Origin: Acidobacteriota bacterium
GTDB taxonomy: Bacteria > Acidobacteriota > UBA6911 > RPQK01 > JAJDTT01
Length of the DNA stretch: 64,000 nucleotides
Direction: 5' to 3'
Assembly: GCA_965263035.1 (NCBI GenBank)
Contig: OZ253580.1
Location: forward strand, 2,432,001 to 2,496,000
Part shown: positions 1 through 64,000 of the stretch, one piece after another
How the letters are laid out: each line of letters starts with the position of its first letter
Position numbering within the stretch: the first letter of the stretch is position 1
The notes under the pieces: generated by a model
The model's database searches: none
Told to the model about the DNA's origin: nothing
Seen by the model: the letters and a program-made list of their open reading frames with translations, nothing else
Position numbers and translations under genes: made by a program

Positions 1-4
1 GTCC

Positions 5-1363
5 CATAAGAGCTAACTAGATTAATATCCCAGAAAGTGGCTATCAACGTGATTGGACCTTCTCCGGGGAGGTTCTTCCAAGGACGCCGAGATTTCGCGC
101 CATTCGGCGAACATGCGTCTCAGGGAATACGCCGGTTCGATGGCTCGCGTGACTTGGTTCAATGCGAATTTGAAGTCACGCCACGGGCTGGGAGTCCTGT
201 CCGGTCGCGACGTCGTATCCCCAGGGGGAAATGGTCCGCGCATGGCGGACCACCTTTTCGACCAGCAGCGCCACCAGCAGCTTGCCGTACAACCAGGCCT
301 GGGCGCTTGCCTCATCGTGCTTCGGCAGGTGCCCGAGCTGGGCCAGGGACTTGAAGCGCTTGAAGACCAGTTCGACTTGCCAGCGCAGGCGGTACCACTC
401 CAGCACTTCGGCCGCTGGGAATTTCTCCGCTGGGTAGGTTGTGAAAACGATGACGAAGCGCGCGAACCGCAGGGTTTCGGGCTGGACCTGCTTGCCCTTG
501 CGCTGAGCCGTCCGACGGATCTTGGCATGCGCGACTTCGATGGCTTCGCCGGTCTTGCGCACCGCGCAGATCCGGCCCGCCACGGGTGGCCCGGACCGGG
601 CCACTGTGCGGACCCTCCAACTGCCGACCGGCCCCGGTCGCAGCAGCGTTTCCACGGCTGCGAGCAGGTCGAACGCTTGGCCGGCCTCGGTTTCCAGCAG
701 CAGCGATCCGGTGTTCACGCGCACCGTCACGGACCCTCCGCCAGCCGCGACGTGCTGAATCCCGACCGCAGTCGAGTAGCCGCGGTCGGCCAGCACGTAG
801 TCGCCCGGCCGGATCGGGAACTGCCTGAACGACTCGCTAGTGCCGCGCCCCTGCGTCGCGGTCAGCTTGAAGAAATCACAGCCGAGCGAAGGCAGGTTGA
901 CGCTGTAGTGAAGGCGCCACACCGACCCGGTCCGGCCGGGCTCGCGCACGGTCGTCGCATCGAACGCCCGCACTTGGAAGCCGGCGCTCTTCGACACCGC
1001 GATGCCATGCTCCCGGAACAGTTCCACGCAGAGGGCGTAGAGCCAGTCGCGGGATTTCCTCAGCCGCTTGAGCAGGGCCACGTCGGACAAATCGGCCAGG
1101 CTCGCTTGCCGAGCCCGCACCACGGTTTCGCGCAAGGAATGCCCGCAGCCGAGATGGATCAGCAGGGTACGCAGCAGGTTTTCCGGCGACTTGTCCTTGC
1201 GCAGTCCCTTCAGGGCTCCGGTCGAGGCCGCCAGATCCAGCCAATTGGCTGGGAAAAATGACACCAGCAAGTCCCAGTCCTCATTCGCAGCCGCATTTAC
1301 TACCGTTCCGCTCATGCCCTCACTATACAAGATAGCGGTCAGGCAATCAGATTAGCGCTTATG
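5..1363 (-). mobile_element. IS4-family (IS186/IS421-like) insertion sequence
   Basis: Terminal inverted repeats CATAAGAGCTAA (5-16) and TTAGCGCTTATG (1352-1363) resemble IS186 ends; encloses a DDE transposase; the right flank GGACGGCGTCC ends in GTCC, matching positions 1-4 (partial target duplication). Confidence 0.85.
176..1330 (-). CDS. IS4-family DDE transposase
   Basis: Motifs FDAT, LADRGY and the YREK signature YRLRWQVELVFKRFKS. Confidence 0.9.
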   Translation of the reverse strand: MYSEGMSGTVVNAAANEDWDLLVSFFPANWLDLAASTGALKGLRKDKSPENLLRTLLIHLGCGHSLRETVVRARQASLADLSDVALLKRLRKSRDWLYALCVELFREHGIAVSKSAGFQVRAFDATTVREPGRTGSVWRLHYSVNLPSLGCDFFKLTATQGRGTSESFRQFPIRPGDYVLADRGYSTAVGIQHVAAGGGSVTVRVNTGSLLLETEAGQAFDLLAAVETLLRPGPVGSWRVRTVARSGPPVAGRICAVRKTGEAIEVAHAKIRRTAQRKGKQVQPETLRFARFVIVFTTYPAEKFPAAEVLEWYRLRWQVELVFKRFKSLAQLGHLPKHDEASAQAWLYGKLLVALLVEKVVRHARTISPWGYDVATGQDSQPVA

Positions 1364-1502
1364 GGACGGCGTCCCCTCTACACTTGCCGCCTACCGAATC
1401 GCATAGCAACTACAGAAGAGCCGGCGGCAAGAAAGCCGCCTCTCCCAGTAGGCGACAAGAAAGTCGCCTCTCCCAGTGGGCGACTGGAAAGTCGCCCCTC
1501 CT
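1364..1502. repeat. Composite REP module (GGGG-N7-CCCC hairpin, linker and 3 REP hairpins)
   Basis: GGCGGCAAGAAAGCCGCC, GGCGACAAGAAAGTCGCC and GGCGACTGGAAAGTCGCC units; the same linker (CTCTACACTTGC...GAATCGCATAGCAAC) occurs at 15140-15200. Confidence 0.85.
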
Positions 1503-1512
1503 ATTTTCTTTC

Positions 1513-1542
1513 TTGACAACTCCGATCGGAATACTGAATAAT
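1513..1542 (+). promoter_or_regulatory. Candidate sigma-70 promoter with palindromic operator upstream of cysH
   Basis: TTGACA (1513-1518), palindrome TCCGATCGGA (1521-1530), AATAAT (1537-1542). Confidence 0.35.
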
Positions 1543-1568
1543 GCGCCGCGTCGTCGGAAGACACGGTC

Positions 1569-2297
1569 ATGGAGACACAGATTCAACCCAATGCCTCGCC
1601 CTTGCCGGCCCCGGCTGAAATGATGTCAGCCGAGGAACTGGTGGCTTGGGCGTTGGATCGGTGGCACCCCCGGATCGCCGTCTGCACCAGTTTTCAGGCG
1701 GAGGGGATGGTGATTCTGGATCTGTGCTGGCGCTATCGCAAGGACGTTCGGGTCATGACCATCGACACGGGACGGCTCCCGGCCGAAACCTACGAAATGA
1801 TGGATCGCATCCGGGATCACTATGGGATCCGGCCGGAGGTCTTCTTCCCTCATGCCGAGAGCGTGGAAACCATGGTGCAGGAATCCGGCGCGAACCTCTT
1901 TTACCGATCCCGGGAAGAGCGCAAGCGCTGTTGCCGCGTCCGAAAGGTGGAGCCATTGGCACGGATGCTTCAACCTCTGGATGCCTGGATGGTCGGCTTG
2001 AGGCGGGATCAGTCTTCGAGCCGCGCCGGCGTCTGCAAGCTGGAGACCGATTGGGAGCACGGCTCCAAGATCAAGCTGAGTCCGCTTGCGGATTGGACCC
2101 ACGATCAGGTCTGGAACTATATCCGACGAAACCGGGTTCCGTATCATCCTTTGTATGACCAGGGTTACGGAAGCATCGGCTGTGCCCCCTGCAGTCGTGC
2201 TCTTCGTCCCGGCGAGCACCCACGCGCCGGACGCTGGTGGTGGGAACAGGGAAGCGCCCGGGAATGCGGGATCCACTGTTTTCAGAAAACCGACTGA
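1569..2297 (+). CDS. cysH: APS/PAPS reductase (probably the Fe-S APS-reductase type)
   Basis: IDTG, CCRVRKVEPL, SIGCAPC, GRWWWE and ECGIH motifs; the CC plus CxxC cysteines mark the cluster-binding type. Confidence 0.92.
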   Translation: METQIQPNASPLPAPAEMMSAEELVAWALDRWHPRIAVCTSFQAEGMVILDLCWRYRKDVRVMTIDTGRLPAETYEMMDRIRDHYGIRPEVFFPHAESVETMVQESGANLFYRSREERKRCCRVRKVEPLARMLQPLDAWMVGLRRDQSSSRAGVCKLETDWEHGSKIKLSPLADWTHDQVWNYIRRNRVPYHPLYDQGYGSIGCAPCSRALRPGEHPRAGRWWWEQGSARECGIHCFQKTD

Positions 2298-2325
2298 TCG
2301 CTGAACCTCCATTCGGGAACCCTTC

Positions 2326-4086
2326 ATGAGCATCATGCCGCCCTCCCAGGCGCGGGCGCACGGCTCCAGCCCGAAGACCAGACTGATCTCCCCCTGGGGA
2401 GATCGACTCGTGGATCTTCTGGCCAGTCCTGAGGAATCCGAAGAACTCAGGGCTCGGGCGTCCTATCTCCCTTCCCTTCAGTTGTCCCGGCGGACTGCGC
2501 TGGACCTGGAGCTCATGGCATCCGGGGCCTTCTCCCCTCTGACCCGTTTCATGAACCGCGCCGACCACGAACGGGTGTTGGGGGAGATGCGGCTGGCGGC
2601 GGGCGCCCTCTTTCCCGTTCCCGTCGTACTTCCCGCCGCAGTCTCGCCGGAGATTCGGCTGGATACCGAGATCGCGCTCCGGGACTCCAGGAACGACTTG
2701 CTGGCGATCATGACGGTGGAGGAGATCTACGAGTGGGACGTCCGGGAGACGGCAAAGGGAGTGCTCGGCACTCTGGACATGCGGCACCCTCTGGTCGCCG
2801 AAATGCATGGCTGGGGCGAAGTCAACCTGTCAGGACGGCTCAAGGTGCTGCCCCCGCCCCGCCGGCCCGACTTTGCCGAGTTGCGACTGACGCCGAGTCA
2901 AACCCGTGCCCGCCTGCTGGAGATGAATTTTCCCGACGTGGTCGCCTTTCAGACCCGGAACCCTCTGCACCGGGCTCATGAGGAGCTGACTCGCCGGGCC
3001 ATGGAGGAGACCGGAGGCGCCTTGCTGCTGCATCCCGTCGTGGGCATGACCCGCCCCGGCGACGTGGACCACTACACTCGGGTCCGCACCTACAGGGTGC
3101 TGGCCCGCGACTACTACGACTCCCGCCGGGTGCTCCTGAGCCTGCTCCCCTTGGCCATGCGGATGGCCGGTCCCCGCGAGGCCCTTTGGCACGCTCTGAT
3201 TCGAAGAAACTACGGCGCCAACGCTCTGATCGTCGGCCGGGACCACGCCAGTCCGGGAACGGGACGGGGTGGCCTTCCTTTTTACGAACCATACGAGGCG
3301 CAGGAACTGGTGCGGCGTTTCAGCGGCGAGACGGGAGTGAGGATGATTCCCTTCCGGCAACTGGTCTATCTGCCGGACGAGGACCGATACGAGGAGGTCG
3401 GCCGCGGGCACCCCGCGACTCGGACAGCGTCCATCTCAGGATCCCAGGTTCGGGACGACTATCTGCGGAAGGGCCGCGACCTTCCCCACTGGTTCACACG
3501 TCCCGAGGTGGCGGACATTCTGGCCGAAGCTTACCCGCCGCGCCACCGCCAGGGAGTCTGTATCTGGCTCACCGGATTGAGTGGCTCCGGGAAGTCGACG
3601 ACGGCCCAGGTCCTCACCGTTCTCCTTCAGGAGCATGGGAGAAGGGTCACGGTTCTGGACGGCGACATGGTCCGGACCCATCTCTCCAAAGGACTGGGCT
3701 TCAGCAAGGAGGACCGGGACACCAACATTCTTCGCATCGGCTTCGTGGCAGCCGAGATCGTCCGGCATGGAGGCACGGTGATCTGCGCCGCCGTGAGTCC
3801 GTATCGGGAGACCCGGAATCAGGTCCGGTCCATGGTGGGAAGCGGCCATTTCGTGGAAGTGTTCGTGGACACTCCCCTGGAGGTCTGCGAGGAGCGGGAC
3901 GCCAAGGGCATGTACGCCAAGGCCCGGCGCGGAGAGATTCGCGGATTCACCGGCATCGACGACCCCTACGAGTCTCCCCGGGACCCTGAAATCACCCTGG
4001 ACACGGTGCGCCATTCACCTCAGTTGAATGCTCAGGCAATACTGGACCACTTGCGGCGGCGGGGCTACGTCCGACCGGCGGAATAG
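2326..4086 (+). CDS. sat: Bifunctional sulfate adenylyltransferase / adenylylsulfate kinase
   Basis: QTRNPLHRAH and GRDHA ATP-sulfurylase motifs; C-terminal APS kinase with GLSGSGKST and LDGD. Confidence 0.93.
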   Translation: MSIMPPSQARAHGSSPKTRLISPWGDRLVDLLASPEESEELRARASYLPSLQLSRRTALDLELMASGAFSPLTRFMNRADHERVLGEMRLAAGALFPVPVVLPAAVSPEIRLDTEIALRDSRNDLLAIMTVEEIYEWDVRETAKGVLGTLDMRHPLVAEMHGWGEVNLSGRLKVLPPPRRPDFAELRLTPSQTRARLLEMNFPDVVAFQTRNPLHRAHEELTRRAMEETGGALLLHPVVGMTRPGDVDHYTRVRTYRVLARDYYDSRRVLLSLLPLAMRMAGPREALWHALIRRNYGANALIVGRDHASPGTGRGGLPFYEPYEAQELVRRFSGETGVRMIPFRQLVYLPDEDRYEEVGRGHPATRTASISGSQVRDDYLRKGRDLPHWFTRPEVADILAEAYPPRHRQGVCIWLTGLSGSGKSTTAQVLTVLLQEHGRRVTVLDGDMVRTHLSKGLGFSKEDRDTNILRIGFVAAEIVRHGGTVICAAVSPYRETRNQVRSMVGSGHFVEVFVDTPLEVCEERDAKGMYAKARRGEIRGFTGIDDPYESPRDPEITLDTVRHSPQLNAQAILDHLRRRGYVRPAE

Positions 4087-4143
4087 GACCCGGAACCTGA
4101 CAAGGTCGGGGTGAACGATCCGGTCCGGCGTCCGGCAGGAATC

Positions 4144-4219
4144 TGGTGGAGGTAATCGGATTCGAACCGACGACCCCCTGCTTGCAAAGCAGGTGCTCTT
4201 CCAACTGAGCTATACCCCC
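4144..4219 (-). tRNA. tRNA-Ala(TGC)
   Basis: GGGGGTATAGCTCAG...TTGCAA...GGTTCGAATCC...TACCTCCACCA cloverleaf, 76 nt. Confidence 0.97.
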
Positions 4220-4402
4220 ACCCTGGACCGAGAAATCTATAGCGAAAATCGCCGGAGCAATTGGCTTGCGTCCCCGGCGATTCACCCTATGAGCGTCCAG
4301 TTTAGCAGCCCCGGACAACGTGCGTCTCGGTCCGGAGCGGCGACCCTTAGTCGTCGAACTCCGGTGAAGCCATGGGGGGGGAGGGCGACTGGGCGACGGG
4401 AA

Positions 4403-5044
4403 GTCGCGGTAGGGACGCCGGTTGCCCAGCGCCCCCCGCGCAGATCCGTGCGTGCCCGTTAAGGCACACGGCTCCTACCTCAGGTAATGACGGCAGGTCG
4501 CGACGCCCGCCGTATCCGACCCCCGCCTGTGTCACGGTAGCCCGGCTCTGAGTCCGGTCCGTACTTTGGTGAGCCGAATTCCCCTTGGTTCCACCCCTTC
4601 GCTCCACCGACTCCGCAGAGAGTTCCCCCTCCTTGTTCGCCCGCTTCATCACTACTATGGGTGAATCCGATTGCTTCCTCTCTCCCCTCATGGGTTACGG
4701 CTTTCCCCTTTCCCACAAGGCCCCGGCTTTCGCCGGGGAGAGAGTAAGCCCTCCCAGGTCCCGACACCAGATGTACGTACGTGCATGGGTTCTTTGACAC
4801 CGCAGAGCCCGGCTGCCCCTCACCCTGGCGGTCCAGCCGGTGTTGCCTTCGACCGCGACTACAGCCTCGGCACTTCCGATCAGGGAGCTTTCGATGCTCA
4901 ATAGCCTGCCCATACGCACCGCTACCGACGCTTCGCCGACACCCTCACGGGTGCCCACGCACGGCTCGCGGAGAAACGTGGATGGTTAGTCCTTCGTTTC
5001 AGCGGACTTTCACCGCCTATCTTGTGCCAGTTAGCCTGGCGCAC
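4403..5044 (-). mobile_element. ORF-less group II intron, family A (IIB-like), copy A1, inserted in a REP
   Basis: 5' GUGCG; D5 GAGCCGUGUGCCUUAACGGGCACGCACGGAUCU (AGC triad); D6 ending ...CCGCGAC; 642 nt with no RT ORF; flanks rejoin to GGGCGACGGGAA|AGCCGCCGCTCC. Confidence 0.9.
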
Positions 5045-5059
5045 AGCCGCCGCTCCAAG

Positions 5060-7042
5060 TCACCCAGAGACGGTGCGGGGCCGGGTGAAGGGTTCTTCCA
5101 GGTATTTGCTTGCCTCGGCCTGGGCTCCATTGTAATCGATCTTGCTGTTTGCGGCTTTTCGGTATTCCGACTTGGCCCGCTCCCGCTGTCCCAGAATGTC
5201 GTAGATCTTTCCCAGGTGGATGTGGATCCAGGTCTCGATCCAGGGAGGATTCAGGTTCCCGTTGAGCGACTCCCGGAAGGCGTTGGCCGAATTGGAGAAG
5301 CTGTGCTGCTGGAAGAACACCTCACCCAGCCGATAGCTGGCCATGGAGCTTCTGGGGTCCATCTCCTGGGCCTTCTCGAACTCCTGAATCGCCGCCACGA
5401 ACTCCGACTTTCGCTGGTAGTCCTCGCCCAGCGCGATGTGGACCAGGACTCGCATCCGGTCCGAATCGTTCAGGATCTTCCCGTTGGGATCCACTATCAC
5501 CCGGAGGGGCCGGTCCTTCATATCGAGCTTGAACGAGGTGGAGCGGCCCCCGATGACAAATTTGTCGTCCTTGGCTTCGCCCTTGGTCTCGATTCGCAGG
5601 TCGGCCGGCATGCGGAAGAGGTCGATGTCCTGCTGCACCTGCCCGCGGATCTGGAAGTTCCCGTCTCTCATCTTGTAGATGTTGTAGTCGATCTTGAACT
5701 CGGGGACTCCGACCGACTCGACCCACTGGACGAAAAACCAGCCGTAGTCTTCGCCGGTCTTCCGTTGGACGAAGCCGACGAAGTCCTGGGTGCCGGTCTC
5801 CTGGTTTTTCCGCTCCTGGTACCAGTCCTTGAAATATCCGTTGAAATCGTCGCGGCCGATGAGCTGACCCAACATGTAGAGCACCCAGGCCCCCTTGCTT
5901 CCGACGATGGATTCGTACTGGTCGGAGCCGGGTTTGAAGGTGATGCCCTCGGTGATGGGCGCCAGCTTCTGGTGCTTCATGGCTTCCACCGCCTCACGTG
6001 CCAACGCGGCACGAAAATCGTCGGCGTGGTTCATCTCCATGTAGCGGAGAGCGGCATAGGTACAGAAGCCTTCGCGGAGGAAGACGTCCCGATACCCCTT
6101 CAGGCGCGCCGAGTAGCCCCACCAATGACGGGCCAGCCGTTTCGCCAACTCCATCACCGGCATCCGCTTGGCCTCGAGCAGTCCGGATTCCAGCAATATC
6201 AGGCCGAACGACCCGGAGGTCTCCAATTCCACCTTGCCCACCGCAACCAGGTCCAGACTGGACAGCGGGCTGGGTCCGTACTCCTGGTTGAAGAATTCCA
6301 GAATCTTTCCGATCTCCTGGGCCCAGGGAGCCAAATCGTCCGTGAAGTCCTCCCTTACGTGGAAGCTGACCGGGACCGGACCCTCATTGAAGGTCTGACG
6401 GAGAAATTGGGAGACCACCACGGGGATCTCGGTCAGGGGAAAGTCACTCGACCAATTGAAGACTTCGGTGACGCCCTCGGTTCGGATCGACTCCAGGCGG
6501 CCGGGCGCTACAGCCGAGAATCCGAGGGGAACCCGGACCGACACCCTGGCCGTTGCCGAGTCCAAGGGAAGCAGGTGCTGCGGGAACCAGCGGCCTTCGG
6601 TCAGGAGCAGGGCTCCGTCGGGGGAGATCACGGCCTTCTCGGTACGAGCGACATTCAGGAAGGCGAATTCATCGCCTTCCAGATTCCCCTCGATCCGGAA
6701 GCTGAGCGTCACCTCGGCCCCCGGATTGAGGGACTTGGGACCCTGAACCCTCATATTCTTCTGGCTCAGGTCGTCGAATCGGGTCGAGTATCGGTTCCCG
6801 TCCTGGTCCGTAGTCTCCAGAATGCTGAGCTGGTTGTTGAAATCGAAGGGAATGCTGAGGATGTTCTCCAAGACCTTGAAGGTGACCCGGGCCGTCCCCT
6901 GCAAGAAACGCTCCTGGGGATCCACCTCTACCTCGATGTCGTAATGGCTCACATCCAACAGACGGGGGCCGGTGGGAACCGTCTCCGCCCAGGCCAGAGC
7001 ATTCCCCAGAACCAGAAGAAAAAACGCAGTCAGCACTTTCAT
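5060..7042 (-). CDS. Secreted M1-aminopeptidase-like protein with C-terminal TPRs (catalytic motif degenerate)
   Basis: Signal peptide MKVLTAFFLL; HYDIEVEVDP N-domain; KRLARHWWG in place of HExxH; LREGFCTY; TPR-like repeats at the C-terminus. Confidence 0.75.
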   Translation of the reverse strand: MKVLTAFFLLVLGNALAWAETVPTGPRLLDVSHYDIEVEVDPQERFLQGTARVTFKVLENILSIPFDFNNQLSILETTDQDGNRYSTRFDDLSQKNMRVQGPKSLNPGAEVTLSFRIEGNLEGDEFAFLNVARTEKAVISPDGALLLTEGRWFPQHLLPLDSATARVSVRVPLGFSAVAPGRLESIRTEGVTEVFNWSSDFPLTEIPVVVSQFLRQTFNEGPVPVSFHVREDFTDDLAPWAQEIGKILEFFNQEYGPSPLSSLDLVAVGKVELETSGSFGLILLESGLLEAKRMPVMELAKRLARHWWGYSARLKGYRDVFLREGFCTYAALRYMEMNHADDFRAALAREAVEAMKHQKLAPITEGITFKPGSDQYESIVGSKGAWVLYMLGQLIGRDDFNGYFKDWYQERKNQETGTQDFVGFVQRKTGEDYGWFFVQWVESVGVPEFKIDYNIYKMRDGNFQIRGQVQQDIDLFRMPADLRIETKGEAKDDKFVIGGRSTSFKLDMKDRPLRVIVDPNGKILNDSDRMRVLVHIALGEDYQRKSEFVAAIQEFEKAQEMDPRSSMASYRLGEVFFQQHSFSNSANAFRESLNGNLNPPWIETWIHIHLGKIYDILGQRERAKSEYRKAANSKIDYNGAQAEASKYLEEPFTRPRTVSG

Positions 7043-7046
7043 GGCA

Positions 7047-8201
7047 TCACTCCTGCAGATAACGGCGGACCTGCATCGCGGCTTCACGATACGCGTTCTG
7101 CCGGCCCAGACGGCCGGCGGCCTGTCCCAATTTCTTCCTGACGCTCGCCCTCTCCCCCTCGTCAGTGAGGAGCCGTATCAGATAGCGGCCGATGGTCCGT
7201 CCCCGGGCTTGCCACTGAATGAACTCGGGTACGATGCGTTCGCCCATGATCAGGTTGGTCAGAGAGTAGGTCCGGGTCCGGACCAGCAGACGGGCGAATA
7301 TCCATGTCGGCCACGACATCCGGTAGACCATGGCGAACGGAACGCGCAGCAACGTGGCTTCCAATGTAGAGGTTCCACTTTTGATTATGGCACAGTCGGT
7401 CCGGGGCAGGACTTGGGCCGTATCCTCCTCCCGAAACTCCAGGGGCAAGGGCTTGCCTCGACTTCCCAGCCAGCGCCGGTAGACTCTCTTCAACTCCTCG
7501 AGCGGGACGTCCGGAGCCTTGACCACCCAGAACCGGGCCTGGCAACGGCGGGAAGCGTATCGGGCCGCGTCCAGCAACCGCGGGAAGATTCGCCGCACTT
7601 CCTGGATCCGGCTGCCCGGCAACAAGGCCACCACCGGTTCCTCCCGGGGTCCGGAACCGCCACCGGGCGCCACTTCTCGAAGCCGCTCCAACGACGGATT
7701 CCCCACGTAGTGAGCGTTGACGCCCCGAGACCGAAAGTATTCCTGCTCGAAGGGGAAGACGGCCAACACGAGGTCCACGTCCCTCCGAATCTGGCTGACG
7801 CGCGAAGAGCGCCAAGCCCAGACCTGGGGTGCAATGAAGTATACGACCGTCACACCCGCCTGTTTCAAGCGGCGGGCCAGCCTCAGATTGAAGTCGGGGA
7901 AATCGACCAGGATGGCGAGTCGGGTCCGGCGCAACCGGACCTCCCGGAGAATGTTCCGATACAGCTTCCAATAGCTGCAGAGATTCCCAGCCGCCTCCCA
8001 GGGGCCGATGGCGGCAAGTCTGGAAACGTCCTCCAGCAGGTCGACGCCTGCCTGGGACATCTTTTGGCTTCCGCTGCCGAACCACTGGATTCGGACCCCG
8101 GGGCAGAGCCGGTCGACTTCCCGGACCAGGGCCGCGGCGTGCTGTTCGCCGGAGGTTTCTCCGGCTACCACCAGAACGGAGACTCTTGGAATCACATCCA
8201 T
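7047..8201 (-). CDS. lpxB: Lipid-A-disaccharide synthase
   Basis: VAGETSG, VDFPDFN, APQVWAWR, LLPGSR and SGTSTLE motifs. Confidence 0.93.
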   Translation of the reverse strand: MDVIPRVSVLVVAGETSGEQHAAALVREVDRLCPGVRIQWFGSGSQKMSQAGVDLLEDVSRLAAIGPWEAAGNLCSYWKLYRNILREVRLRRTRLAILVDFPDFNLRLARRLKQAGVTVVYFIAPQVWAWRSSRVSQIRRDVDLVLAVFPFEQEYFRSRGVNAHYVGNPSLERLREVAPGGGSGPREEPVVALLPGSRIQEVRRIFPRLLDAARYASRRCQARFWVVKAPDVPLEELKRVYRRWLGSRGKPLPLEFREEDTAQVLPRTDCAIIKSGTSTLEATLLRVPFAMVYRMSWPTWIFARLLVRTRTYSLTNLIMGERIVPEFIQWQARGRTIGRYLIRLLTDEGERASVRKKLGQAAGRLGRQNAYREAAMQVRRYLQE

Positions 8202-8295
8202 TGGACTGGACGGGGCGCCGGAAGTTTCATGCGGCTGCGATGTTTCGCGGAAGGTCATATCGGCCTGCAGCGAAAGTCGGTGACCGGTGGTCCCG

Positions 8296-8347
8296 GTCGG
8301 CGGTTGGAAACCACCGTTCCTGTCCAGCGATTGGAAATCGCCGCTCC
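8296..8347. repeat. Two REP hairpins (TGGAAA loop type)
   Basis: GGCGGTTGGAAACCACCGTTCC and GCGATTGGAAATCGCCGCTCC directly after the mnmA stop. Confidence 0.7.
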
Positions 8348-8350
8348 GCG

Positions 8351-9490
8351 CTACCGGATCCGCTCCCGAATCCAGCCTCCGCCCAGGACCCGGTCACCCT
8401 GGTAGAAGACCGTTGCCTGACCGGGGGAGACCGACATCTGAGGAGCGTCGAAGACGACACGCGCCACTCCTCGTCCGTTCTCGCCTGCCGCCGTCCCGCA
8501 GCTGATCTCCGCGGGGGCCTCGGCGTGCCGGGAACGGATCTTGACCGAGGCCCGGACCGGGCGCCGGGGCGTCCGTCCCGAGATCCAATGGACACGCTCG
8601 GCCACCAGACCCGTGCTGAACAGCTCCTCCTTGTAACCGACGATCACGGCGTTCCTCCCCCGGTCCAGACGCAGGACGTACAGAGGCCGTGGATGCGAGA
8701 TGCCCAAGCCCCGCCTCTGTCCCACCGTGAATCGAAACAGTCCCCGGTGAGTCCCCACCCTCGAACCATCCCCCATGAGCACCGGCCCGGGACGCTGCTG
8801 CTCCTGCAGGACCGGCAGAAAACTCTGATCCACCTCTTTGGCCTGCCGGCGAATGAAGTCCGTGTAGTTGCCGCCGGAGACGAAACAGATTTCCTGGCTC
8901 TCCGGTTTGTCGGCCGTGATCAATCCGTTGGCGCGGGCAAGGTCCCGAACCGCCGCCTTGGGATACTCCCCCACGGGAAAGAGCGTCCGGGCCAATTGAT
9001 CCTGGTTGAGCTCAAAAAGAAAATAGGACTGGTCTTTGTCCGGGTCCCGGGCCTTCAGGAGCACGTGGCCGTCATCCTGGTCGTGATCCACCCGAACGTA
9101 GTGACCGGTGGCCACCCGCTGGAGACCGATCTGCCGGGCGAATTCCATCAACCGGTCGAACTTGACGAAGGTATTGCAGAGCACGCAGGGAGACGGAGTC
9201 CTGCCCTCCAGGTACTCTCCGATGAAGGTCCGGATGACCCTTTCCCGAAAGACCTTTTCCATGTTGACGACGTAAAACGGCAGCGACAACCGTTCGGCCA
9301 CCCGGCGCGCGTCGTAGGCGTCGTCCAGCGAGCAGCAACGGCCGGACCGGACCGCCGTTCCCTGCGGGTCCTTGCGGTGGTCCCACAGCCGCATGGTGCA
9401 ACCCACGATGTCGTAGCCCGCGTCCTTGAGCAGGACCGCGGCGGCAGAGCTGTCCACACCGCCGCTCATGGCCAGAAGAACTCGCTCCAT
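8351..9490 (-). CDS. mnmA: tRNA 2-thiouridine(34) synthase
   Basis: AMSGGVDSS, TPSPCVLCN, ATGHY, KDQSYFL, SQEICF and TVGQRRGL motifs. Confidence 0.96.
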   Translation of the reverse strand: MERVLLAMSGGVDSSAAAVLLKDAGYDIVGCTMRLWDHRKDPQGTAVRSGRCCSLDDAYDARRVAERLSLPFYVVNMEKVFRERVIRTFIGEYLEGRTPSPCVLCNTFVKFDRLMEFARQIGLQRVATGHYVRVDHDQDDGHVLLKARDPDKDQSYFLFELNQDQLARTLFPVGEYPKAAVRDLARANGLITADKPESQEICFVSGGNYTDFIRRQAKEVDQSFLPVLQEQQRPGPVLMGDGSRVGTHRGLFRFTVGQRRGLGISHPRPLYVLRLDRGRNAVIVGYKEELFSTGLVAERVHWISGRTPRRPVRASVKIRSRHAEAPAEISCGTAAGENGRGVARVVFDAPQMSVSPGQATVFYQGDRVLGGGWIRERIR

Positions 9491-9637
9491 GGTTGCCGAT
9501 CACTCCCTTCTTGGTTCCGATCCACGACTTGGCAGCCCGGGACAAGAACCGGCGACCACAAGGGCCGCCCTTGTCGCTTCCGTTTGCCCTTTGGTTCCCG
9601 GAGCGGACCCAATCCGGATTCTACCGGGGACGATCGA

Positions 9638-10426
9638 CTAAGACCAAAGGAACCCGCGCGATATGATCTCGATCTGCGAGTGGTTCACCGGCACGTCGTA
9701 AGGCTCGATGTTCTCGACGTGGGGCCGAAACCCGACCCGGATTCGACCGAAGCGATACCGCAGGTCGGCGCGAAACGACTCGACCATCTCATGGAGATCG
9801 CGGTCCGTGACGGCGCCGGATGCGCTTTTCCGGACCGTGGGTTCGTCGTCCTGCAGGGGCAGCCGATCCCACTCCTGAGCCAAATCGGAGAACAAGCTCC
9901 GCACGGTCGCCAGCCGGCGGTCCCGATGGGTATCCATCGACTTCTCCTCGGCCACCATCTTCATCATCACCGCTTTCAGCTCGATGACCCGGCGCAGGAA
10001 GACATCCCGCAACTCTTCCCGCTGCAGGACTCGCTCCCGGACCTCTCTCCGATGGCAACGCTGGATAAATTCCTCCCGACTCTCGTTGGGCCTTGAGTAG
10101 AGGTCCAACTCAATATTCTTCCAGATCCGGGACCGATAGCGACGGATCGAGTGATGGATGATCATGCTGTCGGCGAAATCGGGCCAATCCAATTCTCTTG
10201 GGGGATCGAACTCCTCGACCTCGTCCGGATTCACGGGAGTGACCATGTCCGGCGTCCAGTTGAGATCGGCGTCGTCCAACCATTCACCGCAGAAACAGTC
10301 CGAACTGGAGGCCCGGAAATTGGACCTCACGTCCTGGACATCCTGCCGGACCAAGAAAAACAGTGAGGGAGTGGAGACCGCACTCCCGCCAAGTCGTCGA
10401 TAGTGTTTCAAGATGGGTGCCAGCAA
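9638..10426 (-). CDS. Hypothetical protein (start uncertain); resembles the C-terminal region of HerA/DUF87-like ATPases
   Basis: Long ORF co-oriented with mnmA; segment LDLYSRPNESREEFIQRC...RER is recalled from such C-termini (not verified). Confidence 0.5.
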   Translation of the reverse strand: MLAPILKHYRRLGGSAVSTPSLFFLVRQDVQDVRSNFRASSSDCFCGEWLDDADLNWTPDMVTPVNPDEVEEFDPPRELDWPDFADSMIIHHSIRRYRSRIWKNIELDLYSRPNESREEFIQRCHRREVRERVLQREELRDVFLRRVIELKAVMMKMVAEEKSMDTHRDRRLATVRSLFSDLAQEWDRLPLQDDEPTVRKSASGAVTDRDLHEMVESFRADLRYRFGRIRVGFRPHVENIEPYDVPVNHSQIEIISRGFLWS

Positions 10427-10528
10427 CCGCGAATTATAGCACGGGGGTGGACGAGGAAAGAGGAAAGAGACAAGGAGAGAAGAGGGGGGGCGCCTGCTCC
10501 CGGCCAGGGGCCTCGACCGGGCAGAAAC

Positions 10529-10637
10529 TGTCCGAATGATAGACATTCGGTGTCCACTATTTTTACACCTTGTATCTCATTGATATATTTGGACTTTCCT
10601 TGATTTGGGCCGTGATGGGCTGTCAAACTGGTTGACG
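10529..10637. promoter_or_regulatory. Candidate enhancer boxes (TGTC-N9-GACA-like) for a sigma-54 activator
   Basis: Three boxes at 10529-10545, 10551-10567 and 10621-10637, with AT-rich DNA between them and the sigma-54 promoter. Confidence 0.5.
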
Positions 10638-10691
10638 GTCCCAATTTTGGAAGCTCGCCGTAACATCAAGCAATACAACGGTTTTCGTAGT

Positions 10692-10707
10692 TGGCACGGG
10701 TCTTGCT
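10692..10707 (+). promoter_or_regulatory. Sigma-54 (-24/-12) promoter
   Basis: TGGCACG-GGTC-TTGCT matches the TGGCACG-N4-TTGC consensus, 27 nt before the ECF start. Confidence 0.8.
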
Positions 10708-10734
10708 ACAAGAATGCCTCAGAAGGAGGTGTTC

Positions 10735-11307
10735 ATGAGAGCTTGCGCTGCGAAACCGACATCTTGGGAAGGACGGCTGATCTTGGGAGTCCGCGACGGG
10801 GACGAGGGAGCCTTCAGGGAACTCTTCAGGCGCTACCAGGGCAACATCTATGGAACTGCTCTCCGAATCCTCAAGGAGGAGCAGGCTGCCTGGGACGCTC
10901 TGCAGGAAACCTTCGTCAACATTCACAGAGCGTGCCACAAGTTTCGGGGTGACTCCAAGCTGGGCACCTGGATCAACAGAATCACCATCAACGTCTGCCT
11001 GGAGATGCTCCGACGGAACCGGAAGCTTCGCCGCAACTTGGACGGGGACGTTTCGGAATGGGTCCAATTGGAGGACGCTTCCCAGCGGACCCCTTTTGAA
11101 GAACTCCGGCGCACGGAGATCAGGACACGAGTCCGGGCTGCCATTTCGGCCCTCAACGAACGCCACCGCAAGGTGGTCTGGCTGCACGACCTGGAAGGCT
11201 TCACCATCCGCGAAATCGCCGAATCCCTGAAAGTCGCCGAAGGCACGATCAAATCGCGCCTGTTCTACGGCCGGCGCCAACTGCGGCAACGCCTCGAGGC
11301 GGCCTGA
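10735..11307 (+). CDS. ECF RNA polymerase sigma factor (sigma-70 family group 4)
   Basis: AGGAGG RBS; region 2 DALQETF...TWINRITIN; region 4 EIAESLKVAEGTIKSRL. Confidence 0.92.
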   Translation: MRACAAKPTSWEGRLILGVRDGDEGAFRELFRRYQGNIYGTALRILKEEQAAWDALQETFVNIHRACHKFRGDSKLGTWINRITINVCLEMLRRNRKLRRNLDGDVSEWVQLEDASQRTPFEELRRTEIRTRVRAAISALNERHRKVVWLHDLEGFTIREIAESLKVAEGTIKSRLFYGRRQLRQRLEAA

Positions 11308-11395
11308 GCCCCGGCCGCAAAATGCCGCCGCGGCCTCCTCCCCCCGGCCGCGGCGGCTGGGAGGGCGGCTATTCAATGGGCGTCTCCAGACTGTA

Positions 11396-11451
11396 TAGGG
11401 GGGACTCCGTCCCCTTACCCCCCTAATCGGCGACAAGAAAGTCGCCGCTCC
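11396..11451. repeat. Composite REP module
   Basis: GGGGACTCCGTCCCC hairpin plus GGCGACAAGAAAGTCGCCGCTCC abutting the TAA of the response regulator. Confidence 0.8.
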
Positions 11452-12867
11452 TTACCTGGCGGCTCGGTACCGTTTGAGCTTCGAGATAATCGTCTGACGG
11501 CTCACCTGGAGCGCTTCAGCGGCCCGGCTCCGGTTATTGTCATGGACGCGGAGGGCCTCCAGGATGAGCTCGCGTTCCAGTTGCGCCAACCGCTGCTTCA
11601 AGGAACTGTGGTCGGGCCCCGATTCGGGTGGAAAGGAGATCCTCCCCGACAGCGCCGAGGGTGAAATGGGGCGGCCCGGGTCGGCAAGAATGACCAGCCG
11701 CTCCACTTCGTTCTCCAATTCCCGGACATTGCCGGGCCAGGAATAGCCGCGGAGCACTTCCAGTGTCGTTGGATCGAAACGACAGGCGAACTTGTTCAGC
11801 CGTCTGCAGGAACGCTCCAGAAAGAACTGGGCCAGCTCGTCCACGTCCTCCGGCCGGATCCTGAGGGGAGGCACCATGACGGTGAACACGTTGAGGCGGA
11901 AGAAGAGATCCTGCCGAAAGCGGCCTTCGGCGACCTCCCGGGTCAGGTCCCGGTTCGTGGACGCGACCACGCGGACGTCGACCTTCTTGGGAGCTTCCGC
12001 ACCCACCGGAAAGATCTCGCTCTCCTGAAGCGCCCGGAGCAGCTTCACCTGAAGGTCCAGCGGCGCCTCTCCCACCTCGTCCAAAAAAATAGTGCCGCCA
12101 TCGGCCAGTTCGAAGTACCCCTTCTTCTCCCCCGTCGCACCGGTGAAGGCTCCCTTCTTGTGACCGAAAAACGCGCTCTCCACCAGGTCGGCCGGGACGG
12201 CGCCGCAGTTGACCGGCACGAAGGCCTCCTCCGCTCTGGGGCTCCCATCATGGACGTATCGGGCCAGAAGCTCCTTTCCGGTTCCGGTCTCCCCCTGGAG
12301 AAAGACCGTAGAACCGGTGGGGGCCACCCGGTCCAGCAAACGAAGCAGCGCCCTGATGGCTCGGCTGCGGTAAACGAGCCTTGGTTTGGAGTCTTCCAAG
12401 AACTGCTTTTCCTCTCGCAGCTTCAGGTTCTCCGCCTCGAGACGGCTGTTGATCCGGTGGAGCTCCCTTCCGAGACGCTCCTGCTCCCGCTTCAACTCCC
12501 AGCGGCCCAACTCCTGTTTCACCACTTTCCGCAGAGAGTGGGGATCCCAGGGTTTGGTGATGTAACGATGGACGTGCCCCTGATTGATGGCGTCCATCAG
12601 GTCCTCGGACTCGGTGTAGCCGGTGAGGATGATCCGGACCGTGTGGGGCCGGATCTGCAGCGAACGATGCAGCAGTTCCACACCACTCATGGCCGGCATC
12701 CGTTGATCGGTGATGACGGCCGAGACCCCCCTCCGGCGCAGCAAGTCCAAAGCCTCCCGGGCGGAGGAGGCCTCCAGCACCTCGTAATCGTTGATGAAGG
12801 TGCGGCGCAGCTTCTGAAGATTGCCCGCCTCGTCGTCGACCACCAGCAGTGAGTGCCTGTCATTCAT
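11452..12867 (-). CDS. Sigma-54-dependent response regulator (NtrC family)
   Basis: Receiver domain (VVDD, TDQRMP), GETGTGKE, GAFTGA, WPGNVRELEN and Fis-type HTH. Confidence 0.95.
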   Translation of the reverse strand: MNDRHSLLVVDDEAGNLQKLRRTFINDYEVLEASSAREALDLLRRRGVSAVITDQRMPAMSGVELLHRSLQIRPHTVRIILTGYTESEDLMDAINQGHVHRYITKPWDPHSLRKVVKQELGRWELKREQERLGRELHRINSRLEAENLKLREEKQFLEDSKPRLVYRSRAIRALLRLLDRVAPTGSTVFLQGETGTGKELLARYVHDGSPRAEEAFVPVNCGAVPADLVESAFFGHKKGAFTGATGEKKGYFELADGGTIFLDEVGEAPLDLQVKLLRALQESEIFPVGAEAPKKVDVRVVASTNRDLTREVAEGRFRQDLFFRLNVFTVMVPPLRIRPEDVDELAQFFLERSCRRLNKFACRFDPTTLEVLRGYSWPGNVRELENEVERLVILADPGRPISPSALSGRISFPPESGPDHSSLKQRLAQLERELILEALRVHDNNRSRAAEALQVSRQTIISKLKRYRAAR

Positions 12868-14981
12868 GATTTCAGGGGCAGCCGGACGCAGAAACGGGTG
12901 CCGCGTCCCACTTCGCTCTCCACTTCGATGGACCCTTGGTGCTGCTGCACGATCCCATAGCTGATACTCAGGCCCAGTCCCGTGCCCTGACCCACGGCCT
13001 TGGTGGTAAAGAAGGGCTCGAAGACCTTCCCCAGATGTTCCTTCCCGATCCCGGAACCATCGTCCTCGATCTCGATCACCGCCTCTCCGTTATCCGTCGA
13101 AGTCCGGATCCGAATCTCACCACGATCGGGAATGGCCTGACAAGCATTGGAGAGGACGTTCATGAAGACCTGGCTCATGCGCCCCGGGTGGCATTCCACC
13201 GGGGGCACGTCGCCATAGTCCTTCTGAATTCGGATCCGGTCGCGGTATTCGTTGTGCAGCAGGTTCAACGCCAGATCCAAAGGCTCCTGGATCGGAACCC
13301 GCTGCGTCTTGTCCACGTCCATCCTGGAGAAGGTCCTCAGGTCTCCGATGATGGCGTGGATTCGCTCGGCCCCCTCGTCGAAGTTGTCCATCAGGCGGTC
13401 GAGATCCTCGATGACGAAGTCGTAGTTGATGCGCCGCCGCAAGGAATCGAGCCTCTCTCGATCCTCGGGCTTGAGGCCGGAATGGCTATCGTAGAAGTGG
13501 ATCACCTCTTCCAACTTCTGAACGTACTGGCGCAGGAAGTCGGTGTTGCCGTAGATGAAGTTGAGGGGATTCTTGATCTCGTGGGCGATGCCGGCGACCA
13601 GTTGGCCCAGCGACGCCATCTTTTCGCTCTGGACCAGTTGTACCTGGGTGTCCTTGAGTTCCTGATACGCCTTCCGAACTTCCCGGCCGGTCCGCTCCAG
13701 CTCGCTGGTCCTCTTCTTGACCTTCTCTTCCAGGCTTCGATTGAGCTCGATCAGGGCCTGGCTCCGATCCTGAAGCGACTGGGCCATTTCATTGAAGGTC
13801 ACGGCCAACTCGCCGATCTCGTCCCGGGAGGCCACCTGCACCCGCTGGTCCAGCTCGCCGCCGGCCAGCACGCGGGCGCCCCGGGTGAGCCGCTTGACCG
13901 GGATGGTGATGCCCCGCGCGATGGAGTAGGTCAGCAGCCCCACCAGCACGGCGGTCAGCGAGACGGCCCCCAGCAGCACCTGCTTGAGGTCCTGCACGGG
14001 GGCGAAGATGTCTTCGTCGTTGATGCCCACTCCGCAGATCCACTGAAAAAATTCATGATTCACCACCGCCAGACCGCTGATCTTGGAGGTGCCGGGAGGA
14101 TACTCGTAGTAGAAATGGGTGGTTCCGGCGACGATGGCATCCTGGAGGTCATCGAGGCCGTGGTCCTCCACCAGACGCGAGCCGTAGTTGTCCACCAGGG
14201 GGACTCTCCCCCCTCCCGAACCGGGCCGATTCCTCCGGTATTTGTGCCCGATGACGGTATTCACGTCCTTTCCGAAGAGAAAGGCGTATCCGGAGGTCAG
14301 GGAGCGCTGCTCCAGGTCCTCTTCGATCTTGTCCAGGAACGCCTGGACATACTCCCAGTTCATGTAGGCCAGAACCCCTCCCACCACCGCCCCCGTCCCG
14401 GACATGAAGGGGGCCGCGAATCCGATGGATCTCTGGCGGGCGATATCGTCGTCCTGATAGGAATAGAGTTGCCGAATCAGGGGCGAGGCGTGCCAGTCCA
14501 GGTAGCCGAAACGCCCTTGACGGACCTCCTCCAGCCAACTGCCGTCCCCGGTGTAGGAAAGGAGGCTCTGCCCCTGCAGGCGCGCGAGCCGTTCCGGGTC
14601 CAGGCTCACTCCCACGGCGTTCCGGTCGATGCTGCTGGTGGAGAGCACACGGCCCTCCACATCGAACAGCACCAGCAGGTCGTAGACCTCGTGCACCACC
14701 ACCAACTGGTTCAGCAGCAGCGTGGGAGGATCGACTCGCCGGATCAGATAGTCTCCCAGTTCCCGGTGGAGGGTCATGGAGACCGTCTCCTCCTTCTTCT
14801 CCAGGATCGAAAGCCGGATGTTGTCGGCGATGTCCTGGGCGACCTGCTCCAGATAGAGGACGATCCGGTCCTGGGTGATGCGCTCTTTGGCCTGGTGGTA
14901 GGCGAAGGCACAGATGGCGGCCAACGGGATCACCGCCAAGGGGAGAATGAAGAGGACCAGTTTGTGCCGAAGGCTTCTCAC
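12864..14981 (-). CDS. Membrane sensor histidine kinase (Cache/HAMP)
   Basis: Two TM segments, HAMP (DEIGELA), H-box AGIAHEIKNPL, N/G boxes GTGLGLSI; overlaps the regulator start. Confidence 0.93.
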   Translation of the reverse strand: MRSLRHKLVLFILPLAVIPLAAICAFAYHQAKERITQDRIVLYLEQVAQDIADNIRLSILEKKEETVSMTLHRELGDYLIRRVDPPTLLLNQLVVVHEVYDLLVLFDVEGRVLSTSSIDRNAVGVSLDPERLARLQGQSLLSYTGDGSWLEEVRQGRFGYLDWHASPLIRQLYSYQDDDIARQRSIGFAAPFMSGTGAVVGGVLAYMNWEYVQAFLDKIEEDLEQRSLTSGYAFLFGKDVNTVIGHKYRRNRPGSGGGRVPLVDNYGSRLVEDHGLDDLQDAIVAGTTHFYYEYPPGTSKISGLAVVNHEFFQWICGVGINDEDIFAPVQDLKQVLLGAVSLTAVLVGLLTYSIARGITIPVKRLTRGARVLAGGELDQRVQVASRDEIGELAVTFNEMAQSLQDRSQALIELNRSLEEKVKKRTSELERTGREVRKAYQELKDTQVQLVQSEKMASLGQLVAGIAHEIKNPLNFIYGNTDFLRQYVQKLEEVIHFYDSHSGLKPEDRERLDSLRRRINYDFVIEDLDRLMDNFDEGAERIHAIIGDLRTFSRMDVDKTQRVPIQEPLDLALNLLHNEYRDRIRIQKDYGDVPPVECHPGRMSQVFMNVLSNACQAIPDRGEIRIRTSTDNGEAVIEIEDDGSGIGKEHLGKVFEPFFTTKAVGQGTGLGLSISYGIVQQHQGSIEVESEVGRGTRFCVRLPLKS

Positions 14982-15059
14982 GGCGTTCCCTTCAATGTCC
15001 AGTTTATAGACAGTTCAGTGACAAATTCTACAACATTCGGTCTCTGTGTCAACGGACCG

Positions 15060-15240
15060 GTGGGAGCGCGACTTTCTTGTCGCCCACTGGGAGAGCCGGC
15101 TTTCTTGTCGCCCATTGGGAGAGGCGGTTTTCTTGCCGCCTCCTCTTCTTTGTTGCTATGCGATTCTGTAGGCAGCAAGTGTAGAGTGGGGGACTCCGTC
15201 CCCCCTGCCCCCCTGGTCGGCGACAAGAAAGTCGCCGCTC
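15060..15240. repeat. Composite REP module (3 reverse units, linker, GGGG-N7-CCCC hairpin and 1 forward unit)
   Basis: GGGAGCGCGACTTTCTTGTCGCC-type units; last unit GGCGACAAGAAAGTCGCCGCTC precedes intron B1. Confidence 0.85.
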
Positions 15241-15870
15241 GTGCGCCCGACATGGGCTGTATCTAAGGGATGAAAGATCCCAAGGGAGGTGATGGGACCA
15301 ACCCTAGCCGAACCGCAAGGCGTAGCCGCGAGGTGAAGCTGAAGGAAGCGGAAGGCAAACCCACGACCGCAGGAACACGAACCGGCAGCGAGGCCGGGTG
15401 CGGGCGGTGAGCTGGCGAGCAACAGCGAAACCCGAACCCCATCCAGACGTACCAGGTAGAGCCGGGCGGCCCGGGGGGAAAGATGCAGCACCTTACTCGG
15501 GGAGATCTCAAGGGTGAGAGCCTTTGAGAAGTCAGCAGAGGTCATAGTAGCGAAGAAGCCGGATAATGCCGGTGGAGCGAAGGACCGAAGGAGTCGGACG
15601 GGCCCTATGGTGGACTCGTCAGCGGGATCGCAACTACCTCCGGAAACGGGGCGGGGGGAGGCCCCTCGGACCCGGCACGGAAGGCCCAAGGGTGGAACCC
15701 GTCAAGCCGGAAGGGCGGAGATCAAGTCCCAGCGGCGGCGAAAACCGGAAAGAAAGGCCCTTTACGAGGCTCGAAAGAGCCTCGAGTGACTCCAACCGCC
15801 GGATACTGAAAACGGTACGTCCGGTGGTGTGGGAGGGTGCAGGGGCGCAATCCCCTGCACTCGACCCGAT
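15241..15870 (+). mobile_element. ORF-less group IIC intron, family B, copy B1
   Basis: 5' GUGCGCCCGACAUGGG; IIC-like D1-D3 (UGAAGGAAGCGGAAGGCAAAC, AAGUCAGCAGAGGUCAUAGUA); short D5 AACCGCCGGAUACUGAAAACGGUACGUCCGGUGGUG (CGC triad); 3' end CCCGAU; 630 nt, no RT. Confidence 0.92.
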
Positions 15871-15874
15871 CCGT

Positions 15875-16987
15875 TCAGGCGGGTCGGAAGGTCTCGGATC
15901 GAACGGTGATCCGATCGATCCACTCCAGGTCTGGTTCGTAACCGATCCCGGGGTCCGTGGAAGGAGTGATGGTCCCGTCCGAGTCGACTTCGATGGGAGG
16001 ACGAGCCGTGTCCCGATGGAAATAGCGGCGGCTGGCCGAGACGTCTCCGGGGAGAGTGAAGTTCTCCAGAGTGGAGAGAGCCACATTGTGGGCGCGTCCG
16101 ATGCCGGTCTCCAACATCCCTCCGCACCAGACCGGAACGCCTCGGGCCTGGCAGACGTCGTGGACCGCCTTGGCCTCGGTGTGTCCCCCCACACGCCCCA
16201 TCTTGATGTTGACGATGCGGCAGGCTCCCACGGCGATGGCATGGTCCGCGTCCCGCCGGTGGCGAATCGATTCGTCCAGACAGATGGGGGTCCGGAGCCG
16301 GGCCTGGAGCTCGACGTGCCGGAAGACGTCGTCGTACTCCAGGGGCTGCTCCATCATCAGCAGGTTGAACTGGTCCAGTTCCGCCAAGTGGTCGAAGTCG
16401 GCCAAGCCGTAGGCGGAGTTGGCGTCCACCATGAGCGAGATCGTGGGAAAGCGCTGGCGGACGGCGGCCACGATGTCGAGGTCCCAACCCGGCTTGATCT
16501 TGATCTTGATCCGCTGGTATCCCGCCTCCATCTCCTCCTCGATCTTGCGCAGGAGAATGTGGGGGTGATCCTGGATGCCGATGGAGACGCCGCAGGGGAT
16601 CCGGCGATGGCGTCCCCCCAGAAGCTTCCACAGGGGCACTCCCGCCGCCTTGGCCTGGAGATCCCAGAGCGCCGCCTCCAGACCGGCCTTGGCCATGGGA
16701 TGCCCCCGCACCGATCGGACCCAGCCCGGAAACTCGTCCGCCCGGCTGAAGCGGACATCCAGCATCCGAGGGACCAGGAACCGGCTCAGGACCGGCCAGA
16801 CGGTGTCCACCGTCTCATAGCTGAATCCTGGCGCATCGTCGGCGACACACTCACCCCAGCCGGAGAGCCCGTCCGCCCGGACTTCCGCCAATAGGACCCG
16901 GCGGCCGTAGACCCGGCCGAAGCTGGTCTCGAAGAAATGGACGAGAGGAAGGCTGATTTCGCGAACGACAACCCGCTCCAGCTTCAC
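15875..16987 (-). CDS. menC: o-succinylbenzoate synthase / N-acylamino acid racemase (enolase superfamily)
   Basis: FETSFG, RIKIKIKPG, VDANSAY, EQPL, DESI and WCGGMLETGIGRA motifs. Confidence 0.88.
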   Translation of the reverse strand: MKLERVVVREISLPLVHFFETSFGRVYGRRVLLAEVRADGLSGWGECVADDAPGFSYETVDTVWPVLSRFLVPRMLDVRFSRADEFPGWVRSVRGHPMAKAGLEAALWDLQAKAAGVPLWKLLGGRHRRIPCGVSIGIQDHPHILLRKIEEEMEAGYQRIKIKIKPGWDLDIVAAVRQRFPTISLMVDANSAYGLADFDHLAELDQFNLLMMEQPLEYDDVFRHVELQARLRTPICLDESIRHRRDADHAIAVGACRIVNIKMGRVGGHTEAKAVHDVCQARGVPVWCGGMLETGIGRAHNVALSTLENFTLPGDVSASRRYFHRDTARPPIEVDSDGTITPSTDPGIGYEPDLEWIDRITVRSETFRPA

Positions 16988-18603
16988 TCTTTCCGCTTTC
17001 CTCTTTTCTGCTCACTCTCTCCTCTCCTCCCCCATCCCCCTCCCCCGGGGGTCTCGATCCGGATGGCCTGCCCGGCCGTGAGCTGAAGAGACACCTTGCC
17101 GGCGAGGTTTCTACGACGGCCCCGGTCCACCAGGTAGTTCCGGCCCTTCTTCCCGGTCTCTCCTCCGTTGAGTCCGTAGGGAGGGTTGACCCGCCTCTCC
17201 GAGAGGATGGTGGTGGTGCAGTCGGTCAAGGCCTCCAGGGTCCGGACGATTCCATCCCCGCCTCGATACCTGCCCTTGGCGCCAGACCCGGATCTCAATC
17301 GGTACTCCCGAACCCGAAGCGGGAAATCGTACTCCAAGGCTTCGATGGGCGTGTTCAGGGAGTTGGTCATATGGGTGTGCACGCCGCTGTTTCCGTGGCC
17401 GGCCGGGCCGGCCCCCATGCCGCCTCCGATGGTCTCGTAGTAGGAAAAGGGCTTGCCCGTGCCGGGGTGGATCCCGCCGATCGAGATGTTGTTCATGGTG
17501 CCGCTGCTGGCGGCCGGGATCTGGTCGGGAAGGGCTTGGGCCAGGGCCCGGAGCAGGACGTCCACGATCCGCTGGGAGGTCTCCACGTTGCCGCCGGCCG
17601 TCGCCGCCGGAAACCGGGCGTCCACCACGCTTCCCTGCGGCGTGGAGACGCGGACCGAGCGCATCAGCCCGGCGCTGGCCGGAGCATAGTCCGGAGCCAG
17701 ACAGCGGAGAACGTAGTAGACGGCGGACCGGGTGACGGCGCGGACGGCGTTGAGGCAGCCGGGAATCTGGGGAGCCGACCCCGCAAAATCGATCTTCATG
17801 GAATCCCCCGAGACCCGGATGCTGACGCGAATCGGGACCGGCTCCGATCCCTCCTCGGGGCCGCCCTCATCCAACAGGTCCTCGGCCGTGTAGCGGCCGT
17901 CCGGGATCCGGCGAATGGTCTGGCGCATGATCTTCGCCGAATAGTCCTGCAGAGCCCGGCAGTACTCTTCGACCTCGGCTCTCCCGTTCTTTTCGACCAG
18001 CGCCCGCAGCCGCCTGTCGCCGACTCTCAGCGACCCCACCTGGGCGGCCAGATCCCCTTCCCGCTCGAGGGGTGTGCGGACGTTGCTGAGGAAGAGGCGG
18101 AGCAGGTCGACGTTCAATCGGCCCCGCCGGTAGAGCTTGGACGGCGGAATCCGGATTCCCTCCTGAAAGACATCCCGGCTCAGGGGCATGGAGCCGGGGG
18201 ACATTCCCCCCACGTCCGCGTGATGGGCGCGAACGGCCACATGGAAGACGGGGCGGACGAACTTGTCCGAAGGTTCGAACACGGGCGCCACCATGGTGAG
18301 ATCGGGCAGGTGGGTCCCCCCGGCGAAGGGGTCGTTGAGAATCACCACATCGCCCGGCCGCAACGGTTCGTGGTCGAGAGCCGCCTGGACCGACATGGGC
18401 ATGGAGCCCAGATGGACCGGCATATGGTCCCCCATGGCCACCAGTTGCGCCTTCGAGTCGAAGAGCGCGCAGGAATAGTCTCGACGCTCCCTGACGTTGG
18501 AAGAATAGGCGGTGCGGTGGAGCACCGTCCCCATCTCCTCGGGGACCGAGGTCAGAAGATGCCGGTAGACCTCAAGACGGACGGGATGGATACGTTTCGC
18601 CAC
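16984..18603 (-). CDS. Hydantoinase B / 5-oxoprolinase family protein
   Basis: SSNVRERRDYSCALFD, PVHLGSM, NDPFAGGTHLPD, HTHMTNS and ETPGGGGWG; the ORF-track extension to 19245 runs through repeats and ubiA. Confidence 0.9.
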   Translation of the reverse strand: MAKRIHPVRLEVYRHLLTSVPEEMGTVLHRTAYSSNVRERRDYSCALFDSKAQLVAMGDHMPVHLGSMPMSVQAALDHEPLRPGDVVILNDPFAGGTHLPDLTMVAPVFEPSDKFVRPVFHVAVRAHHADVGGMSPGSMPLSRDVFQEGIRIPPSKLYRRGRLNVDLLRLFLSNVRTPLEREGDLAAQVGSLRVGDRRLRALVEKNGRAEVEEYCRALQDYSAKIMRQTIRRIPDGRYTAEDLLDEGGPEEGSEPVPIRVSIRVSGDSMKIDFAGSAPQIPGCLNAVRAVTRSAVYYVLRCLAPDYAPASAGLMRSVRVSTPQGSVVDARFPAATAGGNVETSQRIVDVLLRALAQALPDQIPAASSGTMNNISIGGIHPGTGKPFSYYETIGGGMGAGPAGHGNSGVHTHMTNSLNTPIEALEYDFPLRVREYRLRSGSGAKGRYRGGDGIVRTLEALTDCTTTILSERRVNPPYGLNGGETGKKGRNYLVDRGRRRNLAGKVSLQLTAGQAIRIETPGGGGWGRRGESEQKRGKRKE

Positions 18604-18627
18604 GGCAGCAAAGATAGCAGAGAATGA

Positions 18628-18855
18628 GGAGCGGCGGTTTCCAGCCGCCGGACTCCCAAGGAAACAAGGGGGCGGGCGTGGAGCGGCGGTTTCCAGCCGC
18701 CGGACTCCCAAGGGAACAAGGGGGCCGGCGTGGAGCGGCGGTTTCCAGCCGCCGGACTCCCAAGGGAACGACGGGGCGGGCGTGGAGCGGCGAATAGAAG
18801 AGGGGGCGACTGGAAATCGCCCCTCCTTTGGGCGACAAGGATGTCGCCCCTCCGG
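18628..18855. repeat. Tandem 52-bp REP-containing repeat (3 full copies and 1 partial) plus 2 inverted REP units
   Basis: GGAGCGGCGGTTTCCAGCCGCCGGACTCCCAAGG... starting at 18628, 18680, 18732 and 18784 (partial). Confidence 0.9.
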
Positions 18856-18889
18856 AGTGGGAAACCGGCTGTTATAATCGCGCGCTCTC

Positions 18890-19744
18890 ATGCGACGACT
18901 GGTGCTTACGCTGCAGATGATCAAGTTCGAGCACACCGTCTTCGCCCTGCCCTTTGCTTTTCTGGGAGCCCTTCTGGCCCAGCGCGGGCTGCCCGGGGGC
19001 GAGACCTGTCTCTGGATCGTTGGAGCCATGGTGGGAGCGAGAAGCGCGGCCATGGCCTTCAATCGACTGGTGGACCGGCGCCAGGACCGGCTCAATCCCC
19101 GGACCGCCGGACGGGAGCTGCCACGGGGACTGCTGGAACCCGGTTTCGTCATCGGCTTCATTGTGGCGTCCGCGGGGCTCTTCTTCTTCTCGGCCTGGAG
19201 GTTGAATCCGCTCGCCCTGCTGCTGTCGCCGCCGGCCCTGGTCATCGTCCTGCTCTACAGCTATACGAAGAGGTTCACCTCGCTGTCCCACCTGTTCCTG
19301 GGCCTCTCCCTGGCCATCGCTCCGGTCGGGGGATGGGTGGCGGTGCGGGGTGAGCTGTCCGCAGGCCCATTCTACCTGGCGGCCGCCGTTCTGCTCTGGG
19401 TGGCCGGCTTCGACATCATCTATTCCTGCCAGGACGTGGACTTCGACCGCCGCCTGGGCCTGTACTCGATCCCGGGCCGCCTGGGAGTGGCCGCGGCCCT
19501 GAAGATCTCGCCGCTCCTCCACGCCGGGATGGTGGCCGTCCTGGGATACGCTTTTCACTCCTTCGATCTGGGCCTGTTGAGTTGGGCCAGTCTGATTCTG
19601 GTGACAGCCGCCCTGATCTACGAACATCGAATCGTCAGTCCTACCGACCTGAGCCGGGTCAACGCCGCGTTTTTTGCGGTCAACGGCGTTATCAGTCTAG
19701 GGCTGCTTCTGTTCGTAGGTCTGGATCTATGGCTGTTCCGGTAG
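18890..19744 (+). CDS. ubiA: UbiA-family polyprenyltransferase (MqnP-like)
   Basis: IKFEHTVFALPFA, AFNRLVDRRQDRLNPRT, YSYTKRFT and GFDIIYSCQD. Confidence 0.88.
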   Translation: MRRLVLTLQMIKFEHTVFALPFAFLGALLAQRGLPGGETCLWIVGAMVGARSAAMAFNRLVDRRQDRLNPRTAGRELPRGLLEPGFVIGFIVASAGLFFFSAWRLNPLALLLSPPALVIVLLYSYTKRFTSLSHLFLGLSLAIAPVGGWVAVRGELSAGPFYLAAAVLLWVAGFDIIYSCQDVDFDRRLGLYSIPGRLGVAAALKISPLLHAGMVAVLGYAFHSFDLGLLSWASLILVTAALIYEHRIVSPTDLSRVNAAFFAVNGVISLGLLLFVGLDLWLFR

Positions 19745-20994
19745 ACGAATCTCCGACCCTGGCCTTGGACCTCTCGACCCGGACCCGGCCGGGAGAAACT
19801 TCTCTCCCGCCGGATGGGCGGGAGCCTGTGGTCCGCATGGTGGACCTCATCGTCTTCGACGCCATCGGCAAGAGAGCCAGCGACATTCATCTGGAGACCT
19901 ACGACGGGGAGTTCCGGATCCGCTACCGGATCGACGGGGTCCTCTATCCGGTCGCCGCGCCGCCCCTGGCCCTTCGGGATGCCCTCATTTCCCGAGTCAA
20001 GATCCTGGGCGATCTGGACATCGGCGAACGGCGGCTTCCCCAGGACGGCCGAATCCGGATGAAGGTTCCGCAGTCCGGAGAGGACCGTGAGATCGATCTC
20101 CGCGTCTCCTCCCTCCCCACCATTTTCGGAGAAAAGCTGGCATTGAGGATCCTGGACCGGGAGCACCTCCCGCGGAGCCTGTCCGAACTCGGGCTGGAGG
20201 AGGTCTCCCTCGAGCGGCTGAGGAGAGCCCTGCGGAGATCCCATGGAATCGTGCTGGCCACCGGCCCCACCGGTAGCGGCAAGACCAGCACCCTCTACAC
20301 CTGCTTGTCCCGGCTCAACCACCCCGGAACGAACATCAATACCGTGGAGGACCCGGTGGAGTTCAACCTCTCGGGGATCAACCAGGTCCAGACCAAGGAC
20401 TCGGTGGGTCTGAGCTTCGCCACAGCACTCCGGGCTCTGCTGCGCCAAGACCCGGATGTCCTTATGGTGGGGGAGATCCGGGACCGGGAAACCGCGGAGA
20501 TCGCCATTCGCGCCGCCATCACCGGACACTTGGTGTTGAGCACCCTGCATACGAACGACGCCGCATCGACGGTGGGCCGGCTGCTGGACATGGGGATTCC
20601 TCCGTTCCTCATCGCCAGTTCGGTGAACCTGGTGTGTGCCCAACGGCTGGTGAGGAGGCTGTGCGGGGAATGCAAGGAGCCTAACCGGGCCCCGGTTCCG
20701 ATCCCGGAACCGGCCGGAACCGGGACCGACCCGATCCTCAAGATCTCCCGCTTCGACGCCCGGGGTTGCCCCGCCTGTCACGGCACGGGCTATCGAGGGA
20801 GGATCGGACTGTTCGAAACCATGGAGGTGACCGAGACCATCCAGCAACTGATCCTCCAGGGTGCCGACGACGCCAGGATCCGGAAACAGGCGGTCAGCGA
20901 GGGGATGGTCACCCTGCGGGGCAGCGGACTGGAGAAGATTCGTTCCGGCGTCAGCACCGTGGAGGAGGTGCTGAAGGCCACGCACCTCGCTTGA
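19729..20994 (+). CDS. pilB: Type IV pilus assembly ATPase, PilB/GspE-like (lacks the N-terminal domain)
   Basis: ASDIHLE, ERRLPQDGR, GPTGSGKT, LRQDPD, TGHLVLSTLHTN and CxxC tetracysteine motifs. Confidence 0.85.
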   Translation: MAVPVDESPTLALDLSTRTRPGETSLPPDGREPVVRMVDLIVFDAIGKRASDIHLETYDGEFRIRYRIDGVLYPVAAPPLALRDALISRVKILGDLDIGERRLPQDGRIRMKVPQSGEDREIDLRVSSLPTIFGEKLALRILDREHLPRSLSELGLEEVSLERLRRALRRSHGIVLATGPTGSGKTSTLYTCLSRLNHPGTNINTVEDPVEFNLSGINQVQTKDSVGLSFATALRALLRQDPDVLMVGEIRDRETAEIAIRAAITGHLVLSTLHTNDAASTVGRLLDMGIPPFLIASSVNLVCAQRLVRRLCGECKEPNRAPVPIPEPAGTGTDPILKISRFDARGCPACHGTGYRGRIGLFETMEVTETIQQLILQGADDARIRKQAVSEGMVTLRGSGLEKIRSGVSTVEEVLKATHLA

Positions 20995-21005
20995 CCCGGT
21001 GAGTA

Positions 21006-22094
21006 ATGGAGGTTGAACAGACGCGTCCCACGGGACAGATCCTGAAGCTGTTGCGGCTGGCCCACGACTCCGGCGCCAGCGACCTGCATCTCATTCCCGA
21101 TTCCGTACCCTGCCTGCGTGTCCACGGCCGGCTCGTGGCCGCGAACCATCTCCGGCTGAACCTGGAAGAGACTCGGCACTTGGCCTACGGCATCATGTCC
21201 GACCGGCAAAGGGCCCGCTACGAGCGTCTCCGGGAGATCGACTTCAGCTTCGAGGTGGAGGGCCTGTCCCGATTCCGCGCCAACGTCTTCACCCGCCGTG
21301 GAAAGACGGCGGCAGTCGTACGTCTCATCCCGCTTCAGGTCAAACGCCTGGAGGAGTTGGGACTGCCGGCGGTGGTGGATGGTCTGGCCGTCCGGCCCCG
21401 CGGCCTGGTCCTGGTCGCCGGCTCCTCGGGCAGCGGCAAGTCGACCACGCTGGCGGCTCTCATCGACCGGATCAATCGAACCCAGGCCAAACACATCATC
21501 ACCATCGAGGACCCCATCGAGTTCGTGCACCACAACCACATGAGCGTCGTCAGCCAGAGGGAGGTGCCGGGGGATTCCTCCTCGTTTGCGTCGGCGCTCC
21601 GCATGGCCCTGCGGCAGGACCCCGATGTGGTCCTGGTGGGGGAGATGAGGGATACCGAGACCATCGAGACCACTCTCCGGCTGGCGGAAACGGGGCATCT
21701 GACCCTTTCCACCCTCCACACCCGATCGGCCCCCGACACCATCGGGAGAATTCTGGACATGTTCCCTGGCGATCAGCAGGGCCGGATCCAGTCCCTTCTC
21801 TCCTCGGTCCTGGAGGGAATCGTCTGTCAGGCCCTGATCCCGTGCCGGAAGGAGCCGGGGCGGGTCGTGGCCGCGGAAGTCCTGATTCCCAACCCGGCCA
21901 TCCGGAACCTGATCCGCGAGCAAAAGCTCCACCAGATCCGCTCGGCCATGCAGACAGGCCAGGCCGGAAGCGGGATGTGCACCCTGAATCAGAGCCTGGC
22001 CAGGCTCTTCCTCGCCGGCCGGATCTCCTACGAGACCTGCCTGGAGGTCTCGCAGGACGCTGCCGACCTGCGGCGGTGCCTGGATCGGCCGTAG
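21006..22094 (+). CDS. pilT: Type IV pilus retraction ATPase
   Basis: GSSGSGKST, TIEDPIEF, ETGHL and the AIRNLIRE signature. Confidence 0.92.
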   Translation: MEVEQTRPTGQILKLLRLAHDSGASDLHLIPDSVPCLRVHGRLVAANHLRLNLEETRHLAYGIMSDRQRARYERLREIDFSFEVEGLSRFRANVFTRRGKTAAVVRLIPLQVKRLEELGLPAVVDGLAVRPRGLVLVAGSSGSGKSTTLAALIDRINRTQAKHIITIEDPIEFVHHNHMSVVSQREVPGDSSSFASALRMALRQDPDVVLVGEMRDTETIETTLRLAETGHLTLSTLHTRSAPDTIGRILDMFPGDQQGRIQSLLSSVLEGIVCQALIPCRKEPGRVVAAEVLIPNPAIRNLIREQKLHQIRSAMQTGQAGSGMCTLNQSLARLFLAGRISYETCLEVSQDAADLRRCLDRP

Positions 22095-22145
22095 GGCCGC
22101 CCCTCCGGTTCACTGTTTTCCAACCCCCAATCGTTACCAATATCA

Positions 22146-23246
22146 GTGGACACTCCGAACGAGCGGGAATGGCGTCCCCGCCGTATTGCTCAGGCTCGAA
22201 TCGGAAGGATCTCGACCCGGCAGCTGGCCCTGTTCACGCGGCAACTGTCGGTGATGCTGGGGGCGGGCGTCTCGCTGGTGTCGGCCCTGCAGAACCTGGC
22301 GCAACAGGAGGAGAACCGCGCCCTGGGCACCACCCTGCGCCAAGTCCGTTACGACGTGGAATCGGGGTCCACGCTGGCTGCGGCGCTGGAACGCCATCCC
22401 CGTGTCTTCGATCCCCTATTCGTCAACCTGGTCCGGGCGGGAGAGACGGGTGGATTTCTGGACACCGTGTTCAAGCGTCTCACCCGATTCTTGGAAAAGA
22501 GGCTCCAGTGGCGCAAGGCGGTGCTCTCGGCCTCTCTCTATCCGGCGGTCGTCATCATGACTTCGTTCATGGTCGTGGGCGTCATCCTGGTCTGGGTGAT
22601 TCCGGTCTTCGCATCCCTCTTCGCCAACCTGGACCTCCCCCTCCCATTGCCGACGCGGATGGTCATGGGAGCCAGCGGGTTCCTGAGCCGGTGGGGAGTG
22701 CCCCTGAGCCTGGGGGCGGGGACGGCGGCCCTGGCGGGTGGATTCTACTTTCGAACGGCCAAGGGGCGGAGGTGGGTGGATCGATTCATCCTGGCGGCCC
22801 CGCTGTTGGGCCCGGTGACGACCCAACTCCTGACGGCCCGTTTCGCACGGACCTTTTCCACCCTCCTTTCCAGCGGAGTCCCCATCCTGGAAGCCATGGA
22901 CCTGACGGCGCGGGCTCTGGGGAACGTGCGGTTTCAAGAAACGGTGCTGGCGCTCCGGAGTAAGGTCGAGTCGGGGAGCACCTTGGCGGAACCATTCCGG
23001 CACAGCGGCCTCTTTCCCCAGATGGCGTCGGAAATCATTCGGATCGGCGAGTTGACGGGCACGCTGGACGACATGCTTCTGAAACTGGCCGTCTACTACG
23101 AGGAGGAAGCGGACACCAGCATAAACCGGTTTCTGGCGCTCCTGGAACCCATGATGATGTTGGTTCTGGGTATCGTCGTCGGCGGCATGGTGCTTTCCAT
23201 GTATATGCCCATCTTCAGCCTCATGGGGCGGCTTTCCAGCTTCTGA
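22146..23246 (+). CDS. pilC: Type IV pilus platform protein, PilC/GspF
   Basis: FTRQLSVML, AGETGG, GELTGTLD and LLEP...MYMPIF. Confidence 0.9.
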   Translation: MDTPNEREWRPRRIAQARIGRISTRQLALFTRQLSVMLGAGVSLVSALQNLAQQEENRALGTTLRQVRYDVESGSTLAAALERHPRVFDPLFVNLVRAGETGGFLDTVFKRLTRFLEKRLQWRKAVLSASLYPAVVIMTSFMVVGVILVWVIPVFASLFANLDLPLPLPTRMVMGASGFLSRWGVPLSLGAGTAALAGGFYFRTAKGRRWVDRFILAAPLLGPVTTQLLTARFARTFSTLLSSGVPILEAMDLTARALGNVRFQETVLALRSKVESGSTLAEPFRHSGLFPQMASEIIRIGELTGTLDDMLLKLAVYYEEEADTSINRFLALLEPMMMLVLGIVVGGMVLSMYMPIFSLMGRLSSF

Positions 23247-23423
23247 GGAACCCGGAGCCGGAATCGGAAATTCTTCTCATGGATACGCGGGCGGGGACGT
23301 TTCATACTATGCAAGGACGAGACAGCAAGCGAGGATGAAATAATCATGCTCCAACGAACCAAGGTCTTTCCGGTGTCCGACTGCGGAGCCCGGATCCGAA
23401 AAGAGTCCGGCAGCTCTGCCTCG

Positions 23424-23909
23424 ATGCCCTCTCACTCTCCCCAGAACGGAGCTGCCGGATTCTCTCTGATCGAACTCATGATCGTGGTGGCCATCATCGG
23501 GATCATCTCCATTCTGGCGGTTCCCAATTTCATGCGTTCCCGGCTCTTCGCCAACGAAACTTCGGCCATCGCCTCGCTCCGGGTCACCGTCACGAGCGAG
23601 ATCACCTATGCCTCCACCGTGGGGAACGGATCCTTCGGTAGTACAGAGGACTTGTTGGACAACGGGCTGATCGATGCGGCGCTGGGGTCCGGCACCAAGG
23701 ACGGCTACAACCTGAGCCTGACGGCGGACGGAGCCAGTGGATTCACGGTCACCGCCGTTCCCGTCACGGCGGGCACCACCGGACAGCGGGGATTCTATGC
23801 CGATCAGACCGGGGTGATCCGGTACAGCGAGGACGGATCGGCGCCGACCGCGGCCAGTCCCGCATTGGGCACCGAGAGCGCGAAGGAAGAAGAAACGGAC
23901 GGAGATTAA
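23424..23909 (+). CDS. Type IV pilin / prepilin
   Basis: Class III signal G|FSLIELMIVVAIIGII; start uncertain (23346 or 23424). Confidence 0.88.
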   Translation: MPSHSPQNGAAGFSLIELMIVVAIIGIISILAVPNFMRSRLFANETSAIASLRVTVTSEITYASTVGNGSFGSTEDLLDNGLIDAALGSGTKDGYNLSLTADGASGFTVTAVPVTAGTTGQRGFYADQTGVIRYSEDGSAPTAASPALGTESAKEEETDGD

Positions 23910-23915
23910 GGATGG

Positions 23916-24545
23916 ATCGGGTCGAGTGCAGGGGATTGCGCCCCTGCACCCTCCCACACCACCGGACGTACCGTTTTCAGTATCCGGCGGTTGGAGTCAC
24001 TCGAGGCTCTTTCGAGCCTCGTAAAGGGCCTTTCTTTCCGGTTTTCGCCGCCGCTGGGACTTGATCTCCGCCCTTCCGGCTTGACGGGTTCCACCCTTGG
24101 GCCTTCCGTGCCGGGTCCGAGGGGCCTCCCCCCGCCCCGTTTCCGGAGGTAGTTGCGATCCCGCTGACGAGTCCACCATAGGGCCCGTCCGACTCCTTCG
24201 GTCCTTCGCTCCACCGGCATTATCCGGCTTCTTCGCTACTATGACCTCTGCTGACTTCTCAAAGGCTCTCACCCTTGAGATCTCCCCGAGTAAGGTGCTG
24301 CATCTTTCCCCCCGGGCCGCCCGGCTCTACCTGGTACGTCTGGATGGGGTTCGGGTTTCGCTGTTGCTCGCCAGCTCACCGCCCGCACCCGGCCTCGCTG
24401 CCGGTTCGTGTTCCTGCGGTCGTGGGTTTGCCTTCCGCTTCCTTCAGCTTCACCTCGCGGCTACGCCTTGCGGTTCGGCTAGGGTTGGTCCCATCACCTC
24501 CCTTGGGATCTTTCATCCCTTAGATACAGCCCATGTCGGGCGCAC
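23916..24545 (-). mobile_element. ORF-less group IIC intron, family B, copy B2
   Basis: Reverse complement appears identical to B1 (630 nt); 5' exon ends GGCGACAAGAAAGTCGCCGCTC. Confidence 0.92.
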
Positions 24546-24678
24546 GAGCGGCGACTTTCTTGTCGCCGACCAGGGGGGCAGGGGGGACGGAGTCCCCACT
24601 TTACACTTTCCGGCCTCTACACTTCCCGCCCACTGAATCGCCTAACAACACAAAAGAGCAGGCGGCAAGAAAGCCGCC
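24546..24678. repeat. Composite REP module between intron B2 and IS110-A
   Basis: REP unit, GGGGACGGAGTCCCC hairpin, linker and a REP unit interrupted by IS110-A. Confidence 0.85.
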
Positions 24679-24699
24679 TGTACCCTTCTCAAGTAGTCT

Positions 24700-24880
24700 T
24701 TAGGGAACTTCACCCATGGTGGGTGAAGAGGGCCAACCGGCCGGGAGCTACCATAAAGCCGCAGCGCTCTCAGAGCACCTGGAGGGGACTCGTGCCCCGG
24801 CCGGTAGCCGCGATGGAGAACCTGTGGGAAGTCAGTGTCCAAGAACACCAGTACAGGAACCGATCCGAATCGCGGCGGCC
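24700..24880 (+). ncRNA. Predicted bridge RNA of IS110-A (ends approximate)
   Basis: AAAGCCGC (24755-62) = left target; CTGGAGGGG (24779-87) = reverse complement of right target; GTGGGAAGTC (24824-33) = left donor; GTACAGG (24851-57) = reverse complement of right donor. Confidence 0.85.
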
Positions 24881-24911
24881 CGACGTCCATTTAATCACTA
24901 GGAGGTTCGGG

Positions 24912-26159
24912 ATGAAACCAAGTCAATGGTTTGTGGGGGTCGATTGGGCGTCCCAGGCGCACCAAGTCTGCGTCGTGGATGAGCGAGGCACCTGTCAGGG
25001 ACAGCGCAGCTTCCCGCACAGCGGTTCGGGCCTGGCCCAGATGGCCGACTGGATCCTGCAGCAGACGGGGACGAGAGCGGAGGCCGTCTCGGTGGCGATT
25101 GAAGTGCCGCACGGTCCGGTGGTGGAGTTTTTGATGGGGCGATGCTTTGTCGTGTATGCCATCAATCCGAAGCAGCTGGATCGATTCCGCGACCGCTTCT
25201 CGCCGGCAGGCGCCAAGGATGACCGCCGCGATGCCCGAGTGCTGGCCGACGCGATCCGAACCGACGGCCATCGCTGGCAACGGCTGGAACCGGTCGATTC
25301 TGAAATGATCCAGCTGCGCGAGTTCTCAAGACTGGGTGCGCAGTTGACCCGCGATCGGACCCGGCTTCTCAACCGCCTGCGCCAACAACTCTGGCGCTAC
25401 TATCCGCAGTTCCTACACCTGAGCAAGGATCTCGCCGAGCCCTGGGTGATGGAAGTGTGGAAGCTGGCCCCGACACCGGATGCGGCCCGGAAGCTGCGCC
25501 CGAGCCGGGTCGCCAAGGTGTTGAAAAAGCATCGGATCCGGCGTATCGACGCCCCAGAGGTCCTGCGTCGCTTGCGGGTACGCTCCCTCCCGGTCGCCCC
25601 GGGCACCACCCAGGCGGTGAGGGTCCACATCGAAAGTCTCGGTGAGCGCCTGGCCGTGGTGCGGAACCAACTCCGGGACATCTCTCGTGAGCTCGACCGT
25701 TTGATCCGGGCTTGGGAGAAGCGGTGCGAGTCGACGCCGGGGCCCCAAGGACCGTGCCGGGACGTGGCGATCCTCGCCTCCCTGCCCGGCGTCGGCCGAA
25801 TCGTCCTGGCCACCCTGCTCTCGGAAGCCTTCGATGCGATCCGGCGCCGAGATTACGCCGCTTTGCGATGTCTGTGCGGGGTGGCCCCCGTGACCCGGAG
25901 TTCCGGCAAATACACCCGTGTCGTGCGCCGCCAAGCCGTTCATCCTCGTCTGCGGGAAGCGGCCTATCATTGGTCGCGCGTGGCCACGCAACACGACCCC
26001 ATCAGCCGAGCCAAGTACGCTGCCCTGCGGGAGCGCGGCCACGGCCATGCCCGGGCCCTGCGGTCCGTTGCCGATCGCCTGCTGGCGGTGGCCTGCGCCA
26101 TGTTGCGAGACCAGACGGAATACGATGCGAATCATGCAAGACAGCGCCGGGCTGCTTGA
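24912..26159 (+). CDS. IS110-family transposase/recombinase (DEDD)
   Basis: VGVDWA, AIE, KDDRRDA, SLPGVG and GVAPVTRSSG motifs; GGAGG RBS. Confidence 0.93.
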   Translation: MKPSQWFVGVDWASQAHQVCVVDERGTCQGQRSFPHSGSGLAQMADWILQQTGTRAEAVSVAIEVPHGPVVEFLMGRCFVVYAINPKQLDRFRDRFSPAGAKDDRRDARVLADAIRTDGHRWQRLEPVDSEMIQLREFSRLGAQLTRDRTRLLNRLRQQLWRYYPQFLHLSKDLAEPWVMEVWKLAPTPDAARKLRPSRVAKVLKKHRIRRIDAPEVLRRLRVRSLPVAPGTTQAVRVHIESLGERLAVVRNQLRDISRELDRLIRAWEKRCESTPGPQGPCRDVAILASLPGVGRIVLATLLSEAFDAIRRRDYAALRCLCGVAPVTRSSGKYTRVVRRQAVHPRLREAAYHWSRVATQHDPISRAKYAALRERGHGHARALRSVADRLLAVACAMLRDQTEYDANHARQRRAA

Positions 26160-26405
26160 TCCGGATCTGGACCGAGGGACGTTGTAGGCTCCACCCCGGC
26201 GCGGTCGCACCAGAAGCTCAAGAGCGACATCCATCCGGGCGACCATGGACTGGACCCGGGGATCGCTTCAGGAGGTCAATGGGAACCACCGTGCCAGAGA
26301 GGACCCCCAGGGGGAGGCCCGGCGAAGGAAGCGTAGCGACCGCAACGGGGCCTCCCCCTGGGGGTCAAATCCCGCTTGACAAAGGGTGGGAAGTCCCCTC
26401 CAGCG

Positions 26406-30623
<4,218 letters not shown>

Positions 30624-30681
30624 GGCTTTCCTCCCAAACAGTGTCAGCGAACGCCTACGGGGACCCTCAGGCGTCCATCGG

Positions 30682-33600
30682 CTACGTCGCGGGAGCCTCC
30701 TCCGGCTCCGGCGCTTCGGTCACTATGGATTCCACGCCCTCCCGGCTCTCGGGCCGGCGGCGAAACCTCTTGCGGGGCTGCTCCACCAGCTCCACGTCCA
30801 GACCCAGGGACTGAAGTTCCCGAATCAGAACGTTGAACGATTCGGGAATTCCAGGAGTGTAGTTGGACTCACCCTTGACGATGGCCTCGTAGATCTTGGC
30901 CCGTCCATGGACGTCGTCCGACTTGGCGGTGAGAAGCTCCTGGAGAATGTGGGCCGCTCCGTAGCCTTCCAGGGCCCAGACCTCCATTTCGCCGAACCGC
31001 TGTCCTCCGAACTGGGCCTTGCCGCCCAGGGGCTGTTGAGTGATCAGACTGTAGGGGCCGATGGAACGGGCGTGGATCTTGTCGTCCACCAGGTGGCTCA
31101 GCTTGTTCATGTAGATGTAGCCGACCATCACCTTCTGGTCGAAGGGCTTGCCGGTCATTCCATCGTAGAGGAACGACTTGCCGTCTTCGGGGAGATTCGC
31201 CTTGCGAAGCTCGAACCGAATCTCCTCCTCCTTGGCCCCGTCGAATACGGGCGTGGCGTATTTCACCCCCAGCGATTTGGCCGCCCAACCCAGATGACTC
31301 TCGAGGATCTGCCCCACGTTCATCCGGGAGGGAACTCCCAACGGGTTCAGCAGAATCTCGACCGGAGTCCCATCGGGCAGATAGGGCATGTCCTCCTCGG
31401 GGGTGATGCGAGCGATGACTCCCTTGTTGCCGTGCCTTCCGGCCATCTTGTCGCCCACCGAGAGCTTCCGCTTCATGGCCACGTACACCTTCACCATTTT
31501 GATGACACCGGGCGCCAGTTCGTCCCCCTTCTCGATCCGGCCCAGCCGCTCCTCATGAAGGGAACGCAGGATCTTGATCTGCTTCTCCGTCTTCCGGAAC
31601 AGGCCGGAGAGTTCCTTCAGCAGCTTCGAATCGTCGGGAACCACCTCGGCCAGCTCGCGGTACGGGAGATGCTTCAACTGATCCCGCGAGACCTGGTCGC
31701 CCTTGCCGGCCACCACCTCTCCCTGAAGGTCGATGAGGTCTTCCGCCAGCGTGGCGCCGGACACCAGATCCGACATGGTCTTTGCGGCCTCTTCGCGGAT
31801 GATCCGGATCTCGTCTTCCCGGTCCTTGCCCAGGCGGGCTATCTCTTCAATCTCGATCTGCTGGCTCCTGAGATCCTTGGGCACGCCCTTGCGGGCGAAT
31901 ATCTTCACTCCGACCACCGTTCCTTCGATGCCCGGGGGGGCATAGAGGGACGCGTCCTTCACCTCGCCCGCCTTCTCGCCGAAGATGGCTCTCAAGAGCT
32001 TCTCCTCGGGCGTGAGCTGGGTCTCTCCCTTGGGAGTCACCTTCCCGACCATGATGTCGCCGGGCCGGATCTTGGCTCCGATACGGACGATCCCGCTCTC
32101 GTCCAAGTCCGCCAGGATCGACTCGCTCACGTTGGGAATGTCCCGAGTGATGTCCTCAGGACCCAATTTGGTGTCCCGGGACTCGATATCCAGCTCTTCG
32201 ATGTGGACGGAGGTGTAGATGTCCTCCTTGACCAGCCTCTCGCTGACCAGAATGGCGTCTTCGAAGTTGTAGCCCCGCCAGGGCATGAACGCCGCCAGGA
32301 CGTTTCGTCCCAGCGCCAGCTCCCCCTGGTCGGTGCAGGGTCCGTCCACCAGGATCTGACCCTTCCGGACCCGCTGTCCGATACGAACCAACGGCTTCTG
32401 GTTGATGCAGGTGTTCTGGTTGGACCGGGCGAACTTGACCAGCTTGTAGATGTCGACACCAGCTCCCCGGCTCTCATCCACGTCCTGGCTGGTGACCCGC
32501 ACGATGATTCGCTCGGCATCGACGCCGTCCACGATTCCGTCGCGCCGGCACAGGATGACGGCCCCCGAATCGCGGGCGGCGATGCGCTCCATACCGGTGC
32601 CCACGAGCGGCGCCTCGGCCCGAACCAAGGGGACCGCCTGCCGCTGCATGTTGGCGCCCATCAGGGCCCGGTTGGCATCGTCGTGCTCCAGAAAGGGGAC
32701 CAGGCTGGCCGCCACGCTGACCAACTGCTTGGGGCTGACGTCCACGTACTGGACCTCTTCCTTGGGAACGAAAACGAAGTTCCCCTCGTGGCGGGCGCTC
32801 ACCCGGTCCCGGATCAGCCGGCCCTGATCGTCCACCTCCACGTTGGCCTGCGCCGTGACGTGCTTGTCGCCTTGCCAGGCGGTGAGGTAGAAGGCGTACG
32901 GCTCGTACCGGACCGGCCGTTTCGCGCGGCCGCTCAACACCTTGTTGGTCTGCAGCACGTCCTCGTCCGGGTAGGCTTCGCCGATCTTGAACTCGCTGTC
33001 CCCCGAATCGCTGATCCGGACGTAGTCCACGATCCGGCTGTCCACGACCTTCCGGTAGGGGGACTCGATGAAGCCGAACTGGTCGATACGGGCGTAGCAG
33101 CTCAAGGAGGAGATCAGCCCGATGTTGGGCCCCTCCGGTGTTTCCACCGGACAGATCCGGCCGTAGTGGGACGGGTGGACGTCGCGCACCTCGAACCCCG
33201 CCCGCTCACGGCTGAGGCCGCCGGGGCCGAGGGCGGAGAGCCGCCGCTTGTGCGTGATCTCCGAAAGGGGGTTGGTCTGATCCATGAACTGGGAGAGCTG
33301 GCTGCTGCCGAAAAACTCCCGGATGGAGGCCGTCACCGGCTTGGCATTGATCAGGTCATGGGGCATGGCCGTGGTCATCTCCTGATGCACGGACATCTTT
33401 TCCTTGATGGCCCGCTCCATGCGCACCAGACCGATGCGGAACTGATTCTCCAGGAGCTCGCCCACGGCTCTGACCCGGCGGTTGCCCAGATGATCGATGT
33501 CGTCGGCAACTCCCAGGTTGTTCAGCAGCCTCATCAGGTAGTCGATGATCTGGCAGAAGTCGCTGGTGGAGAGGGTCCGCTCCTCGAGGGATATGTCCTG

Positions 33601-35031
33601 ACCCAGCTTGATGTTCAGCTTGAGGCGTCCCACACGCGAGAAGTCGTACCTTCTGCGATCCTGGAACATCCCCTTGAAGAGGGCCGTCGCCGTGTCCAGA
33701 GTGGGAGGGTCGCCGGGCCGCTGTTTCCGGTAGATCTCGATGAGGGCGTCGTCCCGGGTCTTGACCGCATCCTTCATGAGGGTCCCGGTCAATACCATCC
33801 CCACGTCGTCCGACTCCGGGTAGAAGACCACCAACTCCTCGATGCCCGCCTCGATGGCCCCGTTCACCGTACTCTCGGCGACGAAATTGTTGGATTCCAG
33901 CAGGATCTCACCCGTGCTGAGATCGACGACCTCCGCCGCCGCCTGGGCTCCCTTCAGATCGTCGATGCCGATCTCCACCTCATCCACGCCGGCCCGGAGC
34001 ATTCGCGTATAACTGGTCTGGCTGATCTTGCGTCCTGCCCTGACCAGATTGCGGTCCGAATTGGACGGGTCCGGGACGCCGTGGTTGGACCGGGTCCCGA
34101 TCAGCTTCTCATCCAGCTTCCGGAACAACCTGCCGTCCGATCCGACCCGGATCGTGGAGACGTGGTAGAAGGTTCGCAGGATGTCCTCGTCGGTCTCCAC
34201 GCCCAGGGCCCGCAAAAAAACGGTAGCCGGAAACTTCCGCTTCCGGTCGATCCTGACGTGGAGCTGGTTCTTGCCGTCGATCTCGAACTCCACCCAGGAG
34301 CCGCGGTAGGGGATGATCTTGGCCAGACAATTTTTCTTGGCGGGATTGTTTTCGAAGAAGACCCCGGGAGAGCGGTGCAGCTGGCTGACGATGACCCGCT
34401 CGGTCCCGTTGATGATGAAGAGCCCGTTCTCGGTCATCAGGGGGATGTCCCCGAAAAAGACCTCCTGCTCCTTGATGTCCCGAATCGTCCGGTCGTCGGT
34501 ATTCGGGTCCTTGTCCCAGACCACCAGCCGGATGGTGACGCGGAGCGGAACTGAATAGGTCATCCCCCGCTCCTTGCACTCGTCCAGGTTGTACTTGATG
34601 TTGAGCTGAACCGGATCGCCGCAGTCCTCGCAACGCTCCACCTCGTTGGGATTTCTGACGCCGCAACTGCGGCAGGTGATGTCGTCGACGCTGTACGGGT
34701 TCACCACCAGGGTCTCGCCGCAGCCGACGCAGGAACTCCGCAGATGCTTGATCCCGCTGAGCCGCCCACACTTGCACTCCCAGTTCCCGATGGAGTAGTC
34801 CACGAAGTCAAGCGAGGAAATGCCTCTGAAGTCGGCGATGGGAAATACCGAGCTGAAAACCGCCTGAAGGCCTATGTCCTCCCGCTCCGAGGGAAGCAGA
34901 TCCATCTGGAGAAATCGCTGATACGACTGCTTCTGGACCTCGAGCAGGTTGGGAATCGGGAAAACGGTCCTGATCTTGGAAAAATCGACACGATCTCCAT
35001 TGACACTCTCAACGAGTTCAGACATGCGCAT
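30682..35031 (-). CDS. rpoB: RNA polymerase beta subunit with Cys-rich N-terminal insert
   Basis: [21 protein letters not shown] and [14 protein letters not shown]. Confidence 0.99.
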
Positions 35032-35227
35032 AAACTCCCAGGTTGGTCCGACCGCGCCCAGTCAACGGGAAACTTCTCCCAATACCCAGTAGGCGCTACG
35101 AAAAATTCCGGGCAATGGAACATGCTCGCCCTGCCGGCGAGAGAGACGAGGGAATCGGGGCGCTTTTCCGGTCTCGGGGGAGACCCTTGACACGAGCCGT
35201 CGGTCCGCCCCCCCGACAGGCCCGCTT

Positions 35228-35605
35228 CTACTTGAGCTCGACGGTCGCGCCGGCGTCCTCGAAGAGCTTCTTGATCTTCTCGGCTTCTTCCTTCTCCACG
35301 GCTTCGCGAACCGCCTTGGGGGCACTCTCCACCAGGTCCTTGGCTTCCTTCAGTCCCAAAGTTGTGACCTGGCGGACCACCTTGATGACATTGATCTTCT
35401 TGGCTCCGTAGGAGGTGAGGACCACGTCGAATTCGGTCTGCTCCTCGACGGCCTCGGCTGCGGCCCCCGGGCCGGCCGCGGCGACGGGAGCCGCCATGGC
35501 GGCGCTGATCCCGAATTTCTCCTCCATGTCCTTGACGAGCTGATTGATCTCGAGGATTGACGCGTTGCCAATCCACTCCAGAATTTGTTCACTGGTAATG
35601 GACAT
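35228..35605 (-). CDS. rplL: 50S ribosomal protein L7/L12
   Basis: [10 protein letters not shown] and [11 protein letters not shown]. Confidence 0.98.
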
Positions 35606-35646
35606 TTCTCTTTACCTCCGATGAGGGACCTGACGGTCCTTTCCAA

Positions 35647-36168
35647 TTACGCTTCCTCTTTCTGCCCGACCACCTGTTTCAGCAGAAATCCCAACTCGGC
35701 AAGTGGGGACTGCAGGGTGCTGGCGAGGCGAGTCAGCGGAGCATTGAACAAAAAGGCAACCTTGGCCAGGAGCTCTTCCCGCGAGGGCATGTCGGCCAGT
35801 TCCGCCACCTGGTCGGCCAGCACGGTCTGCCCTGCAACCACTCCCGACTTGAATTTCATGCCCGGATGGGTATTGCCGAATTCCTTGAGGATCTTGGCCA
35901 GGGCGGTGGGATCCGAATCCGAAAAGGCCACCGCCGTGGGTCCTTGGAAGTCGTCGTTCAACTGGCTGACGGGGGTTTCTTCGGCGGCCCGGATGGCCAG
36001 GGTGTTCTTGACCACCGTGTAACCGTTGCCCGCTTCCCTGATCTGCCTCCGCAACACGGTCAGATCCGGAACGTTGACTTCCGAGAACGTCAACAGCAGA
36101 ACGGTCTGGTTCTGCCGGAAGGTTTGCCTGAGTGCCTCGATGATCTGTCTTTTTTCGTCCCGTGTCAC
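35647..36168 (-). CDS. rplJ: 50S ribosomal protein L10
   Basis: VVKNTL, GPTAVAF and PSREELLA; conserved gene position. Confidence 0.96.
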   Translation of the reverse strand: MTRDEKRQIIEALRQTFRQNQTVLLLTFSEVNVPDLTVLRRQIREAGNGYTVVKNTLAIRAAEETPVSQLNDDFQGPTAVAFSDSDPTALAKILKEFGNTHPGMKFKSGVVAGQTVLADQVAELADMPSREELLAKVAFLFNAPLTRLASTLQSPLAELGFLLKQVVGQKEEA

Positions 36169-36271
36169 TACGATCTGCCTCTTCTCTTCAGGCGGGGTCC
36201 CGCGGGGTCCGATCCGGGCCGCCGGTGCCGCCGGACAACCCGGTCCGGCGCCCGCAGCCTGGGGTTCGCCC

Positions 36272-36961
36272 CTACGTCACCTCCACACGGTTGGCGTCCA
36301 CCTTCACCCCGGGACTCATGGTGGACGATAGGTAGATGGTCCTGAGGTACCGTCCCTTGGCCGACGCCGGCCTGGCCCGAACCACCGCCGTGATCAGACT
36401 GTCGGCGTTGTTGACCAAGTGGTCGGCGGAGAATGAAATCTGCCCCAGGGGGGCATGGATGACGCCGTTCCGGTCCACCCGGAACTCCACCTTTCCGGCC
36501 TTGATCTCCCGCACGGCATGGCCCACGTCGAAAGTGACGGTGCCCGCCTTGGGATTGGGCATCATCCCGCGGGGACCCAGGATCCTTCCCAGTCTCCCCA
36601 CCAGCTTCATCATGTCGGGGGTCGCCACCATGGCATCGAAGCCGAGCCAACCCTTCTGGATGCGCTCCACGATCTCGTCGCCGCCCACATGATCGGCGCC
36701 CGCTTCCTCCGCCTCCCTCACCCTCTCTCCCGAGGCGACCACGCAGACGGTGAGGGCTTTGCCCAGACCGTGAGGCAACACGACCGTGCCCCGGACCATC
36801 TGGTCCGCGTGCCGGGGATCGACGCCGAGACGGAGTGCGATCTCCAAGGTCTCGTCGAAACTGGTGAACTTGATCCGCTGCAGGAGTTGAATCGCATCCT
36901 CCAGCGAGTATTCCCGGGGTTCGACCTTCTTCTTCGCTTCCAGGTATTTCTTTCCAGCCAT
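36272..36961 (-). CDS. rplA: 50S ribosomal protein L1
   Basis: [21 protein letters not shown] and [11 protein letters not shown]. Confidence 0.98.
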
Positions 36962-36977
36962 CCGGCAATGCTCCTGA

Positions 36978-37415
36978 CTACTGACTGACCTCTACTCCCA
37001 TGCTCCGGGCCGTTCCCAGGATGATCCGCTTGGCCGCCTCCATGTCGCCGGCGTTCAGATCGGGCATCTTGAGCTGGGCAATCTCTTCCACCTGCCCCAT
37101 GGTCACCTCGGCGACCTTGCTCTTGTTGGGCTCGGGCGAACCCTTGGCGATTCCGGCGGCGCGTTTCAACAGGACCGCGGCCGGCGGCGTCTTGGTGATG
37201 AAGCTGTAGCTCCGATCGTGGTACACCGTGATGACCACGGGAATGATCAACCCTTCGTCGGAGCTGGTCTTGGCGTTGAAGGCCTTGCAGAAATCCATGA
37301 TGTTGACGCCCTGCTGACCCAGGGCCGGCCCCACCGGGGGAGCCGGAGTCGCCTTGCCGGCCGGGATCTGGAGCTTGACCATTCCCATAACCCGCTTGCC
37401 TCTGACTTTGGCCAT
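36978..37415 (-). CDS. rplK: 50S ribosomal protein L11
   Basis: [27 protein letters not shown]. Confidence 0.98.
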
Positions 37416-37436
37416 TTTTTTCTCCTATTTTCTCAG

Positions 37437-37591
37437 GGAGCCCGGCGGTTGGAAACCGCCGCTCCCGGGCGGCGACAAGAAAGCCGCCGCTCCCATTCGG
37501 CGGCAAGAAAGCCGCCGCTCCCATGGAGCCCGGCGGCTGGAAACCGCCGCTCCCGGGGAGTCCGGCGGTTGGAAACCGCCGCTCCTGCTCC
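37437..37591. repeat. Array of five REP units between nusG and rplK
   Basis: Mixed GGCGGTTGGAAACCGCCGCTCC and GGCGRCAAGAAAGCCGCCGCTCC units in tandem. Confidence 0.9.
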
Positions 37592-38146
37592 TCACAGCTT
37601 CTCCACCTGTATGAACTCCAACTCCACCGGCGTCGGCCGCCCGAAGATGGTCACCATGACCTTCAATGTGCTTCGATCCACATTCACGTCGTCGACCTCG
37701 CCCGTGAAATTGGAGAACGGGCCATCGATGATCTTGACCAGGTCGTCCTTTTCGAACATGAACTTGGGCTTGGGCTTCTCGGCGGCCGTCGACACCCTCT
37801 GAACCACCTGGTTGACCTCTTCCTCGGTCAGGGGTGTGGGCTTGTTTCCCTGGCTGACGAAGCCGCTCACCTTGGGCGTGTTGCGGACCAGGTGCCAAGT
37901 TTCGTCGGTCAGTTCCATCTCCACCAGGATGTATCCGGGAAAAAAGAGTTTGGAAGTGACGACCTTCTTGCCGCCGCGCATCTCCACCACGTCCTCGGTG
38001 GGAATCAGGATCTGACCGATCATTTCCTGCAGACCGTAGGCCTGCACCCGGTTCATGAGCCCTTCGGCCACCTTCCGCTCGAAGCCGGAATAGGTGTGGA
38101 TGATGTACCACTTCTTACTGAGTACGGATTCGCCCGAGTCACCCAT
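37592..38146 (-). CDS. nusG: Transcription termination/antitermination factor
   Basis: WYIIHTYSGFE, FFPGYILVEM and KOW domain with IFGRPTPVELEF. Confidence 0.97.
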   Translation of the reverse strand: MGDSGESVLSKKWYIIHTYSGFERKVAEGLMNRVQAYGLQEMIGQILIPTEDVVEMRGGKKVVTSKLFFPGYILVEMELTDETWHLVRNTPKVSGFVSQGNKPTPLTEEEVNQVVQRVSTAAEKPKPKFMFEKDDLVKIIDGPFSNFTGEVDDVNVDRSTLKVMVTIFGRPTPVELEFIQVEKL

Positions 38147-38244
38147 GGCATCCTCCAACGGCGAACCCTCCTTCCCTCTGGTTGCGGAGACGGTCGTCCC
38201 GCTCCGCGGCATCCCCGACCTGACGCCGGGGAAAGCGATTCCAT

Positions 38245-38460
38245 TTACCGGAAAAACTCGAACACCCTGTCCACGAGATTGCTCAGAATCATGTCCACGA
38301 GGAAGAGATAGAACCCGAAGAAGAAGACACTGATCAACACCACGGTCGTGGTCCCGTAGACCTCGTTGCGGCCGGGCCAAGTGACCCTTCGCAACTCCTT
38401 CTTAACGTCATAGTAAAAGGTTTTCAACCTCGCCGGGGCAGTCGTGAGTTTTTCCAACAT
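38245..38460 (-). CDS. secE: Preprotein translocase subunit SecE
   Basis: ELRRVTWP followed by a TM helix; conserved position. Confidence 0.93.
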   Translation of the reverse strand: MLEKLTTAPARLKTFYYDVKKELRRVTWPGRNEVYGTTTVVLISVFFFGFYLFLVDMILSNLVDRVFEFFR

Positions 38461-38496
38461 GACGGTTCCGGACCACAGCCACGCAGGGTCCCAAAT

Positions 38497-38574
38497 TGGC
38501 AGGCCAGGAGGGAATCGAACCCCCAACATCCGGTTTTGGAGACCGGCGCTCTACCAACTTTGAGCTACTGGCCT
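38497..38574 (-). tRNA. tRNA-Trp(CCA)
   Basis: AGGCCAGTAGCTCAA...CTCCAAA...GGTTCGATTCC...CTGGCCTGCCA. Confidence 0.96.
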
Positions 38575-38586
38575 ATTGAATATCAT

Positions 38587-38736
38587 TTATCGCGCCTCGC
38601 GGTGTGCCACGTGGCGACGACACCAACTGCAATATTTTCTCAGCTCGAGCCGCACGCGCTGAGTCTTCCTGTTCTTGGTCGTACTATAGTTCTTCCTGTG
38701 GCAAGCGGTGCATCGGAGGGTGATGATATCGCGCAT
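38587..38736 (-). CDS. rpmG: 50S ribosomal protein L33 (zinc-binding type; absent from the ORF track)
   Basis: Manual translation MRDIITLRCTACHRKNYSTTKNRKTQRVRLELRKYCSWCRRHVAHREAR. Confidence 0.95.
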   Translation of the reverse strand: MRDIITLRCTACHRKNYSTTKNRKTQRVRLELRKYCSWCRRHVAHREAR

Positions 38737-38740
38737 CGGC

Positions 38741-39928
<1,188 letters not shown>

Positions 39929-39967
39929 GATGGAACTCCTGAATCAGCCTTGCCTGGTCAGTTGGAA

Positions 39968-40039
<72 letters not shown>

Positions 40040-40079
40040 ACATACCCGTCTCCCCGGTTTCTGTCCACGTGGCCACTGT

Positions 40080-40155
40080 TGGAGCGGGAGACGGGACTCG
40101 AACCCGCGACCGATAGCTTGGAAGGCTATTACTCTACCAACTGAGTTACTCCCGC
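40080..40155 (-). tRNA. tRNA-Gly(TCC)
   Basis: GCGGGAGTAACTCAG...CTTCCAA...CTCCCGCTCCA. Confidence 0.96.
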
Positions 40156-40218
40156 CCTCGACCGTATGCGAAAAATCGAGTCCGTTCTCTCTAGATCCCG
40201 GAAGGGCGGCTTCTGGTC

Positions 40219-40303
40219 TGGAGGGGGCAGGATTCGAACCTGCGTAGCCCCGAAGGGCGACGGGTTTACAGCCCGTTGCCTTTATCCACTCGACCACCCC
40301 TCC
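40219..40303 (-). tRNA. tRNA-Tyr(GTA)
   Basis: GGAGGGG...CTGTAAA...long variable arm...CCCCTCCA. Confidence 0.95.
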
Positions 40304-40512
40304 TCATTGCATTCGGGGAATTCCTGATCCCCATCCGCCCCGTGGTGTCGCTCCTGCCAGTGCACCCCACCTTCCTGCAAAGCAGTCCCATTGCCAGGGA
40401 GGATACGGGAAGTGCCAAATTATACGCACTTCGGGGACCATATTCAAACTGAAAAATGGACGAACTGAGGCCGCCATTCCCGGCACCCGAGGGTAACCTT
40501 GCTGCGAGGGCG

Positions 40513-40584
40513 AGCTGGCGAAGGGAATCGAACCCCCAACCTACTGATTACAAATCAGTTGCTCTACCCTTGAGCTACGCCAGC
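40513..40584 (-). tRNA. tRNA-Thr(TGT)
   Basis: GCTGGCGTAGCTCAA...TTTGTAA...CGCCAGCT; no encoded CCA. Confidence 0.94.
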
Positions 40585-40658
40585 TCACTGTAGAAGTGAC
40601 TAGCGGAGCACCCTATCAGCCCCTGGCATGCGGTGCAACCGAGTCGCTTTCGCTCGCC

Positions 40659-40774
40659 GAGGAAATGAGGAAAGAGGAAATAGGAAAGAGTGGAGAGCGT
40701 GCATTTGTCACTTGGGTGGAGATCTCCACACTTCTCTTTCCTCTTTTCTCCTTTCTCTTTTCTCTCTTTTCTCG
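40659..40774. repeat. Opposed heptameric purine / pyrimidine tracts
   Basis: GAGGAAA-like x4 (40659-40690) facing CTTTTCT-like x5-6 (40731-40774). Confidence 0.65.
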
Positions 40775-41820
40775 TCTTCGACGTCGCCGAAGGCCAGGCG
40801 GAAGGCGGAGATGCGGAAGCGGAACAGGTGGCGGCAGAATTCCAGGTCCCCGATCTTGCGGGCGGACCGGATCCGGCGGCGTTTGCGCAACATCCGGCCC
40901 GCTCCGGCCAGGGCGTCCCGGTAGGCCCGAACCTGGACCCGGAGCAGGAGCCACAAGGAGCCTCCCCGGCGGAAGTTGCCGGCGGGCCCCCGGCGGAGCA
41001 GAGCGGCACAGAAATTCCAGGCCAGACGATAGATGGAGAAGAAGGGGTTCAGGAGCAGCAGGGGGAGGGGGAAGTTCTTGAGCACCAGCCAGAGCCGGTT
41101 CCGCTCCACCCAGTAGATCTTCCGGGGAGAGTAGGGGCCCAGGGTCGAGGAGTGATGGTGGTGCACCACCGCCCCGGGCACATAGAGGCAACGCCAACCC
41201 AGCCAGCGGGCCCGAAGCCCCAGGTCGGCGTCCTCCGCGTAGGCGAAGAAGCTCTCGTCGAAGCCGCCGACCTCTTCCAGAACCTGCTTGCGGTACAGAG
41301 CGGCGCACCCGTCGGCCGCGAGGACCTCTTGAGTCGCGTCGTACTGGCCCCGGTCGCGTTCGCCGGTTCCCCGGCCCCGGTTCTGGCCGTCCGGAAAAAT
41401 GAGGTGCCCCGCCTTGTCAATGACGTCGGACCCGTGAAAGAGGATCTTGGAGGCGCACATGCCGACCTCCGCTGAGGCGCCGATCCCGGACAGCAGTCGT
41501 TCGACCCATTTTGGAGACGCCACGGCGTCGTTATTAAGCAGAGCCACCAGTTCGCCCCGGGCCTGGCGGACTCCCAGGTTGACGGCGGCGGCGAAACCTC
41601 GATTCTCAGGGAGAGACAGAAGACGCACCCCGCGGCCGGCAAAGGAGGCGACGACGTCCGTGCTGTGGTCCTGGGACCCGTTGTCGACCACGAGGATCTC
41701 CAGACGAGGCCAGGTCTGGTCCAGGAGGGATTGCAGGCAGGCGCGGAGCAACTCGGCTCGGCCGTAATTCACCACGACGACGGAAACAAGTTTCCTATTG
41801 CGGTCCGGAGAATCGGCCAA
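40708..41820 (-). CDS. GT2-family glycosyltransferase
   Basis: VVDNGSQD, NRGFAAAVN, LLNND and GGFDESFFAYAEDADL. Confidence 0.9.
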   Translation of the reverse strand: MADSPDRNRKLVSVVVVNYGRAELLRACLQSLLDQTWPRLEILVVDNGSQDHSTDVVASFAGRGVRLLSLPENRGFAAAVNLGVRQARGELVALLNNDAVASPKWVERLLSGIGASAEVGMCASKILFHGSDVIDKAGHLIFPDGQNRGRGTGERDRGQYDATQEVLAADGCAALYRKQVLEEVGGFDESFFAYAEDADLGLRARWLGWRCLYVPGAVVHHHHSSTLGPYSPRKIYWVERNRLWLVLKNFPLPLLLLNPFFSIYRLAWNFCAALLRRGPAGNFRRGGSLWLLLRVQVRAYRDALAGAGRMLRKRRRIRSARKIGDLEFCRHLFRFRISAFRLAFGDVEDEKREKRERRKEEREVWRSPPK

Positions 41821-41848
41821 CTGTCATCGACCCAGAATGCTAGCGGGC

Positions 41849-42292
41849 TCAGACAACCTTGCGTCCTTTTCCCACGAAGTGCTCGCGGAGCACGTCGACG
41901 TTGCCTTCGACCCGAGCGATGCGGTCGCCGAGCGATGCTTCGACCTTGGCGATGCGTTCCGTAAGGGATACTTCGACCTGAGCGATGCGTTCCCTAAGGG
42001 ACACCTCGACCTGAGCGATGCGTTCCGTAAGGGATACCTCGGCCTGAGCGATGCGCTCCCTAAGGGACACCTCGACCTGCCCAATTCGTTCCGTGAGCGA
42101 GACTTCGACCCGGACAATGCGGTCACGGTTTTTGCCGATTTCACGGGTGGCGTCACGCAGGTCCGAGCGAATGCCCGCCAATTGTACGTTGAGATCCCGG
42201 CGGCTGGCCCGGAATTGGGTGAGGATGAGGCCGGTGGCGGTCAGGATGAGGCCACCGAGCGAAACGATGATGATCGTGATTTCGAACGTCAT
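41849..42292 (-). CDS. Small membrane-anchored coiled-coil protein with 11-aa tandem repeats
   Basis: N-terminal TM; VEVSL(T/R)ERIAQ-like repeat x6 encoded by 33-bp DNA repeats (about 41920-42110). Confidence 0.75.
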   Translation of the reverse strand: MTFEITIIIVSLGGLILTATGLILTQFRASRRDLNVQLAGIRSDLRDATREIGKNRDRIVRVEVSLTERIGQVEVSLRERIAQAEVSLTERIAQVEVSLRERIAQVEVSLTERIAKVEASLGDRIARVEGNVDVLREHFVGKGRKVV

Positions 42293-42398
42293 TGAAACAC
42301 TCCCTGCAAGTCTACTCTCCCGGAGCCGAATTGGACAATTCCCGTTTTCGGTCAGTGCAATCCGCGTGCCAGGGGAAATGGGAGGTGGTCCCGACGTC

Positions 42399-43373
42399 CT
42401 ATTCGGCAGTCGCGAAGATCGTCACCGTGGCGCCCCGTCCCAGGGCCGCCTCCATTGCGGCCAGCGGCTGGGCCAGGATCAGCAGTCCGAAATAGACGGC
42501 CTCCTTCACCGAGAACCCAAGGGTCCGCGCCTTCTTCTTCTCCCGCAACAGGCGCACCTTCTGGGACATGGGGTCGAGGGCCGGAAAGAGGCTGGAGACC
42601 AGGCCGGCGGCGTTGTCGCGCAGGGAGAAGTGGCGGACCCGGCGAACCCGAAAGCCGGCGCGGCCGAGCAGTTCCACCAGTGCCCGCGCCGTGAAGTTGT
42701 GAATATGGCGGGGACAGTCCAGCCCGTACCACCGGGAGCCCAGGAGCGCCGCCTGGATGCTGTGGCTGTTGGGAACCTGGACCACCAGCCCGCCACCTTC
42801 GGTCAGGAGCCCACGAATTCGCCGCAGGTAGTGCAAGGGCCGGGGCAGATGCTCCAGGACGTGAAATAGCGTCAGTACGTGGAAGGTGGCGCCGCTTCGG
42901 ATCAGATCCCGCTCGTCTCCCACCACCACCCGGCCCGGCAGGATCTTCTCGGCCGCCTTTCCCGCTTCCGGGGAAGCCTCCAGTCCCTTCACCTGATACC
43001 CGGCCTCCTGAGCCAGCTTCAGGAAGCTGCCGCTACCGCAGCCGATGTCCAGGAGGCGGCGTCCGTTCCCCGGCGGGGCCACCGAGAGGACGAAGCGCAA
43101 ATGGTCGTGCCGGAGGACCCACTCCCGGTAAAGACCCTCCACGCCCCGGGGATCCCCTTCCGGGTCCCACCAGTAGCCGGGCGGGTAGAAGCCGGGGATC
43201 CGGTCCTCAACCTCAGCCGCCCGCTGGAAGCGGAGGCCGCAGCCGGGACAGTGGTAGAGGGGAAACGCCTCGCGGGCGACCTGGAAGAACCGGTCCTCCA
43301 GGCGGCGCCAGAATCGGCAACGGGGATACCGGCAGACGGGACAGGGCAGAAAGGCGTCCGGATCCACGCTCAT
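42399..43373 (-). CDS. Class I SAM-dependent methyltransferase with N-terminal zinc ribbon
   Basis: CPVC...CPGC, LLDIGCGSG, FHVLEHL and VQVPN. Confidence 0.88.
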   Translation of the reverse strand: MSVDPDAFLPCPVCRYPRCRFWRRLEDRFFQVAREAFPLYHCPGCGLRFQRAAEVEDRIPGFYPPGYWWDPEGDPRGVEGLYREWVLRHDHLRFVLSVAPPGNGRRLLDIGCGSGSFLKLAQEAGYQVKGLEASPEAGKAAEKILPGRVVVGDERDLIRSGATFHVLTLFHVLEHLPRPLHYLRRIRGLLTEGGGLVVQVPNSHSIQAALLGSRWYGLDCPRHIHNFTARALVELLGRAGFRVRRVRHFSLRDNAAGLVSSLFPALDPMSQKVRLLREKKKARTLGFSVKEAVYFGLLILAQPLAAMEAALGRGATVTIFATAE

Positions 43374-44044
43374 CCCCCGAGCCGTTTCCTGAAGAGGAAG
43401 ACCAGATTGCTCCAACCGTCTCTCCAGGGTCGGAGCTTCTTCTCTCCGGCACGGTTCGAGTAGTTGATGGGGATCTCCTTGAACCCGATCCGGGAGTGGC
43501 GCATGGCTTCGATCTTGATCTCCTCGGAGAAGGCCATCCCATCGCTGACGAGGTTCATGTTCTCCAACGCCTCCCGATAGAAGATCCACATCCCCGACTG
43601 GGAGTCCCGGACCCGGCGCAGGAACAGGACCGAGAGCGCCAGGCTCAGGCACTTGTTTCCGATGAAGCTCTTCCAGGACATGGCCTCGCGGTTCTGCATC
43701 GGAAACCGGGAGGCCGAGACGAAGCCCACGCCGGATCCGATGAGCGCTTCGATCAGATAGGAGAGGGAGTCGGCCGGGTAGGAGTGGTCCCCGTCCAGGG
43801 TCACGATGATGTCCCCCTGGGCGTGGAGCAGACCCGTCTTGTAGGCGCGGCCATACCCGCGCACGTCCTCCCGAATCACGCGGGCGCCCAAACGCGCGGC
43901 GATTTGCGCCGTGTCGTCGGTGGACCCGTTGTCCACCACGATGACCTCGTCCACGAACCGGGGGATCCGCTCCAGGACCATGCGGATCCCCTCCTCCTCA
44001 TTGAGGCAGGGGATGACGACGGTGATCTTGTGATCTCGATACAT
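43370..44044 (-). CDS. GT2 glycosyltransferase (polyprenol-phosphate glycosyltransferase, DPM1-like)
   Basis: VIPCLNEE, VDNGSTD, RGYG, LDGDHSY and DSQSG. Confidence 0.88.
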   Translation of the reverse strand: MYRDHKITVVIPCLNEEEGIRMVLERIPRFVDEVIVVDNGSTDDTAQIAARLGARVIREDVRGYGRAYKTGLLHAQGDIIVTLDGDHSYPADSLSYLIEALIGSGVGFVSASRFPMQNREAMSWKSFIGNKCLSLALSVLFLRRVRDSQSGMWIFYREALENMNLVSDGMAFSEEIKIEAMRHSRIGFKEIPINYSNRAGEKKLRPWRDGWSNLVFLFRKRLGG

Positions 44045-46331
44045 GGTCTTGAATGAGGTCCAGCAGGATCTTGATTCTGGGAACCAGGTTCGCCGGGGGT
44101 GACAACTCCAGGGCGCGCTTCAGGTGCTTCTCCGCTTCCGCCAGCTCTCCCCGGCGGCGGTGGAGAACTCCCAGATTGTAATGGGTCTCGGCGGCGGAAC
44201 GCAGGCCAATCGATTTCCGGTAGAGGCGGACGGCGCGGCCGCCGTCGCCCTGCTTGTCGTAACCTCGCGCCAACAGGTTCAGACTCTCCGGGTCGGCTTG
44301 GATCCGGACGGCCCGCTCCAGATACGGAATGGCCTCATCGTATTGCTCCAGATGGACGTAGCTGAGGCCCAGGTTGAGTAGTCCCGGCCGGCTGCCGGGA
44401 TAGGCCTCCACGAACTTCTCCAGCTGGACGACCGCCTGCCGGTAGAGGTCCTGGGCCCGCTCATCCAGCTCTCGCTTCCGCGCGAAACGGCCTTCCTTGA
44501 ACGCTTCGGCCCCTTGACCCTGGAGGTGGCGAGCCTGGTCCAGGAAGAGTCCACCGATCGACAGCCAGACCATGCGGACGGCCGGATTCTGGTTCCGGAG
44601 CTTGAGAGCCGCCCGAAACCAGCCCAACGCCTCTTGGCGCAGCGGCAGGACCTGCTCGAATTCACCCGTCTCGACGGCGACCTCGGCGGCCGTTTCATAG
44701 CAGTTCCCCAGGTTGGCCAGAGTCATGAAATTCGAGTCGTCTCTCTTCAGAGCCTCCTCCATCGCCTCGCGACACTTGTCCAGCAGCTTCGACGCCAGAT
44801 CGTATTGCTTCCGGGCTCGCGCCCGCTCGGCCAGCTGGACGTACAGGGCGCCCAGATTACTCCACTCCAGGGCCCGGCTGGAGTCGAGCTCCAAGGCTCT
44901 CCGAACGTGTTTCAGGGCCAAGTCCGGCTTCTTCCCCATGTAGGTGACCGCGAGATTGCTGTGGGCCCGGTAGGACCGGGGCGCCTGTTCCGCGGTCGCC
45001 CGCCACAGGGTCTCCACGTCGGCCCAGTCCCGATTGCGCCCCACGGTGCGCACCGAGAAGACGACCAGGACGATGGCCAGCACCCCGAGAGCCAGTTCCC
45101 GAAACCCTCTCTCCCGGGAGACGTGATCCACCGCCACCCCTCCCACAAGGCACGCCCCGATCAGAGGGACGTAGAGAAAGTGGTCGGCCGCCAACTCGTG
45201 AAAGGGCAGGATCTGGAGCACCGGCACCAATGCCGTCAGGAACCAGCCCATCCCCAGGGAGACCAGGGGCCGGGACGGGTAGATCCGGACGGCCACGGCG
45301 GCGAAGGCCGCCAGCAGAAGCACCGACAGCAGGGTCGACGCATCGGCGAACCCGGGAGAGAGGGCGAAGACGTCTCCCGTGTAGTCCGCAATCAACGGAT
45401 GGGGGAACAGCGCCAGGCGCAGGTAGTGTGAGAAGAGCTTGAAGCAGGTGCCGGCGTGGGCCGCGAGGCTCCCTCCCCAGAGCCCCTCCATGCGGCTGGC
45501 CGGACTCAGAAAGAGCGCATAGTAGAACGAGGCCGCAGCCAAGACGAAACCCAGGGCGTAGGCGAGCCGGGAGCGCAGGAGAGTCCGGAGGACGCGGACC
45601 GTCACCGGCTCCCGTCCCGGATCTCGGGAGCGGTCCGTCCGGCACAGGTCCAGAATCAGGAGCAGCACCGGAAGCACGATGACCAGTTCCTTGGCCAGGA
45701 CCCCCACCACCAGGCAGGCGAGGCAGAGCAGGAGATACCGGCGCCGGCCCGTGTCCCGATAGGAGAGGAACGACAGGCACCCCGCAAGAATGAAGAAGGC
45801 GGCCAGCAGGTCTTTCCGTCCCGAAACGTAGGCCACGGCGGCGGTCTGAACCGGGTGGGCGGCAAAAAGGAGGGCTCCCGCCATCGCCAGGGTCCGGCGG
45901 CCGGTGACGGCCCGGAAGAGCCAGTAGACCAGGAGCGAATTGAGGGCGTGCAAAAGCAGGTTGAAGAGGTGGTACCCCGTGGGGTCCAGACCGCCCACCC
46001 AGTAGTTCAGCGCGTAGGTGAGCGTGCGGACCGGCCGGTAGACCCGGTGGCTCAGGATCTCTCCCCAGCGCAGCTCCGTCACCGTCCGATTCTGCTGGAT
46101 CAGGGTGAGGTCGTCGTGGACGAACTCGTGGCCCAGCGTATTCCAGTAGAGCCCCAGGACGACGGCCACGAGGAGGCACGGGTAGAGCAGGTCCGGCCGC
46201 CAGAGACGGGATCCGAACCCCGGGGGCGATCTCCTGTCTTTCCTTCTCGCCGCCACGATCAGACTTCCCCTGCTTCCTTCGCTCCCAGCGACCGGGCCAT
46301 CTCCAGAATCCGGCCGGCCACCCGATCCCAA
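43998..46331 (-). CDS. Polytopic GT-C-like membrane protein with C-terminal TPRs (TMTC-like); start uncertain
   Basis: FVHDD, YRP, YHLFNLLLH, FAAHPVQ...VSGR, KE and FLYVP motifs followed by TPR-like helices. Confidence 0.8.
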   Translation of the reverse strand: MGSGGRPDSGDGPVAGSEGSRGSLIVAARRKDRRSPPGFGSRLWRPDLLYPCLLVAVVLGLYWNTLGHEFVHDDLTLIQQNRTVTELRWGEILSHRVYRPVRTLTYALNYWVGGLDPTGYHLFNLLLHALNSLLVYWLFRAVTGRRTLAMAGALLFAAHPVQTAAVAYVSGRKDLLAAFFILAGCLSFLSYRDTGRRRYLLLCLACLVVGVLAKELVIVLPVLLLILDLCRTDRSRDPGREPVTVRVLRTLLRSRLAYALGFVLAAASFYYALFLSPASRMEGLWGGSLAAHAGTCFKLFSHYLRLALFPHPLIADYTGDVFALSPGFADASTLLSVLLLAAFAAVAVRIYPSRPLVSLGMGWFLTALVPVLQILPFHELAADHFLYVPLIGACLVGGVAVDHVSRERGFRELALGVLAIVLVVFSVRTVGRNRDWADVETLWRATAEQAPRSYRAHSNLAVTYMGKKPDLALKHVRRALELDSSRALEWSNLGALYVQLAERARARKQYDLASKLLDKCREAMEEALKRDDSNFMTLANLGNCYETAAEVAVETGEFEQVLPLRQEALGWFRAALKLRNQNPAVRMVWLSIGGLFLDQARHLQGQGAEAFKEGRFARKRELDERAQDLYRQAVVQLEKFVEAYPGSRPGLLNLGLSYVHLEQYDEAIPYLERAVRIQADPESLNLLARGYDKQGDGGRAVRLYRKSIGLRSAAETHYNLGVLHRRRGELAEAEKHLKRALELSPPANLVPRIKILLDLIQDHVSRSQDHRRHPLPQ

Positions 46332-47401
46332 CCCAGCTTCCGGTTGAATTCCAGGATGTGAGGCTGGAACCGTGGTCGCAAATCCCGGCGAAAGTAATCG
46401 ATCAGGAGACTCGCCAGCCGTCGGGAATCTCCGGGTGGAAAGAGGAGCCCGGTCTTGCCGTCCAGCACCACCTCCGAGAGTCCACCCACGTCGCTGGCGA
46501 TGACCGGGACGCCGAACTGGTAGGCCAGGGGGACGATCCCGCTCTGGGTCGCGCTCCGGTAGGGAAGCGCCACCACGTGGGCGCGGCGGAAGAGGGCGGG
46601 CACCTCCCGGTTGGGCACATAGGCGCCGGTCCAGAAGACCTCGCCGTCGAGGCCGAGAGCCCGGACCCGTTCCTTCAGGGGACGGGGATCGGAATAGAAC
46701 TCCCCCGCCACCACCAGTTCCGCCTCCAGCTCCCGGCGAACCCGGGCGAAGGCTTCGATGAGGACGTCGAGCCCCTTGTAGGCCCGGATGTTTCCGAAAA
46801 AGAGGATGCAGGGCTTCTCACCCGGCCCGGGCGATTCGGAGTCCCAGCGCCGGTAGAAGGAGTAGGCCGGATGGCGGACCTTACGTACCGGAGCGTTCGG
46901 ACGGAGCTCCCGCACCTGCCGCGCCAGGTCCTCCGACTGGACCAGGAACCCGTCCACGCGGCGAAAGGCCATCCTCACCAGCATCGTCTCCAGAAGACGG
47001 CTCCCCATCCGCTCGTGGGGGAAGACGTTGTGGCACAGAAACAGGATCACCGGAGCCGCCCGCTTCCGGACGCGCCGGATCAGGTCGGCGTAGGCCGGAC
47101 TGAAGAAGGGGTGCCACCATTGGAAGACCAGCAGTTCGGGTCCCCAGGCGGCGACTCTCCGGGCCGTGGCGGCCCAGCTCCCGGGAGCGAGAGGGCGGAG
47201 GAGCCTCTCGGATGGCACCCGCCAGGCGCTGGTGCTCCGGTCCAATTCCGAGCTTCCGGGAAACAGCAGCCGGGGATAGAGCTTCCGGAAGGAATAGATG
47301 CGCACCTGGTGCCGCCGCTCCAGCTCGCCGTACAGGGATGCGTTGTACTGGGCGATTCCGCCGCGGAAGGGATGGGCGGGACCCAGGAGGGCGATCCTCA
47401 T
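46259..47401 (-). CDS. GT4-family glycosyltransferase
   Basis: GPAHPFRGGIAQY, FFGNIRAYKG, PYRSATQSG and SDVGGLSE. Confidence 0.9.
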   Translation of the reverse strand: MRIALLGPAHPFRGGIAQYNASLYGELERRHQVRIYSFRKLYPRLLFPGSSELDRSTSAWRVPSERLLRPLAPGSWAATARRVAAWGPELLVFQWWHPFFSPAYADLIRRVRKRAAPVILFLCHNVFPHERMGSRLLETMLVRMAFRRVDGFLVQSEDLARQVRELRPNAPVRKVRHPAYSFYRRWDSESPGPGEKPCILFFGNIRAYKGLDVLIEAFARVRRELEAELVVAGEFYSDPRPLKERVRALGLDGEVFWTGAYVPNREVPALFRRAHVVALPYRSATQSGIVPLAYQFGVPVIASDVGGLSEVVLDGKTGLLFPPGDSRRLASLLIDYFRRDLRPRFQPHILEFNRKLGWDRVAGRILEMARSLGAKEAGEV

Positions 47402-48372
47402 CCGGGCAGAGAGACCAGGGACTTGGAGCTGGCCTCCTCCGGTTCCACCACCCGGACTTCGCGCACCGAGTAGTCCCCTTCTCTGCGGGAGGAGTAGGCG
47501 ATCATCTCGGCCAGGAGCCCGAAGAAGATGAACTGGACGCCCATGATTAGGAACAGGATTCCCAGCATGAACAGGGGCCGGTCCTCGATCCAGCGACCCA
47601 GAAACCAGCCCACGGTGAGATATGCCTGGATGGAAAAGCCGGCCAGGAGCAGGACGACTCCCAGAATCCCGAAGACGTGCAGCGGCTTGCTGTTGTAGCG
47701 GGTCAACATGATCACCGTCAGGAGATCGAAGAATCCGCCCAGGAAGCGGCCGGCGCCGTACTTGCTGCGCCCGTGCGCGCGGGGAGCATGGTCCACCGGA
47801 ACCTCCCCGATCCGATAGCCGCGGTAGCTGGCCAGGACCGGAATGAACCGGTGCATCTCGCCGTAGACCTTCACCTCCCGGATCACCTCCCGGCGGTAGG
47901 CTTTGAGCCCGCAGTTGAGGTCGTGGAGCGGAACTCCCGTCAGGAGGGCGGTGACGAAGTTGAAGATTCGCGACGCGACGCGCTTGCGCCACGGGTCTTG
48001 GCGCTCGACCTTCCAGCCGGAGACCAGGTCGAACCCCTGCTCCAGTTGGGCCAACAGCTTGCCCACCTCCTGGGGAAGATCCTGAAGGTCCGCATCCATG
48101 GTGACGATGACCTCTCCCCGGGCATGCCGAAAACCGGCCGAAAGCGCCGCCGACTTGCCGAAGTTGCGGCGAAACCGAATGATCCGGATCCGGGAGTCCT
48201 GTTTCTGAAGGCGCTTCAGCGTGGAAAAGGAGCCGTCGGTGCTGCCGTCGTCGACGAAGATGATCTCCAAGCCGCCGGAATGCGAACTCAACTCCCGGAC
48301 GATGCCTTGGTAGAGTTCAGGGAGAGATTCCTCCTCGTTGAGGAGGGGAATCACCATGGAGATCAGTCTCAT
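47398..48372 (-). CDS. GT2 glycosyltransferase (ArnC/GtrB-like)
   Basis: VDDGSTD, RRNFGKSAAL, MDADLQD and GEMHRFIP; two C-terminal TM helices. Confidence 0.9.
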   Translation of the reverse strand: MRLISMVIPLLNEEESLPELYQGIVRELSSHSGGLEIIFVDDGSTDGSFSTLKRLQKQDSRIRIIRFRRNFGKSAALSAGFRHARGEVIVTMDADLQDLPQEVGKLLAQLEQGFDLVSGWKVERQDPWRKRVASRIFNFVTALLTGVPLHDLNCGLKAYRREVIREVKVYGEMHRFIPVLASYRGYRIGEVPVDHAPRAHGRSKYGAGRFLGGFFDLLTVIMLTRYNSKPLHVFGILGVVLLLAGFSIQAYLTVGWFLGRWIEDRPLFMLGILFLIMGVQFIFFGLLAEMIAYSSRREGDYSVREVRVVEPEEASSKSLVSLPG

Positions 48373-48403
48373 GGGCGGATATTCGGGGCCGATTCTAACA
48401 CAC

Positions 48404-48520
48404 CGATTGGGAACGGCGGCTTTCTTGCCGCCGATTGGGGGGGGTTAGGGGGGACGGTTAGTCCCCCCTCCTCTTCGTCTTCTTCAATCCGGAGGGGGCG
48501 ACAAGAAAGTCGCCCCTCCT
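48404..48520. repeat. Composite REP module, type 2
   Basis: Reverse REP, GGGGGGACGGTTAGTCCCCCC hairpin, CT-rich linker and forward REP. Confidence 0.85.
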
Positions 48521-48537
48521 AAAAGGGGACTTGATGC

Positions 48538-48571
48538 TTGTCATATGTAGTGTGTAGTATACAGTACACAC
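48538..48571 (+). promoter_or_regulatory. Candidate promoter and palindromic operator of the XRE regulator
   Basis: TTGTCA...TACAGT with inverted repeat GTGTGTA-N8-TACACAC (48550-48571) just before the ATG. Confidence 0.55.
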
Positions 48572-48575
48572 TCGA

Positions 48576-48959
48576 ATGAAGGACGATTCAAGTCGTCCCA
48601 GGGTCGACATGGCGTTTGGAGATTACATTCGAGAAGTTCGGGAGCGGCGACGGCGTGAGGACCGGACTTTCTCGTTAAGGCAAGTCGCAGGCCGCGTCGG
48701 AATCGAGCCGGCCTACCTGAGCAAGATCGAGCGGGGACAGACGCCGCCTCCTTCGGAGCGGACCATCCGCCGGCTCGCGAAGGAGCTGGACGAAGATGCG
48801 GACGTCCTGTTGGCGATGGGGGGGAAGGTTTCCAAGGACCTTCAGGAGATCGTGATGCTCCGTCCCAAGCTCTTCGCCGATCTGCTGCGTCAACTCCGGG
48901 AGGCACCAGATCACGCGGTGCTGCGGGTCGCGCGGGAGATCCGGGACGGGGATTGGTGA
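48576..48959 (+). CDS. XRE-family HTH transcriptional regulator
   Basis: SLRQVAGRVGIEPAYLSKIERG HTH. Confidence 0.9.
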   Translation: MKDDSSRPRVDMAFGDYIREVRERRRREDRTFSLRQVAGRVGIEPAYLSKIERGQTPPPSERTIRRLAKELDEDADVLLAMGGKVSKDLQEIVMLRPKLFADLLRQLREAPDHAVLRVAREIRDGDW

Positions 48960-49004
48960 AGGACAGTGTTGTGGGAACCTGAGGGAACAGGAGAGGAGGA
49001 AAAA

Positions 49005-50000
49005 ATGATTGAACTTCGGCACGATAGGTTGACTTTCAGCTTTCCGGAGGTCCATGAGGAGGCGGGGTGCTCGATTTCGTTTTCGAGGACCCTGCGCATT
49101 CCGGACGACGACCTTGAGTATCCCCTGCCCCCGGGCATGGGGGAGTTTCCGTTGCACCATGTGGATGACTATGGCGGCCGCCTGCCGAAGCTCTGGAGCG
49201 ATCACGGCGGCGTCTTCATGCCCATGTACCAGGCGGAGGCGCTCTGGATTTCCTTCGATGGCGCGTACCCCATGGCCGTCAAGGTGGCCGCCGGGAAGGT
49301 CGACGCCGTTACGGGACAACCTTTTGGGAATGGGCTGAACCGGCGGCCTCAGGACTACGTCGTGATCCCGGACCAGCCCTGGCTCGACGGCTTCTGCGTG
49401 CGGAAGGGCCTGATCCGTCAGTTCGTCGCCATGCCCCTCGGGCAGGGCTATACGGCCGAGGAGCAGTTGACCGGCGCCGCGGAGCACGGCGGCCTGCAGA
49501 TCGTCGTCTATCCGATGAAGGCGTCGCGGTACGAGAGACTGAGGGCCGCGCGGCGCGAACCCTACGAAGCTGGTGTCGTCTGTTGTCACATGGCGGATCC
49601 CTGCCAAATGAGTCTGGCGCCCGGCGGGATGATGCGCCAGGAGGTCTATTCCGACGACTACGGATTCTCCGCCTGGGAGCGGGACGTCCGCTCGCGATGC
49701 TTCGTCCACCTGCTCAACAGCGGGCAATACCGCACGGTGACCGGATTCGCGCCGCCGTATGAGCCGCCCACCGCCGCCGACTACACCGAGGCCGGGCTCC
49801 CCTGGTTCGAGTATTTCGACGCCGACCTCGAGGCGCTGGAGGGGGCGACTCGGCTTGACCGCCTCGACAGCGTGGGGGCCCGCAGAGTGAAGGAGAGGAC
49901 ACCGCCGCTGGACGGGGGCGAGAACGTGGAACCCACACCGGCACAGATCAAGCGGCTGCGCAAAAGCCAAGTGGTCCGGGACGGAAGCGCCGCCTGGTAG
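49005..50000 (+). CDS. Conserved hypothetical protein
   Basis: GGAGG RBS; conserved-looking blocks RTLRIPDD, PMYQAEALWI, QPWLDG and QFVAMPLG. Confidence 0.8.
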   Translation: MIELRHDRLTFSFPEVHEEAGCSISFSRTLRIPDDDLEYPLPPGMGEFPLHHVDDYGGRLPKLWSDHGGVFMPMYQAEALWISFDGAYPMAVKVAAGKVDAVTGQPFGNGLNRRPQDYVVIPDQPWLDGFCVRKGLIRQFVAMPLGQGYTAEEQLTGAAEHGGLQIVVYPMKASRYERLRAARREPYEAGVVCCHMADPCQMSLAPGGMMRQEVYSDDYGFSAWERDVRSRCFVHLLNSGQYRTVTGFAPPYEPPTAADYTEAGLPWFEYFDADLEALEGATRLDRLDSVGARRVKERTPPLDGGENVEPTPAQIKRLRKSQVVRDGSAAW

Positions 50001-50158
50001 GAGCGGCGGTTTTCTTGCCGCCGATTGGGGGGGGTAGGGGGGACGATTAGTCCCCCCTCCTCTTCGTCTTCTTCCTTCTCAATCCGGAGTGGGCGACAAG
50101 AAAGTCGCCCCTCCCAGCGGGCGGCAAGAAAGCCGCCCGTCCTAGCGGGCGACAAGAA
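49998..50158. repeat. Composite REP module, type 2, with extra units
   Basis: Starts within the TAG stop; the last unit GGGCGACAAGAA is split by intron A2. Confidence 0.85.
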
Positions 50159-50801
50159 GTCGCGGTAGGGACACCGGTTGCCCAGCGCCCCCCGCGCAGA
50201 TCCGTGCGTGCCCGTTAAGGCACACGGCTCCTACCTCAGGTAGTGACGGCAGGTCGCGACGCCCGCCGTATCCGACCCCCGCCTGTGTCACGGTCATCCG
50301 GCTCTGGGTCCGGTCCGTACTTTGGTGAGCCGAATTCCCCTTGGCTCCATCCCTTCGCTCCACGGACTCCGCAGAAAGTTCCCCCTCTTTGTTCGCCCGC
50401 TTCATCACTACTATGGATGTATCCGATTGCTTGCTCTTTCCCCTCATGGGTTACGGCTTTCTCCTTTCCCACGAGGCCCCGGCTCTCGCCGGGGAGAGAC
50501 CAAGCCCTCCCAGGTCCCGACACCAGATGTACGTACGTGCATGGGTTCTTTGACACCGCGGAGCCCGGCCGTCCCTCACCTTGGCGGTCCAGCCGGTGTT
50601 GCCTTCGACCGCGACTACAGCCTCGGCACTTCCGATCAAGGAGCTTTCGATGCTCAATAGCCTGCCCATACGCACCGCTACCGACGCTTCGCCGACGCCC
50701 TCACGGACGCCCACGCACGGCTCGCGGAGAAACGTGGATGGTTAGTCCTTTCGTTTCAGCGGACTTTCACCGCCTATCTTGTGCCAGTTAGCCTGGCGCA
50801 C
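50159..50801 (-). mobile_element. ORF-less group II intron, family A, copy A2
   Basis: Close paralog of A1; flanks rejoin to GGGCGACAAGAA|AGTTGCCCCTCC. Confidence 0.9.
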
Positions 50802-50812
50802 AGTTGCCCCTC

Positions 50813-51487
50813 CTATTCCTTCTCGAAAAGGAGAAACTCCCTTTCTCTCAATCCGGCTCTCCTTGGATTCTCGCGGATATATTCCAGGCACTTCAAAAAG
50901 TGCAGAGGGTGCCGGATCAACCGATCCCAATAGTCTTTCTGCCAGATCTTGGCGTATTTTCCGGTCTTCTGGTTGATCACATGAGCCGTAAATCCCTTCC
51001 AGGATCTGACGATGTCTCTGAGATGATGAGAGCCAAGAGGGCGAAACAGCACATGGACATGGTTGGGCATCACGACGAAGGCGGCCAGTTCGTAACGCCG
51101 GCCGTCGAAATGCCGCAGTGAGTCAGCCACGACTCGGGCCAAGGCCGGATCCTTCAGGAGGCAGAACCCGTTCCCTTGATCCAGCCAGTCCTCGATTCGT
51201 CGAGAGAATTGATTGACGTAGCGTTTCGCCGTCCGCGCATCCCAGGGTCTTGGATGGTGTTTCAACCAGAATCTTCGTTCTTCCCGCCACTGATCCAGTT
51301 TGGCGTGTGGAAGCGAATCTCCCAGCCGCCAAGTCACGAAGACGAAGTGTTCACGCTTGTGCCAATGGGGCAGGCGGTTGTACCAAACGTCAATGGTTCC
51401 AGACTGATCAAAAGAGGAGCCGAAGCTTTCCAGCCACCAATTCTTCGAATCGCATGCCACAAATTTCCTAACGATCCCCTCACCCAA
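50813..51487 (-). CDS. REP-associated tyrosine transposase (RAYT, IS200-like Y1 HUH)
   Basis: LPHW...FVTWRL N-terminus, VVMPNHVH (HUH), SWKGFTA, IWQKDYWDRLIR and YIRENP; REP arrays on both sides; start uncertain. Confidence 0.88.
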   Translation of the reverse strand: MGEGIVRKFVACDSKNWWLESFGSSFDQSGTIDVWYNRLPHWHKREHFVFVTWRLGDSLPHAKLDQWREERRFWLKHHPRPWDARTAKRYVNQFSRRIEDWLDQGNGFCLLKDPALARVVADSLRHFDGRRYELAAFVVMPNHVHVLFRPLGSHHLRDIVRSWKGFTAHVINQKTGKYAKIWQKDYWDRLIRHPLHFLKCLEYIRENPRRAGLREREFLLFEKE

Positions 51488-51927
51488 TCGACGATAGATT
51501 GGGAGTATCCATGTTGCAAGTGGTGGGTGCTAATCGGTGTTTCCATCCCGTGTCGTTAGTACGTGATCTGTCCGGTCCAAAGGGCACAGGGTTAGGAGGA
51601 GCGTTCTTCCGCCGGAGGTGAGGCGGAGATCGAGCTGGATCCAGCGGGCGCCGTGCAGGGGGCGATGAGTGGACCGATAACTGGATCGAGGGACCTGAGA
51701 TCGTCGACGTCAGTCCTCCGGGAGGTCCGGATACGCCCTGGGGAGCGTCGGGTCAAGCCTCCGGCTCCTCCGCTTCGCTGCGGCCCTTCGGGTGACCCGG
51801 CGCTCCCCAGGGCGTGAAGAGCTTTCATGGCCGTAAGCAAGCTTCCGGCCAGACTTGACCGGAAGTTCGACAGACGGCCATCAGGGGGTCCACACGCTCC
51901 CTTTCCTCACGGGGTCTCTCCGTGGCC

Positions 51928-52875
51928 TCAGAAGGTCGCTCGGGGCGCTACGGGCAACCAGGTGCGGTCCTGCCGGACGAGGGTGTTGGCCAGGACGATA
52001 AGCTTGCGCATGACGGCGACGAGGGCCACCTTGCCGGGCTTGCCGCGCTCGCTCAGCCTCCGGTACACCTCGGCCAAGTCGGGGTTCCAGCGCAGGGCGG
52101 CCACCGCCGGCATGTACAGGAGCCGTCGCGCCCGCGCCCGTCCGCCCCGGATGAAGGCCCGGCCCTGCCAAGCCCCCGACTCGCGCGGAACGGCGGCCAG
52201 CCCGGCCAGACTGGCGGCGGCCTTGCCGCTGAGGGCGCCCAGCTCGGGCATCTCGGCCAGCAGACCGGCGGCGGTGGTGGCCGCGATCCCGGGAATGGAG
52301 GTGAGGATCTCCAACTTGCGGGCCCGCGCCTCGTCGGCCGCAATCAGCGTCTGCAATTTGCGGTCGATGGCGCGCAGGTGGCGCTCGAACATGTTGATCT
52401 GGATCTGGTTCTGCTGTTTGAGCAGGGGTTCGCGGAGCTGTCGGCGGCGGTTGAGCGCGGCCGTGCGCTGGCGCATCAGCGCGTCCCGGGACGTCTGCAG
52501 ATCCTGGAGCCGGCGTTGCGTTTTGGACGGCACCTGGGTCCGGCGCGGCTCCAGCGTGGCGGCCAGCTGGGCCAGTTTCCGAGCGTCTACGGCGTCGGTC
52601 TTGGCGCGGCTCCCGGTCGCCTCGGCGAAGCGCCGCGCCTGCCAGGGGTTCACCTTCGCCAGCGGCAGCTTCGCTTTGGACAGCGCTTCCTCGAGGTCCC
52701 GGTGGTAGGGACCGGTGGCCTCGTACGCGATGCACTCGACCGGAGTTCCGATCCAATCAATCAGCGCCCGGAAGCCGGCCGGGTCATTGTCGAACTGGGC
52801 GGAATGGCCGTCGGCCAGCCGGTGCGCGTCCAGGTGCGCTTTCGAGATGTCGATGCCTACGGTATGCTGTTTCAT
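51928..52875 (-). CDS. IS110-family transposase/recombinase
   Basis: VGIDISK, YEATG, AKTDAVDA, SIPGI and PRESG motifs. Confidence 0.94.
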   Translation of the reverse strand: MKQHTVGIDISKAHLDAHRLADGHSAQFDNDPAGFRALIDWIGTPVECIAYEATGPYHRDLEEALSKAKLPLAKVNPWQARRFAEATGSRAKTDAVDARKLAQLAATLEPRRTQVPSKTQRRLQDLQTSRDALMRQRTAALNRRRQLREPLLKQQNQIQINMFERHLRAIDRKLQTLIAADEARARKLEILTSIPGIAATTAAGLLAEMPELGALSGKAAASLAGLAAVPRESGAWQGRAFIRGGRARARRLLYMPAVAALRWNPDLAEVYRRLSERGKPGKVALVAVMRKLIVLANTLVRQDRTWLPVAPRATF

Positions 52876-52879
52876 CTTT

Positions 52880-53040
52880 CCTGTCTCCTGTGCTTGTCAT
52901 TCGGGCCTTGATGCCCTCGTATCCATTCAGGACATCGGGAAAGACGGTGGCCGACCTCACTCCCATACGGTTCGTAACAGTCCGCGGCGGTACGGTCCAG
53001 CCACCGCCGTCCGGGTCGCTCATGAGCGACCCGGACGGCC
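52880..53040 (-). ncRNA. Predicted bridge RNA of IS110-B (ends approximate)
   Basis: 5' hairpin; guides ACCGCCGC (52984-91) and UGGGAG (52960-65) match the target; AUGGAUAC (52919-26) and GACAAG (52893-98) match the donor. Confidence 0.85.
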
Positions 53041-53055
53041 CCATTTAAACAGACA

Positions 53056-53175
53056 AGCGGCGGTTTTCTTGCCGCCGATTCGGGGGGTAGGGGGGACGAT
53101 TAGTCCCCCCCTCCTCTTCGTCTTCTTCCTTCTCGATCCGGAGTGGGCGACAAGAAAGTCGCCCCTCCCAGCGGG
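53056..53175. repeat. Composite REP module, type 2
   Basis: Nearly the same as 50001-50120. Confidence 0.85.
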
Positions 53176-53237
53176 CGGATTCTGTCCACCCCGTCCATTG
53201 GCCGGGTCGGGGTGAGTGGTGATCTGGCTCGGACATC

Positions 53238-53273
53238 TTGACATCACATAGGGGAGTCATCATGATGACTCCC
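53238..53273 (+). promoter_or_regulatory. vapBC promoter with perfect 22-bp palindromic operator
   Basis: TTGACA-N17-CATGAT; GGGAGTCATCATGATGACTCCC (53252-53273) abuts the ATG. Confidence 0.75.
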
Positions 53274-53534
53274 ATGCGGACGACGTTAACTATCGAACCG
53301 GATGTCGCCCAGGTCCTACGGCGAGAGATTCGGCGTTCCGACCGGAGTATGAAAGCCGTGGTGAACGATGCCTTGCGAATCGGTCTCGGGGCGCAGGGCA
53401 AAGCCCCGCGGACGTCTCGATACGAGGTGAATCCCCATGCCTTCGGCTTCAAGCCGGGTATTGACATCTATCGGCTCAATCAACTGGTCGACGAGTTGGA
53501 AGCGGAGGAACTGGGTCGAAATAGTCAACTGTGA
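53274..53534 (+). CDS. vapB: Antitoxin (VapB-like, RHH)
   Basis: MRTTLTIEPDV...VVNDALR; overlaps the PIN gene (GTGA). Confidence 0.8.
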   Translation: MRTTLTIEPDVAQVLRREIRRSDRSMKAVVNDALRIGLGAQGKAPRTSRYEVNPHAFGFKPGIDIYRLNQLVDELEAEELGRNSQL

Positions 53535-53959
53535 TCATTCCCGACGTCAACCTGCTGCTGCACGCCCACAATTCGGACTTTCCGCGACACCGGGAAGCGC
53601 GAGAATGGTGGGAATCCCTGATGAATGGGACCGTCAGCGTCGGACTCCCGTGGGCGTCTATCCTTGGTTTTATCCGCATCGCCACTCAACCGAGAATCCT
53701 CGAGAATCCCCTCGACGTGAGGGGCGCCCGCACTCGCGTCCGGTCTTGGCTCGATCGACCGCAGACAGTGATCATCCATCCGGGAAATCGCCATTCGGAT
53801 ATTCTATTCGATCTCCTCGAGGGGTCTGGTGGCGGCGGCAATTTGACGACCGATGCCCATCTCGCTGCCTTGGCAATCGAGCACCAAGCGGAACTCCACT
53901 CGAACGATGCCGACATGGCTCGATTTCCGGGTCTGCGATGGGTGAACCCACTCGCCTGA
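53531..53959 (+). CDS. vapC: PIN-domain toxin
   Basis: IPDVNLLL, GNLTTDAHLAALAIEH, SNDAD and WVNPL. Confidence 0.9.
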   Translation: MIIPDVNLLLHAHNSDFPRHREAREWWESLMNGTVSVGLPWASILGFIRIATQPRILENPLDVRGARTRVRSWLDRPQTVIIHPGNRHSDILFDLLEGSGGGGNLTTDAHLAALAIEHQAELHSNDADMARFPGLRWVNPLA

Positions 53960-53980
53960 CGTAACCGCCCGATCTGCCTG

Positions 53981-54086
53981 GCGCGGCGGTGTTCCAATCG
54001 CCGGACTCCCGTTGGCGTATTGGAAAGAAAGAATGGGGGACAGAAATGTCTGCACGCCCATGGGAGACAAGAATGTCCCCCCTCCC
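53981..54086. repeat. Degenerate REP units
   Basis: GCGGCGGTGTTCCAATCGCC, GGACAGAAATGTC and GGAGACAAGAATGTCCCCCCTCC. Confidence 0.55.
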
Positions 54087-54140
54087 GGGGGTGAACTATA
54101 ATGGGCCGGGACCCTGCCGGGGGCAGGATCCGCCGGGATC

Positions 54141-54926
54141 ATGTTGAGTTCGCTTCTTCGCCACAGGCACCTGATTCGTGAACTGGTGTCCCGGGACATC
54201 CGGAGCCGCTACGTGGGCTCCGTCGCCGGCCTGTTCTGGTCCATTCTGAATCCGGCTCTGCAACTGGCGCTCTACACGCTGGTCTTCTCACTCTTCCTGG
54301 GGCATCGGTTCGGCAGCGAGGGCTCCACCGGAGTCTTCGCGCTGAATCTCTTCGCCGCCCTGCTCCCCTGGATGGCCATTCAGGAAGGCGTCGTCCGCTC
54401 GGCCCGGACCTTCATCGAGAACGCCAACATCATCAAGAAGCAGCGATTCCCGCTGGAGGCGCTTCCCTTCAGCGTCCTGATCTCGGCCGTCGTGCACCAG
54501 TTGCTGGGGACGGCCGTCTTCCTGGTGGTGCTGGCGGTCACCCAACTGACCGACTTCCGGTTCCTGGTCCTGATCTTCCCCCTCTTCGCGATCCAGATCC
54601 TCATGACCTACGGGCTGGCCGCCATGGCTGCCTCCCTGAATGTCTTCTTCCGCGACGTGGCCCAGCTCCTGGGCGTTCTCTTCATGCTCTTCTTCTGGGT
54701 CACCCCCATCGTCTACCCCCGGAGCCGAGCCCCGGAACCCTACCAGTTCCTCCTCTTCCTGAACCCTCTGACCCACCTGGTGGAGGCCTACCGGTTCGCC
54801 TTCCTGGGAGCGCCGGAACCCTCTCCATGGGGGCTGCTCTACTGGGCAGCCGTGTCCGTCGGATTCTATCGACTGGGGCGTTACGTCCTGGACCGGACCC
54901 GGAACCAGTTGGTGGACCTGTTGTGA
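54141..54926 (+). CDS. wzm: ABC-2 polysaccharide export permease
   Basis: RYVGSVAGLFWSILNP, VFFRD, TPIVYP and LNPL. Confidence 0.88.
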   Translation: MLSSLLRHRHLIRELVSRDIRSRYVGSVAGLFWSILNPALQLALYTLVFSLFLGHRFGSEGSTGVFALNLFAALLPWMAIQEGVVRSARTFIENANIIKKQRFPLEALPFSVLISAVVHQLLGTAVFLVVLAVTQLTDFRFLVLIFPLFAIQILMTYGLAAMAASLNVFFRDVAQLLGVLFMLFFWVTPIVYPRSRAPEPYQFLLFLNPLTHLVEAYRFAFLGAPEPSPWGLLYWAAVSVGFYRLGRYVLDRTRNQLVDLL

Positions 54927-56110
54927 GACCCGCCGTCCGGGCCGTCTCCCTCTCCAAGTTCTACGGGATGCACTGGAGCCCCCGGGGCCTTCTCCGGCAG
55001 GTTATCACCGGAAAGGAGACGGCCCACCGGATCCGGGCCCTGGAGGGGGTCAGCTTCCGGGTCGAGGCGGGCCAGGCCCTGGGAGTGGTCGGCCGGAACG
55101 GTTCGGGAAAGACGACCCTGCTGAAGATGGTGTCGGGCGCCGCCCATCCCAGTTCGGGGCGAGTCGAGGTGGACGGACGGATCGGCGCCCTGCTGGACCT
55201 GGGAGCCGGTTTTCATCCCGAGTTCAGCGGCCGCGAGAACATCCGGTTCAGCGGAGCGCTCATGGGTCTGGAGCCGGACCGGGTCCGGAAAGCGGAGGAC
55301 CGGATCGTGGCCTTCAGCGAGCTGAGGGAATTCATCGACCAACCGATGAGGACCTATTCCGCCGGCATGTACGTCCGCTTGGGCTTCGCCGTCTCCACCG
55401 GATTCCATCCTTCCGTGCTGGTCATCGACGAGGCGCTGGCGGTGGGAGACCAGCCCTTCCAGAAAAAGTGCACGGACCGGATCCTGTCCATCAAGAAGAG
55501 GGGGGCCGCCATCGTGATCTGCTCCCACAACCTCTACCAGATCAAGACCCTTTGCGAGGAGGCGATCTGGCTCCGTGGGGGCCGGCCCCAATCCCAGGGA
55601 GATGCCGTCACGGTGGTGGAGGACTACGGCCGATATCTGGGGCAGGCGTCGTCTCCCCGCGACGGGGGCGCCGACGATGCCGGTTCCGATCCCTCTCTGA
55701 ACTGTAGAATCGAAAGCCTCCGGCTACAGAACGGTTCGGGGTCCGGATGCCAGAGCTTCAGGACCGGCGAGACCTTGCGACTGGAGATCGCCGCCGAGTT
55801 CGCGTCCGACTTCCGGGGACGGCCCAGCCTTCGGGTGGCGATCCGGAGAGACGACGGCCTCACCCTCCACGAAACCCGGACCCGCAGCATTGAAGAGCTG
55901 CAGTTTGTGGGCGGCGGCCGTTACCGGGGGCGGCTCACGTTGCGGGAGATTCCGCTCCTGGCGGGTGGGTATCGGGTTCTGGTTGCCGCGTGCTCTCATT
56001 CGGAGGAGCCGGAGCCGAGGAGCTGGAGGTCTGTTCCGTTCAGCGTGCGCTCCCGGGGACGGGAGTTGGGGGCGGTCCGGATGGAGCATCGTTGGAGCGG
56101 CGGTTTCTGA
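54923..56110 (+). CDS. wzt: Polysaccharide ABC transporter ATPase with Wzt C-domain
   Basis: GRNGSGKTT, YSAGMYVRLGF and DEALAVGD; GTG start overlaps the wzm stop. Confidence 0.88.
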   Translation: MRPAVRAVSLSKFYGMHWSPRGLLRQVITGKETAHRIRALEGVSFRVEAGQALGVVGRNGSGKTTLLKMVSGAAHPSSGRVEVDGRIGALLDLGAGFHPEFSGRENIRFSGALMGLEPDRVRKAEDRIVAFSELREFIDQPMRTYSAGMYVRLGFAVSTGFHPSVLVIDEALAVGDQPFQKKCTDRILSIKKRGAAIVICSHNLYQIKTLCEEAIWLRGGRPQSQGDAVTVVEDYGRYLGQASSPRDGGADDAGSDPSLNCRIESLRLQNGSGSGCQSFRTGETLRLEIAAEFASDFRGRPSLRVAIRRDDGLTLHETRTRSIEELQFVGGGRYRGRLTLREIPLLAGGYRVLVAACSHSEEPEPRSWRSVPFSVRSRGRELGAVRMEHRWSGGF

Positions 56111-56193
56111 CCGCCGGACTCCCCGGAGGGGCGGTTTCCAACCGCCCATTCTTCCGTTCCTCCGGGGAATGGGGGACAAGACTGTCCCCTCCT
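56095..56193. repeat. REP units overlapping the 3' end of wzt
   Basis: GGAGCGGCGGTTTCTGACCGCC contains the wzt TGA; GGAGGGGCGGTTTCCAACCGCC follows. Confidence 0.7.
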
Positions 56194-56373
56194 ATGCCCC
56201 TTCCTGTGAAGATTTCCGATGACCGATCGCACTTTTTCCGCAGTCGTCATAGTAGGTAACGAGCGTTGACAATCGATGACGGGCAACGGAAGAATGCTTC
56301 CTATGGCACGAAACCCCTTGATGGCAAGATGTAGGCGAATCCCGTCTCTCGCCATTAGGTGGAGACCAAGACC

Positions 56374-56703
56374 GTGAATGTTGATCTGATCAGGGTCTTG
56401 GTGGCAGTGGCGGCAGTGGGCGTCGGTCTTGGCGGACTGACGTTGGCCGGCGTGCGAGGGCTGGGTCGCGAAATGCGGGGCCTGCGGCAGGAGACGCGGG
56501 ACGAAATCCAAGGCTTGCGGCAGGAGATGCGGAAGGAAATCCAAGGCCTGCGGCGGGAGACGCGGCACGATATACGGGACATGCGCGGCCACATGGGACG
56601 AATCGATTCCCATATCGGCGAACTCCGGGAACGCATGGGGCACGTGGAAGGACTGTTGAAGGGGTTGCGCGACGCTTTCGTCCAGGGGATCACCCCCAGC
56701 TAG
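56374..56703 (+). CDS. Small membrane-anchored coiled-coil protein (paralog of 62323-62577)
   Basis: NVDLI-TM, 11-aa repeats GLRQE(T/M)R(D/K)EIQ, conserved tail RIDSHIGELRERMGHVEGLLKGLR. Confidence 0.75.
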   Translation: MNVDLIRVLVAVAAVGVGLGGLTLAGVRGLGREMRGLRQETRDEIQGLRQEMRKEIQGLRRETRHDIRDMRGHMGRIDSHIGELRERMGHVEGLLKGLRDAFVQGITPS

Positions 56704-56823
56704 GAGCCTGCGCCGCAGAAATTGATCTACTGCGAAAGCGGTAGAATCGGTCCATATTTCCTCGATTCCCCACTTTCTCGCTACGATCATTTCTACCGCG
56801 CAGACTCCCAGCTCGTAGTGGCG

Positions 56824-56949
56824 AGGAGGGGCGATTTCCAGTCGCCCATCCTTCCGCTCCCCCGTGGGCTCCTTCCCCCATGCTCTTCTGCTCTATTGAT
56901 ATTTGGGAGTGCGGCGACAAGAAAGCCGCCGTTCCCATCGGCGGCAAGA
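56824..56949. repeat. REP units
   Basis: GGAGGGGCGATTTCCAGTCGCC, GGCGACAAGAAAGCCGCCGTTCC and a half unit GGCGGCAAGA. Confidence 0.75.
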
Positions 56950-57581
56950 ATCGGGTCGAGTACAGGGGATTGCGCCCCCGCACCCTCCCACACCACCGGA
57001 CGTACCGTTTTCAGTATCCGGCGGTTGGAGTCACCCGAGGCTCTTTCGAGCCTCGTACAGGGCCTTTCTTTCCGGTTTCCGCCGCCGCTGAGACTTGATC
57101 TCCGCCCTTCCGGCTTGCCGGCCTCCACCCGTGGGCCTTCCATGCCGGGTCCGAGGAGGGTTCCCCTCGCCCCGCTGTCGGAGGTGGTTGCGATCCCGCT
57201 GACGAGTCCACCATAGGGCCAGTCCGACTCCTTCGGTCCTTCGCTCCACCGGCATTACCCGGCTTCTTCGCTACTACGACCTCTGCTGACTTCTCAAGGG
57301 CTCTCACCCTTGAGATCTCCCCGAGTAAGGTGCTGCATCTTTCCCCCCGGGCCGCCCGGCTCTACCTGATGCGTCTGGATGGGGTTCGGGTTTCGCTGTT
57401 GCTCGCCAGCTCACCGCCCGCACCCGGCCTCACTGCCGGTTCGTGTTCCTGCGATCGTGGGTTTGCCTTCCGCTTCCTTCAGCTTCGCCTCGCGGCTTCG
57501 CCTTGCGGTTCGGCTAGGGTTGATCCCATCACCTCCCTTGGGATCTTTCATCCCTTAGATACAGCCCATGTCCGGGCGTAC
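56950..57581 (-). mobile_element. ORF-less group IIC intron, family B, copy B3 (diverged)
   Basis: Paralog of B1/B2; 5' end GUACGCCCGGACAUGGG; 5' exon ends AAGAAAGTCGCCGCTC. Confidence 0.88.
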
Positions 57582-57740
57582 GAGCGGCGACTTTCTTATC
57601 GTCGATTAGGTGGAGGTGGAGGTGGAGTCCCACCTCTACACTTTCCGGCTAGAAGAGGAGGCGGCAAGAAAACCGCCTCTCCCAGCCGGCGACAAGAAAG
57701 TCGCCGCTCCCAGCCGGCGGCAAGAAAGCGGCTGCTCCTG
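57582..57740. repeat. Composite REP module
   Basis: Reverse unit, CTCTACACTTTCC linker and 3 forward AAGAAA-loop units. Confidence 0.8.
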
Positions 57741-57783
57741 TCGTGGAATCGGTCTTGGGGCCGTGATATCGTGCTGGCCAGTC

Positions 57784-59835
57784 ATGGGAGCCGGGAGGGG
57801 AAGTTCGGACGATTCTTCCGGCCTCCGGCGACACCGCGACCTCTACGATCACGACTATTTCCACGGCAAGACCAGCGGGTATCCTTCCGAGGGTTACGCT
57901 CGCGCGCATCCGGAATGGGGCCCCTGGTTGGAGCTGCTGGATGCGCTTCAGCCCAAGGGCCTGCTGCTGGAGTTGGGTTGCGCTTACGGGTATCTGACGG
58001 AGGCGGTCCGAGGCTCCGGCCGGCGGGCGGTGGGCCTGGACCTGAGCGACTACGCCCTCTCCCAGCACGTTCCGGCGCGCCCCTTCCTGGTGCAGGGTGA
58101 CGCCCAGGAACTGCCCTTCGCCAGCGGCTGCGCGCACGTCGTCACCCTGTTCGACCTGCTGGAGCACCTTCCGGACCCGCGCGCCTGCCTCCGGGAGGCG
58201 GTCCGGATCTTGCACCCGGACGGACTCATGGCAGGCGCCACTCCGGACCCTCTCCATTTCCGGCGGCCGGAGCCGACCCACTGCTTCGAGCGCCCCCCCT
58301 CCTTCTGGATCTCGGCCCTGGAGGAGCTGGACCTGGCCGTGACCTACCGCTTCTCCGTGACCCCCTACAACTTCCAGTTCCTGGCGGCGTTCAAGGGGTC
58401 CCCCACGGCGGCGCGGGCGGCGGCGTGGCGCCACGACTACTACGGCCCGGAACGGGATTTCGTCTCCGTCGACGGTCCCCTGGAGGCCCTGCCCCGCTGG
58501 GGCTGGTCGGCATTGGAGTCCGGCTCCCGGGGAATGCAGGGAAACTCCTCGGCCCTCTACCTCCTGAACCGGCTGGCCGGACCGGTCCGTTTCACGACCC
58601 GCTTCTCCGTCTCCTCCTCACCCGACTTCACCACCCTGCGGGTCCGGGCCGGCAGCTCCACGTTGGCCGAGATCCACCTCGACTCGGAGCGAAAGACCAC
58701 CCAGGTGGTGCTCCCCCCCGTCAGCGTGGCCAGCGGCGGGCACCATCTGATCTTCGAACCCTCCCCACTGGGTCCGCGGCTCCACATCCACGACGTGGAG
58801 ATCGACGCCGAGCCCTGTTCCCAGGAGGACCTGGTCCTGGGCCTTCCCTTCGACCTCTACCAGCGCTACCGCCTCGCGGCGCAGGTGGGTTCCGGACTGA
58901 CCCGGGGTCCCATCCTGGACGTGGGCGGCCTGCTGGGGGACCAGGACGGACACCTGGCCACCACGGCGGACTTTTTCTCCGAACTGGAAATGGACGCGCC
59001 CGTACAGGTCCGAACCACCGACCTGAGGCATTGCGACCATCCGGACCACGCTCCGGCCCCGGCCTGGGAGCAGCCCTTCGAAGACGCCTCCTTCGACCTG
59101 GTGCTGGCTCTGGACGTGCTGGAGCATCTGGAACCGGAGCGGCGGCCCGACCTGCTCTCGGAACTGGACCGAGTCGCCCGTTCCTTCATCCTGATCGGCG
59201 CCCCCTTCTCCACCCCGGCCGTGGAGCGGACCGAGGAGGAGCTGGCTCAGGGACTGCTGGACACCCGCCGTTTCCTGGAGGAGCACCGGACCCTGGGGCT
59301 GCCGTCTCTCGACCTGGTGGAGAGTCACTTCGGGGACCGGCCCGAGTATGAGGTCCACCGGTTCCCCAGCGGCTACCTGCCTCGCTGGCGGGCCATGCAG
59401 GTGCTGACGCAGCACTACTTCCAGTTGAACGACACCACCTCCATGACCGCCCTGAACCGTCTCTACAACCAGACCTGTTATGTTCCGGACTTGGCCGAAC
59501 CGTCCTACCGGACCCTTTTCCTGATCTCCAAGACACCCCTCTCTGAAGGCCAACGAAAGGCGTTGGCGGCGCTGCTCCCGGGGCCGGACTCGGATCCCGA
59601 GTCCCCCTGCGGCCTCTCGGAGATTGCCCGGCACTCCCAGTTCCCGAGTCTGCACCAGCGGCTCAGGGAGCTGCTGCAGGAACGGGACGAGGCTTGGCTG
59701 AACACGCGATTCCTCATCAACGAGCGGCAGAAGCTGATCCGGCTGCTGCGCCGCGAGATCCGGCGCCTGCGCACCGAGGTCCCCCTCTGGAAACTGGCGG
59801 TTCTCCGCCTCCGGGACAAACTGAGACGCCGCTGA
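57784..59835 (+). CDS. Tandem SAM-dependent methyltransferase protein with C-terminal coiled coil
   Basis: LELGCAYG/FDLLEHL and LDVGG/LDVLEHL domains. Confidence 0.8.
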   Translation: MGAGRGSSDDSSGLRRHRDLYDHDYFHGKTSGYPSEGYARAHPEWGPWLELLDALQPKGLLLELGCAYGYLTEAVRGSGRRAVGLDLSDYALSQHVPARPFLVQGDAQELPFASGCAHVVTLFDLLEHLPDPRACLREAVRILHPDGLMAGATPDPLHFRRPEPTHCFERPPSFWISALEELDLAVTYRFSVTPYNFQFLAAFKGSPTAARAAAWRHDYYGPERDFVSVDGPLEALPRWGWSALESGSRGMQGNSSALYLLNRLAGPVRFTTRFSVSSSPDFTTLRVRAGSSTLAEIHLDSERKTTQVVLPPVSVASGGHHLIFEPSPLGPRLHIHDVEIDAEPCSQEDLVLGLPFDLYQRYRLAAQVGSGLTRGPILDVGGLLGDQDGHLATTADFFSELEMDAPVQVRTTDLRHCDHPDHAPAPAWEQPFEDASFDLVLALDVLEHLEPERRPDLLSELDRVARSFILIGAPFSTPAVERTEEELAQGLLDTRRFLEEHRTLGLPSLDLVESHFGDRPEYEVHRFPSGYLPRWRAMQVLTQHYFQLNDTTSMTALNRLYNQTCYVPDLAEPSYRTLFLISKTPLSEGQRKALAALLPGPDSDPESPCGLSEIARHSQFPSLHQRLRELLQERDEAWLNTRFLINERQKLIRLLRREIRRLRTEVPLWKLAVLRLRDKLRRR

Positions 59836-60851
59836 TGGGACCGCATCTACCGTCCGAATCGATACCGTCCCGGGGAGAGGCCGGGCCGGACGAAACCGGC
59901 TCACCCATCCCCGCTTCCGTCGTCATCATCAACTACAACGGCCGCCCCTACCTGGAGGAACTGCTCGGTTCCCTGGAACTTCAGACCCGCCGGCCCCTGG
60001 AGACCCTGCTGGTGGACAACGCCTCCCGGGATGACAGTGTCGCCTACGTGCGGAGGGAGTTCCCCTGGGTCCGGATGCTCCCGCAGGAGCGGAACCTGGG
60101 CTTCTCCCGGGCCGCCAACCTGGCTGCCGACGCGGCCCGCGGGACCTGGCTGGCCCTGCTCAACACGGACCTCCGTCTGGAGCCGGAATGGCTGGCGGAG
60201 CTGGTGGCCGCCGCCGGGACGGACCCCTCCATCGCCGCCGTCTCCTCCAAGCTGAGGCTTTACGATCAGCCTCACCGGCTCAACGGGGTGGGGGGCTGCA
60301 TGAACCGGCTGGGCTACACCTGGGACCGGGGGATGGGGGAGGAGGACCGGGGCCAATACGACCAGAGCCGGGAAGTGCTGTTCGCCTGCGCCGGCGCCGC
60401 CCTGTTCCACCGGTCCCGCTTCCGGGAGGCGGGCGGATTCGATTCGCGCTTTTTCATGTACCACGAGGACGTGGACCTCTGTTGGCGGCTCTGGCTGCGG
60501 GGATTCCGGGTGGTCACGGCGCCCAGGGCGGTCGCCTACCATCACCTGAGCGCCTCCACCCGGGAGGACCGGGGCCTGCTCTGGCGGGAGATCCTGGGCG
60601 AGCGCCACAACCTGCGCACCCTGCTCAAGAACTACGAGTGCGCCAACCTGGCGCGAGCCCTCTGGGGACTCCTGACGCTGCGGCAGCCGGCGCGCCGCAA
60701 ATGGGCGCAGTTGGGAAACCTGGCGTGGAACCTGCGGCGGCTTCCCGAGACGCTGCGGCTGAGGCGCCGCATTCAGCGGGAGCGGCGGGTGCCGGACGCA
60801 CAACTGAAACGCCTTGTCGTACAATCGCGCCATGTCCCCATCCCCCGGTGA
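59835..60851 (+). CDS. GT2-family glycosyltransferase
   Basis: INYNG, VDNASRD, NLGF and GGFDSRFFMYHEDVDLCWR. Confidence 0.9.
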   Translation: MGPHLPSESIPSRGEAGPDETGSPIPASVVIINYNGRPYLEELLGSLELQTRRPLETLLVDNASRDDSVAYVRREFPWVRMLPQERNLGFSRAANLAADAARGTWLALLNTDLRLEPEWLAELVAAAGTDPSIAAVSSKLRLYDQPHRLNGVGGCMNRLGYTWDRGMGEEDRGQYDQSREVLFACAGAALFHRSRFREAGGFDSRFFMYHEDVDLCWRLWLRGFRVVTAPRAVAYHHLSASTREDRGLLWREILGERHNLRTLLKNYECANLARALWGLLTLRQPARRKWAQLGNLAWNLRRLPETLRLRRRIQRERRVPDAQLKRLVVQSRHVPIPR

Positions 60852-62154
60852 CGTCTCGGTCGTCACCGTCAACTGGAACGGGAAATCCCACCTGTCCACC
60901 CTGCTTCCGCCCCTGCTGGCGCTGGGTCCGGGAGAGGTCATCGTGGTGGACAACGGGAGCACCGACGGCTCCCAGGGGTTCCTCAGGAAGCGCTATCCCC
61001 AGGTCCGGCTCTTGGAGAACGGAGTCAACCGCGGCTTCGCTCAACCCTGCAACCTGGGCGTCGAAACGGCCCGGGGGGCGCATGTCGCCTTCATCAACAA
61101 CGACATGCGCCCCGAACCGGACTGGCTGACCGCCGCCCTGGGGAAGTTGGACGCCCAGACCCCCTGCGTCGCCTCCCGGATCCTGGACTGGGAGGGGCGG
61201 CGGATCGACTACAACGGATCGTCCCTCCACTACCTGGGCTACGGGTTGCAGGAGGATCTGGGCTTGCCCGTCGAGGAGGCGCCGCGCCGGGACCAGGTCC
61301 TGTTTCCGTGCGGCGGAGCCATGCTGGTGGACCGGACGGTCTTCCTGGAAGTGGGAGGGTTCGACGCCGATTTCTTCGCCCTTTTCGAGGACGTGGACCT
61401 GGGTTGGCGGCTCTGGCTGGCCGGTCATCGGGTGGTCATGGCCCCGGATTCGGTGGTGCGCCACCGGGGTCATGCCACCTTGGAGACCCAAGCGCCGGAG
61501 AAGACCCGGTATCTGATGCACCGGAACGCCCTGCTGACCATCTTCAAGAACTACGACGAGGAGAACTTCCGCAAGATCGTGCCCTTGGCCCTCGTCCTCT
61601 CGGTGAAGCGGGCGGTGCACTTCTCGGGAGTCCGCAAGGAGAGCTTCTACCTCTGGTCCGAGACCCGTCACAAGCTGGACGAAGGAGACGAGACCGCACG
61701 GTCGCAGTTGCTGGACTCGTTGAACCACCTGGTGGCCGTGGACGACGTGCTCCAGGCTCTGCCCCGGTTGGTGGAGAAACGCCGCCGGGTGCAGGCGCTT
61801 CGCCGGCGGAGCGACCGGGAGATCATGGAACTGTTCGGAGACCCCCTGCGCCGGATCGTGGAGGACCCGGTCTACGTCAAGGAGGAACTGGAGCTGCTGG
61901 AAGCGCTGGATCTGGGGTCGTTGCTGGATCCAGGCCCCAGCGCGACGTCCCTGGATTCCCTGCCGGGGGCCCTGCGGGAAAAGATCCGGTCATTGGAGAA
62001 GGAGTTGAATGCACTCCGGTGGTTGGGGTCTCAAGCCACTCTCCACCCGCCCGACCCGCCGGGGCTGGCCTCACGGTTCTTCCGCACTGCCCGCCGGGAG
62101 GGCCTGAAAGTCGCGTGTCTCCGGGCGTTCGACTACGTCAATCGAGCGGTGTGA
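60832..62154 (+). CDS. GT2-family glycosyltransferase
   Basis: VNWNG, VDNGSTD, FINND and GGFDADFFALFEDVDLGWR. Confidence 0.9.
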   Translation: MSPSPGDVSVVTVNWNGKSHLSTLLPPLLALGPGEVIVVDNGSTDGSQGFLRKRYPQVRLLENGVNRGFAQPCNLGVETARGAHVAFINNDMRPEPDWLTAALGKLDAQTPCVASRILDWEGRRIDYNGSSLHYLGYGLQEDLGLPVEEAPRRDQVLFPCGGAMLVDRTVFLEVGGFDADFFALFEDVDLGWRLWLAGHRVVMAPDSVVRHRGHATLETQAPEKTRYLMHRNALLTIFKNYDEENFRKIVPLALVLSVKRAVHFSGVRKESFYLWSETRHKLDEGDETARSQLLDSLNHLVAVDDVLQALPRLVEKRRRVQALRRRSDREIMELFGDPLRRIVEDPVYVKEELELLEALDLGSLLDPGPSATSLDSLPGALREKIRSLEKELNALRWLGSQATLHPPDPPGLASRFFRTARREGLKVACLRAFDYVNRAV

Positions 62155-62159
62155 AGGGT

Positions 62160-62325
62160 AGGAGAAGCGGCGGCATCGTTGCCGCCGGATAGGAGCGGCG
62201 GCTTTCTTGCCGCCGATTAGGGGGGGTTAGGGGGGACGGTTAGTCCCCCCTCCTCTTCGTCTGTCCGGAGCAGGCGACAAGAAAGTCGCCTGTCCCAGTG
62301 GGCGACAAGAAAGTCGCCCCTCCTA
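62160..62325. repeat. Composite REP module, type 2, between convergent genes
   Basis: 2 reverse and 2 forward units around a GGGGGGACGGTTAGTCCCCCC hairpin. Confidence 0.85.
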
Positions 62326-62577
62326 GTCGGACACGGTCGGCCGGACGAAGACTTCTCGCAATCCCTTCAGCAATCCTTCGACGTGCCCCATGCGTTCCCG
62401 GAGTTCGCCGATATGGGAGTCGATCCGCCCCATGTGGTTGCGCATGTCCCGTATTTCCTGGCGCATGTCCCGCATTTCGTGCCGAACCCCTCGCCAACTG
62501 GCTAACATCAGACCGGCCAAGCCGACTCCCACCGCCACCACGGCTATCAAGACGCTGATCAGGTCAACATTCATCAT
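62323..62577 (-). CDS. Small membrane-anchored coiled-coil protein (paralog of 56374-56703)
   Basis: MNVDLI-TM...RIDSHIGELRERMGHVEGLLKGLR. Confidence 0.75.
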   Translation of the reverse strand: MMNVDLISVLIAVVAVGVGLAGLMLASWRGVRHEMRDMRQEIRDMRNHMGRIDSHIGELRERMGHVEGLLKGLREVFVRPTVSD

Positions 62578-62772
62578 CTGATCTCCGTTGAAGTCCCGAA
62601 TGGGGCGCCTCCGGATCCCGGCGAACAGGAACAGCCTACGTTTTGCGATGAATCCGGTCTATACGAAGCATTCTTCCGTTGGCCGGCGGCGATTGTCAAC
62701 GTTCAATACATATAACGACGGCCGCGAAGAATAGATGATCGATCCTTGAAAAACGTGTCCATCAAACTCGAG

Positions 62773-64000
62773 AGTATCCATGTTGCAAGTGGTGGGTGCT
62801 AATCGGTGTTTCCATCCCGTGTCGTTAGTACGTGATCTGGCCGGTCCAAAGGGCACAGGGTTAGGAGGAGCGTTCTTCCGCCGGAGGTGAGGCGGAGATC
62901 GAGCTGGATCCAGCGGGCGCCGTGCAGGGGGCGATGAGTGGACGGATCAACTGGATCGAGGGACCTGAGATCGTCGACGTCAGTCCTCCGGGAGGTCCGG
63001 ATACGCCCTGAAGAGCTTTCATGGCCGTAAGCAAGCTTCCGGCCAGACCTGACCGGAAGTTCGACAGACGGCCATCAGGGGGTCCACACGCTCCCTTTCC
63101 TCACGGGGTCTCTCCGTGGCCTCAGAAGGTCGCTCGGGGCGCTACGGGCAACCAGGTGCGGTCCTGCCGGACGAGGGTGTTGGCCAGGACGATGAGCTTG
63201 CGCATGACGGCGACGAGGGCCACCTTGCCGGGCTTGCCGCGCTCGCTCAGCCTCCGGTACACCTCGGCCAAGTCGGGGTTCCAGCGCAGGGCGGCCACCG
63301 CCGGCATGTACAGGAGCCGTCGCCCCCGCGCCCGTCCGCTCCGGATGAAGGCCCGGCCCTGCCAAGCCCCCGACTCGCGCGGAACGGCCGCCAGCCCGGC
63401 CAGACTGGCGGCGGCCTTGCCGCTGAGGGCGCCCAGCTCGGGCATCTCGGCCAGCAGACCGGCGGCGGTGGTGGCCGCGATCCCGGGAATGGAGGTGAGG
63501 ATCTCCAGCTTGCGGGCCCGCGCCTCGTCGGCCGCAATCAGCTGCTGCATTTTGCGGTCGATGGCGCGCAGGTGGCGCTCGAACACGTTGATCTGGGTCT
63601 GGTTCTGCTGTTTGAGCAAGGGTTCGCGGAGCTGTTGGCGGCGGTTGAGCAGGGCCGTGCGCTGGCGGATCAGCGCGTCCCGGGCCGTCTGCAGTTCCTG
63701 GAGCCGGCGTTGCGTTTTGGACGGGGCCGGGGTCCGGCGCGGATCCAGGCTGGCGGCCATCTGGGCCAGTTTCCGAGCGTCTACGGCGTCGATCTTGGCA
63801 CGGCTCCCGGTCGCCCGGGCGAAACACCGGGCCTGCCAGGGGTTCACCTTGGCCAACGGCAGCTTCGCTTTGGACAGCGCTTCCTCGAGGTCCCGGTGGT
63901 AGGGGCCGGTGGCCTCGTACGCGACGCACTCGTCCGGAGTTCCGATCCAATCGATCAGCGCCCGGAAGCCGGCCGGGTCATTGTCGAACTGGGCGGAATG
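62773..64000 (-). mobile_element. IS110-family element B, copy 2 (left end outside the window)
   Basis: Right end AGTATCCATGTTGCAAG... matches 51504 onward. Confidence 0.9.
63122..64000 (-). CDS. IS110-family transposase (5' part outside the window)
   Basis: Close paralog of 51928-52875; AKIDAVDA, SIPGI and PRESG. Confidence 0.9.
   Translation of the reverse strand, partial: HSAQFDNDPAGFRALIDWIGTPDECVAYEATGPYHRDLEEALSKAKLPLAKVNPWQARCFARATGSRAKIDAVDARKLAQMAASLDPRRTPAPSKTQRRLQELQTARDALIRQRTALLNRRQQLREPLLKQQNQTQINVFERHLRAIDRKMQQLIAADEARARKLEILTSIPGIAATTAAGLLAEMPELGALSGKAAASLAGLAAVPRESGAWQGRAFIRSGRARGRRLLYMPAVAALRWNPDLAEVYRRLSERGKPGKVALVAVMRKLIVLANTLVRQDRTWLPVAPRATF

Follow-up and report, generated by a model that had tools for sequence, protein, structure and literature searches.

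We analyzed a window of 64,000 nucleotides of DNA from an Acidobacteriota bacterium, equivalent to 1.03% of its 6.198-Mb genome, in which a short intergenic hairpin repeat (REP) is found together with a RAYT-like gene and with copies of five mobile-element families: an IS4-like element, two group II introns (A and B), and two IS110 elements (X and Y). The features are as follows, with junctions marked by a slash.

6 to 1362, − strand: IS4-family element, transposase ORF at 176-1330 (Pfam DDE_Tnp_1, 61.6 bits; NCBIfam transpos_IS4_1, 147.5 bits versus a cut-off of 115)
1363 to 1375: right target duplication of the IS4 element; the left one starts 7 bases ahead of the window and ends at position 5
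1423 to 1501, + strand: REP array of three units, part of a composite module, adjoining the IS4 element
4391 to 4402, + strand: left REP half split by intron A copy 1, GGCGAC-GGGAA/
4403 to 5044, − strand: intron A copy 1, ORF-less group II intron, 642 nt (Rfam RF02005, 165.4 bits)
5045 to 5056, + strand: right REP half at intron A copy 1, A-GCCGCC-GCTCC
15219 to 15240, + strand: 5′ exon of intron B copy 1, REP core plus GCTC
15241 to 15870, + strand: intron B copy 1, ORF-less group II intron, 630 nt (Rfam RF02001, 81.4 bits; RF01998, 47.2 bits)
23916 to 24545, − strand: intron B copy 2, with its 5′ exon (REP plus GCTC) at 24546-24567 (−)
24661 to 24678, + strand: REP core forming the left target of IS110-X, its final two bases being the CC core
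24679 to 26396, + strand: IS110-X (Pfam DEDD_Tnp_IS110, 119 bits; Transposase_20, 60.4 bits), with a left end bearing bridge-RNA guides (24679-24911), the probable transposase (24912-26159), and the REP tail CCTCC beyond it (26397-26401)
48410 to 48520: empty composite module (reverse REP, G-run, GGGG hairpin, forward REP)
50000 to 50158: composite module and REP array downstream of the RAYT gene
50147 to 50158: left REP half split by intron A copy 2, at the end of that array
50159 to 50801, − strand: intron A copy 2, 643 nt (Rfam RF02005, 166.5 bits)
50802 to 50813: right REP half at intron A copy 2, AGTTGCC-CCTCC, overlapping the RAYT stop codon by one base
50813 to 51487, − strand: RAYT-like Y1 (HUH) transposase ORF (Pfam Y1_Tnp, 35.1 bits versus a cut-off of 23)
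51506 to 53057, − strand: IS110-Y copy 1 (Pfam, 81.2 and 68 bits; NCBIfam, 207.1 versus a cut-off of 140), with the transposase at 51928-52875, the guide-bearing left end at 52876-53057, and the target REP core at 53059-76
56950 to 57581, − strand: intron B copy 3, 632 nt, about 93 to 95% identical to the others, with a decayed REP plus GCTC at 57582-57605
62192 to 62325: right end of the finding, with a composite module plus a pair of REPs
62775 to 64000, − strand: IS110-Y copy 2, running past the window end and lacking 75 bp of the right end of copy 1

The REP has the consensus GGCGRC-AAGAAA-GYCGCC-(S)CTCC and often occurs in arrays and in a larger composite module. Its exact core, GGCG[AG]CAAGAAAG[CT]CGCC, is present 170 times in the genome (92 and 78 by strand), and 274 times at up to two mismatches, 29 of these inside the window. 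The tail reads G/C/T-C-T-C-C, with C, T, C, and C at positions +19 to +22 in 138, 165, 161, and 148 of the 170 exact cores, respectively. Strict hairpins, sister loops included, number 398 (149 with TGGAA, 25 with TAGAA, and others), free REPs with a GCTCC tail 171, and intact GGGG hairpins 48, versus 1 for a control pattern. The RAYT gene lies between REPs at 50005, 50092, 50120, and 50147 on one side and at 53059 and 53146 on the other. Its product carries the motif MPNHVHVLF and a Tyr in KDYWDRLIR, scores 73.9 bits with the NCBIfam model REP_Tyr_transpos (below its cut-off of 80), and has relatives, alignable over about residues 25 to 220, in many phyla. A second RAYT in the genome is flanked by another REP family. 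That the RAYT maintains or supplies the REP sites is something we only infer.

The IS4-like element has terminal inverted repeats (ATAAG.GCTAA) and is bracketed on both sides by a 13-bp duplication, GGGACGGCGTCCC, which corresponds to the GGGG hairpin of the composite module. The second genomic copy occupies the same hairpin with another loop (GGCGT versus GGAGT), so that both copies, the full sample of two for this element, lie in a GGGG hairpin. The element would be a conventional DDE transposon that duplicates 13 bp of this hairpin.

Both intron families are represented in the window by ORF-less ribozymes of 630 to 643 nt, which corrects the original prediction on this point. Intron A (copy 1 scores 36.9 bits with RF00029, domains V-VI, below the gathering score of 40) occupies the REP loop, with junctions ...GGCGRCT / GTGCG...CGCGAC / T(T/C)C..GTCGCC, equivalent to AAGAA/A on the AAGAAA strand; the seven genome copies lie in six clean REPs and one decayed hairpin, and the intron is multicopy in at least four congeners. 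It would reverse-splice into the strand reading GGCGAC-TTTCTT-GTCGCC, past the first loop T, with EBS1 (AGTCGC, intron positions 185-190) pairing with the final six exon bases, GCGACT. The assignment of EBS1 relies on a 6-nt complement and on covariation, not on a full secondary-structure model. EBS1 covaries with the REP stem across genomes: in three genomes, all six positions form Watson-Crick or G-U pairs in 23 of 26 copies and five of six in the other three, with the EBS1/IBS1 combinations AGTCGC/GCGACT, AATCGC/GCGATT, AGTCCC/GGGACT, GGTCGC/GCGACC, and GGGTGC/GTGCCC. The eight reverse transcriptase matches of the genome (intron B-like copies, intron C, and one weak unrelated match) include no cognate protein for this putatively nonautonomous intron. 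If the intron is still mobile, some protein would move it; which one, we can only infer.

Intron B sits directly behind the REP, with the junction REP+GCTC / GTGCG. A hairpin plus GCTC precedes all 23 genome copies found by their 5′-end pattern (18 AAGAAA REPs, one TGGAA REP, three REPs of the second RAYT, and one other hairpin). Copy 3 of the window, absent from that set, follows a decayed REP, giving 20 of 24 copies at two related REP loop types and three at the REPs of the second RAYT. The RF00029 match of copy 1 (39 bits, below the gathering score of 40) ends at 15870, and the 3′ flank is REP derived for one base at most, a C in 23 of 24 copies, which may be an intron rather than an exon base. 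About 22 copies are ORF-less and two are full length, the latter encoding an RT-maturase with RVT_1 and GIIM only and no endonuclease domain. The ORF-less form would be a deletion derivative of the RT-maturase-encoding intron, presumably mobilized in trans by the protein of the full-length copies, and would target a site just past a DNA hairpin plus GCTC, as class C introns do at terminators and attC sites.

The two IS110 elements (IS110-A and IS110-B of the original prediction are our X and Y, the latter with two copies in the window) lie at different positions of the repeat. The junctions of IS110-X, which scores 189.4 bits as an NCBIfam IS110 family RNA-guided transposase (cut-off, 140), read ..GCCG[CC] / TGTACCC...GGGAAGT[CC] / CCTCC, and its left flank is a REP-type hairpin with CC at the stem base in 5/5 copies. 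In each of the five, the guide (AAAGCCGC, AAAGTCGC, or AATGTCCC) equals the end of the left target (..AAAGCCGC, ..AAAGTCGC, or ..AATGTCCC, respectively). The left end is predicted to encode a two-loop RNA whose 5′ guide, AAAGCCGC, is the REP 3′ stem, whose 3′ guide would complement the tail CCCCTCC, and whose two further guides match the element's own ends; IS110-X would thus be a bridge-RNA-guided recombinase element recombining at the stem-base CC. IS110-Y, with junctions GGG[AG] / TATCC...ACA[AG] / CGGCGG, that is, at the CT of GCTCC on the other strand, would act likewise, with guides ACCGCCGC and ATGGGAG and a CT core within GCTCC. Its 13 genome copies include eight at canonical REPs and one at a decayed REP. 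The guide agrees with the left target at 8/8 positions in 12 copies and at 7/8 in one, including three copies with ACCGACGC at an ACCGACG target. Three copies are embedded in a different repeat and may stem from one insertion that was copied three times, in which case the covariation there would possibly reflect a single event. Right-target matches are generally looser (5 to 7 of 7), and the right flank of copy 2 agrees with the 3′ target guide at only 2/7 positions, which could be due to an off-target event or a later rearrangement. The left end of IS110-Y folds with a z-score of −6.1. Both IS110 left ends carry all four guide words in the published order, which none of 20,000 shuffles of either end did; an alifold structure places the words in two internal loops, and their strand logic agrees with the part of Durrant et al. 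(PMC11208160) available to us.

Since REPs ±40 bp make up 0.63% of the genome, the association rates are beyond chance. Among 18 further repeat families, copies near REPs occur in two, at 2 of 18 copies and 1 of 4 copies, respectively; a REP link was likewise absent in all 16 copies of another IS with inverted repeats and in all four copies of the IEP-bearing intron C. The two genes on either side of intron B copy 2 plus IS110-X are about 150 to 420 bp apart in seven of eight congeners versus 2,483 bp here, and all six congener intergenic regions read at this orthologous locus contain REP arrays with neither element. Genome G006 reads ...GTCGCTCCTCC-GTCAGCG... where the source genome has ...GCCGCC[IS]CCTCC-AGCGTCAGC, and genome G003 has an intact REP beside the 3′ end of the orthologous RAYT, at the position of intron A in the source genome. 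These empty loci come from other species (about 88 to 93% identity) whose REP arrays do not allow unit-by-unit alignment, and the contigs of four public runs contained no clean empty allele. That the REPs pre-exist the elements is supported by the element-free orthologous loci, the free GCTCC-tailed REPs and intact GGGG hairpins, the differing IS4 duplications, and flanks that vary from copy to copy.

The original prediction had proposed that five elements share the REPs of one RAYT-associated family, each at its own position, and the junctions bear out all five positions, as the genome bears out the repeat family itself and the placement of the RAYT gene between two REP arrays. Two of its statements need narrowing. 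Removing an element does restore a pre-existing REP at the mapped positions, but intron B has only a single REP-derived base on its 3′ side. The single shared family accounts for most copies, but five of 13 IS110-Y and four of 23 intron B copies lie outside AAGAAA/TGGAA REPs, in other hairpins or repeats. For both IS110 elements and for intron A, covariation in nature backs the reading by base pairing.

We consider it likely that five unrelated mobile-element families have each specialized on the RAYT-associated REP, each recognizing a different few nucleotides of it. The element positions, REP pre-existence, guide sequences, and guide covariation behind this reading were all obtained computationally. 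REPs would be favored for their abundance and because insertion there does no harm. Treating the five as one system, rather than as independent specializations on the commonest intergenic hairpin, goes beyond this support. Were the REP halves instead parts of the elements that travel along, the REP location would be only apparent; the constant right junction of IS110-Y (...ACAAG-CGGCGG) and the right end of IS110-X (GGGAAGTCC-CCTCC) do resemble REP pieces, and many intron B copies have up to about 60 nt of upstream composite module in common. Yet flanks vary between copies of one element in both stem (GGCGAC, GGCGGC, GGCAAC) and loop (TTTCTT, TTCCA, TTTCCC), the IS4 duplication differs between its two copies, identical modules stand empty in the source genome and at orthologous loci, and the guide logic assigns the REP bases to the target, not the donor. 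This explanation is largely refuted and very improbable. Somewhat less improbable, though still unlikely, is wide insertion without targeting, followed by survival only in neutral REPs. REPs are intergenic and presumably harmless to hit, and for the two-copy IS4 element such a filter could suffice. It would not, however, yield one exact nucleotide position and one orientation per family, nor element-encoded guides that are complementary to the site and covary with it, and further IS and intron families persist outside REPs in this genome.

For intron A, one could imagine a giant REP-hairpin loop moved by the RAYT as single-stranded DNA, or mere array duplication, rather than a retroelement: the genome lacks a cognate RT gene, the two arms of one REP hairpin bracket each copy, and one copy abuts the RAYT gene. 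We regard this as highly improbable, as the arms are often mismatched (e.g., GGCGGC...GTCGCC or GGCGGC...GCTGCC), the sequences past the REP are unrelated between copies, and EBS1 follows the 5′ arm across REP families, which reverse splicing enforces and RAYT transfer would not, unless splicing is selected. Evenly balanced, in our judgment, is the idea that intron B, and possibly the IS4 element, reads structure, i.e., any stable hairpin plus GCTC, with REPs being the most numerous such hairpins. GCTC ends all 23 intron B flanks, four of which are hairpins of quite different sequence, and class C introns use terminator and attC hairpins according to the part of PMC4424553 available; against this, 20 of 24 copies are at related REPs and three at those of the second RAYT. 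Structure reading would refine, not contradict, specialization of five families on the REP.

Targeting of REPs by several IS families has precedents. In the available part of Tobes and Pareja 2006 (BMC Genomics 7:62, PMC1525189), five IS families (IS3, IS110, IS4, IS256, and IS5) target REPs, and single genomes hold several REP-specific elements: ISPpu9 (7/7) and ISPpu10 (7/7) in P. putida, and ISRm22 (IS4; 9/9 to 10/10), ISRm19 (IS110), and ISRm5 in S. meliloti; the REP association of the P. putida intron was only 2/9. Our genome similarly has multiple REP-specific IS, including an IS4 member in palindromic REP sites, but, as far as that part of the survey goes, differs in having group II introns, found almost exclusively at REPs, as two of its five occupants, in the five mapped positions on one 23-nt unit plus composite module, and in a host outside the Proteobacteria surveyed there.

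As described in the part of Durrant et al. 2024 available to us (Nature 630:984, PMC11208160), the bridge RNA of IS621 directs insertion into REPs (144/173 mapped insertions). IS110-X and IS110-Y share with IS621 a recombinase with DEDD and Tnp_20 domains and a left end predicted to encode an RNA with target and donor loops; unlike in that account, two diverged elements here appear from sequence to read separate stretches of the same REP (one with a CC core, the other with a CT core), with guides diversified within one genome to follow REP variants, including those of the second RAYT. A preprint on ISPpu10 (bioRxiv 10.64898/2026.03.19.712850), in the part available, describes a "sequence-structure dual match" in which the target stem-loop is recognized; there, a single intergenic sequence supplies the targets as multiple copies, with a GC-rich stem-loop on the 5′ side of the paired bases. 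The left targets of IS110-X and IS110-Y, at the 3′ arm of the REP stem, share this geometry, and their stem-loop reading is putative.

For group II introns, the available part of Zimmerly and Semper 2015 (PMC4424553) names homing sites, terminators, and attC as bacterial target types, and describes bacterial ORF-less introns as rare and usually accompanied by related IEP-bearing introns. Intron B resembles the class C (IIC) introns, as far as described there, in its location directly after a DNA hairpin and short exon motif, its variable 3′ exon, and its RT-maturase without endonuclease domain. It differs in that its hairpins are REPs rather than terminators or attC and most copies are ORF-less, and its placement in class C, by likeness of site and protein, is putative.

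Proliferated ORF-less group II introns were reportedly described in Thermosynechococcus by Mohr et al. in 2010. Intron B is similar in having many ORF-less copies beside a few related IEP-bearing ones, which implies mobilization in trans, whereas intron A lacks a related IEP-bearing copy in the genome; the targets here are REPs, not diverse sites. The statement in the original prediction that no such arrangement was known to have been described was too strong, since earlier work has documented both several REP-targeting IS families within a single genome and bridge RNAs that read REPs; what look new are the REP-specialized group II introns and the five-way partition of one repeat. The arrangement is a dense new example of a known mobile-DNA habit, with the REP-specialized introns as its fresh part.

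The genome that holds the window (G000:C1:2432001-2496000) is a single contig of 6.198 Mb with a G+C content of ∼63%, and its REPs, intergenic hairpin repeats of the form GGCGRC-AAGAAA-GYCGCC, have the tail consensus (G/C/T)CTCC. The exact pattern GGCG[AG]CAAGAAAG[CT]CGCC occurs 170 times in the genome, and allowing up to two mismatches gives 274 occurrences, 29 of them inside the window. Including related loops, there are 398 strict hairpins (TGGAA, 149; TAGAA, 25; TGGAAA, 14; and others), whose tails read GCTCC in 171 cases, CCTCC in 108, GCTCG in 19, GCTTG in 10, and TGTAC in 4; the last three mark junctions to intron B, IS110-Y, and IS110-X, respectively. REPs also recur within a composite module that consists of a reverse REP, a G-run, a GGGG hairpin, a spacer, and a forward REP; a search for the GGGG hairpin gave 48 intact hits, versus 1 for the reversed control. 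We located the repeated stretches of the window by BLAST against its own genome. The Rfam scan yielded five group II intron ribozymes, which belong to two small ORF-less families (introns A and B), and the protein scan identified an IS4-family element, two IS110-family elements (IS110-X with a CC core and IS110-Y with a CT core), and a REP-associated Y1 transposase (RAYT) gene.

Mobile-element features of the window
176-1330, minus strand: IS4-family transposase (protein scan)
4403-5044 and 50159-50801: intron A copies (junctions read from the sequence)
4788-5010 and 50544-50767, both minus strand: RF02005 matches in intron A (Rfam)
15322-15585, plus strand, and 24201-24464 and 57236-57499, minus strand: RF02001 and RF01998 matches in intron B (Rfam)
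24723/24912-26159, plus strand: IS110-family transposase of IS110-X (protein scan)
50813-51487, minus strand: Y1/RAYT-like ORF (protein scan)
51928-52875, minus strand, and a second copy from 62775 onward: IS110-family transposase of IS110-Y (protein scan)

Introns A and B both start with GTGCG, as expected from the group II 5′ feature GUGYG. The RF02005, RF02001, and RF01998 matches exceed their gathering scores, and RF00029 (domains V-VI) scores 36.9 bits in intron A and 39 bits in intron B, just below the gathering score of 40, with E values of ∼1e-5. No RT-maturase ORF is present in the intron copies of the window (630 to 643 nt), nor does the genome hold any copy of intron A with an intron-encoded protein (IEP); given that ORF-less introns are a recognized variant, this does not exclude membership among group II ribozymes. 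All seven genomic copies of intron A (642 to 645 nt) are ORF-less. In intron orientation, the upstream exon ends in ...GGAG(G/C)GGCGRCT, the intron runs from GTGCG to CCCTACCGCGAC, and the downstream exon begins with T(T/C)C..GTCGCC. Excision in silico restores GGCGAC-TTTCTT-GTCGCC or a variant with a TTCCA/TTTCCC loop in six of the seven copies, while the seventh lies in a decayed hairpin. The right REP half of copy 2 overlaps the RAYT stop codon by 1 base.

At positions 185 to 190 of intron A, the hexamer AGTCGC is the complement of GCGACT, the six bases that end the upstream exon. We compared this putative EBS1 among 26 copies, the 7 from this genome and 19 from two congeners, and found that it varies with the exon: AATCGC occurs with GCGATT, AGTCCC with GGGACT (7 copies), GGTCGC with GCGACC, and GGGTGC with GTGCCC. 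The Watson-Crick or G-U pairing covers all six positions in 23 of the 26 copies and five of six in the other 3, and the GGGACT exons are hairpins of a second REP family. This covariation indicates that intron A reads the REP by base pairing. Searches for EBS2 and EBS3 of intron A and for EBS1 of intron B gave no convincing candidates. ORF-less copies resembling intron A are more common in congeneric genomes (at least 12 matches for G005, 13 for G002, and more than 15 for G007), and many of those in G002 and G007 cover only the first ∼560 nt of the intron.

Intron B measures 630 to 632 nt in its ORF-less form, and two full-length copies outside the window, 89 to 92% identical, encode a 497-amino-acid RT-maturase with RVT_1 and GIIM domains. 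A fuzzy search for its 5′ end returned 24 matches, of which 23 are true. Two class C features are found in this family, namely a hairpin followed by GCTC on the 5′ side of all 23 copies and an IEP without an endonuclease domain. These hairpins comprise 18 AAGAAA REPs, 1 TGGAA REP, 2 of the form GGGGGT..ACCCCC, 1 of the form GGGGAC..GTCCCC, and 1 unrelated hairpin. A C directly follows the intron in 23 of 24 copies, and the flanks farther 3′ are unrelated. The third window copy, missed by the 5′-end pattern, lies behind a decayed REP. Its 3′ exon (window 56939-56950) starts with TCTTGCCGCC, the right-hand portion of a REP that is split where intron A inserts; on the plus strand, GGCGGCAAGAA directly precedes the intron, and the base after the intron is T, not C. 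Either a rearrangement or a hybrid site could account for this junction. Two other copies of intron B, at 3067.9-3069.7 kb and 3923.5-3925.2 kb of the genome, contain an IS3-like element (∼12 copies), and one of these loci is also adjoined by intron A, making these nested insertions.

The IS110-X transposase matches Pfam DEDD (PF01548) with 119 bits and Transposase_20 (PF02371) with 60.4 bits, and that of IS110-Y matches the same two models with 81.2 and 68 bits; against NCBIfam NF033542 (cutoff, 140) they score 189.4 and 207.1 bits, respectively. The junctions of both elements have neither terminal inverted repeats nor a target duplication beyond the core, and their bridge-RNA ends match no Rfam family. 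Of IS110-X, the genome has four complete copies and a fragment. On the left, the 3′ stem of a REP-type hairpin and then TGTACCC are seen in all five, and the right ends read GGGAAGT-CC-CCTCC in four of four. The consensus fold of the 233-nt left end from four sequences contains a hairpin and then two stem-loops with internal loops. The first loop contains AAAGCCGC, with the same sequence as the left target, along with GGAGGGG (reverse complement of CCCCTCC); the second contains GGGAAGTC, corresponding to the right end of the element, along with GTACAGG (reverse complement of CCTGTAC at the left end). All four guide words together appeared in none of 20,000 shuffles of the left end. The left target guide changes with the target, being AAAGCCGC at ..AAAGCCGCC in two copies, AAAGTCGC at ..AAAGTCGCC in one, and AATGTCCC at ..AATGTCCC in two copies of 85% diverged elements, the last target belonging to the hairpin family that flanks a second RAYT-like gene.

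IS110-Y has 13 copies with a left-end junction, and its junctions put the core CT (AG on the plus strand) within GCTCC. Its 182-nt left end has a fold z-score of -6.1, with a predicted target loop and a less clear donor loop, and contains, in the order and strand expected of bridge-RNA guides, ACCGCCGC, ATGGGAG, ATGGATAC, and GACAAG. The left target guide agrees with the left target at eight of eight positions in 12 of the 13 copies and at seven of eight in the remaining one. Guide and target covary, with two left-guide variants in IS110-Y, each matching its own left target, and three in IS110-X. The 13 targets comprise eight canonical REPs (four AAGAAA and four TGGAA), one decayed REP, one other short hairpin, and three ACCGACG sites, which lie within another repeated sequence and are accompanied by the guide ACCGACGC. 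Matches of the right-side guide, read by eye, are looser (5 to 7 of 7 positions), and window copy 2 has just 2 of 7. The element occurs in two forms that differ in a 75-bp stretch (window 51740-51815 versus 63010) of its long right end, which extends 422 nt downstream of the transposase.

The fifth family, the IS4 element, has a DDE_Tnp_1 transposase and is present in two copies, each with the inverted repeats ATAAG.GCTAA... and a 13-bp target duplication (GGGACGGCGTCCC in the window and GGGACGGAGTCCC at the other site); typical IS4 target duplications measure ∼9 to 13 bp. In both copies, the duplicated stretch is the GGGG hairpin of the composite module.

According to the literature, RAYTs make and spread REPs, which are usually treated as RAYT products or as regulatory hairpins. 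The window RAYT ORF matches Pfam Y1_Tnp with 35.1 bits (cutoff, 23) and NCBIfam REP_Tyr_transpos with 73.9 bits, below the cutoff of 80, and contains an HUH-type motif (HVH) and a downstream Tyr, which we take to be the catalytic motifs. Its relatives over ∼200 residues span many phyla, the nearest being from Acidobacteriota. On one side of the gene, three REPs lie in forward orientation (at 50092, at 50120, and, split, at 50147), and a reverse REP lies on the other side at 53059; these belong to the abundant REP family of the genome, in opposite orientations on the two sides. A second RAYT-like gene outside the window (genome 3477.8-3478.4 kb) has 76% DNA identity and seems to be interrupted by an in-frame stop. 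The hairpins on either side of it share one orientation and belong to a different family (GGGGGT-TGAAA-ACCCCC-GCTCC and GGGGAC-ATCCTT-GTCCCC), which intron B, the diverged IS110-X copies, and the intron A relatives in G005 also use.

REPs with 40 bp on either side make up 0.63% of the genome. Among 18 other repeat families, a REP was found near 2 of 18 copies in one and 1 of 4 in another, with none in the rest; an IS with inverted repeats had 0 of 16 copies at REPs, and an IEP-bearing third intron family (intron C, RF02003) had 0 of 4. We further classified, genome-wide, the sequences that follow or split REP cores, and a giant cluster of 143 repeat regions was dissected into known families, this IS with inverted repeats, and an 18-member family. 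Three candidate occupants were rejected: CCTCC-TTGTTTCTTAGAAGA (11 copies) flanks a second composite repeat and is conserved there, GGGCTACG-AGTCGCC (11 copies) sits within an IS3-like transposase gene, and GGCGGTTGGA-GTCAC (24 copies) sits within intron B. The original prediction held one RAYT/REP family to be a landing pad common to five mobile elements, each at its own position. The five-element finding is real and well supported.

Several other repeats were seen along the way. An abundant IS outside the window (∼20 copies of 1.75 to 2.0 kb, e.g., genome 52596-54339) has CCCAGATTATTCATGG as its inverted repeats. The sequences around its copies are mutually unrelated and include no REP, and intron C copies abut one of its ends. 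A 128-bp sequence at window 56687-56814 has ∼152 further genome copies and by far the highest contig depth in four public runs; it looks MITE-like and unrelated to the REP family. The 1,191 bp at 38738-39928, adjoining a tRNA cluster, are 99.7% identical to genome 2710834-2712024 and could, at a guess, represent duplication of a housekeeping gene, for instance tuf. Internal tandem-like repeats occur inside long ORFs at 18628-18853 and 41893-42110, with offsets of ∼52 bp and 33 to 45 bp.

Sites free of the elements were sought in relatives and public runs. The genes that enclose intron B copy 2 and IS110-X are ∼150 to 420 bp apart in seven of eight congeners, versus 2,483 bp here, and 1,538 bp apart in the eighth. 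All six congener intergenic regions that we read carry REP arrays or composite modules and neither element, as would be expected if the elements had entered preexisting repeats, and G006 has uninterrupted counterparts of both sites. In G003, an intact REP lies beside the 3′ end of the orthologous RAYT, the place of intron A here; the locus upstream of that RAYT was rejected as an empty IS110-Y site, as there is no REP there. Since the congeners are different species, these comparisons do not prove unit-by-unit REP orthology. The contigs of runs X9, X11, X12, and X13 contained no clean empty allele over window 48000-57900; they break at repeats, and because the joint sides measure just 20 to 34 letters between look-alike REP modules, we drew no conclusion from the joints. 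One X11 contig (record 3) covers the RAYT and departs from the window sequence at 50802 (18 letters) and at 51499 (27 letters), which could be an element-free allele.

Because the five families are confined to REPs, one REP family visibly organizes much of the mobilome of this genome. A joint reading, which we offer tentatively as quite possible if short of probable, is that REP hairpins constitute a natural target class of bacterial group II introns, the fourth after homing sites, terminators, and attC sites; these three are the only targets named in the accessible text of a review (PMC4424553). Intron A would then be a genus-wide, nonautonomous ORF-less family in REP loops that switches REP families via six EBS1 bases and is moved by a noncognate RT-maturase. 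Together with the two guide-tracking bridge-RNA elements, RAYT-generated repeats would constitute a shared, evolving address space, partitioned nucleotide by nucleotide by several RNA-guided elements. As sites of group II introns, REPs join a small set of structured DNA motifs, and intron A is a proliferating ORF-less intron without a cognate protein, of a kind that the same review text calls rare in bacteria (PMC4424553). Three RNA-guided families show natural guide reprogramming against REP variants, which offers a ready-made natural record of retargeting by bridge RNAs and intron EBS1 loops. Targeting studies could draw on intron A (642 nt, with a 6-nt address) and on the two compact IS110 elements, whose natural targets and guide variants are known.

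Apart from an entry of 2 of 9 in the accessible part of one survey (PMC1525189), we found no published description of group II introns specialized on REPs, in a search that left subscription journals and supplements largely uncovered and does not prove absence. In target geometry and IEP domains, intron B corresponds to the class C introns at terminators and attC sites, as far as the available review text describes them (PMC4424553), and the guide layout of IS110-X (left and right target, donor) is the arrangement published for IS621 in the part of that report available to us (PMC11208160). A role of the REP stem-loop in targeting is also described in the available text of a preprint (bioRxiv 10.64898/2026.03.19.712850). 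Since the targeting of REPs by five IS families, IS110 and IS4 members among them and with several in one genome (PMC1525189, accessible part), and the reading of REPs by bridge RNA (PMC11208160, accessible part) are already in print, the five-element case is a striking variant of these systems and not a new kind of system.

What the first reader, a model, noticed from the sequence alone, without database searches (positions are those of the whole stretch)
4403..5056. ORF-less IIB-like group II intron whose EBS1/EBS2 are complementary to the REP
Seen: a 642-nt ribozyme core with D4 reduced to a stub. The hairpin GGCUG-UAGUCG-CGGUC-GAAGGC carries AGUCGC (+ strand 4855-4860), which pairs with the 5' exon end GCGGCU in A1 (one G-U) and GCAACU in A2 (one mismatch), and exactly with the REP consensus GCGACU. 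GCUCC (within + 4883-4888) pairs with the upstream GGAGC REP foot. Both copies insert at the same nucleotide of the REP loop. Inference: a non-autonomous intron that homes to a multicopy repeat using an RT supplied in trans.
Basis: partly seen in the sequence, partly recalled or inferred. Interest (0 to 1): 0.85.

Follow-up and report, generated by a model that had tools for sequence, protein, structure and literature searches.

The report
ORF-less group II intron in REPs
This is a 642-base self-splicing-type intron that has lost its own reverse transcriptase gene and sits, like its six sister copies, at one exact position inside a short palindromic repeat scattered through the genome, a target it recognises by base pairing.

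Summary
Window 4403-5044 (minus strand) is a 642-nt group II intron: Rfam D1 model RF02005 scores 165 bits, and D5-D6 scores 36.9 bits, below its cut-off of 40. The genome holds 7 full copies plus a 67-nt fragment.

- **Target:** six copies and the fragment follow GGAG[G/C]GGCG[A/G]CT, the foot, 5' arm and first loop base of a REP hairpin. About 180 such sites are empty. A RAYT-type transposase gene adjoins the second window copy.
- **Pairing:** across 37 copies in 6 same-genus genomes, EBS1 (6 variants), EBS2 (3) and a newly mapped EBS3 (37 of 37) change together with their exons.
- **Origin:** 1,912-1,917-nt relatives with a 499-519-aa reverse transcriptase occur in congeners. Most use the same REP position. 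The ORF-less form is one shared 1,273-nt deletion that became its own lineage.
- **Mobility:** three sites tested are intron-free in relatives.
- **Open point:** this genome has no cognate reverse transcriptase (best 31-38% identity), so the present helper is unknown.

A second ORF-less family of about 20 copies inserts on the opposite strand of the same REP. I rate it a new variant of a known kind. Splicing and mobility are not shown.

The parts
4403..5044 (-). It runs from GUGCG to ...CUACCGCGAC.
   Evidence: homology with the other copies starts and stops exactly at these bases.
4788..5010 (-). Part of domain 1 matched by Rfam RF02005 (group-II-D1D4-6).
   Evidence: 165.4 bits against a cut-off of 49, model positions 1-225 of 225.
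4884..4888 (-). EBS2 (GCUCC), intron positions 157-161, in an internal loop.
   Evidence: three variants across 37 copies, each complementary to exon positions -12 to -8.
4855..4860 (-). EBS1 (AGUCGC), intron positions 185-190, in a terminal hairpin loop.
   Evidence: six variants, each complementary to the last 6 exon bases.
4795..4795 (-). EBS3 (A), intron position 250, unpaired just 3' of the D1d helix.
   Evidence: A, G or U faces T, C or A at exon +1 in 37 of 37 copies.
5052..5056 (-). IBS2 (GGAGC), the foot of the REP.
5045..5050 (-). IBS1 (GCGGCU), made of the REP 5' arm plus the first loop base. It has one G-U pair with EBS1.
4392..4402 (-). 3' exon start TTCCCGTCGCC. It holds IBS3 (T at 4402), the rest of the REP loop and the REP 3' arm.
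4403..4476 (-). Domains 5 and 6, including the bulged A in CCUACCGC.
   Evidence: RF00029 at 36.9 bits against a cut-off of 40, E 1.8e-5.
4494..4498 (-). Junction of the 1,273-nt deletion that removed the reverse transcriptase gene (intron 547/551).
   Evidence: intron 1-547 aligns to full-length 1-552, and 551-642 aligns to 1826-1917.
4347..4691 (-). Relic reading frame of 114 aa that runs out of the intron. It keeps codons 1-56 and about 485-519 of the parental longest ORF.
   Evidence: no Pfam family. The frame is open in 7 of 7 copies here but broken in 11 of 13 ORF-less copies from relatives.
5060..7087 (-). Upstream host gene (M1 peptidase with TPR repeats). Its stop codon is 15 nt before the intron, on the same strand.
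4147..4219 (-). tRNA gene downstream of the intron.
50159..50801 (-).
50813..51487 (-). RAYT-type tyrosine transposase gene. It ends 11 nt before copy c6, and a cluster of three REPs follows the intron.
   Evidence: Y1_Tnp 35.1 bits against a cut-off of 23; REP_Tyr_transpos 73.9 bits, under its cut-off of 80.

Best explanation
The element is a non-autonomous (reverse transcriptase-deleted) member of a IIB-like group II intron lineage, seen in all 8 same-genus genomes searched, whose homing site is a REP.

Shown here:
- The RNA keeps D1, D5 and D6.
- It carries three exon-binding sites that pair with 12 bases of the REP: the foot GGAGC (IBS2), the 5' arm plus first loop base GCGACU (IBS1), and the next loop base T (IBS3).
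- It derives from a roughly 1.9-kb intron that encodes a reverse transcriptase without an endonuclease domain. One 1,273-nt deletion produced it.
- The deleted form has since spread as its own lineage across at least four species.

Inferred:
- The intron is transcribed with the upstream gene, because REPs lie just after stop codons.
- It is spliced with the help of a group II reverse transcriptase/maturase made elsewhere.
- The RNP reverse-splices into another REP copy, and the RNA is copied into DNA (retrohoming). For an endonuclease-less protein this would be primed at a replication fork.

In this genome the cognate reverse transcriptase is absent. The present copies are therefore either driven by a non-cognate intron reverse transcriptase or were recently stranded. 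Which of the two is open.
For: - **Ribozyme identity:** RF02005 scores 165 bits and RF00029 scores 36.9 bits. In the RNAalifold structure, which was predicted from these same 17 distinct ORF-less sequences, 99.1% of cells form standard pairs and 7 pairs change on both sides.
- **Exon pairing:** EBS1, EBS2 and EBS3 change together with their exons across 37 copies in 6 genomes.
- **Full-length parents:** 9 copies fetched from G002 and 5 from G007 are 1,917 nt long with a 519-aa ORF. Three copies from G004 are 1,912 nt with a 499-aa ORF. The protein matches TIGR04416 at 351 bits (cut-off 300), and Pfam finds no HNH or other endonuclease family. Thirteen of the 14 G002 and G007 copies follow an exact GGAG[G/C/A]G-type REP foot and arm, and one has a variant foot (GGACA). 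All 14 sit at the same position.
- **One deletion, own lineage:** ORF-less copies are 89-100% identical to each other over the first 520 nt, but only 83-88% identical to full-length copies, even within G007.
- **Moved independently of the REP:** copies c1, c2 and c3 are 100% identical by blastn and show no difference in the alignment. Yet they sit in non-identical REPs: GCGACT^TTCTT, GCGGCT^TTCCC and GCGACT^TCCAG.
- **Empty orthologous sites:** the c2 site lacks the intron in 5 of 5 congeners looked at; 4 keep the peptidase-REP-tRNA layout. The c1 site lacks it in 5 of 5. The c4 site shows no intron hit in any of 5 loci, with a 3'-flank match in 4.
- **Host context:** c2 and c6 lie 15 and 11 nt after the stop codons of same-strand genes.
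Against: - No cognate reverse transcriptase exists in this closed 6.2-Mb contig, which has no N bases. The best tblastn identities are 31-38%, to the reverse transcriptases of the R and B intron families. The assembly is one contig at 97% completeness, so a plasmid-borne copy cannot be excluded.
- The D5-D6 score is under Rfam's cut-off.
- Splicing, RNP formation and mobility are not shown by any result here.
- Replication-strand bias is not informative. All 8 copies point with the replication fork as judged from GC skew, but the REPs themselves do so in 69-76% of cases.
- My domain map for D2-D4 is only an RNAalifold prediction, and the true start codon of the parental ORF is unknown. The family match begins at residue 83.
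Confidence: 0.85

Rival explanations
1. Stranded relics. In this genome the copies can no longer move. The cognate reverse transcriptase-bearing intron was lost recently, and the copies persist as splicing-only or inert inserts in REPs.
For: No cognate reverse transcriptase is present. The review passages seen say that ORF-less bacterial introns nearly always co-occur with a related intron-encoded protein. Only 6 of about 186 matching REP sites are occupied.
Against: Three copies are 100% identical over 642 nt, and two more are near-identical. Three insertion sites are empty in relatives whose flanks are 87-95% identical. Mobility was therefore recent on that scale. The ribozyme shows no decay in paired positions.
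Confidence: 0.4
2. Driven by a non-cognate reverse transcriptase. One of the resident intron proteins (R family, 438-471 aa; or B family, 515 aa) has relaxed specificity and both splices and mobilises this family.
For: Both proteins are intact in several copies. 'Driver' intron proteins with relaxed specificity are documented in T. elongatus (passages). Copy identity and empty orthologous sites suggest recent mobility without a cognate reverse transcriptase.
Against: The candidate proteins are only 31-38% identical to the cognate one. The R-family RNA shows no blastn similarity to this intron. In T. elongatus the driver and its clients were close relatives.
Confidence: 0.2
3. Passenger of REP mobilisation or recombination. 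The copies spread because the RAYT transposase or homologous recombination moved REP-plus-intron units, not by reverse splicing.
For: A RAYT-type gene adjoins copy c6, and REPs are multicopy.
Against: Identical introns lie in REPs that differ in arm and loop. EBS and IBS change together, including at non-REP targets in G004. The junctions are exact to the base at every site.
Confidence: 0.03
4. Domesticated ribozyme. The ORF-less RNA acts as a protein-free RNA or DNA endonuclease in the manner of HYER ribozymes, rather than as a mobile intron.
For: It is ORF-less, about 640 nt long, multicopy, and has a 6-nt guide loop. HYERs are described as ORF-less group IIC introns with a 6-nt target recognition site, and HYER1 is 637 nt (review passages).
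Against: The architecture is IIB-like with EBS2, not IIC. Every copy sits inserted exactly at its own complementary target, which is the footprint of reverse splicing. Reverse transcriptase-bearing parents use the same sites.
Confidence: 0.05

Closest known systems
ORF-less TeI3 introns of Thermosynechococcus elongatus (Mohr, Ghanem, Lambowitz 2010, PMC2882425; passages read)
   Same: One ancestral deletion in D4 left N- and C-terminal ORF remnants and shared breakpoints. [quoted passage not shown] The EBS sequences diversified into sub-families. The reverse transcriptase is supplied in trans.
   Different: In T. elongatus the helper proteins are in the same genome and closely related; here none is. 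The targets there are diverse unique sites and other introns; here the target is a REP family. Here the ORF-less lineage is shared by several species and is 12-17% diverged from the full-length form.
Class C (IIC) introns that insert after intrinsic terminators or at attC sites (Zimmerly and Semper 2015, PMC4424553; passages read)
   Same: The target is a multicopy DNA hairpin motif outside genes, and the intron protein lacks an endonuclease domain.
   Different: IIC introns insert after the stem-loop and use only a short IBS1 and IBS3. This intron inserts inside the loop. It reads 12 bases by EBS1, EBS2 and EBS3, and it is IIB-like. The second family in this genome (B) behaves more like IIC.
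REP-targeting insertion sequences such as ISPa11, ISPpu9, ISPpu10 and IS1397 (Tobes and Pareja 2006, PMC1525189; table passage read)
   Same: REPs serve as a preferred landing site for a mobile element. The same table lists the P. putida KT2440 group II intron as REP-associated in 2 of 9 copies.
   Different: Those are DNA transposons recognised by a protein. Here recognition is by RNA base pairing, at one fixed nucleotide, in 6 of 7 full copies.
HYER ribozymes (Liu et al. 2024 Science; not seen, known only through review passages in PMC12990946)
   Same: ORF-less group II derived RNAs of about 640 nt with a 6-nt guide.
   Different: HYERs are IIC and are defined by hydrolytic cleavage activity. 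This RNA is IIB-like with EBS2, and nothing here tests cleavage.
C.te.I1 of Clostridium tetani (cited in PMC4424553)
   Same: An ORF-less bacterial intron in a genome without a related intron protein.
   Different: C.te.I1 is a single copy inside a gene with alternative splicing. This is a multicopy family in intergenic repeats, and other unrelated intron reverse transcriptases are present in the genome.

Membership tests
Group II intron (ribozyme) | Domain 1 architecture | tested here: met
   RF02005 scores 165.4 bits against a cut-off of 49, matching the full model 1-225.
Group II intron (ribozyme) | Domain 5 and domain 6 with a bulged A and a 3' end of the AY type | tested here: inconclusive
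   RF00029 matches model positions 1-77 at 36.9 bits, E 1.8e-5, but lies under the cut-off of 40. The alignment shows GAGCCGU...ACGGAUC and CCUACCGCGAC.
Group II intron (ribozyme) | 5' end GUGYG | tested here: met
   GUGCG at 5044-5040 on the minus strand. GUGUG in copy c7.
Group II intron (ribozyme) | Self-splicing or protein-assisted splicing | not testable with these tools
   This needs in vitro transcription and splicing, or RT-PCR.
Subgroup IIB-like | EBS2-IBS2 pairing (absent in IIC) | tested here: met
   GCUCC, CCUAC and CAUGC face GGAG[C/G], GUAGG and GCAUG respectively.
Subgroup IIB-like | EBS3 in D1 away from EBS1 pairs with exon +1, rather than a delta base next to EBS1 as in IIA | tested here: met
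   Intron position 250 changes with exon +1 in 37 of 37 copies. The base before EBS1 is U in all copies while exon +1 varies.
Non-autonomous (ORF-less) intron mobilised in trans, T. elongatus type | Reverse transcriptase ORF deleted, with remnants and shared breakpoints | tested here: met
   A 1,273-nt deletion. Codons 1-56 and about 485-519 remain. All 20 ORF-less copies fetched have the same architecture.
Non-autonomous (ORF-less) intron mobilised in trans, T. elongatus type | A related intron-encoded reverse transcriptase in the same genome | tested here: not met
   In G000 the best tblastn identity is 31-38%. It is met in G007, which holds both forms, and in the record with G005's contig length, which holds one reverse transcriptase at 91% identity.
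Non-autonomous (ORF-less) intron mobilised in trans, T. elongatus type | Demonstrated mobility | not testable with these tools
   Only indirect evidence: identical copies in different REPs, and empty orthologous sites.
REP element (target) | Short multicopy extragenic palindrome | tested here: met
   GGCGACTTTCTTGTCGCC occurs 87 times. The looser hairpin pattern occurs 178 times. Clusters lie after stop codons.
REP element (target) | Association with a RAYT tyrosine transposase | tested here: met
   Window 50813-51487(-) matches Y1_Tnp at 35.1 bits against a cut-off of 23. Its best NCBIfam match is REP_Tyr_transpos at 73.9 bits, under the cut-off of 80. REPs directly follow the gene.
Class C / IIC terminator- or attC-targeting introns | Insertion just after a stem-loop, with no EBS2 | tested here: not met
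   Insertion is inside the loop, and EBS2 is present and changes with its exon.
HYER ribozymes | IIC-derived and ORF-less, with hydrolytic DNA or RNA cleavage | tested here: not met
   The IIB-like features are met. Cleavage activity is not testable here.

The most novel reading that the evidence does not exclude
REPs in this genus act as a shared landing platform for group II introns. Two unrelated ORF-less families read opposite strands of the same repeat. The family in question stays mobile in a genome that has lost its own reverse transcriptase. If so, it is driven by a reverse transcriptase from a different intron class, an early step toward a common trans-acting splicing and mobility apparatus, or it integrates with little or no dedicated protein.
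Probability: 0.2. Interest if true: 0.8.

Novelty: new variant of a known kind. Interest (0 to 1): 0.6.

Why it matters
- **A possible fourth target type.** The review passages I read list three target specificities for bacterial group II introns: unique homing sites, terminators and attC. They also call ORF-less bacterial introns rare. Here an intron lineage reads a REP by base pairing, and most of its copies target one.
- **A long-lived parasite of its parent.** The deleted form has become a multi-species lineage that depends on the full-length form, much as a SINE depends on a LINE.
- **A natural experiment.** REPs offer roughly 180 neutral, transcribed targets per genome. This gives a natural system for how introns proliferate without harming genes, and for how ORF-less introns come to depend on trans-acting proteins.
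- **A cautionary case.** The genome lacks the cognate reverse transcriptase yet holds identical copies. That makes it a concrete test of relaxed helper specificity.
- **An annotation gap.** Rfam's default thresholds report only the D1 piece of this element.

Tried and rejected
- **RNA evidence.** I laid contigs of three RNA runs (X13, X15, X17) and one run of unknown kind (X1) on window 4150-5400. No exon-exon joint across 4403-5044 was listed. Contigs cannot show absence, the RNA libraries may hold DNA, and the intron is multicopy. So this says nothing either way.
- **Replication-strand bias.** All 8 copies, fragment included, point with the fork as judged from GC skew. But 69-76% of REPs do too, so about 0.1 would be expected by chance for the 7 REP-borne ones. 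I rejected this as evidence.
- **Gene context of all 7 copies.** Stop-to-stop ORFs are uninformative in this GC-rich genome, where open frames occur on both strands. Only c2 and c6 were verified with Pfam.
- **Orthologous site of c3.** Its 5' flank is itself a multicopy element, so orthology could not be assigned. The sites of c5, c6 and c7 were not tested.
- **R family as parent.** It shows no blastn similarity to this intron, and it targets ATTTCTCA rather than REPs. Rejected.
- **Relic ORF as a functional peptide.** The frame is broken in 11 of 13 ORF-less copies from relatives. Rejected.
- **Intron class by protein lineage (A-F, CL, ML).** Not attempted, because no reference set was available from a tool.
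- **D2-D4 boundaries.** They come only from RNAalifold and are not trusted in detail.
- **Literature.** Searches used 'group II intron(s)' with 'ORF-less', 'repetitive extragenic palindromic', 'REP sequence', 'RAYT' and 'extragenic palindromic'. They found no paper describing a group II intron lineage that homes to REPs. The nearest is the 2-of-9 association in P. putida. The library lacks most subscription journals. Supplements are closed and I did not request them, so additional files of PMC1525189 and PMC8919778 may bear on this. Papers PMC11754743 and PMC12584367 (outlines only), 10.1101/527788 and PMC2936281 (passages) did not bear on the question.

Full report
**What is there.** On the minus strand, window 5044 to 4403 is a 642-nt element that starts GUGCG and ends CUACCGCGAC.
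- Rfam's D1 model RF02005 matches 4788-5010 at 165.4 bits against a cut-off of 49. It finds a twin at 50544-50767.
- A local, permissive scan adds the D5-D6 model RF00029 at 4403-4476. The score is 36.9 bits, E 1.8e-5, which is under its cut-off of 40. A default annotation would therefore show only the D1 piece.
- The two window copies align at 95% identity. Similarity starts and stops exactly at the predicted intron ends.
- The only long frame inside is a 114-aa relic with no Pfam family.

**Copies and targets in the genome.** The window lies in a single 6,198,070-base contig with no N bases.
- BLAST finds 7 full copies at 92-100% identity. Three of them are 100% identical by blastn. There is also a 67-nt 5' fragment.
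- Six full copies and the fragment follow GGAG[G/C]GGC[G/A][A/G]CT. They are followed by T(T)C..GTCGCC.
- The intron therefore sits after the first loop base of the hairpin GGCGAC-TTTCTT-GTCGCC. That exact 18-mer occurs 87 times, and a looser hairpin pattern occurs 178 times.
- About 180 sites carry foot, arm and T with no intron, against 6 occupied.
- The repeat is a genuine REP. A gene ending 11 nt before the second window copy matches Y1_Tnp at 35.1 bits (cut-off 23). Its best NCBIfam match is the REP-associated tyrosine transposase at 73.9 bits, under that model's cut-off of 80. Three more REPs follow the intron.
- The seventh copy (92% identity) sits in a different hairpin, GGGGTGCCC^CTTGTGGGTGCCC. 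The related exact hairpin GGGCACCCCTTGTGGGTGCCC occurs 8 times.

**Do the proposed EBS sites hold?** Yes.
- In both the Rfam alignment and an RNAalifold fold of 17 distinct ORF-less sequences, AGUCGC (intron 185-190, window 4855-4860) is in a terminal loop. GCUCC (157-161, window 4884-4888) is in the 5' strand of an internal loop.
- I fetched further copies from five same-genus genomes and tabulated 37 copies with both ends.
- EBS1 has six variants: AGUCGC, AAUCGC, AGUCCC, GGGUGC, GGUCGC and GGAUGC. Each faces a complementary IBS1.
- EBS2 has three variants: GCUCC, CCUAC and CAUGC. Each faces its IBS2 at exon positions -12 to -8.
- Scanning all D1 columns for one complementary to the first 3'-exon base picked out intron position 250 (window 4795). 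It reads A, G or U against T, C or A in 37 of 37 copies. The only other column was a near-constant G/U.
- Position 250 is unpaired, just 3' of the D1d helix. The base next to EBS1 never varies. This is the IIB layout, not the IIA one.
- Over 36 distinct sites, 410 of 432 positions pair. The shuffled mean is 357, and 0 of 10,000 shuffles reach the observed value. The copies are related, so this is a descriptive control and not a probability.

**Where it came from.**
- In G004 the BLAST match is split by about 1.28 kb. The locus holds a 499-aa ORF with a YADD motif.
- G002 and G007 hold 1,917-nt copies with a 519-aa ORF. That protein matches TIGR04416, group II reverse transcriptase/maturase, at 351 bits against a cut-off of 300. 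Pfam finds RVT_1 only, with GIIM at E 1.1 and no HNH.
- Of the 14 full-length copies fetched from G002 and G007, 13 follow the REP foot and arm and one has a variant foot. All 14 are at the same position as the ORF-less copies. The three G004 copies have retargeted EBS1, EBS2 and EBS3 to a non-REP site.
- The ORF-less form equals the full-length form minus positions 553-1825. It keeps codons 1-56 and about 485-519 of the longest ORF.
- The relic frame is open in 7 of 7 copies here but broken in 11 of 13 ORF-less copies from relatives. It is a remnant, not a gene.
- ORF-less copies from four species are 89-100% identical to each other over the first 520 nt. They are only 83-88% identical to full-length copies, even inside G007, where both forms coexist. 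The deletion therefore happened once, and the deleted form has since evolved as its own lineage.
- A collection-wide search with the protein returned 23 loci, all on records titled 'MAG: Acidobacteriota bacterium'.
- Outside the genus, only the D5-D6 end matched, at 75-79% identity, in 6 of 52 other genomes. These look like other introns.

**Evidence for movement.**
- The three identical copies lie in REPs that differ in arm and loop. The intron therefore moved without its REP.
- The c2 site, between the M1-peptidase gene and a tRNA, carries REPs but no intron in 5 of 5 congeners examined. Four of them keep the same gene-REP-tRNA layout.
- The c1 site is intron-free in 5 of 5 congeners. At the c4 site no intron hit was found in any of 5 loci, and the 3' flank matched in 4 of them.
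- The c3 flank is repetitive and could not be judged. Sites c5 to c7 were not tested.
- Copies c2 and c6 lie 15 and 11 nt after the stop codons of same-strand genes, so co-transcription is plausible.

**The gap.**
- A tblastn of the cognate reverse transcriptases against the whole genome finds only the relic codons, plus 31-38% identity to two other intron families.
- Those two families are as follows. The R family has 4 copies of about 2 kb with 438-471-aa proteins, one copy interrupted, and no RNA similarity to this intron. Its target is ATTTCTCA. The B family is described below.
- The review passages I read state that ORF-less bacterial introns almost always coexist with a related intron protein. 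This genome does not fit that pattern. Either the helper was lost very recently (or sits on an unassembled replicon), or a non-cognate protein serves. I cannot decide between these.

**Comparison with what is known.**
- The differences are the target (a REP), the multi-species persistence of the deleted lineage, and the missing cognate helper here.
- IIC introns also use DNA hairpins, but they insert after them and lack EBS2.
- REPs are known targets of insertion sequences. One table lists 2 of 9 P. putida group II intron copies as REP-associated.
- HYER ribozymes are ORF-less IIC derivatives of similar size (review only). The IIB features here argue against membership.
- Four literature searches found no description of a REP-homing group II intron lineage. 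This is within the limits of an open-access library with supplements closed.

**Verdict.** The element is a reverse transcriptase-deleted, IIB-like group II intron that reads a REP with EBS1, EBS2 and EBS3. It belongs to an intron lineage, seen in all 8 same-genus genomes searched, in which most copies home to that repeat. It is a new variant of a known kind. Splicing, mobility and the identity of the helper in this genome remain to be shown.

Noticed in passing
window 15241-15870 (+), 23916-24545 (-), about 56950-57580 (-); genome-wide list: A second, unrelated ORF-less group II intron family (B) matches Rfam RF02001 plus RF01998, with D5-D6 at about 39 bits. Eighteen copies are exactly 630 nt, 2 are full-length at 1,848 nt with a 515-aa reverse transcriptase, and 2 carry insertions. 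Of 25 motif hits, 23 are preceded by a hairpin plus GCTC. Most of these are the same REP read on the opposite strand (GGCGACAAGAAAGTCGCCGCTC^), and the exon resumes with C. Inserting just after a stem-loop resembles IIC behaviour.
   Followed up: partly
genome C1:3066875-3070028 (L001): Copy c1 of the family in question is followed within about 110 nt by a B-family copy that is itself interrupted (2,401 nt). Both halves of one REP doublet appear to be occupied by different introns.
   Followed up: no
window 4404 and 5044, RNA run X17 (table 5c and record 26): One contig of depth 18 in a metatranscriptome run joins the intron's second-last base to its first base, with one odd letter between them. 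The contig has 6 differences in 77 bases, so it comes from a relative. This could be an excised intron circle or a head-to-tail DNA arrangement. It is a single contig, so only a lead.
   Followed up: no
genome C1:983531-985490, 5052918-5057068, 5537400-5538851, 5841511-5843436: The R family consists of four reverse transcriptase-bearing introns of about 2,006 nt. RF02005 matches them only at 22-25 bits. All follow ATTTCTCA or ATATCTCA. One is split by an insert of about 2.2 kb.
   Followed up: partly
L027 (G007): Two ORF-less copies lie 564 nt apart in neighbouring REPs of one cluster, with identical 3' exons.
   Followed up: no
L029 (G007) and L045 (G006): A 755-nt variant of the ORF-less intron, in which intron 1-113 is followed by 97-642. 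This looks like an internal duplication or insertion near the 5' end. It sits at what appears to be the same locus in two genomes.
   Followed up: no
genome C1:680748-681390 (c7) and L028, L043, L044, L059: A sub-family with EBS1 GGGUGC or GGUCGC and EBS2 CCUAC targets a different hairpin, GGGCACCC-CTTGT-GGGTGCCC or its GCGACC form. It again inserts right after the 5' arm. That hairpin occurs 8 times exactly in this genome.
   Followed up: partly
genome C1:1811265-1811774 (-): A weak RVT_1 match (30.7 bits) lies inside a 1,253-aa open frame that is not linked to any intron RNA match.
   Followed up: no
window 38500-40584 (-): A cluster of five tRNA genes. This is ordinary.
   Followed up: no

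Follow-up and report, generated by a model that had tools for sequence, protein, structure and literature searches.

The window analyzed here, a 64,000-nt stretch of an Acidobacteriota chromosome, contains three copies (B1, B2, and B3) of a group II intron that has no open reading frame (ORF) (Table 1). Copy B1 is 630 nt long and was delimited with Rfam models and an alignment of the copies. Using cmscan, we detected matches in B1 to the models RF02001 (group-II-D1D4-3), RF01998, and RF00029. The match to RF00029, which covers domains V and VI, scored 39.0 bits (E = 4.9e-6), just below the gathering score of 40, and ends exactly at position 15870. The MFE fold of B1 recovered the D1-D6 layout, and the termini of the copy (5' GTGCG ... 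CCCGAT 3') fit the GUGYG start and AY end.

The three window copies have a mean column identity of 92% in an alignment that includes the flanks, and homology among them ends after ...CCCGAT. A prior reading of the sequence alone (the sequence-only reading) had placed the end of B1 at 15875; we have corrected it to 15870, and a convergent gene has its stop codon at 15875-15877. With the full-length copies described below as the reference, the 630-nt form is missing intron positions 521-1757, the region that holds the ORF, and the statement that no window copy encodes a reverse transcriptase (RT) was therefore correct. The exon junctions were also as that reading described them. All three copies start directly after a hairpin and GCTC, the hairpin of B3 being degenerate. 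The 3' exon begins with CC in B1 and B2, such that their exons rejoin as GCTC followed by CC, and with TC in B3. The proposed GAGC is present in the candidate EBS1 loop.

Table 1. Positions of the intron copies, their parts, and neighboring features in the window.
Feature	Position	Strand	Basis or remarks
G-rich hairpin GGGGGACTCCGTCCCCCC, located in the spacer of the REPIN-like composite bearing the target REP	15188-15205	+	direct reading
REP hairpin GGCGAC-AAGAAA-GTCGCC (GGCGACAAGAAAGTCGCC), DNA stem-loop of the target site	15219-15236	+	
IBS1 GCTC, final four bases of the 5' exon, REP foot	15237-15240	+	24 of 24 copies
Copy B1, ORF-less group IIC intron, 630 nt	15241-15870	+	Rfam, alignment, MFE fold
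Domain I core	15322-15489	+	RF02001, 81.4 bits
CUG-GCGAGCAA-CAG	15412-15425	+	
EBS1 loop GCGAGCAA, closed by GCUG/CAGC	15415-15422	+	Rfam alignment, fold, covariation
GAGC within the EBS1 loop, pairs with IBS1	15417-15420	+	
Domains II-III	15492-15585	+	RF01998, 47.2 bits
Domain IV remnant without ORF	15590-15793	+	short GGCTC-GAAA-GAGCC hairpin at the former place of the ORF
Domain V: CGC triad position, AC bulge, short upper helix	15795-15828	+	RF00029 alignment and fold
Domain VI	15830-15868	+	RF00029 alignment and fold
Candidate IBS3 (C), first base of the 3' exon	15871	+	C in 23 of 24 genomic copies
Copy B2	23916-24545	-	100% identical to B1; REP at 24567-24550, GCTC at 24549-24546
Y1_Tnp-like ORF	50813-51487	-	weak match, 35 bits in Pfam
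Near-identical REP-bearing repeats on either side of this ORF	50052-50124 and 53106-53178		
Copy B3, 632 nt	56950-57581	-	95% identical to B1; 3' exon begins with T; degenerate REP at 57604-57586, GCTC at 57585-57582

Genomic copies and the helper reverse transcriptase

We identified 24 copies of the intron in the genome: 19 intact copies without an ORF, three ORF-less copies interrupted by other elements, and two full-length copies. ORF-less copies (22 of 24) outnumber their potential helpers 11 to 1. The full-length copies are 1848 nt long and have a 515-codon open frame that encodes an intact RT/maturase lacking an endonuclease (En) domain, with the ORF at intron positions 538-1767. The helper protein has 409 aa, with RVT_1 and GIIM but no endonuclease domain, and matches TIGR04416 with 363 bits; YADD is present in P0001. 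Among proteins of solved structure, its best relatives are IIC RTs (6ar1, GsI-IIC, 449 bits, E = 1.6e-133; 7uim, 343 bits, E = 2.6e-101), compared to 124 bits (E = 8.5e-35) for LtrA (IIA) and 110 bits (E = 1.2e-30) for 6me0 (IIB). These comparisons and the absence of the endonuclease domain support the assignment to group IIC made from the window, and the two full-length copies supply the class C helper RT that had been postulated.

The intact ORF-less copies align end to end (positions 1-630) with 95-100% identity, and five complete copies, at different sites and with different flanks, are mutually 100% identical. Judging from the sequences, the ORF-less form probably spread recently. Over the ribozyme core (D1-D3), it shares 97.7% identity with the resident full-length copies, and its EBS1 is the same. 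Identity is only 78.6% in domain IV, so binding by the helper protein cannot be taken for granted. There are three different ORF-deletion junctions in the genus.

We placed the intron-encoded protein (IEP) in a tree built from the query and 43 of 80 loci; a locus was used if its 5' splice site was defined and its open RT frame was at least 330 aa long. In this tree, a quick search without bootstrap and with the root unplaced, the IEP belongs to a group of 15 (SH-aLRT 100), the other 14 members of which all follow GC-rich hairpins without T-runs. One family of 5' hairpins was found in two genomes, with 274 and 55 matches compared to 3 and 1 in controls.

Gene orientations and coding calls were obtained with a crude gene caller made for this analysis. 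In the window, all three copies are antisense to the adjacent gene, as the sequence-only reading had pointed out, and indeed to the neighbors on both sides, whereas genome-wide only 12 of the 24 copies are antisense to a neighbor, and the pattern does not extend beyond the window as a rule.

In assembled contigs of public sequencing runs, the only intron-less joint at this locus, position 15240 to position 15871, is from two RNA libraries. We considered ligated exons as its source and rejected this, because the joint carries 12 extra letters; it is the intron-less allele of a related strain. The word depth of contigs from the intron relative to the flanks was approximately 100-245 fold in the two RNA libraries, compared to approximately 15-21 fold in run X1, the kind of which is unrecorded; contig word depth is a poor measure of expression, and the difference is a weak hint only.

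Insertion sites and pairing with the exons

By eye, all 24 copies are preceded by a GC-rich hairpin and GCTC, and the exon continues with C in 23 of them. A hairpin-finding script was positive at 23 of the 24 occupied sites, compared to 10% of the 26,037 GCTCC sites genome-wide. Given the presence of hairpin and GCTC at every site and the enrichment of hairpins over this background, the association is not due to chance. The hairpins include 17 strict REPs (GGCGRC-N6-GYCGCC), three REP variants, three other repeated palindromes, and one unique hairpin (GGCCATCAGGTCGATGGCC, followed by GCTC), at which the copy lies antisense inside a Zn-alcohol-dehydrogenase gene. There was no T-run after the target hairpin at any of the 24 sites.

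The earlier observation of an ORF-less IIC intron positioned after REP hairpins is thus confirmed, and no copies following ordinary terminators unrelated to the REP were found in this genome. The same intron at four sites with other hairpins shows that insertion is determined by a hairpin, GCTC, and C, rather than by the REP sequence itself.

Strict REPs are numerous, with 212 in the genome in this orientation. Of these, 178 are outside called genes, in a genome of which 74% was called coding by the crude gene caller. The related palindrome families have 71, 104, and 14 matches, compared to 0-3 in reversed-sequence controls. Arrays of REPs have a spacing of 28 nt, and many target REPs have an inverted REP on their 5' side. 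The intron occupies 17 of the 111 strict REPs that have a GCTC foot, compared to none of the 101 with other feet (p = 1e-5); for the 40 with a CCTC foot alone, the corresponding comparison (17/111 versus 0/40) gives p = 0.0066. At the 94 empty REP-GCTC sites, the next base is C in 93. Y1_Tnp has two weak genomic matches (39 and 36 bits), one of which is the ORF in the window that lies between REP-bearing repeats (Table 1). A second, unrelated family of ORF-less introns in the same genome appears to exploit these REPs on the opposite strand, with insertion in the loop.

We used natural variation to evaluate the pairing between the intron and the 5' exon. GCTC is paired with the loop GCGAGCAA (GAGC) in G000, G004, and the same-order relative G031, and CCTC is paired with GCGAGGAA (GAGG) in the congeners G001, G008, and G003 (six of six copies). 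A second GAGC, in a stem, is unchanged between the GCTC and CCTC genomes. In 31 distinct, distantly related IIC introns, loop positions 3-6 and the last four exon bases form 90 of 124 possible Watson-Crick pairs, compared to 44.4 ± 4.8 after shuffling, with none of 5000 shuffles reaching 90. These 31 introns were taken from the 80 loci by requiring an nhmmer match that starts at or before model position 3 and reaches position 190, and a GTGYG-like first word. The automatic loop finder returned no loop in L068, L093, L085, and L096 and was misregistered in L025, L027, L028, and L037. Because inclusion or exclusion of these cases was left to the script, the covariation score is an underestimate. 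Based on covariation in the genus and among IIC relatives, the loop GCGAGCAA is EBS1, and the compensatory change (GCTC/GAGC versus CCTC/GAGG) upholds the identification first made from the window copies.

On the 3' side, the first exon base is C in the five congener copies for which the 3' end was read, and it varies little among close relatives (n = 17), being C in 13, T in one, and G in three. The bases 5' of IBS1 are the hairpin itself, and conservation there is inseparable from any EBS2-type pairing.

Replication strand, mechanism, and alternative explanations

The orientation of the copies relative to the replication fork, which the sequence-only reading had singled out for analysis, is biased. 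The gene dnaA is at 2.872 Mb, the minimum of the cumulative GC skew, and most copies (20 of 24, p = 0.0015) have leading-strand polarity. This number stays at 19-20 for any terminus placed between 5.5 and 6.2 Mb. Copy B1 is one of the four copies with the disfavored polarity. Occupancy of strict REP-GCTC sites was 14 of 42 (33%) in the favored polarity and 3 of 69 (4%) in the opposite polarity (Fisher p = 6.6e-5). The strand bias fits insertion into the lagging-strand template, as expected, and selection after insertion could be a partial source of it.

Together, the data make it very probable that the element in the window is an ORF-less, non-autonomous element derived from a bacterial class C (group IIC) intron and uses REP-type hairpins as homing sites. 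The two full-length copies, located elsewhere in the chromosome, would supply RT/maturase in trans; the intron RNA would assemble with it, and the resulting RNP would reverse-splice into single-stranded DNA. Its target would consist of a GC-rich DNA hairpin, four bases that pair with EBS1 (GCTC/GAGC), and one C that presumably pairs with EBS3. Nearly all hairpins in the genome that fit this rule appear to be REP-type palindromes with the conserved GCTCC foot, so the REP population would serve as the set of homing sites, replacing U-tailed terminators or attC. Insertion would take place mainly when the strand with REP-GCTC is the lagging-strand template at the fork.

We lean toward a broader reading that joins these observations. 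A distinct class C sub-lineage may have moved from U-tailed terminators to the REP/REPIN palindromes of its host, with single-base changes in EBS1 following the REP foot (GCTC/GAGC or CCTC/GAGG). ORF-less mini-introns may have originated repeatedly and may persist as hyperparasites that exploit both the REPIN population and the helper RT, with a core kept in step with the resident helper and a domain IV of different history. The strand-dependent occupancy would then record how REP hairpins are extruded in vivo on the lagging-strand template.

We considered the possibility that the REPs are tail-less ("I-shaped") terminators of this organism, in which case the insertions would be ordinary IIC terminator targeting and the difference would be only in naming. 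Twelve of the 24 copies do lie downstream of a co-oriented gene, at distances of 58-225 nt (two further), and Miura et al. 2022 (PMC8919778) describes class C introns behind predicted terminators of the L-shaped as well as the I-shaped type; roles of REPs in termination and mRNA stabilization have also been proposed. However, the upstream gene of the other 12 copies is on the opposite strand, with the window copies antisense to both neighbors, and one site is on the antisense strand inside a coding sequence. The lack of T-runs behind all 24 hairpins, the fact that the hairpins belong to high-copy families of repeats that form inverted pairs and arrays, and the presence of a Y1-transposase-like gene also argue against this explanation, and we consider it quite improbable. 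It is harder still to credit that the intron spread as a passenger, duplicated or transposed together with a REPIN-like composite by a Y1 transposase or recombination and not by retrohoming. Such spread could account for the extended composite of G-rich hairpin, spacer, and REP that precedes the intron at 13 of the 17 strict-REP sites, with homology often extending approximately 100 nt upstream. But homology stops exactly at the last base of the intron, the 3' flanks are unrelated, and the upstream composites are more diverged than the 97-100% identical introns. In addition, the composite is found without the intron, both elsewhere in this genome and at the locus orthologous to B1 in G006, where the same composite ends in an unoccupied GCTC followed by C. 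The four sites with other hairpins, one of them unique and within a gene, point the same way, and foot specificity and EBS1 covariation are properties of RNA-guided insertion. Passenger spread with REPINs is largely refuted by the 3' limit of homology, the intron-free composites, the other hairpins, and the foot specificity.

Under the homing explanation, the ORF-less copies could still be inert relics of past spread that neither splice nor move at present, and the three copies broken by other mobile elements and the divergence of domain IV from that of the helper are consistent with this. We think this unlikely in view of the five identical complete copies, the similarity of D1-D3 and identity of EBS1 between the ORF-less and full-length forms, and the intact state of both RT genes. 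B1 is also missing at the orthologous locus in seven of seven congeners and in the related allele from the two RNA libraries, and the depth of intron contigs in those libraries adds a weak hint. From these comparisons, we infer that the intron may be active at present.

Relation to known introns and REP-associated elements

Group IIC introns are a model for recognition of structured DNA by an RNP, and their described natural targets are terminators and, for one lineage, attC sites. Mobilization of ORF-less introns in trans has been called rare in bacteria by reviews. The high-copy introns of Thermosynechococcus elongatus are IIB/CL introns, not IIC. For insertion of IIC introns after terminators, PMC8919778 and PMC7306698 cite Robart et al. 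2007 and Mohr et al. 2018.

Class C introns that insert after intrinsic terminators include B.h.I1, O.i.I1, GsI-IIC, and the Eubacterium rectale IIC intron (PMC8919778, PMC7306698). The intron described here resembles them in its small ribozyme and En-less RT (best PDB relatives 6ar1 and 7uim) and in the use of a DNA stem-loop, a 3-4-bp IBS1-EBS1 pairing, a single candidate IBS3 base, and a preference for the lagging-strand template. It differs in that its targets are REP-type repeated palindromes without a T-run that are cut 4 nt past the stem, only half of the copies lie downstream of a co-oriented gene, and 22 of 24 have no ORF. The IIC-attC introns (S.ma.I2 lineage; PMC4424553 and PMC3001079) are likewise a IIC lineage that adopted a repeated, recombination-related DNA stem-loop, but theirs is the integron attC site, in contrast to REP/REPIN hairpins dispersed over the chromosome. 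We saw no integron context in the stretches read.

High copy number and many ORF-deletion derivatives served in trans by related RTs are features of the T. elongatus family also, according to Mohr, Ghanem and Lambowitz 2010 (PMC2882425). The T. elongatus introns recognize longer sequence targets, which have diverged into families, whereas here a 4-nt EBS1 and a structural cue open approximately 100 equivalent sites. REPs as insertion targets are known from ISPpu9, ISPpu10, IS1397, and a group II intron of Pseudomonas putida KT2440, for which a table in Tobes and Pareja 2006 (PMC1525189) lists two of nine copies as REP-associated. Here, in contrast, a single REP family accounts for 20 of 24 sites and repeated palindromes for 23 of 24, at a fixed position and by a base-pairing rule backed by covariation. 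REP/REPIN-RAYT systems (PMC3116915, PMC3333891) have the same substrate, inverted pairs of REP hairpins that are presumed to be processed in single-stranded form; the intron, a retroelement, parasitizes REPs and is outside the machinery of REP mobilization. Our literature search, which covered the main text of open-access papers, found no description of IIC introns homing to REPs except for the entry of two of nine copies in PMC1525189, and Waldern et al. 2020 (PMC7306698) contains neither 'repeat' nor 'palindrom'.

We regard as genuine a IIC lineage specialized on REP-type hairpins and dominated by trans-dependent mini-introns. Its mechanism is an extension of known IIC biology and not a new principle; homing to REPs is a variation on the known IIC homing mechanism. 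One genome provides approximately 110 near-identical natural targets, about a sixth of them filled. It also has built-in controls: sites with the wrong foot (0/101), sites on the wrong replication strand (4% versus 33%), and a natural compensatory EBS1 change in sister species. With this many natural targets and these controls, the contributions of the hairpin, IBS1, IBS3, fork polarity, and trans-mobilization are directly testable. REP populations can serve as a niche for retroelements. The strand bias is suggestive of in vivo exposure of REP hairpins on the lagging-strand template, and REP-associated Y1 transposases are thought to use this very state.

Identity of the intron, its copies and a putative helper

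Copy B1 is a group II intron. cmscan matched RF02001 (group-II-D1D4-3; 81.4 bits, window 15322-15489, +) and RF01998 (47.2 bits, window 15492-15585, +), and a local search placed RF00029 (DV/DVI) at window 15794-15870, up to the last conserved base, with a score (39.0 bits, E 4.9e-6) that falls below the gathering score of 40. Folded to its MFE structure, the 630-nt intron shows the usual group II domain layout. Homology among the window's three copies (B1, B2 and B3) ends exactly past ...CCCGAT; the end at 15875 proposed in the sequence-only reading therefore overshoots the true end, 15870, by 5 nt. The same reading was right that the window copies encode no RT: they contain no reverse transcriptase ORF.

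Coordinates of the introns, their domains and neighboring features
Feature	Location	Strand	Length or remark
Copy B1	window 15241-15870	+	630 nt
Copy B2	window 24545-23916	-	
Copy B3	window 57581-56950	-	
D1+DII	intron positions 2-297		MFE fold of B1
DIII	intron positions 300-346		MFE fold of B1
DIV	intron positions 350-553		MFE fold of B1
DV	intron positions 555-588		MFE fold of B1
DVI	intron positions 590-628		MFE fold of B1
Histidine kinase gene	window 12864-14981	-	flanks B1
Enolase-superfamily gene	window 15875-16987	-	flanks B1
Full-length copy	genome 531335-529488		1848 nt
Full-length copy	genome 2574643-2572796		1848 nt
L111	genome 3067891-3069672		split copy
L112	genome 3923464-3925242		split copy
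L113	genome 5180577-5185272		copy with 4.7-kb insertion
L114	genome 436206-436835		copy within a gene
Family A copy	window 4403-5044	-	
Family A copy	window 50159-50801	-	
tRNA gene	window 4147-4219	-	directly downstream of a family A copy
Tandem units with REP variant	window 18628-18792		three, 52 nt each
Five-tRNA gene cluster	window 38500-40584	-	
Tandem units	window 41905-42102		five, 33 nt each
Y1_Tnp-like ORF	window 50813-51487	-	224 aa
Repeat (D2, D8, D11)	window 51503-52114 and 62772-63308		~600 nt, two copies, 97-99% identical; neither intron family

Using blastn, we identified 24 intron loci in the genome that holds the window (G000; 6.198 Mb, single contig, 62% G+C). Nineteen are intact ORF-less copies of 630-632 nt with 95-100% identity to B1, three are ORF-less copies broken up by other elements, and two are full-length copies that are 99.7% identical to each other. 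The open frame of the full-length copies encodes a 409-aa protein (P0001) with RVT_1 and GIIM domains that matches TIGR04416 at 363 bits; a domain search of this product found no endonuclease domain. The nearest solved structures are IIC enzymes (GsI-IIC RT 6ar1, E 1.6e-133; 7uim, 2.6e-101; also 5hhl/5hhj), and P0001 is remote from the IIA protein LtrA (8.5e-35) and the IIB enzyme 6me0 (1.2e-30). The class C RT that had been expected as a helper was thus found in the two full-length copies. The additional RT genes in the genome belong to another intron family. One 1.78-kb IS, which encodes an rve/HTH_21 transposase and has 13 blast matches in the genome (9 of them full length), splits two of the broken copies (L111 and L112), at a different position in each. 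The third (L113) has lost intron positions 121-264, and its insertion encodes a 710-aa large serine recombinase (Resolvase, Recombinase, Zn_ribbon_recom).

All ORF-less copies in this genome share one architecture: positions 521-1757 of the full-length form, in which the ORF spans 538-1767, are gone and replaced by a short hairpin, GGCTC-GAAA-GAGCC. Five complete ORF-less copies, at different sites and with different flanks, are 100% identical, so the form multiplied following ORF loss. An ORF-less copy in the congener G003 is 100% identical to the full-length copies of that genome over D1-D3 and keeps the first four codons, and the deletion junction in a second congener, G008, differs from those in G000 and G003 (congener loci compared: L004, L005, L006, L021). 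Because the junctions differ, ORF loss was recurrent. Domain IV of the G000 ORF-less copies is 90.5% identical to the ORF-less form of the congener G001 versus 78.6% to the G000 full-length copies; D1-D3 is 97.7% identical to the G000 full-length copies versus 94.5% to the G001 ORF-less form. These values hint that the ribozyme core has exchanged sequence (recombined) or evolved in concert with the resident helper. The ORF-less copies would be mobilized in trans by the RT of the two full-length copies, for which the T. elongatus intron family provides a precedent (Mohr et al. 2010, PMC2882425). Bacterial ORF-less introns are described as rare and nearly always found alongside related ORF-containing introns (Zimmerly and Semper 2015, PMC4424553).

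Target site and its recognition

The placement right after hairpin-GCTC, noted at first for the three window copies, extends to the whole genome. The 5' exon ended in a GC-rich hairpin followed by GCTC at every one of the 24 loci, and the 3' exon began with C at 23. There was no T-run 3' of the hairpin at any of the 24. The preceding hairpin is the strict repeated palindrome (REP), GGCGRC-N6-GYCGCC, at 17 copies and a REP variant at three. It is GGGGGTTGNAAACCCCC at two, a repeated palindrome with 14 matches versus 0 in the reversed-sequence control; GGGGGAC-N6-GTCCCC at one (104 matches versus 3 in the control); and GGCCATCAGGTCGATGGCC, unique in the genome, at one. This last copy (L114) lies antisense within a Zn-dependent alcohol dehydrogenase gene (ADH_N, ADH_zinc_N), an ectopic insertion that truncates the gene ~47 codons from its end. 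Because a unique hairpin is also used, the determinant is hairpin + GCTC + C, and REPs serve as targets because they provide it in bulk. There are 212 REPs in the purine-loop orientation, 178 of them outside called genes, and the four bases after the hairpin (the foot) are GCTC at 111, CCTC at 40 and other sequences at 61. Introns occupy 17 of the 111 GCTC-footed REPs versus none of the 101 with other feet (Fisher p 1e-5). The next base is C at 93 of the 94 strict REP-GCTC sites without an intron. Each of the three 52-nt tandem units in the window carries a REP variant (GGCGGTTTCCAGCCGCC).

GAGC, the complement of GCTC, had been proposed to lie in the loop (EBS1) that pairs with the exon end (IBS1). 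Rfam alignment and fold agree on an 8-nt loop, GCGAGCAA, closed by GCUG/CAGC (window 15415-15422), with GAGC at loop positions 3-6. A second GAGC lies immediately upstream, in the stem, and complementarity by itself cannot choose between the two; the loop was chosen because natural variation decides. Of eight congeners searched, five have the intron, as do some less closely related genomes. The exon end is GCTC and the loop GCGAGCAA in the congener G004 and the same-order relative G031 (one copy each); the exon end is CCTC and the loop GCGAGGAA in G001 and G008 (one copy each) and in all six copies of G003. The stem GAGC is constant across these five genomes. We also analyzed 80 loci encoding IEP (RT/maturase) relatives with 47-72% identity in named public genomes, using nhmmer to find the 5' splice site and homologous loop; 31 distinct introns passed the filters. 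Loop positions 3-6 and the last four exon bases formed 90 of 124 possible Watson-Crick pairs, versus 44.4 ± 4.8 when exons were shuffled among introns (0 of 5000 shuffles reached 90), a test that is inflated by kinship among the 31 introns. Exon ends as different as CTA, CCA, GTT, TTG, TCCT and ACGT plainly show the predicted pairing. Covariation in both sets bears out the assignment of GAGC to the EBS1 loop.

Insertion, replication strand and gene orientation

The target REP of 13 of the 17 strict-REP copies is part of a longer shared composite, in which an inverted REP and then a spacer with a G-rich hairpin come before it. This composite is a REPIN-like unit, and intron and composite might have been duplicated together. 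These units are more divergent than the introns and are also found without one. The intron is absent from the B1-orthologous locus in 7 of 7 congeners, and in one of them (G006) the same composite is present with GCTC|C unoccupied. Judged from these comparisons, the copies arose by insertion, not co-duplication. A contig in two metatranscriptome libraries connects the REP with the downstream gene and has no intron between them; we rejected this joint as ligated exons since it has 12 extra letters, pointing to the intron-less allele of a related strain.

Orientation relative to the replication fork, a check suggested by the sequence-only reading, was biased. dnaA, at 2,872,067, coincides with the cumulative GC skew minimum, and the skew changes sign again at ~5.85 Mb. 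Twenty of the 24 copies have leading-strand polarity (binomial p 0.0015; 19-20 for any terminus set within 5.5-6.2 Mb), and thus the intron sits in the strand serving as lagging-strand template. The bias is not due to target distribution, because 14 of 42 strict REP-GCTC sites in leading-strand polarity were occupied versus 3 of 69 in the opposite polarity (Fisher p 6.6e-5). Miura et al. (2022, PMC8919778), citing Robart et al. (2007), report a matching strand bias of class C introns. B1 is one of the four copies in the exceptional polarity.

B1 is antisense to both flanking genes, with 4 nt separating its 3' end from the stop codon of the enolase-superfamily gene. B2 and B3 are likewise antisense to both neighbors, as called by a crude custom gene caller. 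The antisense rule stated for the window copies holds for these three and fails genome-wide, where the upstream gene was co-oriented at 12 copies and opposite at 12 with the same crude caller; the antisense placement of B1-B3 is a coincidence of the window.

Related introns and a second intron family

A quick IEP tree built from the query and 43 relatives placed the query within a group of 15 (SH-aLRT 100). All 14 other members lie 3-4 nt past GC-rich hairpins without T-runs, whereas 20 of the 29 introns in the rest of the tree follow T-runs. The hairpin used by two of the relatives (L027, L029), GCACGGC-N1-4-GCCGTGC, is repeated in their genomes (G041 and G042, Bryobacterales MAG chromosomes; 274 and 55 matches per strand versus 3 and 1 in the control). 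Because this hairpin is also a genomic repeat, REP-type targeting may be a property of the sub-lineage, beyond G000 alone.

The mechanism is that of known IIC introns. Several features set the G000 family apart from them: the class of stem-loop used, a fixed 4-nt spacing, insertion sites uncoupled from transcription units, ORF-less copies in 11:1 excess, and an EBS1 that switches with the REP foot at the species level. For the group II intron of P. putida KT2440, Tobes and Pareja (2006, PMC1525189) tabulate 2 of 9 copies as associated with REPs, and our literature search, with supplements and several key subscription papers outside its reach, found nothing closer. The use of a REP hairpin as target by a IIC intron is confirmed as an observation, and its interpretation is supported apart from the antisense generalization and the end coordinate; the system is a clean natural case, not a new principle.

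Family A, an ORF-less group II intron of 642 nt (RF02005, 165 bits), is unrelated to the B1 family and has seven copies and one fragment genome-wide. Its insertion point is within the loop of the REP, on the opposite, pyrimidine-loop strand, between 5' exon ...GGAG[C/G]GGCG[A/G]CT and 3' exon TTCTTGTCGCC or TCCAGTCGCC. Leading-strand polarity was found in 8 of 8 and a co-oriented upstream gene in 6 of 7. No ORF-containing family A copy in the G000 genome reaches the RF02005 cut-off. One family A intron adjoins the 224-aa ORF, which lies between near-identical REP-bearing repeats (window 50052-50124 and 53106-53178); it has a weak Y1_Tnp (IS200-like) match of 35 bits and is possibly a REP-associated tyrosine transposase.

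Follow-up and report, generated by a model that had tools for sequence, protein, structure and literature searches.

A bridge-RNA-guided insertion sequence of the IS110 group very probably occupies positions 24679-26396 of the window, that is, of the whole 64,000-nt stretch of DNA analyzed here. What has been demonstrated is the sequence anatomy of this element, the fold of its left end, the covariation of its guides, its target family, and a natural element-free site. The strings quoted in the original prediction (target, donor junction, guides, and stems) are all in the window, at or near where they had been placed. The element starts with TGTAC (24679-24683) and finishes with GTGGGAAGT (26386-26394) followed by CC (26395-26396), and the core dinucleotide CC is found at both junctions (24677-24678 and 26395-26396; Table 1).

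Table 1. Features of the IS110-group element (copy A) and of its insertion site, in window coordinates
Feature	Position	Strand	Remarks
REP-type hairpin GGCGGC-AAGAAA-GCCGCC	24661-24678	+	On the minus strand, a terminator-like hairpin with a T-rich tail
Left target AAAGCCG and left CC core copy	24670-24676 (target); 24677-24678 (core)	+	Within the 3' arm of the hairpin
IS110-family element	24679-26396	+	1718 bp including one CC core copy; identical span in four full genomic copies
Candidate -10 box TACCCT	24681-24686	+	Would be used only in the circular form
5' stem-loop of the bridge RNA (CTTCACCC...GGGTGAAG)	24708-24728	+	Minimum-free-energy fold; kept in near relatives
Target-binding loop module	24737-24804	+	Basal stem 24737-24749 / 24793-24804
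LTG AAAGCCGC	24755-24762	+	Target-binding loop
Apical stem-loop of the target-binding loop	24764-24778	+	
RTG CTGGAGGGG	24779-24787	+	Target-binding loop
Candidate handshake bases AC	24788-24789	+	Directly 3' of the RTG
Donor-binding loop module	24807-24876	+	Basal stem 24807-24814 / 24869-24876
LDG GTGGGAAGTC	24824-24833	+	Donor-binding loop
Apical stem of the donor-binding loop	24835-24838 / 24845-24848	+	
RDG GTACAGG	24851-24857	+	Donor-binding loop
Recombinase gene	24912-26159	+	415 aa; AGGAGG upstream at 24900-24905
Right-end hairpin	26302-26366	+	18-bp perfect arms, 29-nt loop; structure exposed by a spurious miRNA match
Candidate -35 box TTGACA	26376-26381	+	15 nt from the element end
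Left donor GTGGGAAGT and right CC core copy	26386-26396	+	
Right target CCTCCAG	26397-26403	+	2 nt from the rpoC stop codon (26406-26408, minus strand)

The recombinase matches the Pfam families PF01548 (1.4e-34, residues 8-165) and PF02371 (2e-16, residues 286-369) and scores 189.4 bits against the NCBIfam model NF033542, "IS110 family RNA-guided transposase," for which the cutoff is 140. Its sole solved relative is the IS621 transposase (8wt6; phmmer E 8.8e-8, over two short stretches). In the alignment to IS621, residues D11, D104, D107, and S331 fall on catalytic positions, while E64 is assigned by motif alone owing to an offset of 3 in the pairwise alignment at that point. The genome contains four full copies (A-D) and one 162-bp remnant, carrying three left-target-guide (LTG) variants, and the recombinase frame is uninterrupted and complete in each of the four. 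Copies C and D are 99.4% identical and sit at different sites, which we counted as recent movement; copies A and B are just 95.5% identical, and the A/B subfamily has therefore not moved very recently. The arms of the right-end hairpin have changed in a compensatory way in copies C and D, and its loop is inverted in copy B. Searches against Rfam 15 (24400-26700 in E-value mode and 20000-24700 at the gathering threshold) matched no bridge-RNA family; the only matches were to a group II intron and, below threshold, to one miRNA, the latter marking this same hairpin.

The left end (233 nt), located upstream of the recombinase gene, folds as a bridge RNA with two stem-enclosed internal loops, and its minimum-free-energy fold has a z-score of -2.77. 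The target-loop stem pairs CCGGCCGGG (24737-24745) with CCCGGCCGG (24796-24804), and the donor-loop stem pairs CCGCGAT (24808-24814) with ATCGCGG (24869-24875). Across 10 left ends, the 27-pair structure is 95.2% paired, with 12 of the 27 pairs changed on both sides; none of 500 shuffles equalled this covariation, and slid controls were 34-50% paired. All four predicted guide words are present in the canonical order (LTG-RTG-LDG-RDG), and their strand senses are canonical too, according to the sense rules of PMC11208160. In the first loop, the 5' side corresponds to the top strand of the left target plus core (8-nt match) and the 3' side to the reverse complement of core plus right target (9-nt match); in the second loop, the 5' side corresponds to the right end plus core (10-nt match) and the 3' side to the reverse complement of core plus left end (7-nt match). 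Together the four matches amount to 34 nt, a sum that none of 20000 dinucleotide-preserving left-end shuffles attained (mean 18.3, maximum 29). Some of the predicted words need small adjustments: (i) the LTG and LDG words of copy A hold the first core base only, the next base being A and not C (CA versus CC), which counts against the bridge-RNA reading, and (ii) the right-target word is indeed a 9-nt reverse complement but continues for two more bases, AC at 24788-24789.

These two bases are where handshake bases would be expected. By the rule given in PMC11208158, the handshake guide of the target-binding loop (TBL-HSG) pairs with donor positions 6-7; more generally, the 2 nt located 3' of each right-hand guide would pair with positions 6-7 of the non-cognate DNA. 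The AC that follows the RTG matches the two terminal bases of the right end, and AC or AU at this place fits the donor in 10 of 10 aligned left ends (copies A, B, and C and the related loci L030, L031, and L033-L037) as well as in the G088 copies; donor positions 6-7 are GT at all nine located right ends and also in G088. The donor-loop bases, AA, do not pair with target positions 6-7 in copies A-D, and this counts against the bridge-RNA reading; the first base fits in L033 (by wobble), L035, L036, and L037.

The original reading as an IS110 bridge RNA, including its programming to the REP hairpin, is borne out by the shuffle control, stem covariation, guide/flank covariation, unoccupied targets, and an element-free contig. 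The element targets the 3' arm of a REP-like hairpin together with the CCTCC that follows it, and the hairpin family has about 445 copies in the genome (a loose regular expression gave 350 matches including false positives in coding sequence, and a stricter count was made separately). Copy A lies 8 nt past the rpoC stop codon, and its insertion explains the 1.7-kb gap between rpoC and its terminator-like hairpin. Its left flank belongs to a REP subtype that normally continues TGTCCCA; the pre-insertion site was therefore atypical of the family. Contigs of two public runs, X15 and X16, lack the element and connect 24678 with 26395 across 11 intervening nt. Since the rpoC-downstream flanks are joined in this way in a related population, the insertion of copy A is not ancient; the atypical pre-insertion site and the 11 extra bases, on the other hand, count against the bridge-RNA reading. 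Contigs of 275 and 270 nt from the same two RNA-library runs cover 24661-24927 without differences, although they may represent copy A or copy B and are no proof of transcription.

From this arrangement we infer circle formation, transcription, and catalysis. Excision would release a circle with the right and left ends of the element abutting across one CC core. The predicted junction TTGACA-N17-TACCCT can be read from the sequence in both its boxes and its spacing (15 nt from the right end and 2 nt from the left); on the circle, TTGACA would thus be placed 17 nt upstream of TACCCT, so that an RNA of ~180 nt would be transcribed from the left end. This RNA would fold into a 5' hairpin and two stem-enclosed internal loops, of which the second may present GUGGGAAGUC and GUACAGG as guides to the right and left ends of the element itself. 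The DEDD/serine recombinase (candidate residues D11, E64, D104, D107, and S331) would exchange strands at the CC core, after which the AC that follows the RTG would pair with the GT preceding the core at the donor end (handshake). Relatives carry a TTGnnn box at an equal distance from the right end.

It is unlikely that copy A is an immobile relic in which the bridge-RNA anatomy is right and the guides remain legible without excision or insertion. Such a relic would agree with the 4.5% of positions at which A and B differ, with the LTG and LDG missing the second core base, with the misfit of the donor-loop handshake bases, and with four public runs, all Logan contigs, yielding no circle-junction contig, a result that lends a circle no support but is no evidence against one, as contigs cannot show circles. 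Likewise, no sigma-70-like promoter was detected in the integrated context (24560-24930), but an integrated state without a promoter is normal for the IS110 family (PMC11208160). Copy A, moreover, retains all four guides and both stems and keeps the consensus TTGACA, unlike copy B, where the -35 box is mutated to TTGAAG; the full-length reading frame in 4 of 4 copies and the related population in which the same rpoC-downstream flanks are joined with 11 extra bases between them also argue against a relic.

With regard to the core, a shared CCT can also be read at both junctions, and the C/D LTG ends in CU in the aligned register, so the core could in principle be CT as in IS621, with the element shifted by one base (GTACCC...AAGTCCC) and CC reflecting mis-registration. 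We consider this very improbable. Reconstructed CC-core targets are found unoccupied inside REP hairpins in the genome (2 and 2 exact matches, and a six-C variant 22 times), whereas CT-model targets occur only in unrelated non-hairpin contexts (1 and 3 matches), and the CT core was rejected on this basis in favor of the CC core named in the original prediction. In addition, the LDG ends in ...AGT plus C/U, the RDG reads GTACA-GG, and the element-free contigs join at 24678/26395. With the CC core, the C/D-type 14-mer has 22 exact genomic copies versus 0 in the reversed-genome control; copies C and D themselves sit in five-C REP variants, where the left junction is 1 nt off register with the LTG.

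Natural guide covariation, read from the sequences of these elements, supports a function for the putative bridge RNA. Copies A and B combine the guide AAAGCCG-CA with the flank AAAGCCG-CC, the 162-bp remnant combines AAAGTCG-CA with AAAGTCG-CC, and copies C and D combine AATGTCC-CU with ..AATGTC-CC; within one genome, at least three guide variants track REP subfamilies. Among relatives at 46-81% protein identity, LTG, RTG, and LDG are altered together with their own flanks and ends. The LTG matches its own flank at 9/9 positions in L031 and L034, at 8/8 in L036, and at 9/9 in each of the three G088 copies (ACAGTCCCC). The LDG tracks the right end across elements (GTGGGAAGT, GTGAGGAGT, GTGAAGAGT, and GTGGGGAGT), and the RTG tracks the right flank (GTAGG in L036, a G-run in L037, and CACTGGG in G186); for G186, RTG, LDG, and right end are read alone because the start of the left end was not located. 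Of the 12 elements examined, 9 had a right end that could be located; none was found in L031, L033, and L035. The relatives used were L030-L037, out of 14 loci; L038 (without the left half of the RNA) and L039-L043 (fragments of 19-40 residues at contig ends) were dropped, and two G017 loci (39% identity), which have no recognizable RDG word, were left out. Guide-target covariation among homologs, a check proposed with the original prediction, showed guides changing with flanks: over 10 element types, the own-flank match sum is 75, whereas permutations averaged 39.4 and peaked at 68, none of 100000 reaching the observed sum. Least probable of all is that the matches are not guides but captured pieces of REP and of the element's own ends, or chance in GC-rich DNA, because, common as short matches are in a genome rich in C-runs and REP copies (single core-anchored guide matches were reached 211, 108, 14, and 611 times in 20000 shuffles, that is, in 0.07-3%, and the reversed-genome control gave 162 matches for the A-type 14-mer at ≤2 mismatches), the joint match never arose by shuffling, the words lie within both internal loops of a fold that covariation supports, and they shift with flanks and ends in elements of five phyla, although the stems around them do not change.

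The original prediction proposed a new programmable recombinase, and the CC core, the 415-aa protein, and the 9-nt RTG do differ from IS621. Its novelty was overstated, however, because recombinase size, a longer RTG, REP targeting, and the junction promoter have all been published for the family: in Durrant 2024 (PMC11208160), IS110 recombinases span 300-460 aa, the RTG is longer than that of IS621 in some orthologues, typical targets are REP elements, and the circle rebuilds a promoter. The NCBIfam model that the protein matches, moreover, already gives it an RNA-guided name. A limited search found no paper on a CC core in IS110, but this clade may be among the orthologues and cores tabulated with Durrant 2024 and Perry 2025, and a CC core may have been published already. 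The element is no more a candidate programmable recombinase than most IS110 elements are. It adds another instance to a mechanism known since 2024 and opens no new question; published work already covers RNA-guided transposition by IS110, REP targeting, junction promoters, longer right guides, and target stem-loops. We propose only tentatively that TGTACC...AGT-CC elements, which occur in Acidobacteriota, Alphaproteobacteria, Spirochaetia, Gammaproteobacteria, and Gemmatimonadota records, form a separate bridge-recombinase lineage with its own rules, which appear to be that (i) the right-hand guides alone read the full CC core, (ii) the RTG is 9 nt long, and (iii) the target is embedded in a hairpin. 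If active, the recombinase would be orthogonal to IS621/IS622, with another core requirement. For bridge-recombinase engineering, the element offers a distant orthologue with a CC core, and for teaching it is a clean sequence-only case of natural guide reprogramming.

Comparison with IS621 and IS622 (ISCro4) of Enterobacteria draws on PMC11208160, PMC11208158, and the Perry 2025 preprint (10.1101/2025.05.14.653916). Shared with these are the DEDD RuvC-like and serine Tnp domains, the RNA in the left end, two internal loops, the order of LTG, RTG, LDG, and RDG with matching strand senses and the core within the guides, candidate handshake bases that lie 3' of the RTG and suit the donor, a REP hairpin as natural target, and, as predicted here from sequence, a circle junction that would rebuild a promoter. 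The element differs in being distant in sequence (phmmer E 8.8e-8 to 8wt6), with 415 aa versus a solved chain of 328 residues, a CC rather than a CT core, and an RTG of 9 nt (7 plus core) rather than 4 nt. In addition, its LTG and LDG match the first core base only, its RDG is contiguous (7 nt), and the donor-loop handshake bases misfit in copies A-D. Membership in the IS621-like subgroup (CT core, about 326 aa, 4-nt RTG) was rejected on the E-value of 8.8e-8, the CC core, and the 9-nt RTG.

Two further systems are comparable. As in ISPpu10, an IS110 element of Pseudomonas putida (10.64898/2026.03.19.712850), the REP target has a stem-loop on its 5' side, the 3' arm of which contains the left target, and identical intergenic copies of the target are numerous; ISPpu10, however, duplicates CT, and the role of its target stem-loop was tested by mutation, whereas here the stem-loop is only a constant feature of the target. 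IS1111-group seekRNA elements (Siddiquee 2024, PMC11187229) belong to the same transposase superfamily, likewise choose their targets by RNA, and have also been re-programmed naturally among relatives. Their RNA lies downstream of the transposase gene with reversed target-matching regions, whereas here it lies upstream in the IS110 order, and membership in the IS1111 group was rejected, as all four guide words are in the left end.

Guide shuffles, stem covariation, guide/flank covariation and element-free REP sites (REP being the repeated hairpin family that holds the target) together support the reading of the left end of the IS110-family insertion sequence in the window, copy A, as a bridge RNA. 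Every string quoted in the original prediction was found in the window, and the computed positions are tabulated below. The left target and donor guides (LTG, LDG) are the top strand of the left half-site plus the core, the dinucleotide common to donor and target, and the right target and donor guides (RTG, RDG) are the reverse complement of the core plus the right half-site; the same strand senses define the IS621 guides (PMC11208160). When the left end was shuffled 20000 times with dinucleotides preserved, the core-anchored guide matches were reached individually 211, 108, 14 and 611 times, and the summed match of 34 nt was never reached (0/20000; mean 18.3, maximum 29). The RTG match extends by two bases, AC, and with these is the reverse complement of the right junction GT-CC-CCTCCAG. 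The corresponding two bases after the RTG in IS621 act as a handshake guide that, once strands have been exchanged, pairs with donor positions 6-7 (PMC11208158); the donor end here reads ...AAGT-CC, so the target-loop handshake rule holds. In the donor loop, the handshake bases (AA) fit the target in none of the full genomic copies (A-D), and in copy A the second core base has no match in LTG or LDG.

Features of copy A and its surroundings (window coordinates)
Feature	Position	Strand	Remarks
187-aa reading frame	23346-23909	plus	hydrophobic segment FSLIELMIVVAIIGIISILAVPNF
Group II intron, 5' part	24201-24546	minus	Rfam RF02001, 81.4 bits (24297-24464); RF01998, 47.2 bits (24201-24294)
Repeat DNA, ~80 bp	24600-24678		left of element
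Terminator-like hairpin	24659-24680	minus	T-rich tail
REP-type hairpin	24661-24678		GGCGGC-AAGAAA-GCCGCC; left of element
Element	24679-26396		1718 bp
TACCCT	24681-24686		
LTG	24755-24762		AAAGCCGC
RTG	24779-24787		CTGGAGGGG
LDG	24824-24833		GTGGGAAGTC
RDG	24851-24857		GTACAGG
Recombinase gene	24912-26159		415 aa; single long gene of element; AGGAGG precedes
Right-end hairpin	26302-26366		18-bp perfect arms, 29-nt loop
TTGACA	26376-26381		
CCTCCAG	26397-26403		right flank of element
rpoC-like stop codon	26406-26408	minus	2 bases beyond CCTCCAG
rpoC-like gene	26406-30623	minus	1405 aa

For RNA spanning 24693-24900, the predicted fold (-85.6 kcal/mol, z -2.77) has a 5' hairpin and two long stems, each with an internal loop and a small apical hairpin. 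Each internal loop carries one guide word on its 5' side and one on its 3' side, matching the published architecture. RNAalifold retrieved both basal stems from 10 aligned left ends (A, B, C and the related elements L030, L031 and L033-L037 from other genomes). On the same alignment, a structure set by hand (27 pairs, four helices) was 95.2% paired, with both-side changes in 12 pairs; its pairing, pair count and covariation score were reached in 0/500 column shuffles, and sliding the structure by 1-3 columns lowered pairing to 34-50%.

Searched at the DNA level, the 6.2-Mb genome (G000) gave 29 matches. Four were full-length copies, all with an open reading frame (100% for A, 96% for B, 85% for C and D); the rest comprised a left-end-only fragment, a 44-nt internal fragment, a self-match of the right-end hairpin and 22 matches to the ~80-bp left repeat. 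Pairwise identity is 95.5% for A/B, 99.4% for C/D and 85% for A against C/D. Between the left ends of A and C, five of the differences are grouped in the 11-nt guide and the stems around it are nearly identical; in all four copies the right flank starts CCTCC and the RTG is constant. These guide variants, each beside its own flank, are a natural experiment. The right-end hairpin is preserved in C and D by compensatory G/C exchange in its arms, its loop in copy B is the reverse complement of that in A (i.e., an inversion between the arms), and it is not present in L032, an 81% relative. The left-end-only remnant (L005) stops at ...AGTGTCC and is followed directly by the right half of the target, CCTCCCA, so that GTCC inside the left end is fused to GTCC of the true right end; possibly the recombinase made this deletion at a pseudo-donor site, or it arose through microhomology. 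The same junction occurs in a contig of public sequencing run X1 (loose end at 24840).

Guides and flanks of genomic copies and relatives
Element	Left guide	Left flank or match	Other guides
Copies A, B	AAAGCCG-CA	AAAGCCG-CC	
Copies C, D	AATGTCC-CT	A(A/G)AATGTC-CC	
L005, 162-bp remnant (G000:C1 ~2558570-2558731)	AAAGTCG-CA	AAAGTCG-CC	
L031	AAAGTCCCC	identical, 9/9	
L032 (same element type)		1 mismatch	
L030		2 mismatches of 9	
Genome G088, 3 copies, same genus	ACAGTCCCC	GGGGGAC-TAAC-AGTCCCC; 9/9 each	
L034	TGGCCCCCC	9/9	LDG GTGAGGAGT = right end
L036	GTCGCCCC	8/8, in hairpin too	LDG GTGAAGAGT = right end; RTG GTAGG+AC vs right junction GT-CC-TAC
L037		5 nt (CCCCC)	LDG GTGGGGAGT = right end; G-run RTG vs C-run flank
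Genome G186		start of left end not located	RTG CACTGGG+AC vs GT-CC-CAGTG
L033, L035		only 5-6 nt	

Species-representative genomes yielded 14 loci in a scan, and 8 of these were used. The covariation among homologs that had been proposed as a check was borne out, as variable guides shift with their own DNA (L031, L034, L036, L037, G088 and G186). When the 5' side of the first loop of each element was compared with each left flank (anchored matches, 10 x 10 table), own flanks scored a total of 75; permutations averaged 39.4 and peaked at 68 (0/100000 reached 75; a descriptive figure, as the relatives are not independent), and the diagonal was the row maximum in 10/10 rows, three of them ties. 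All analysed elements start with TGTACC and have CAGTACAG(G/C) in the second loop, and they end in ...AGT-CC wherever the right end was located (9/12 elements examined; not found for L031, L033 and L035). In a same-phylum sample of 301 genomes, matches at E <= 1e-60 occurred in only four, G000 included (3/185 genera), and elements that share these end words and have 46-59% identical recombinases are found in records labelled as Alphaproteobacteria, Spirochaetia, Azotimanducaceae and Gemmatimonadales; this patchy distribution with relatives in distant groups suggests horizontal spread.

To place the core, the unoccupied site was rebuilt under a CC core (element TGTAC...AAGTCC) and under a CT core shifted by one base, and both were searched in the genome. 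The CC-model words lie within REP hairpins (GGGCGGC-AAGAAA-GCCGCCC-CTCC twice and GGGGGACA-AGA-ATGTCCCCC-TCC twice), whereas the CT-model words (1 and 3 matches) occur only in unrelated, non-hairpin sequence. The LDG, ending ...AGT plus one C or U, and the RDG, GTACA-GG, also fit the CC core.

Perfect 6-bp GG(C/G)G(A/G)C-type hairpins number ~445 in the genome (889 strand-hits, every palindrome scoring on both strands). They are frequently in tandem, with AAGAAA, TGGAA, AAGAAT and AAGGAT as the most frequent loops and CCTCC (120) and GCTCC (99) as the words most often following. The A-type 14-mer AAAGCCGCCCCTCC has two exact, unoccupied matches and 102 with <=1 mismatch (reversed-genome control 0 and 8); the C/D-type 14-mer with six Cs (AATGTCCCCCCTCC) has 22 and 63 (control 0 and 1), so that, counting one G-U pair, the six-C REP variant is matched perfectly (7 + 2) by the C/D guide. 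Copies C and D both reside in five-C variants, with the left junction displaced by one base relative to the left guide; as a detail, the cut there appears to have gone with the right guide.

The ~80-bp repeat left of copy A, also found at 22 other places in G000, usually runs on as REP1 (CAGGCGGC..GCCGCCTG), TCCCAGT, REP2 (GGGCGAC..GTCGCCC) and CTCC. At copy A the element directly follows REP1, its first bases TG completing the REP1 stem, which gives site A the look of a hybrid or of a site that has lost ~28 bp; the left flank belongs to a REP subtype normally continuing TGTCCCA, so the pre-insertion site was atypical or was altered afterwards. The public runs compared with the window were all in contig form, which would miss rare circles and transcript ends. 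Contigs from two runs of one study (X15, X16) link 24678 straight to 26395 with 11 bases (CCTCCAAGCCG) in between. This joint shows the element-free rpoC-downstream site in a related population, backs the element boundaries and indicates that the insertion is not ancient. The 11 extra bases place the half-site GCCGCCCCTCCA twice in tandem, giving that population two overlapping candidate targets downstream of rpoC. Copy A lies between the rpoC stop codon and the terminator-like hairpin, and rpoC transcripts must therefore first cross 1.7 kb antisense through the element.

The intron piece starts (GTGCGCCCGAC...) directly after a REP hairpin (...GTCGCCGCTC), as the same intron start does at >=9 other genome sites; neither domain V/VI nor a reverse-transcriptase gene was seen downstream of the piece. 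Two kinds of mobile element thus land in the REP family. The hydrophobic segment of the neighbouring 187-aa frame presumably resembles a type IV pilin or pseudopilin leader region.

The 415-aa product matches Pfam DEDD_Tnp_IS110 (1.4e-34) and Transposase_20 (2e-16) and scores 189.4 bits (cutoff 140) against NCBIfam NF033542, "IS110 family RNA-guided transposase". Its sole relative with a solved structure is the distant IS621 transposase (E 8.8e-8, two short stretches); D11, D104, D107 and S331 align on the IS621 catalytic residues, and E64 was assigned from a local IE motif because the same pairwise alignment is three residues out of step there. In a word-index protein search, 7990/8000 candidates had E <= 0.001 and the best matches were mostly 411-430 aa, so 415 aa is the usual size in the clade. 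The predicted junction promoter could be read in box sequence and spacing: in a circle, TTGACA would stand 17 nt upstream of TACCCT. In the relatives seen, a TTGnnn box (TTGACA, TTGAAG, TTGATA, TTGCAG, TTGCCA) likewise stands 15 nt from the right end, copy B is without the -35 consensus, and a consensus scan of the integrated context (24560-24930) gave no sigma-70-like promoter; a promoter that exists only in the circle has been described for the family (PMC11208160).

Judged from its sequence, the element probably works like IS621/IS622, and the hallmarks of IS110-group bridge-RNA elements that sequence can reveal are present, the donor-loop handshake aside; such RNAs are predicted in 85.7% of ISfinder-catalogued IS110-group elements (PMC11208160). 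It is only distantly related to IS621: its core is CC, its RTG is 9 nt rather than 4 nt, and its left guides, unlike those of IS621, pair with the first core base only. The original prediction holds for the observed structure, and its REP programming is supported, but the claim of a candidate new recombinase, drawn from the core, protein length and long right-guide match, is overstated, because none of these differences exceeds the family variation in the published accounts as far as these were available. IS110 recombinases range from 300 to 460 aa, some orthologues have longer RTGs, and REP targets and a junction promoter are already described (PMC11208160); a target stem-loop acts as a specificity element in ISPpu10 (10.64898/2026.03.19.712850), and natural re-programming among relatives has been reported (PMC11187229). 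One literature search found no paper combining 'CC core' and 'IS110', and we claim no priority. Beside these systems, the element is a clear case of natural guide reprogramming and a distant CC-core orthologue, of modest importance.
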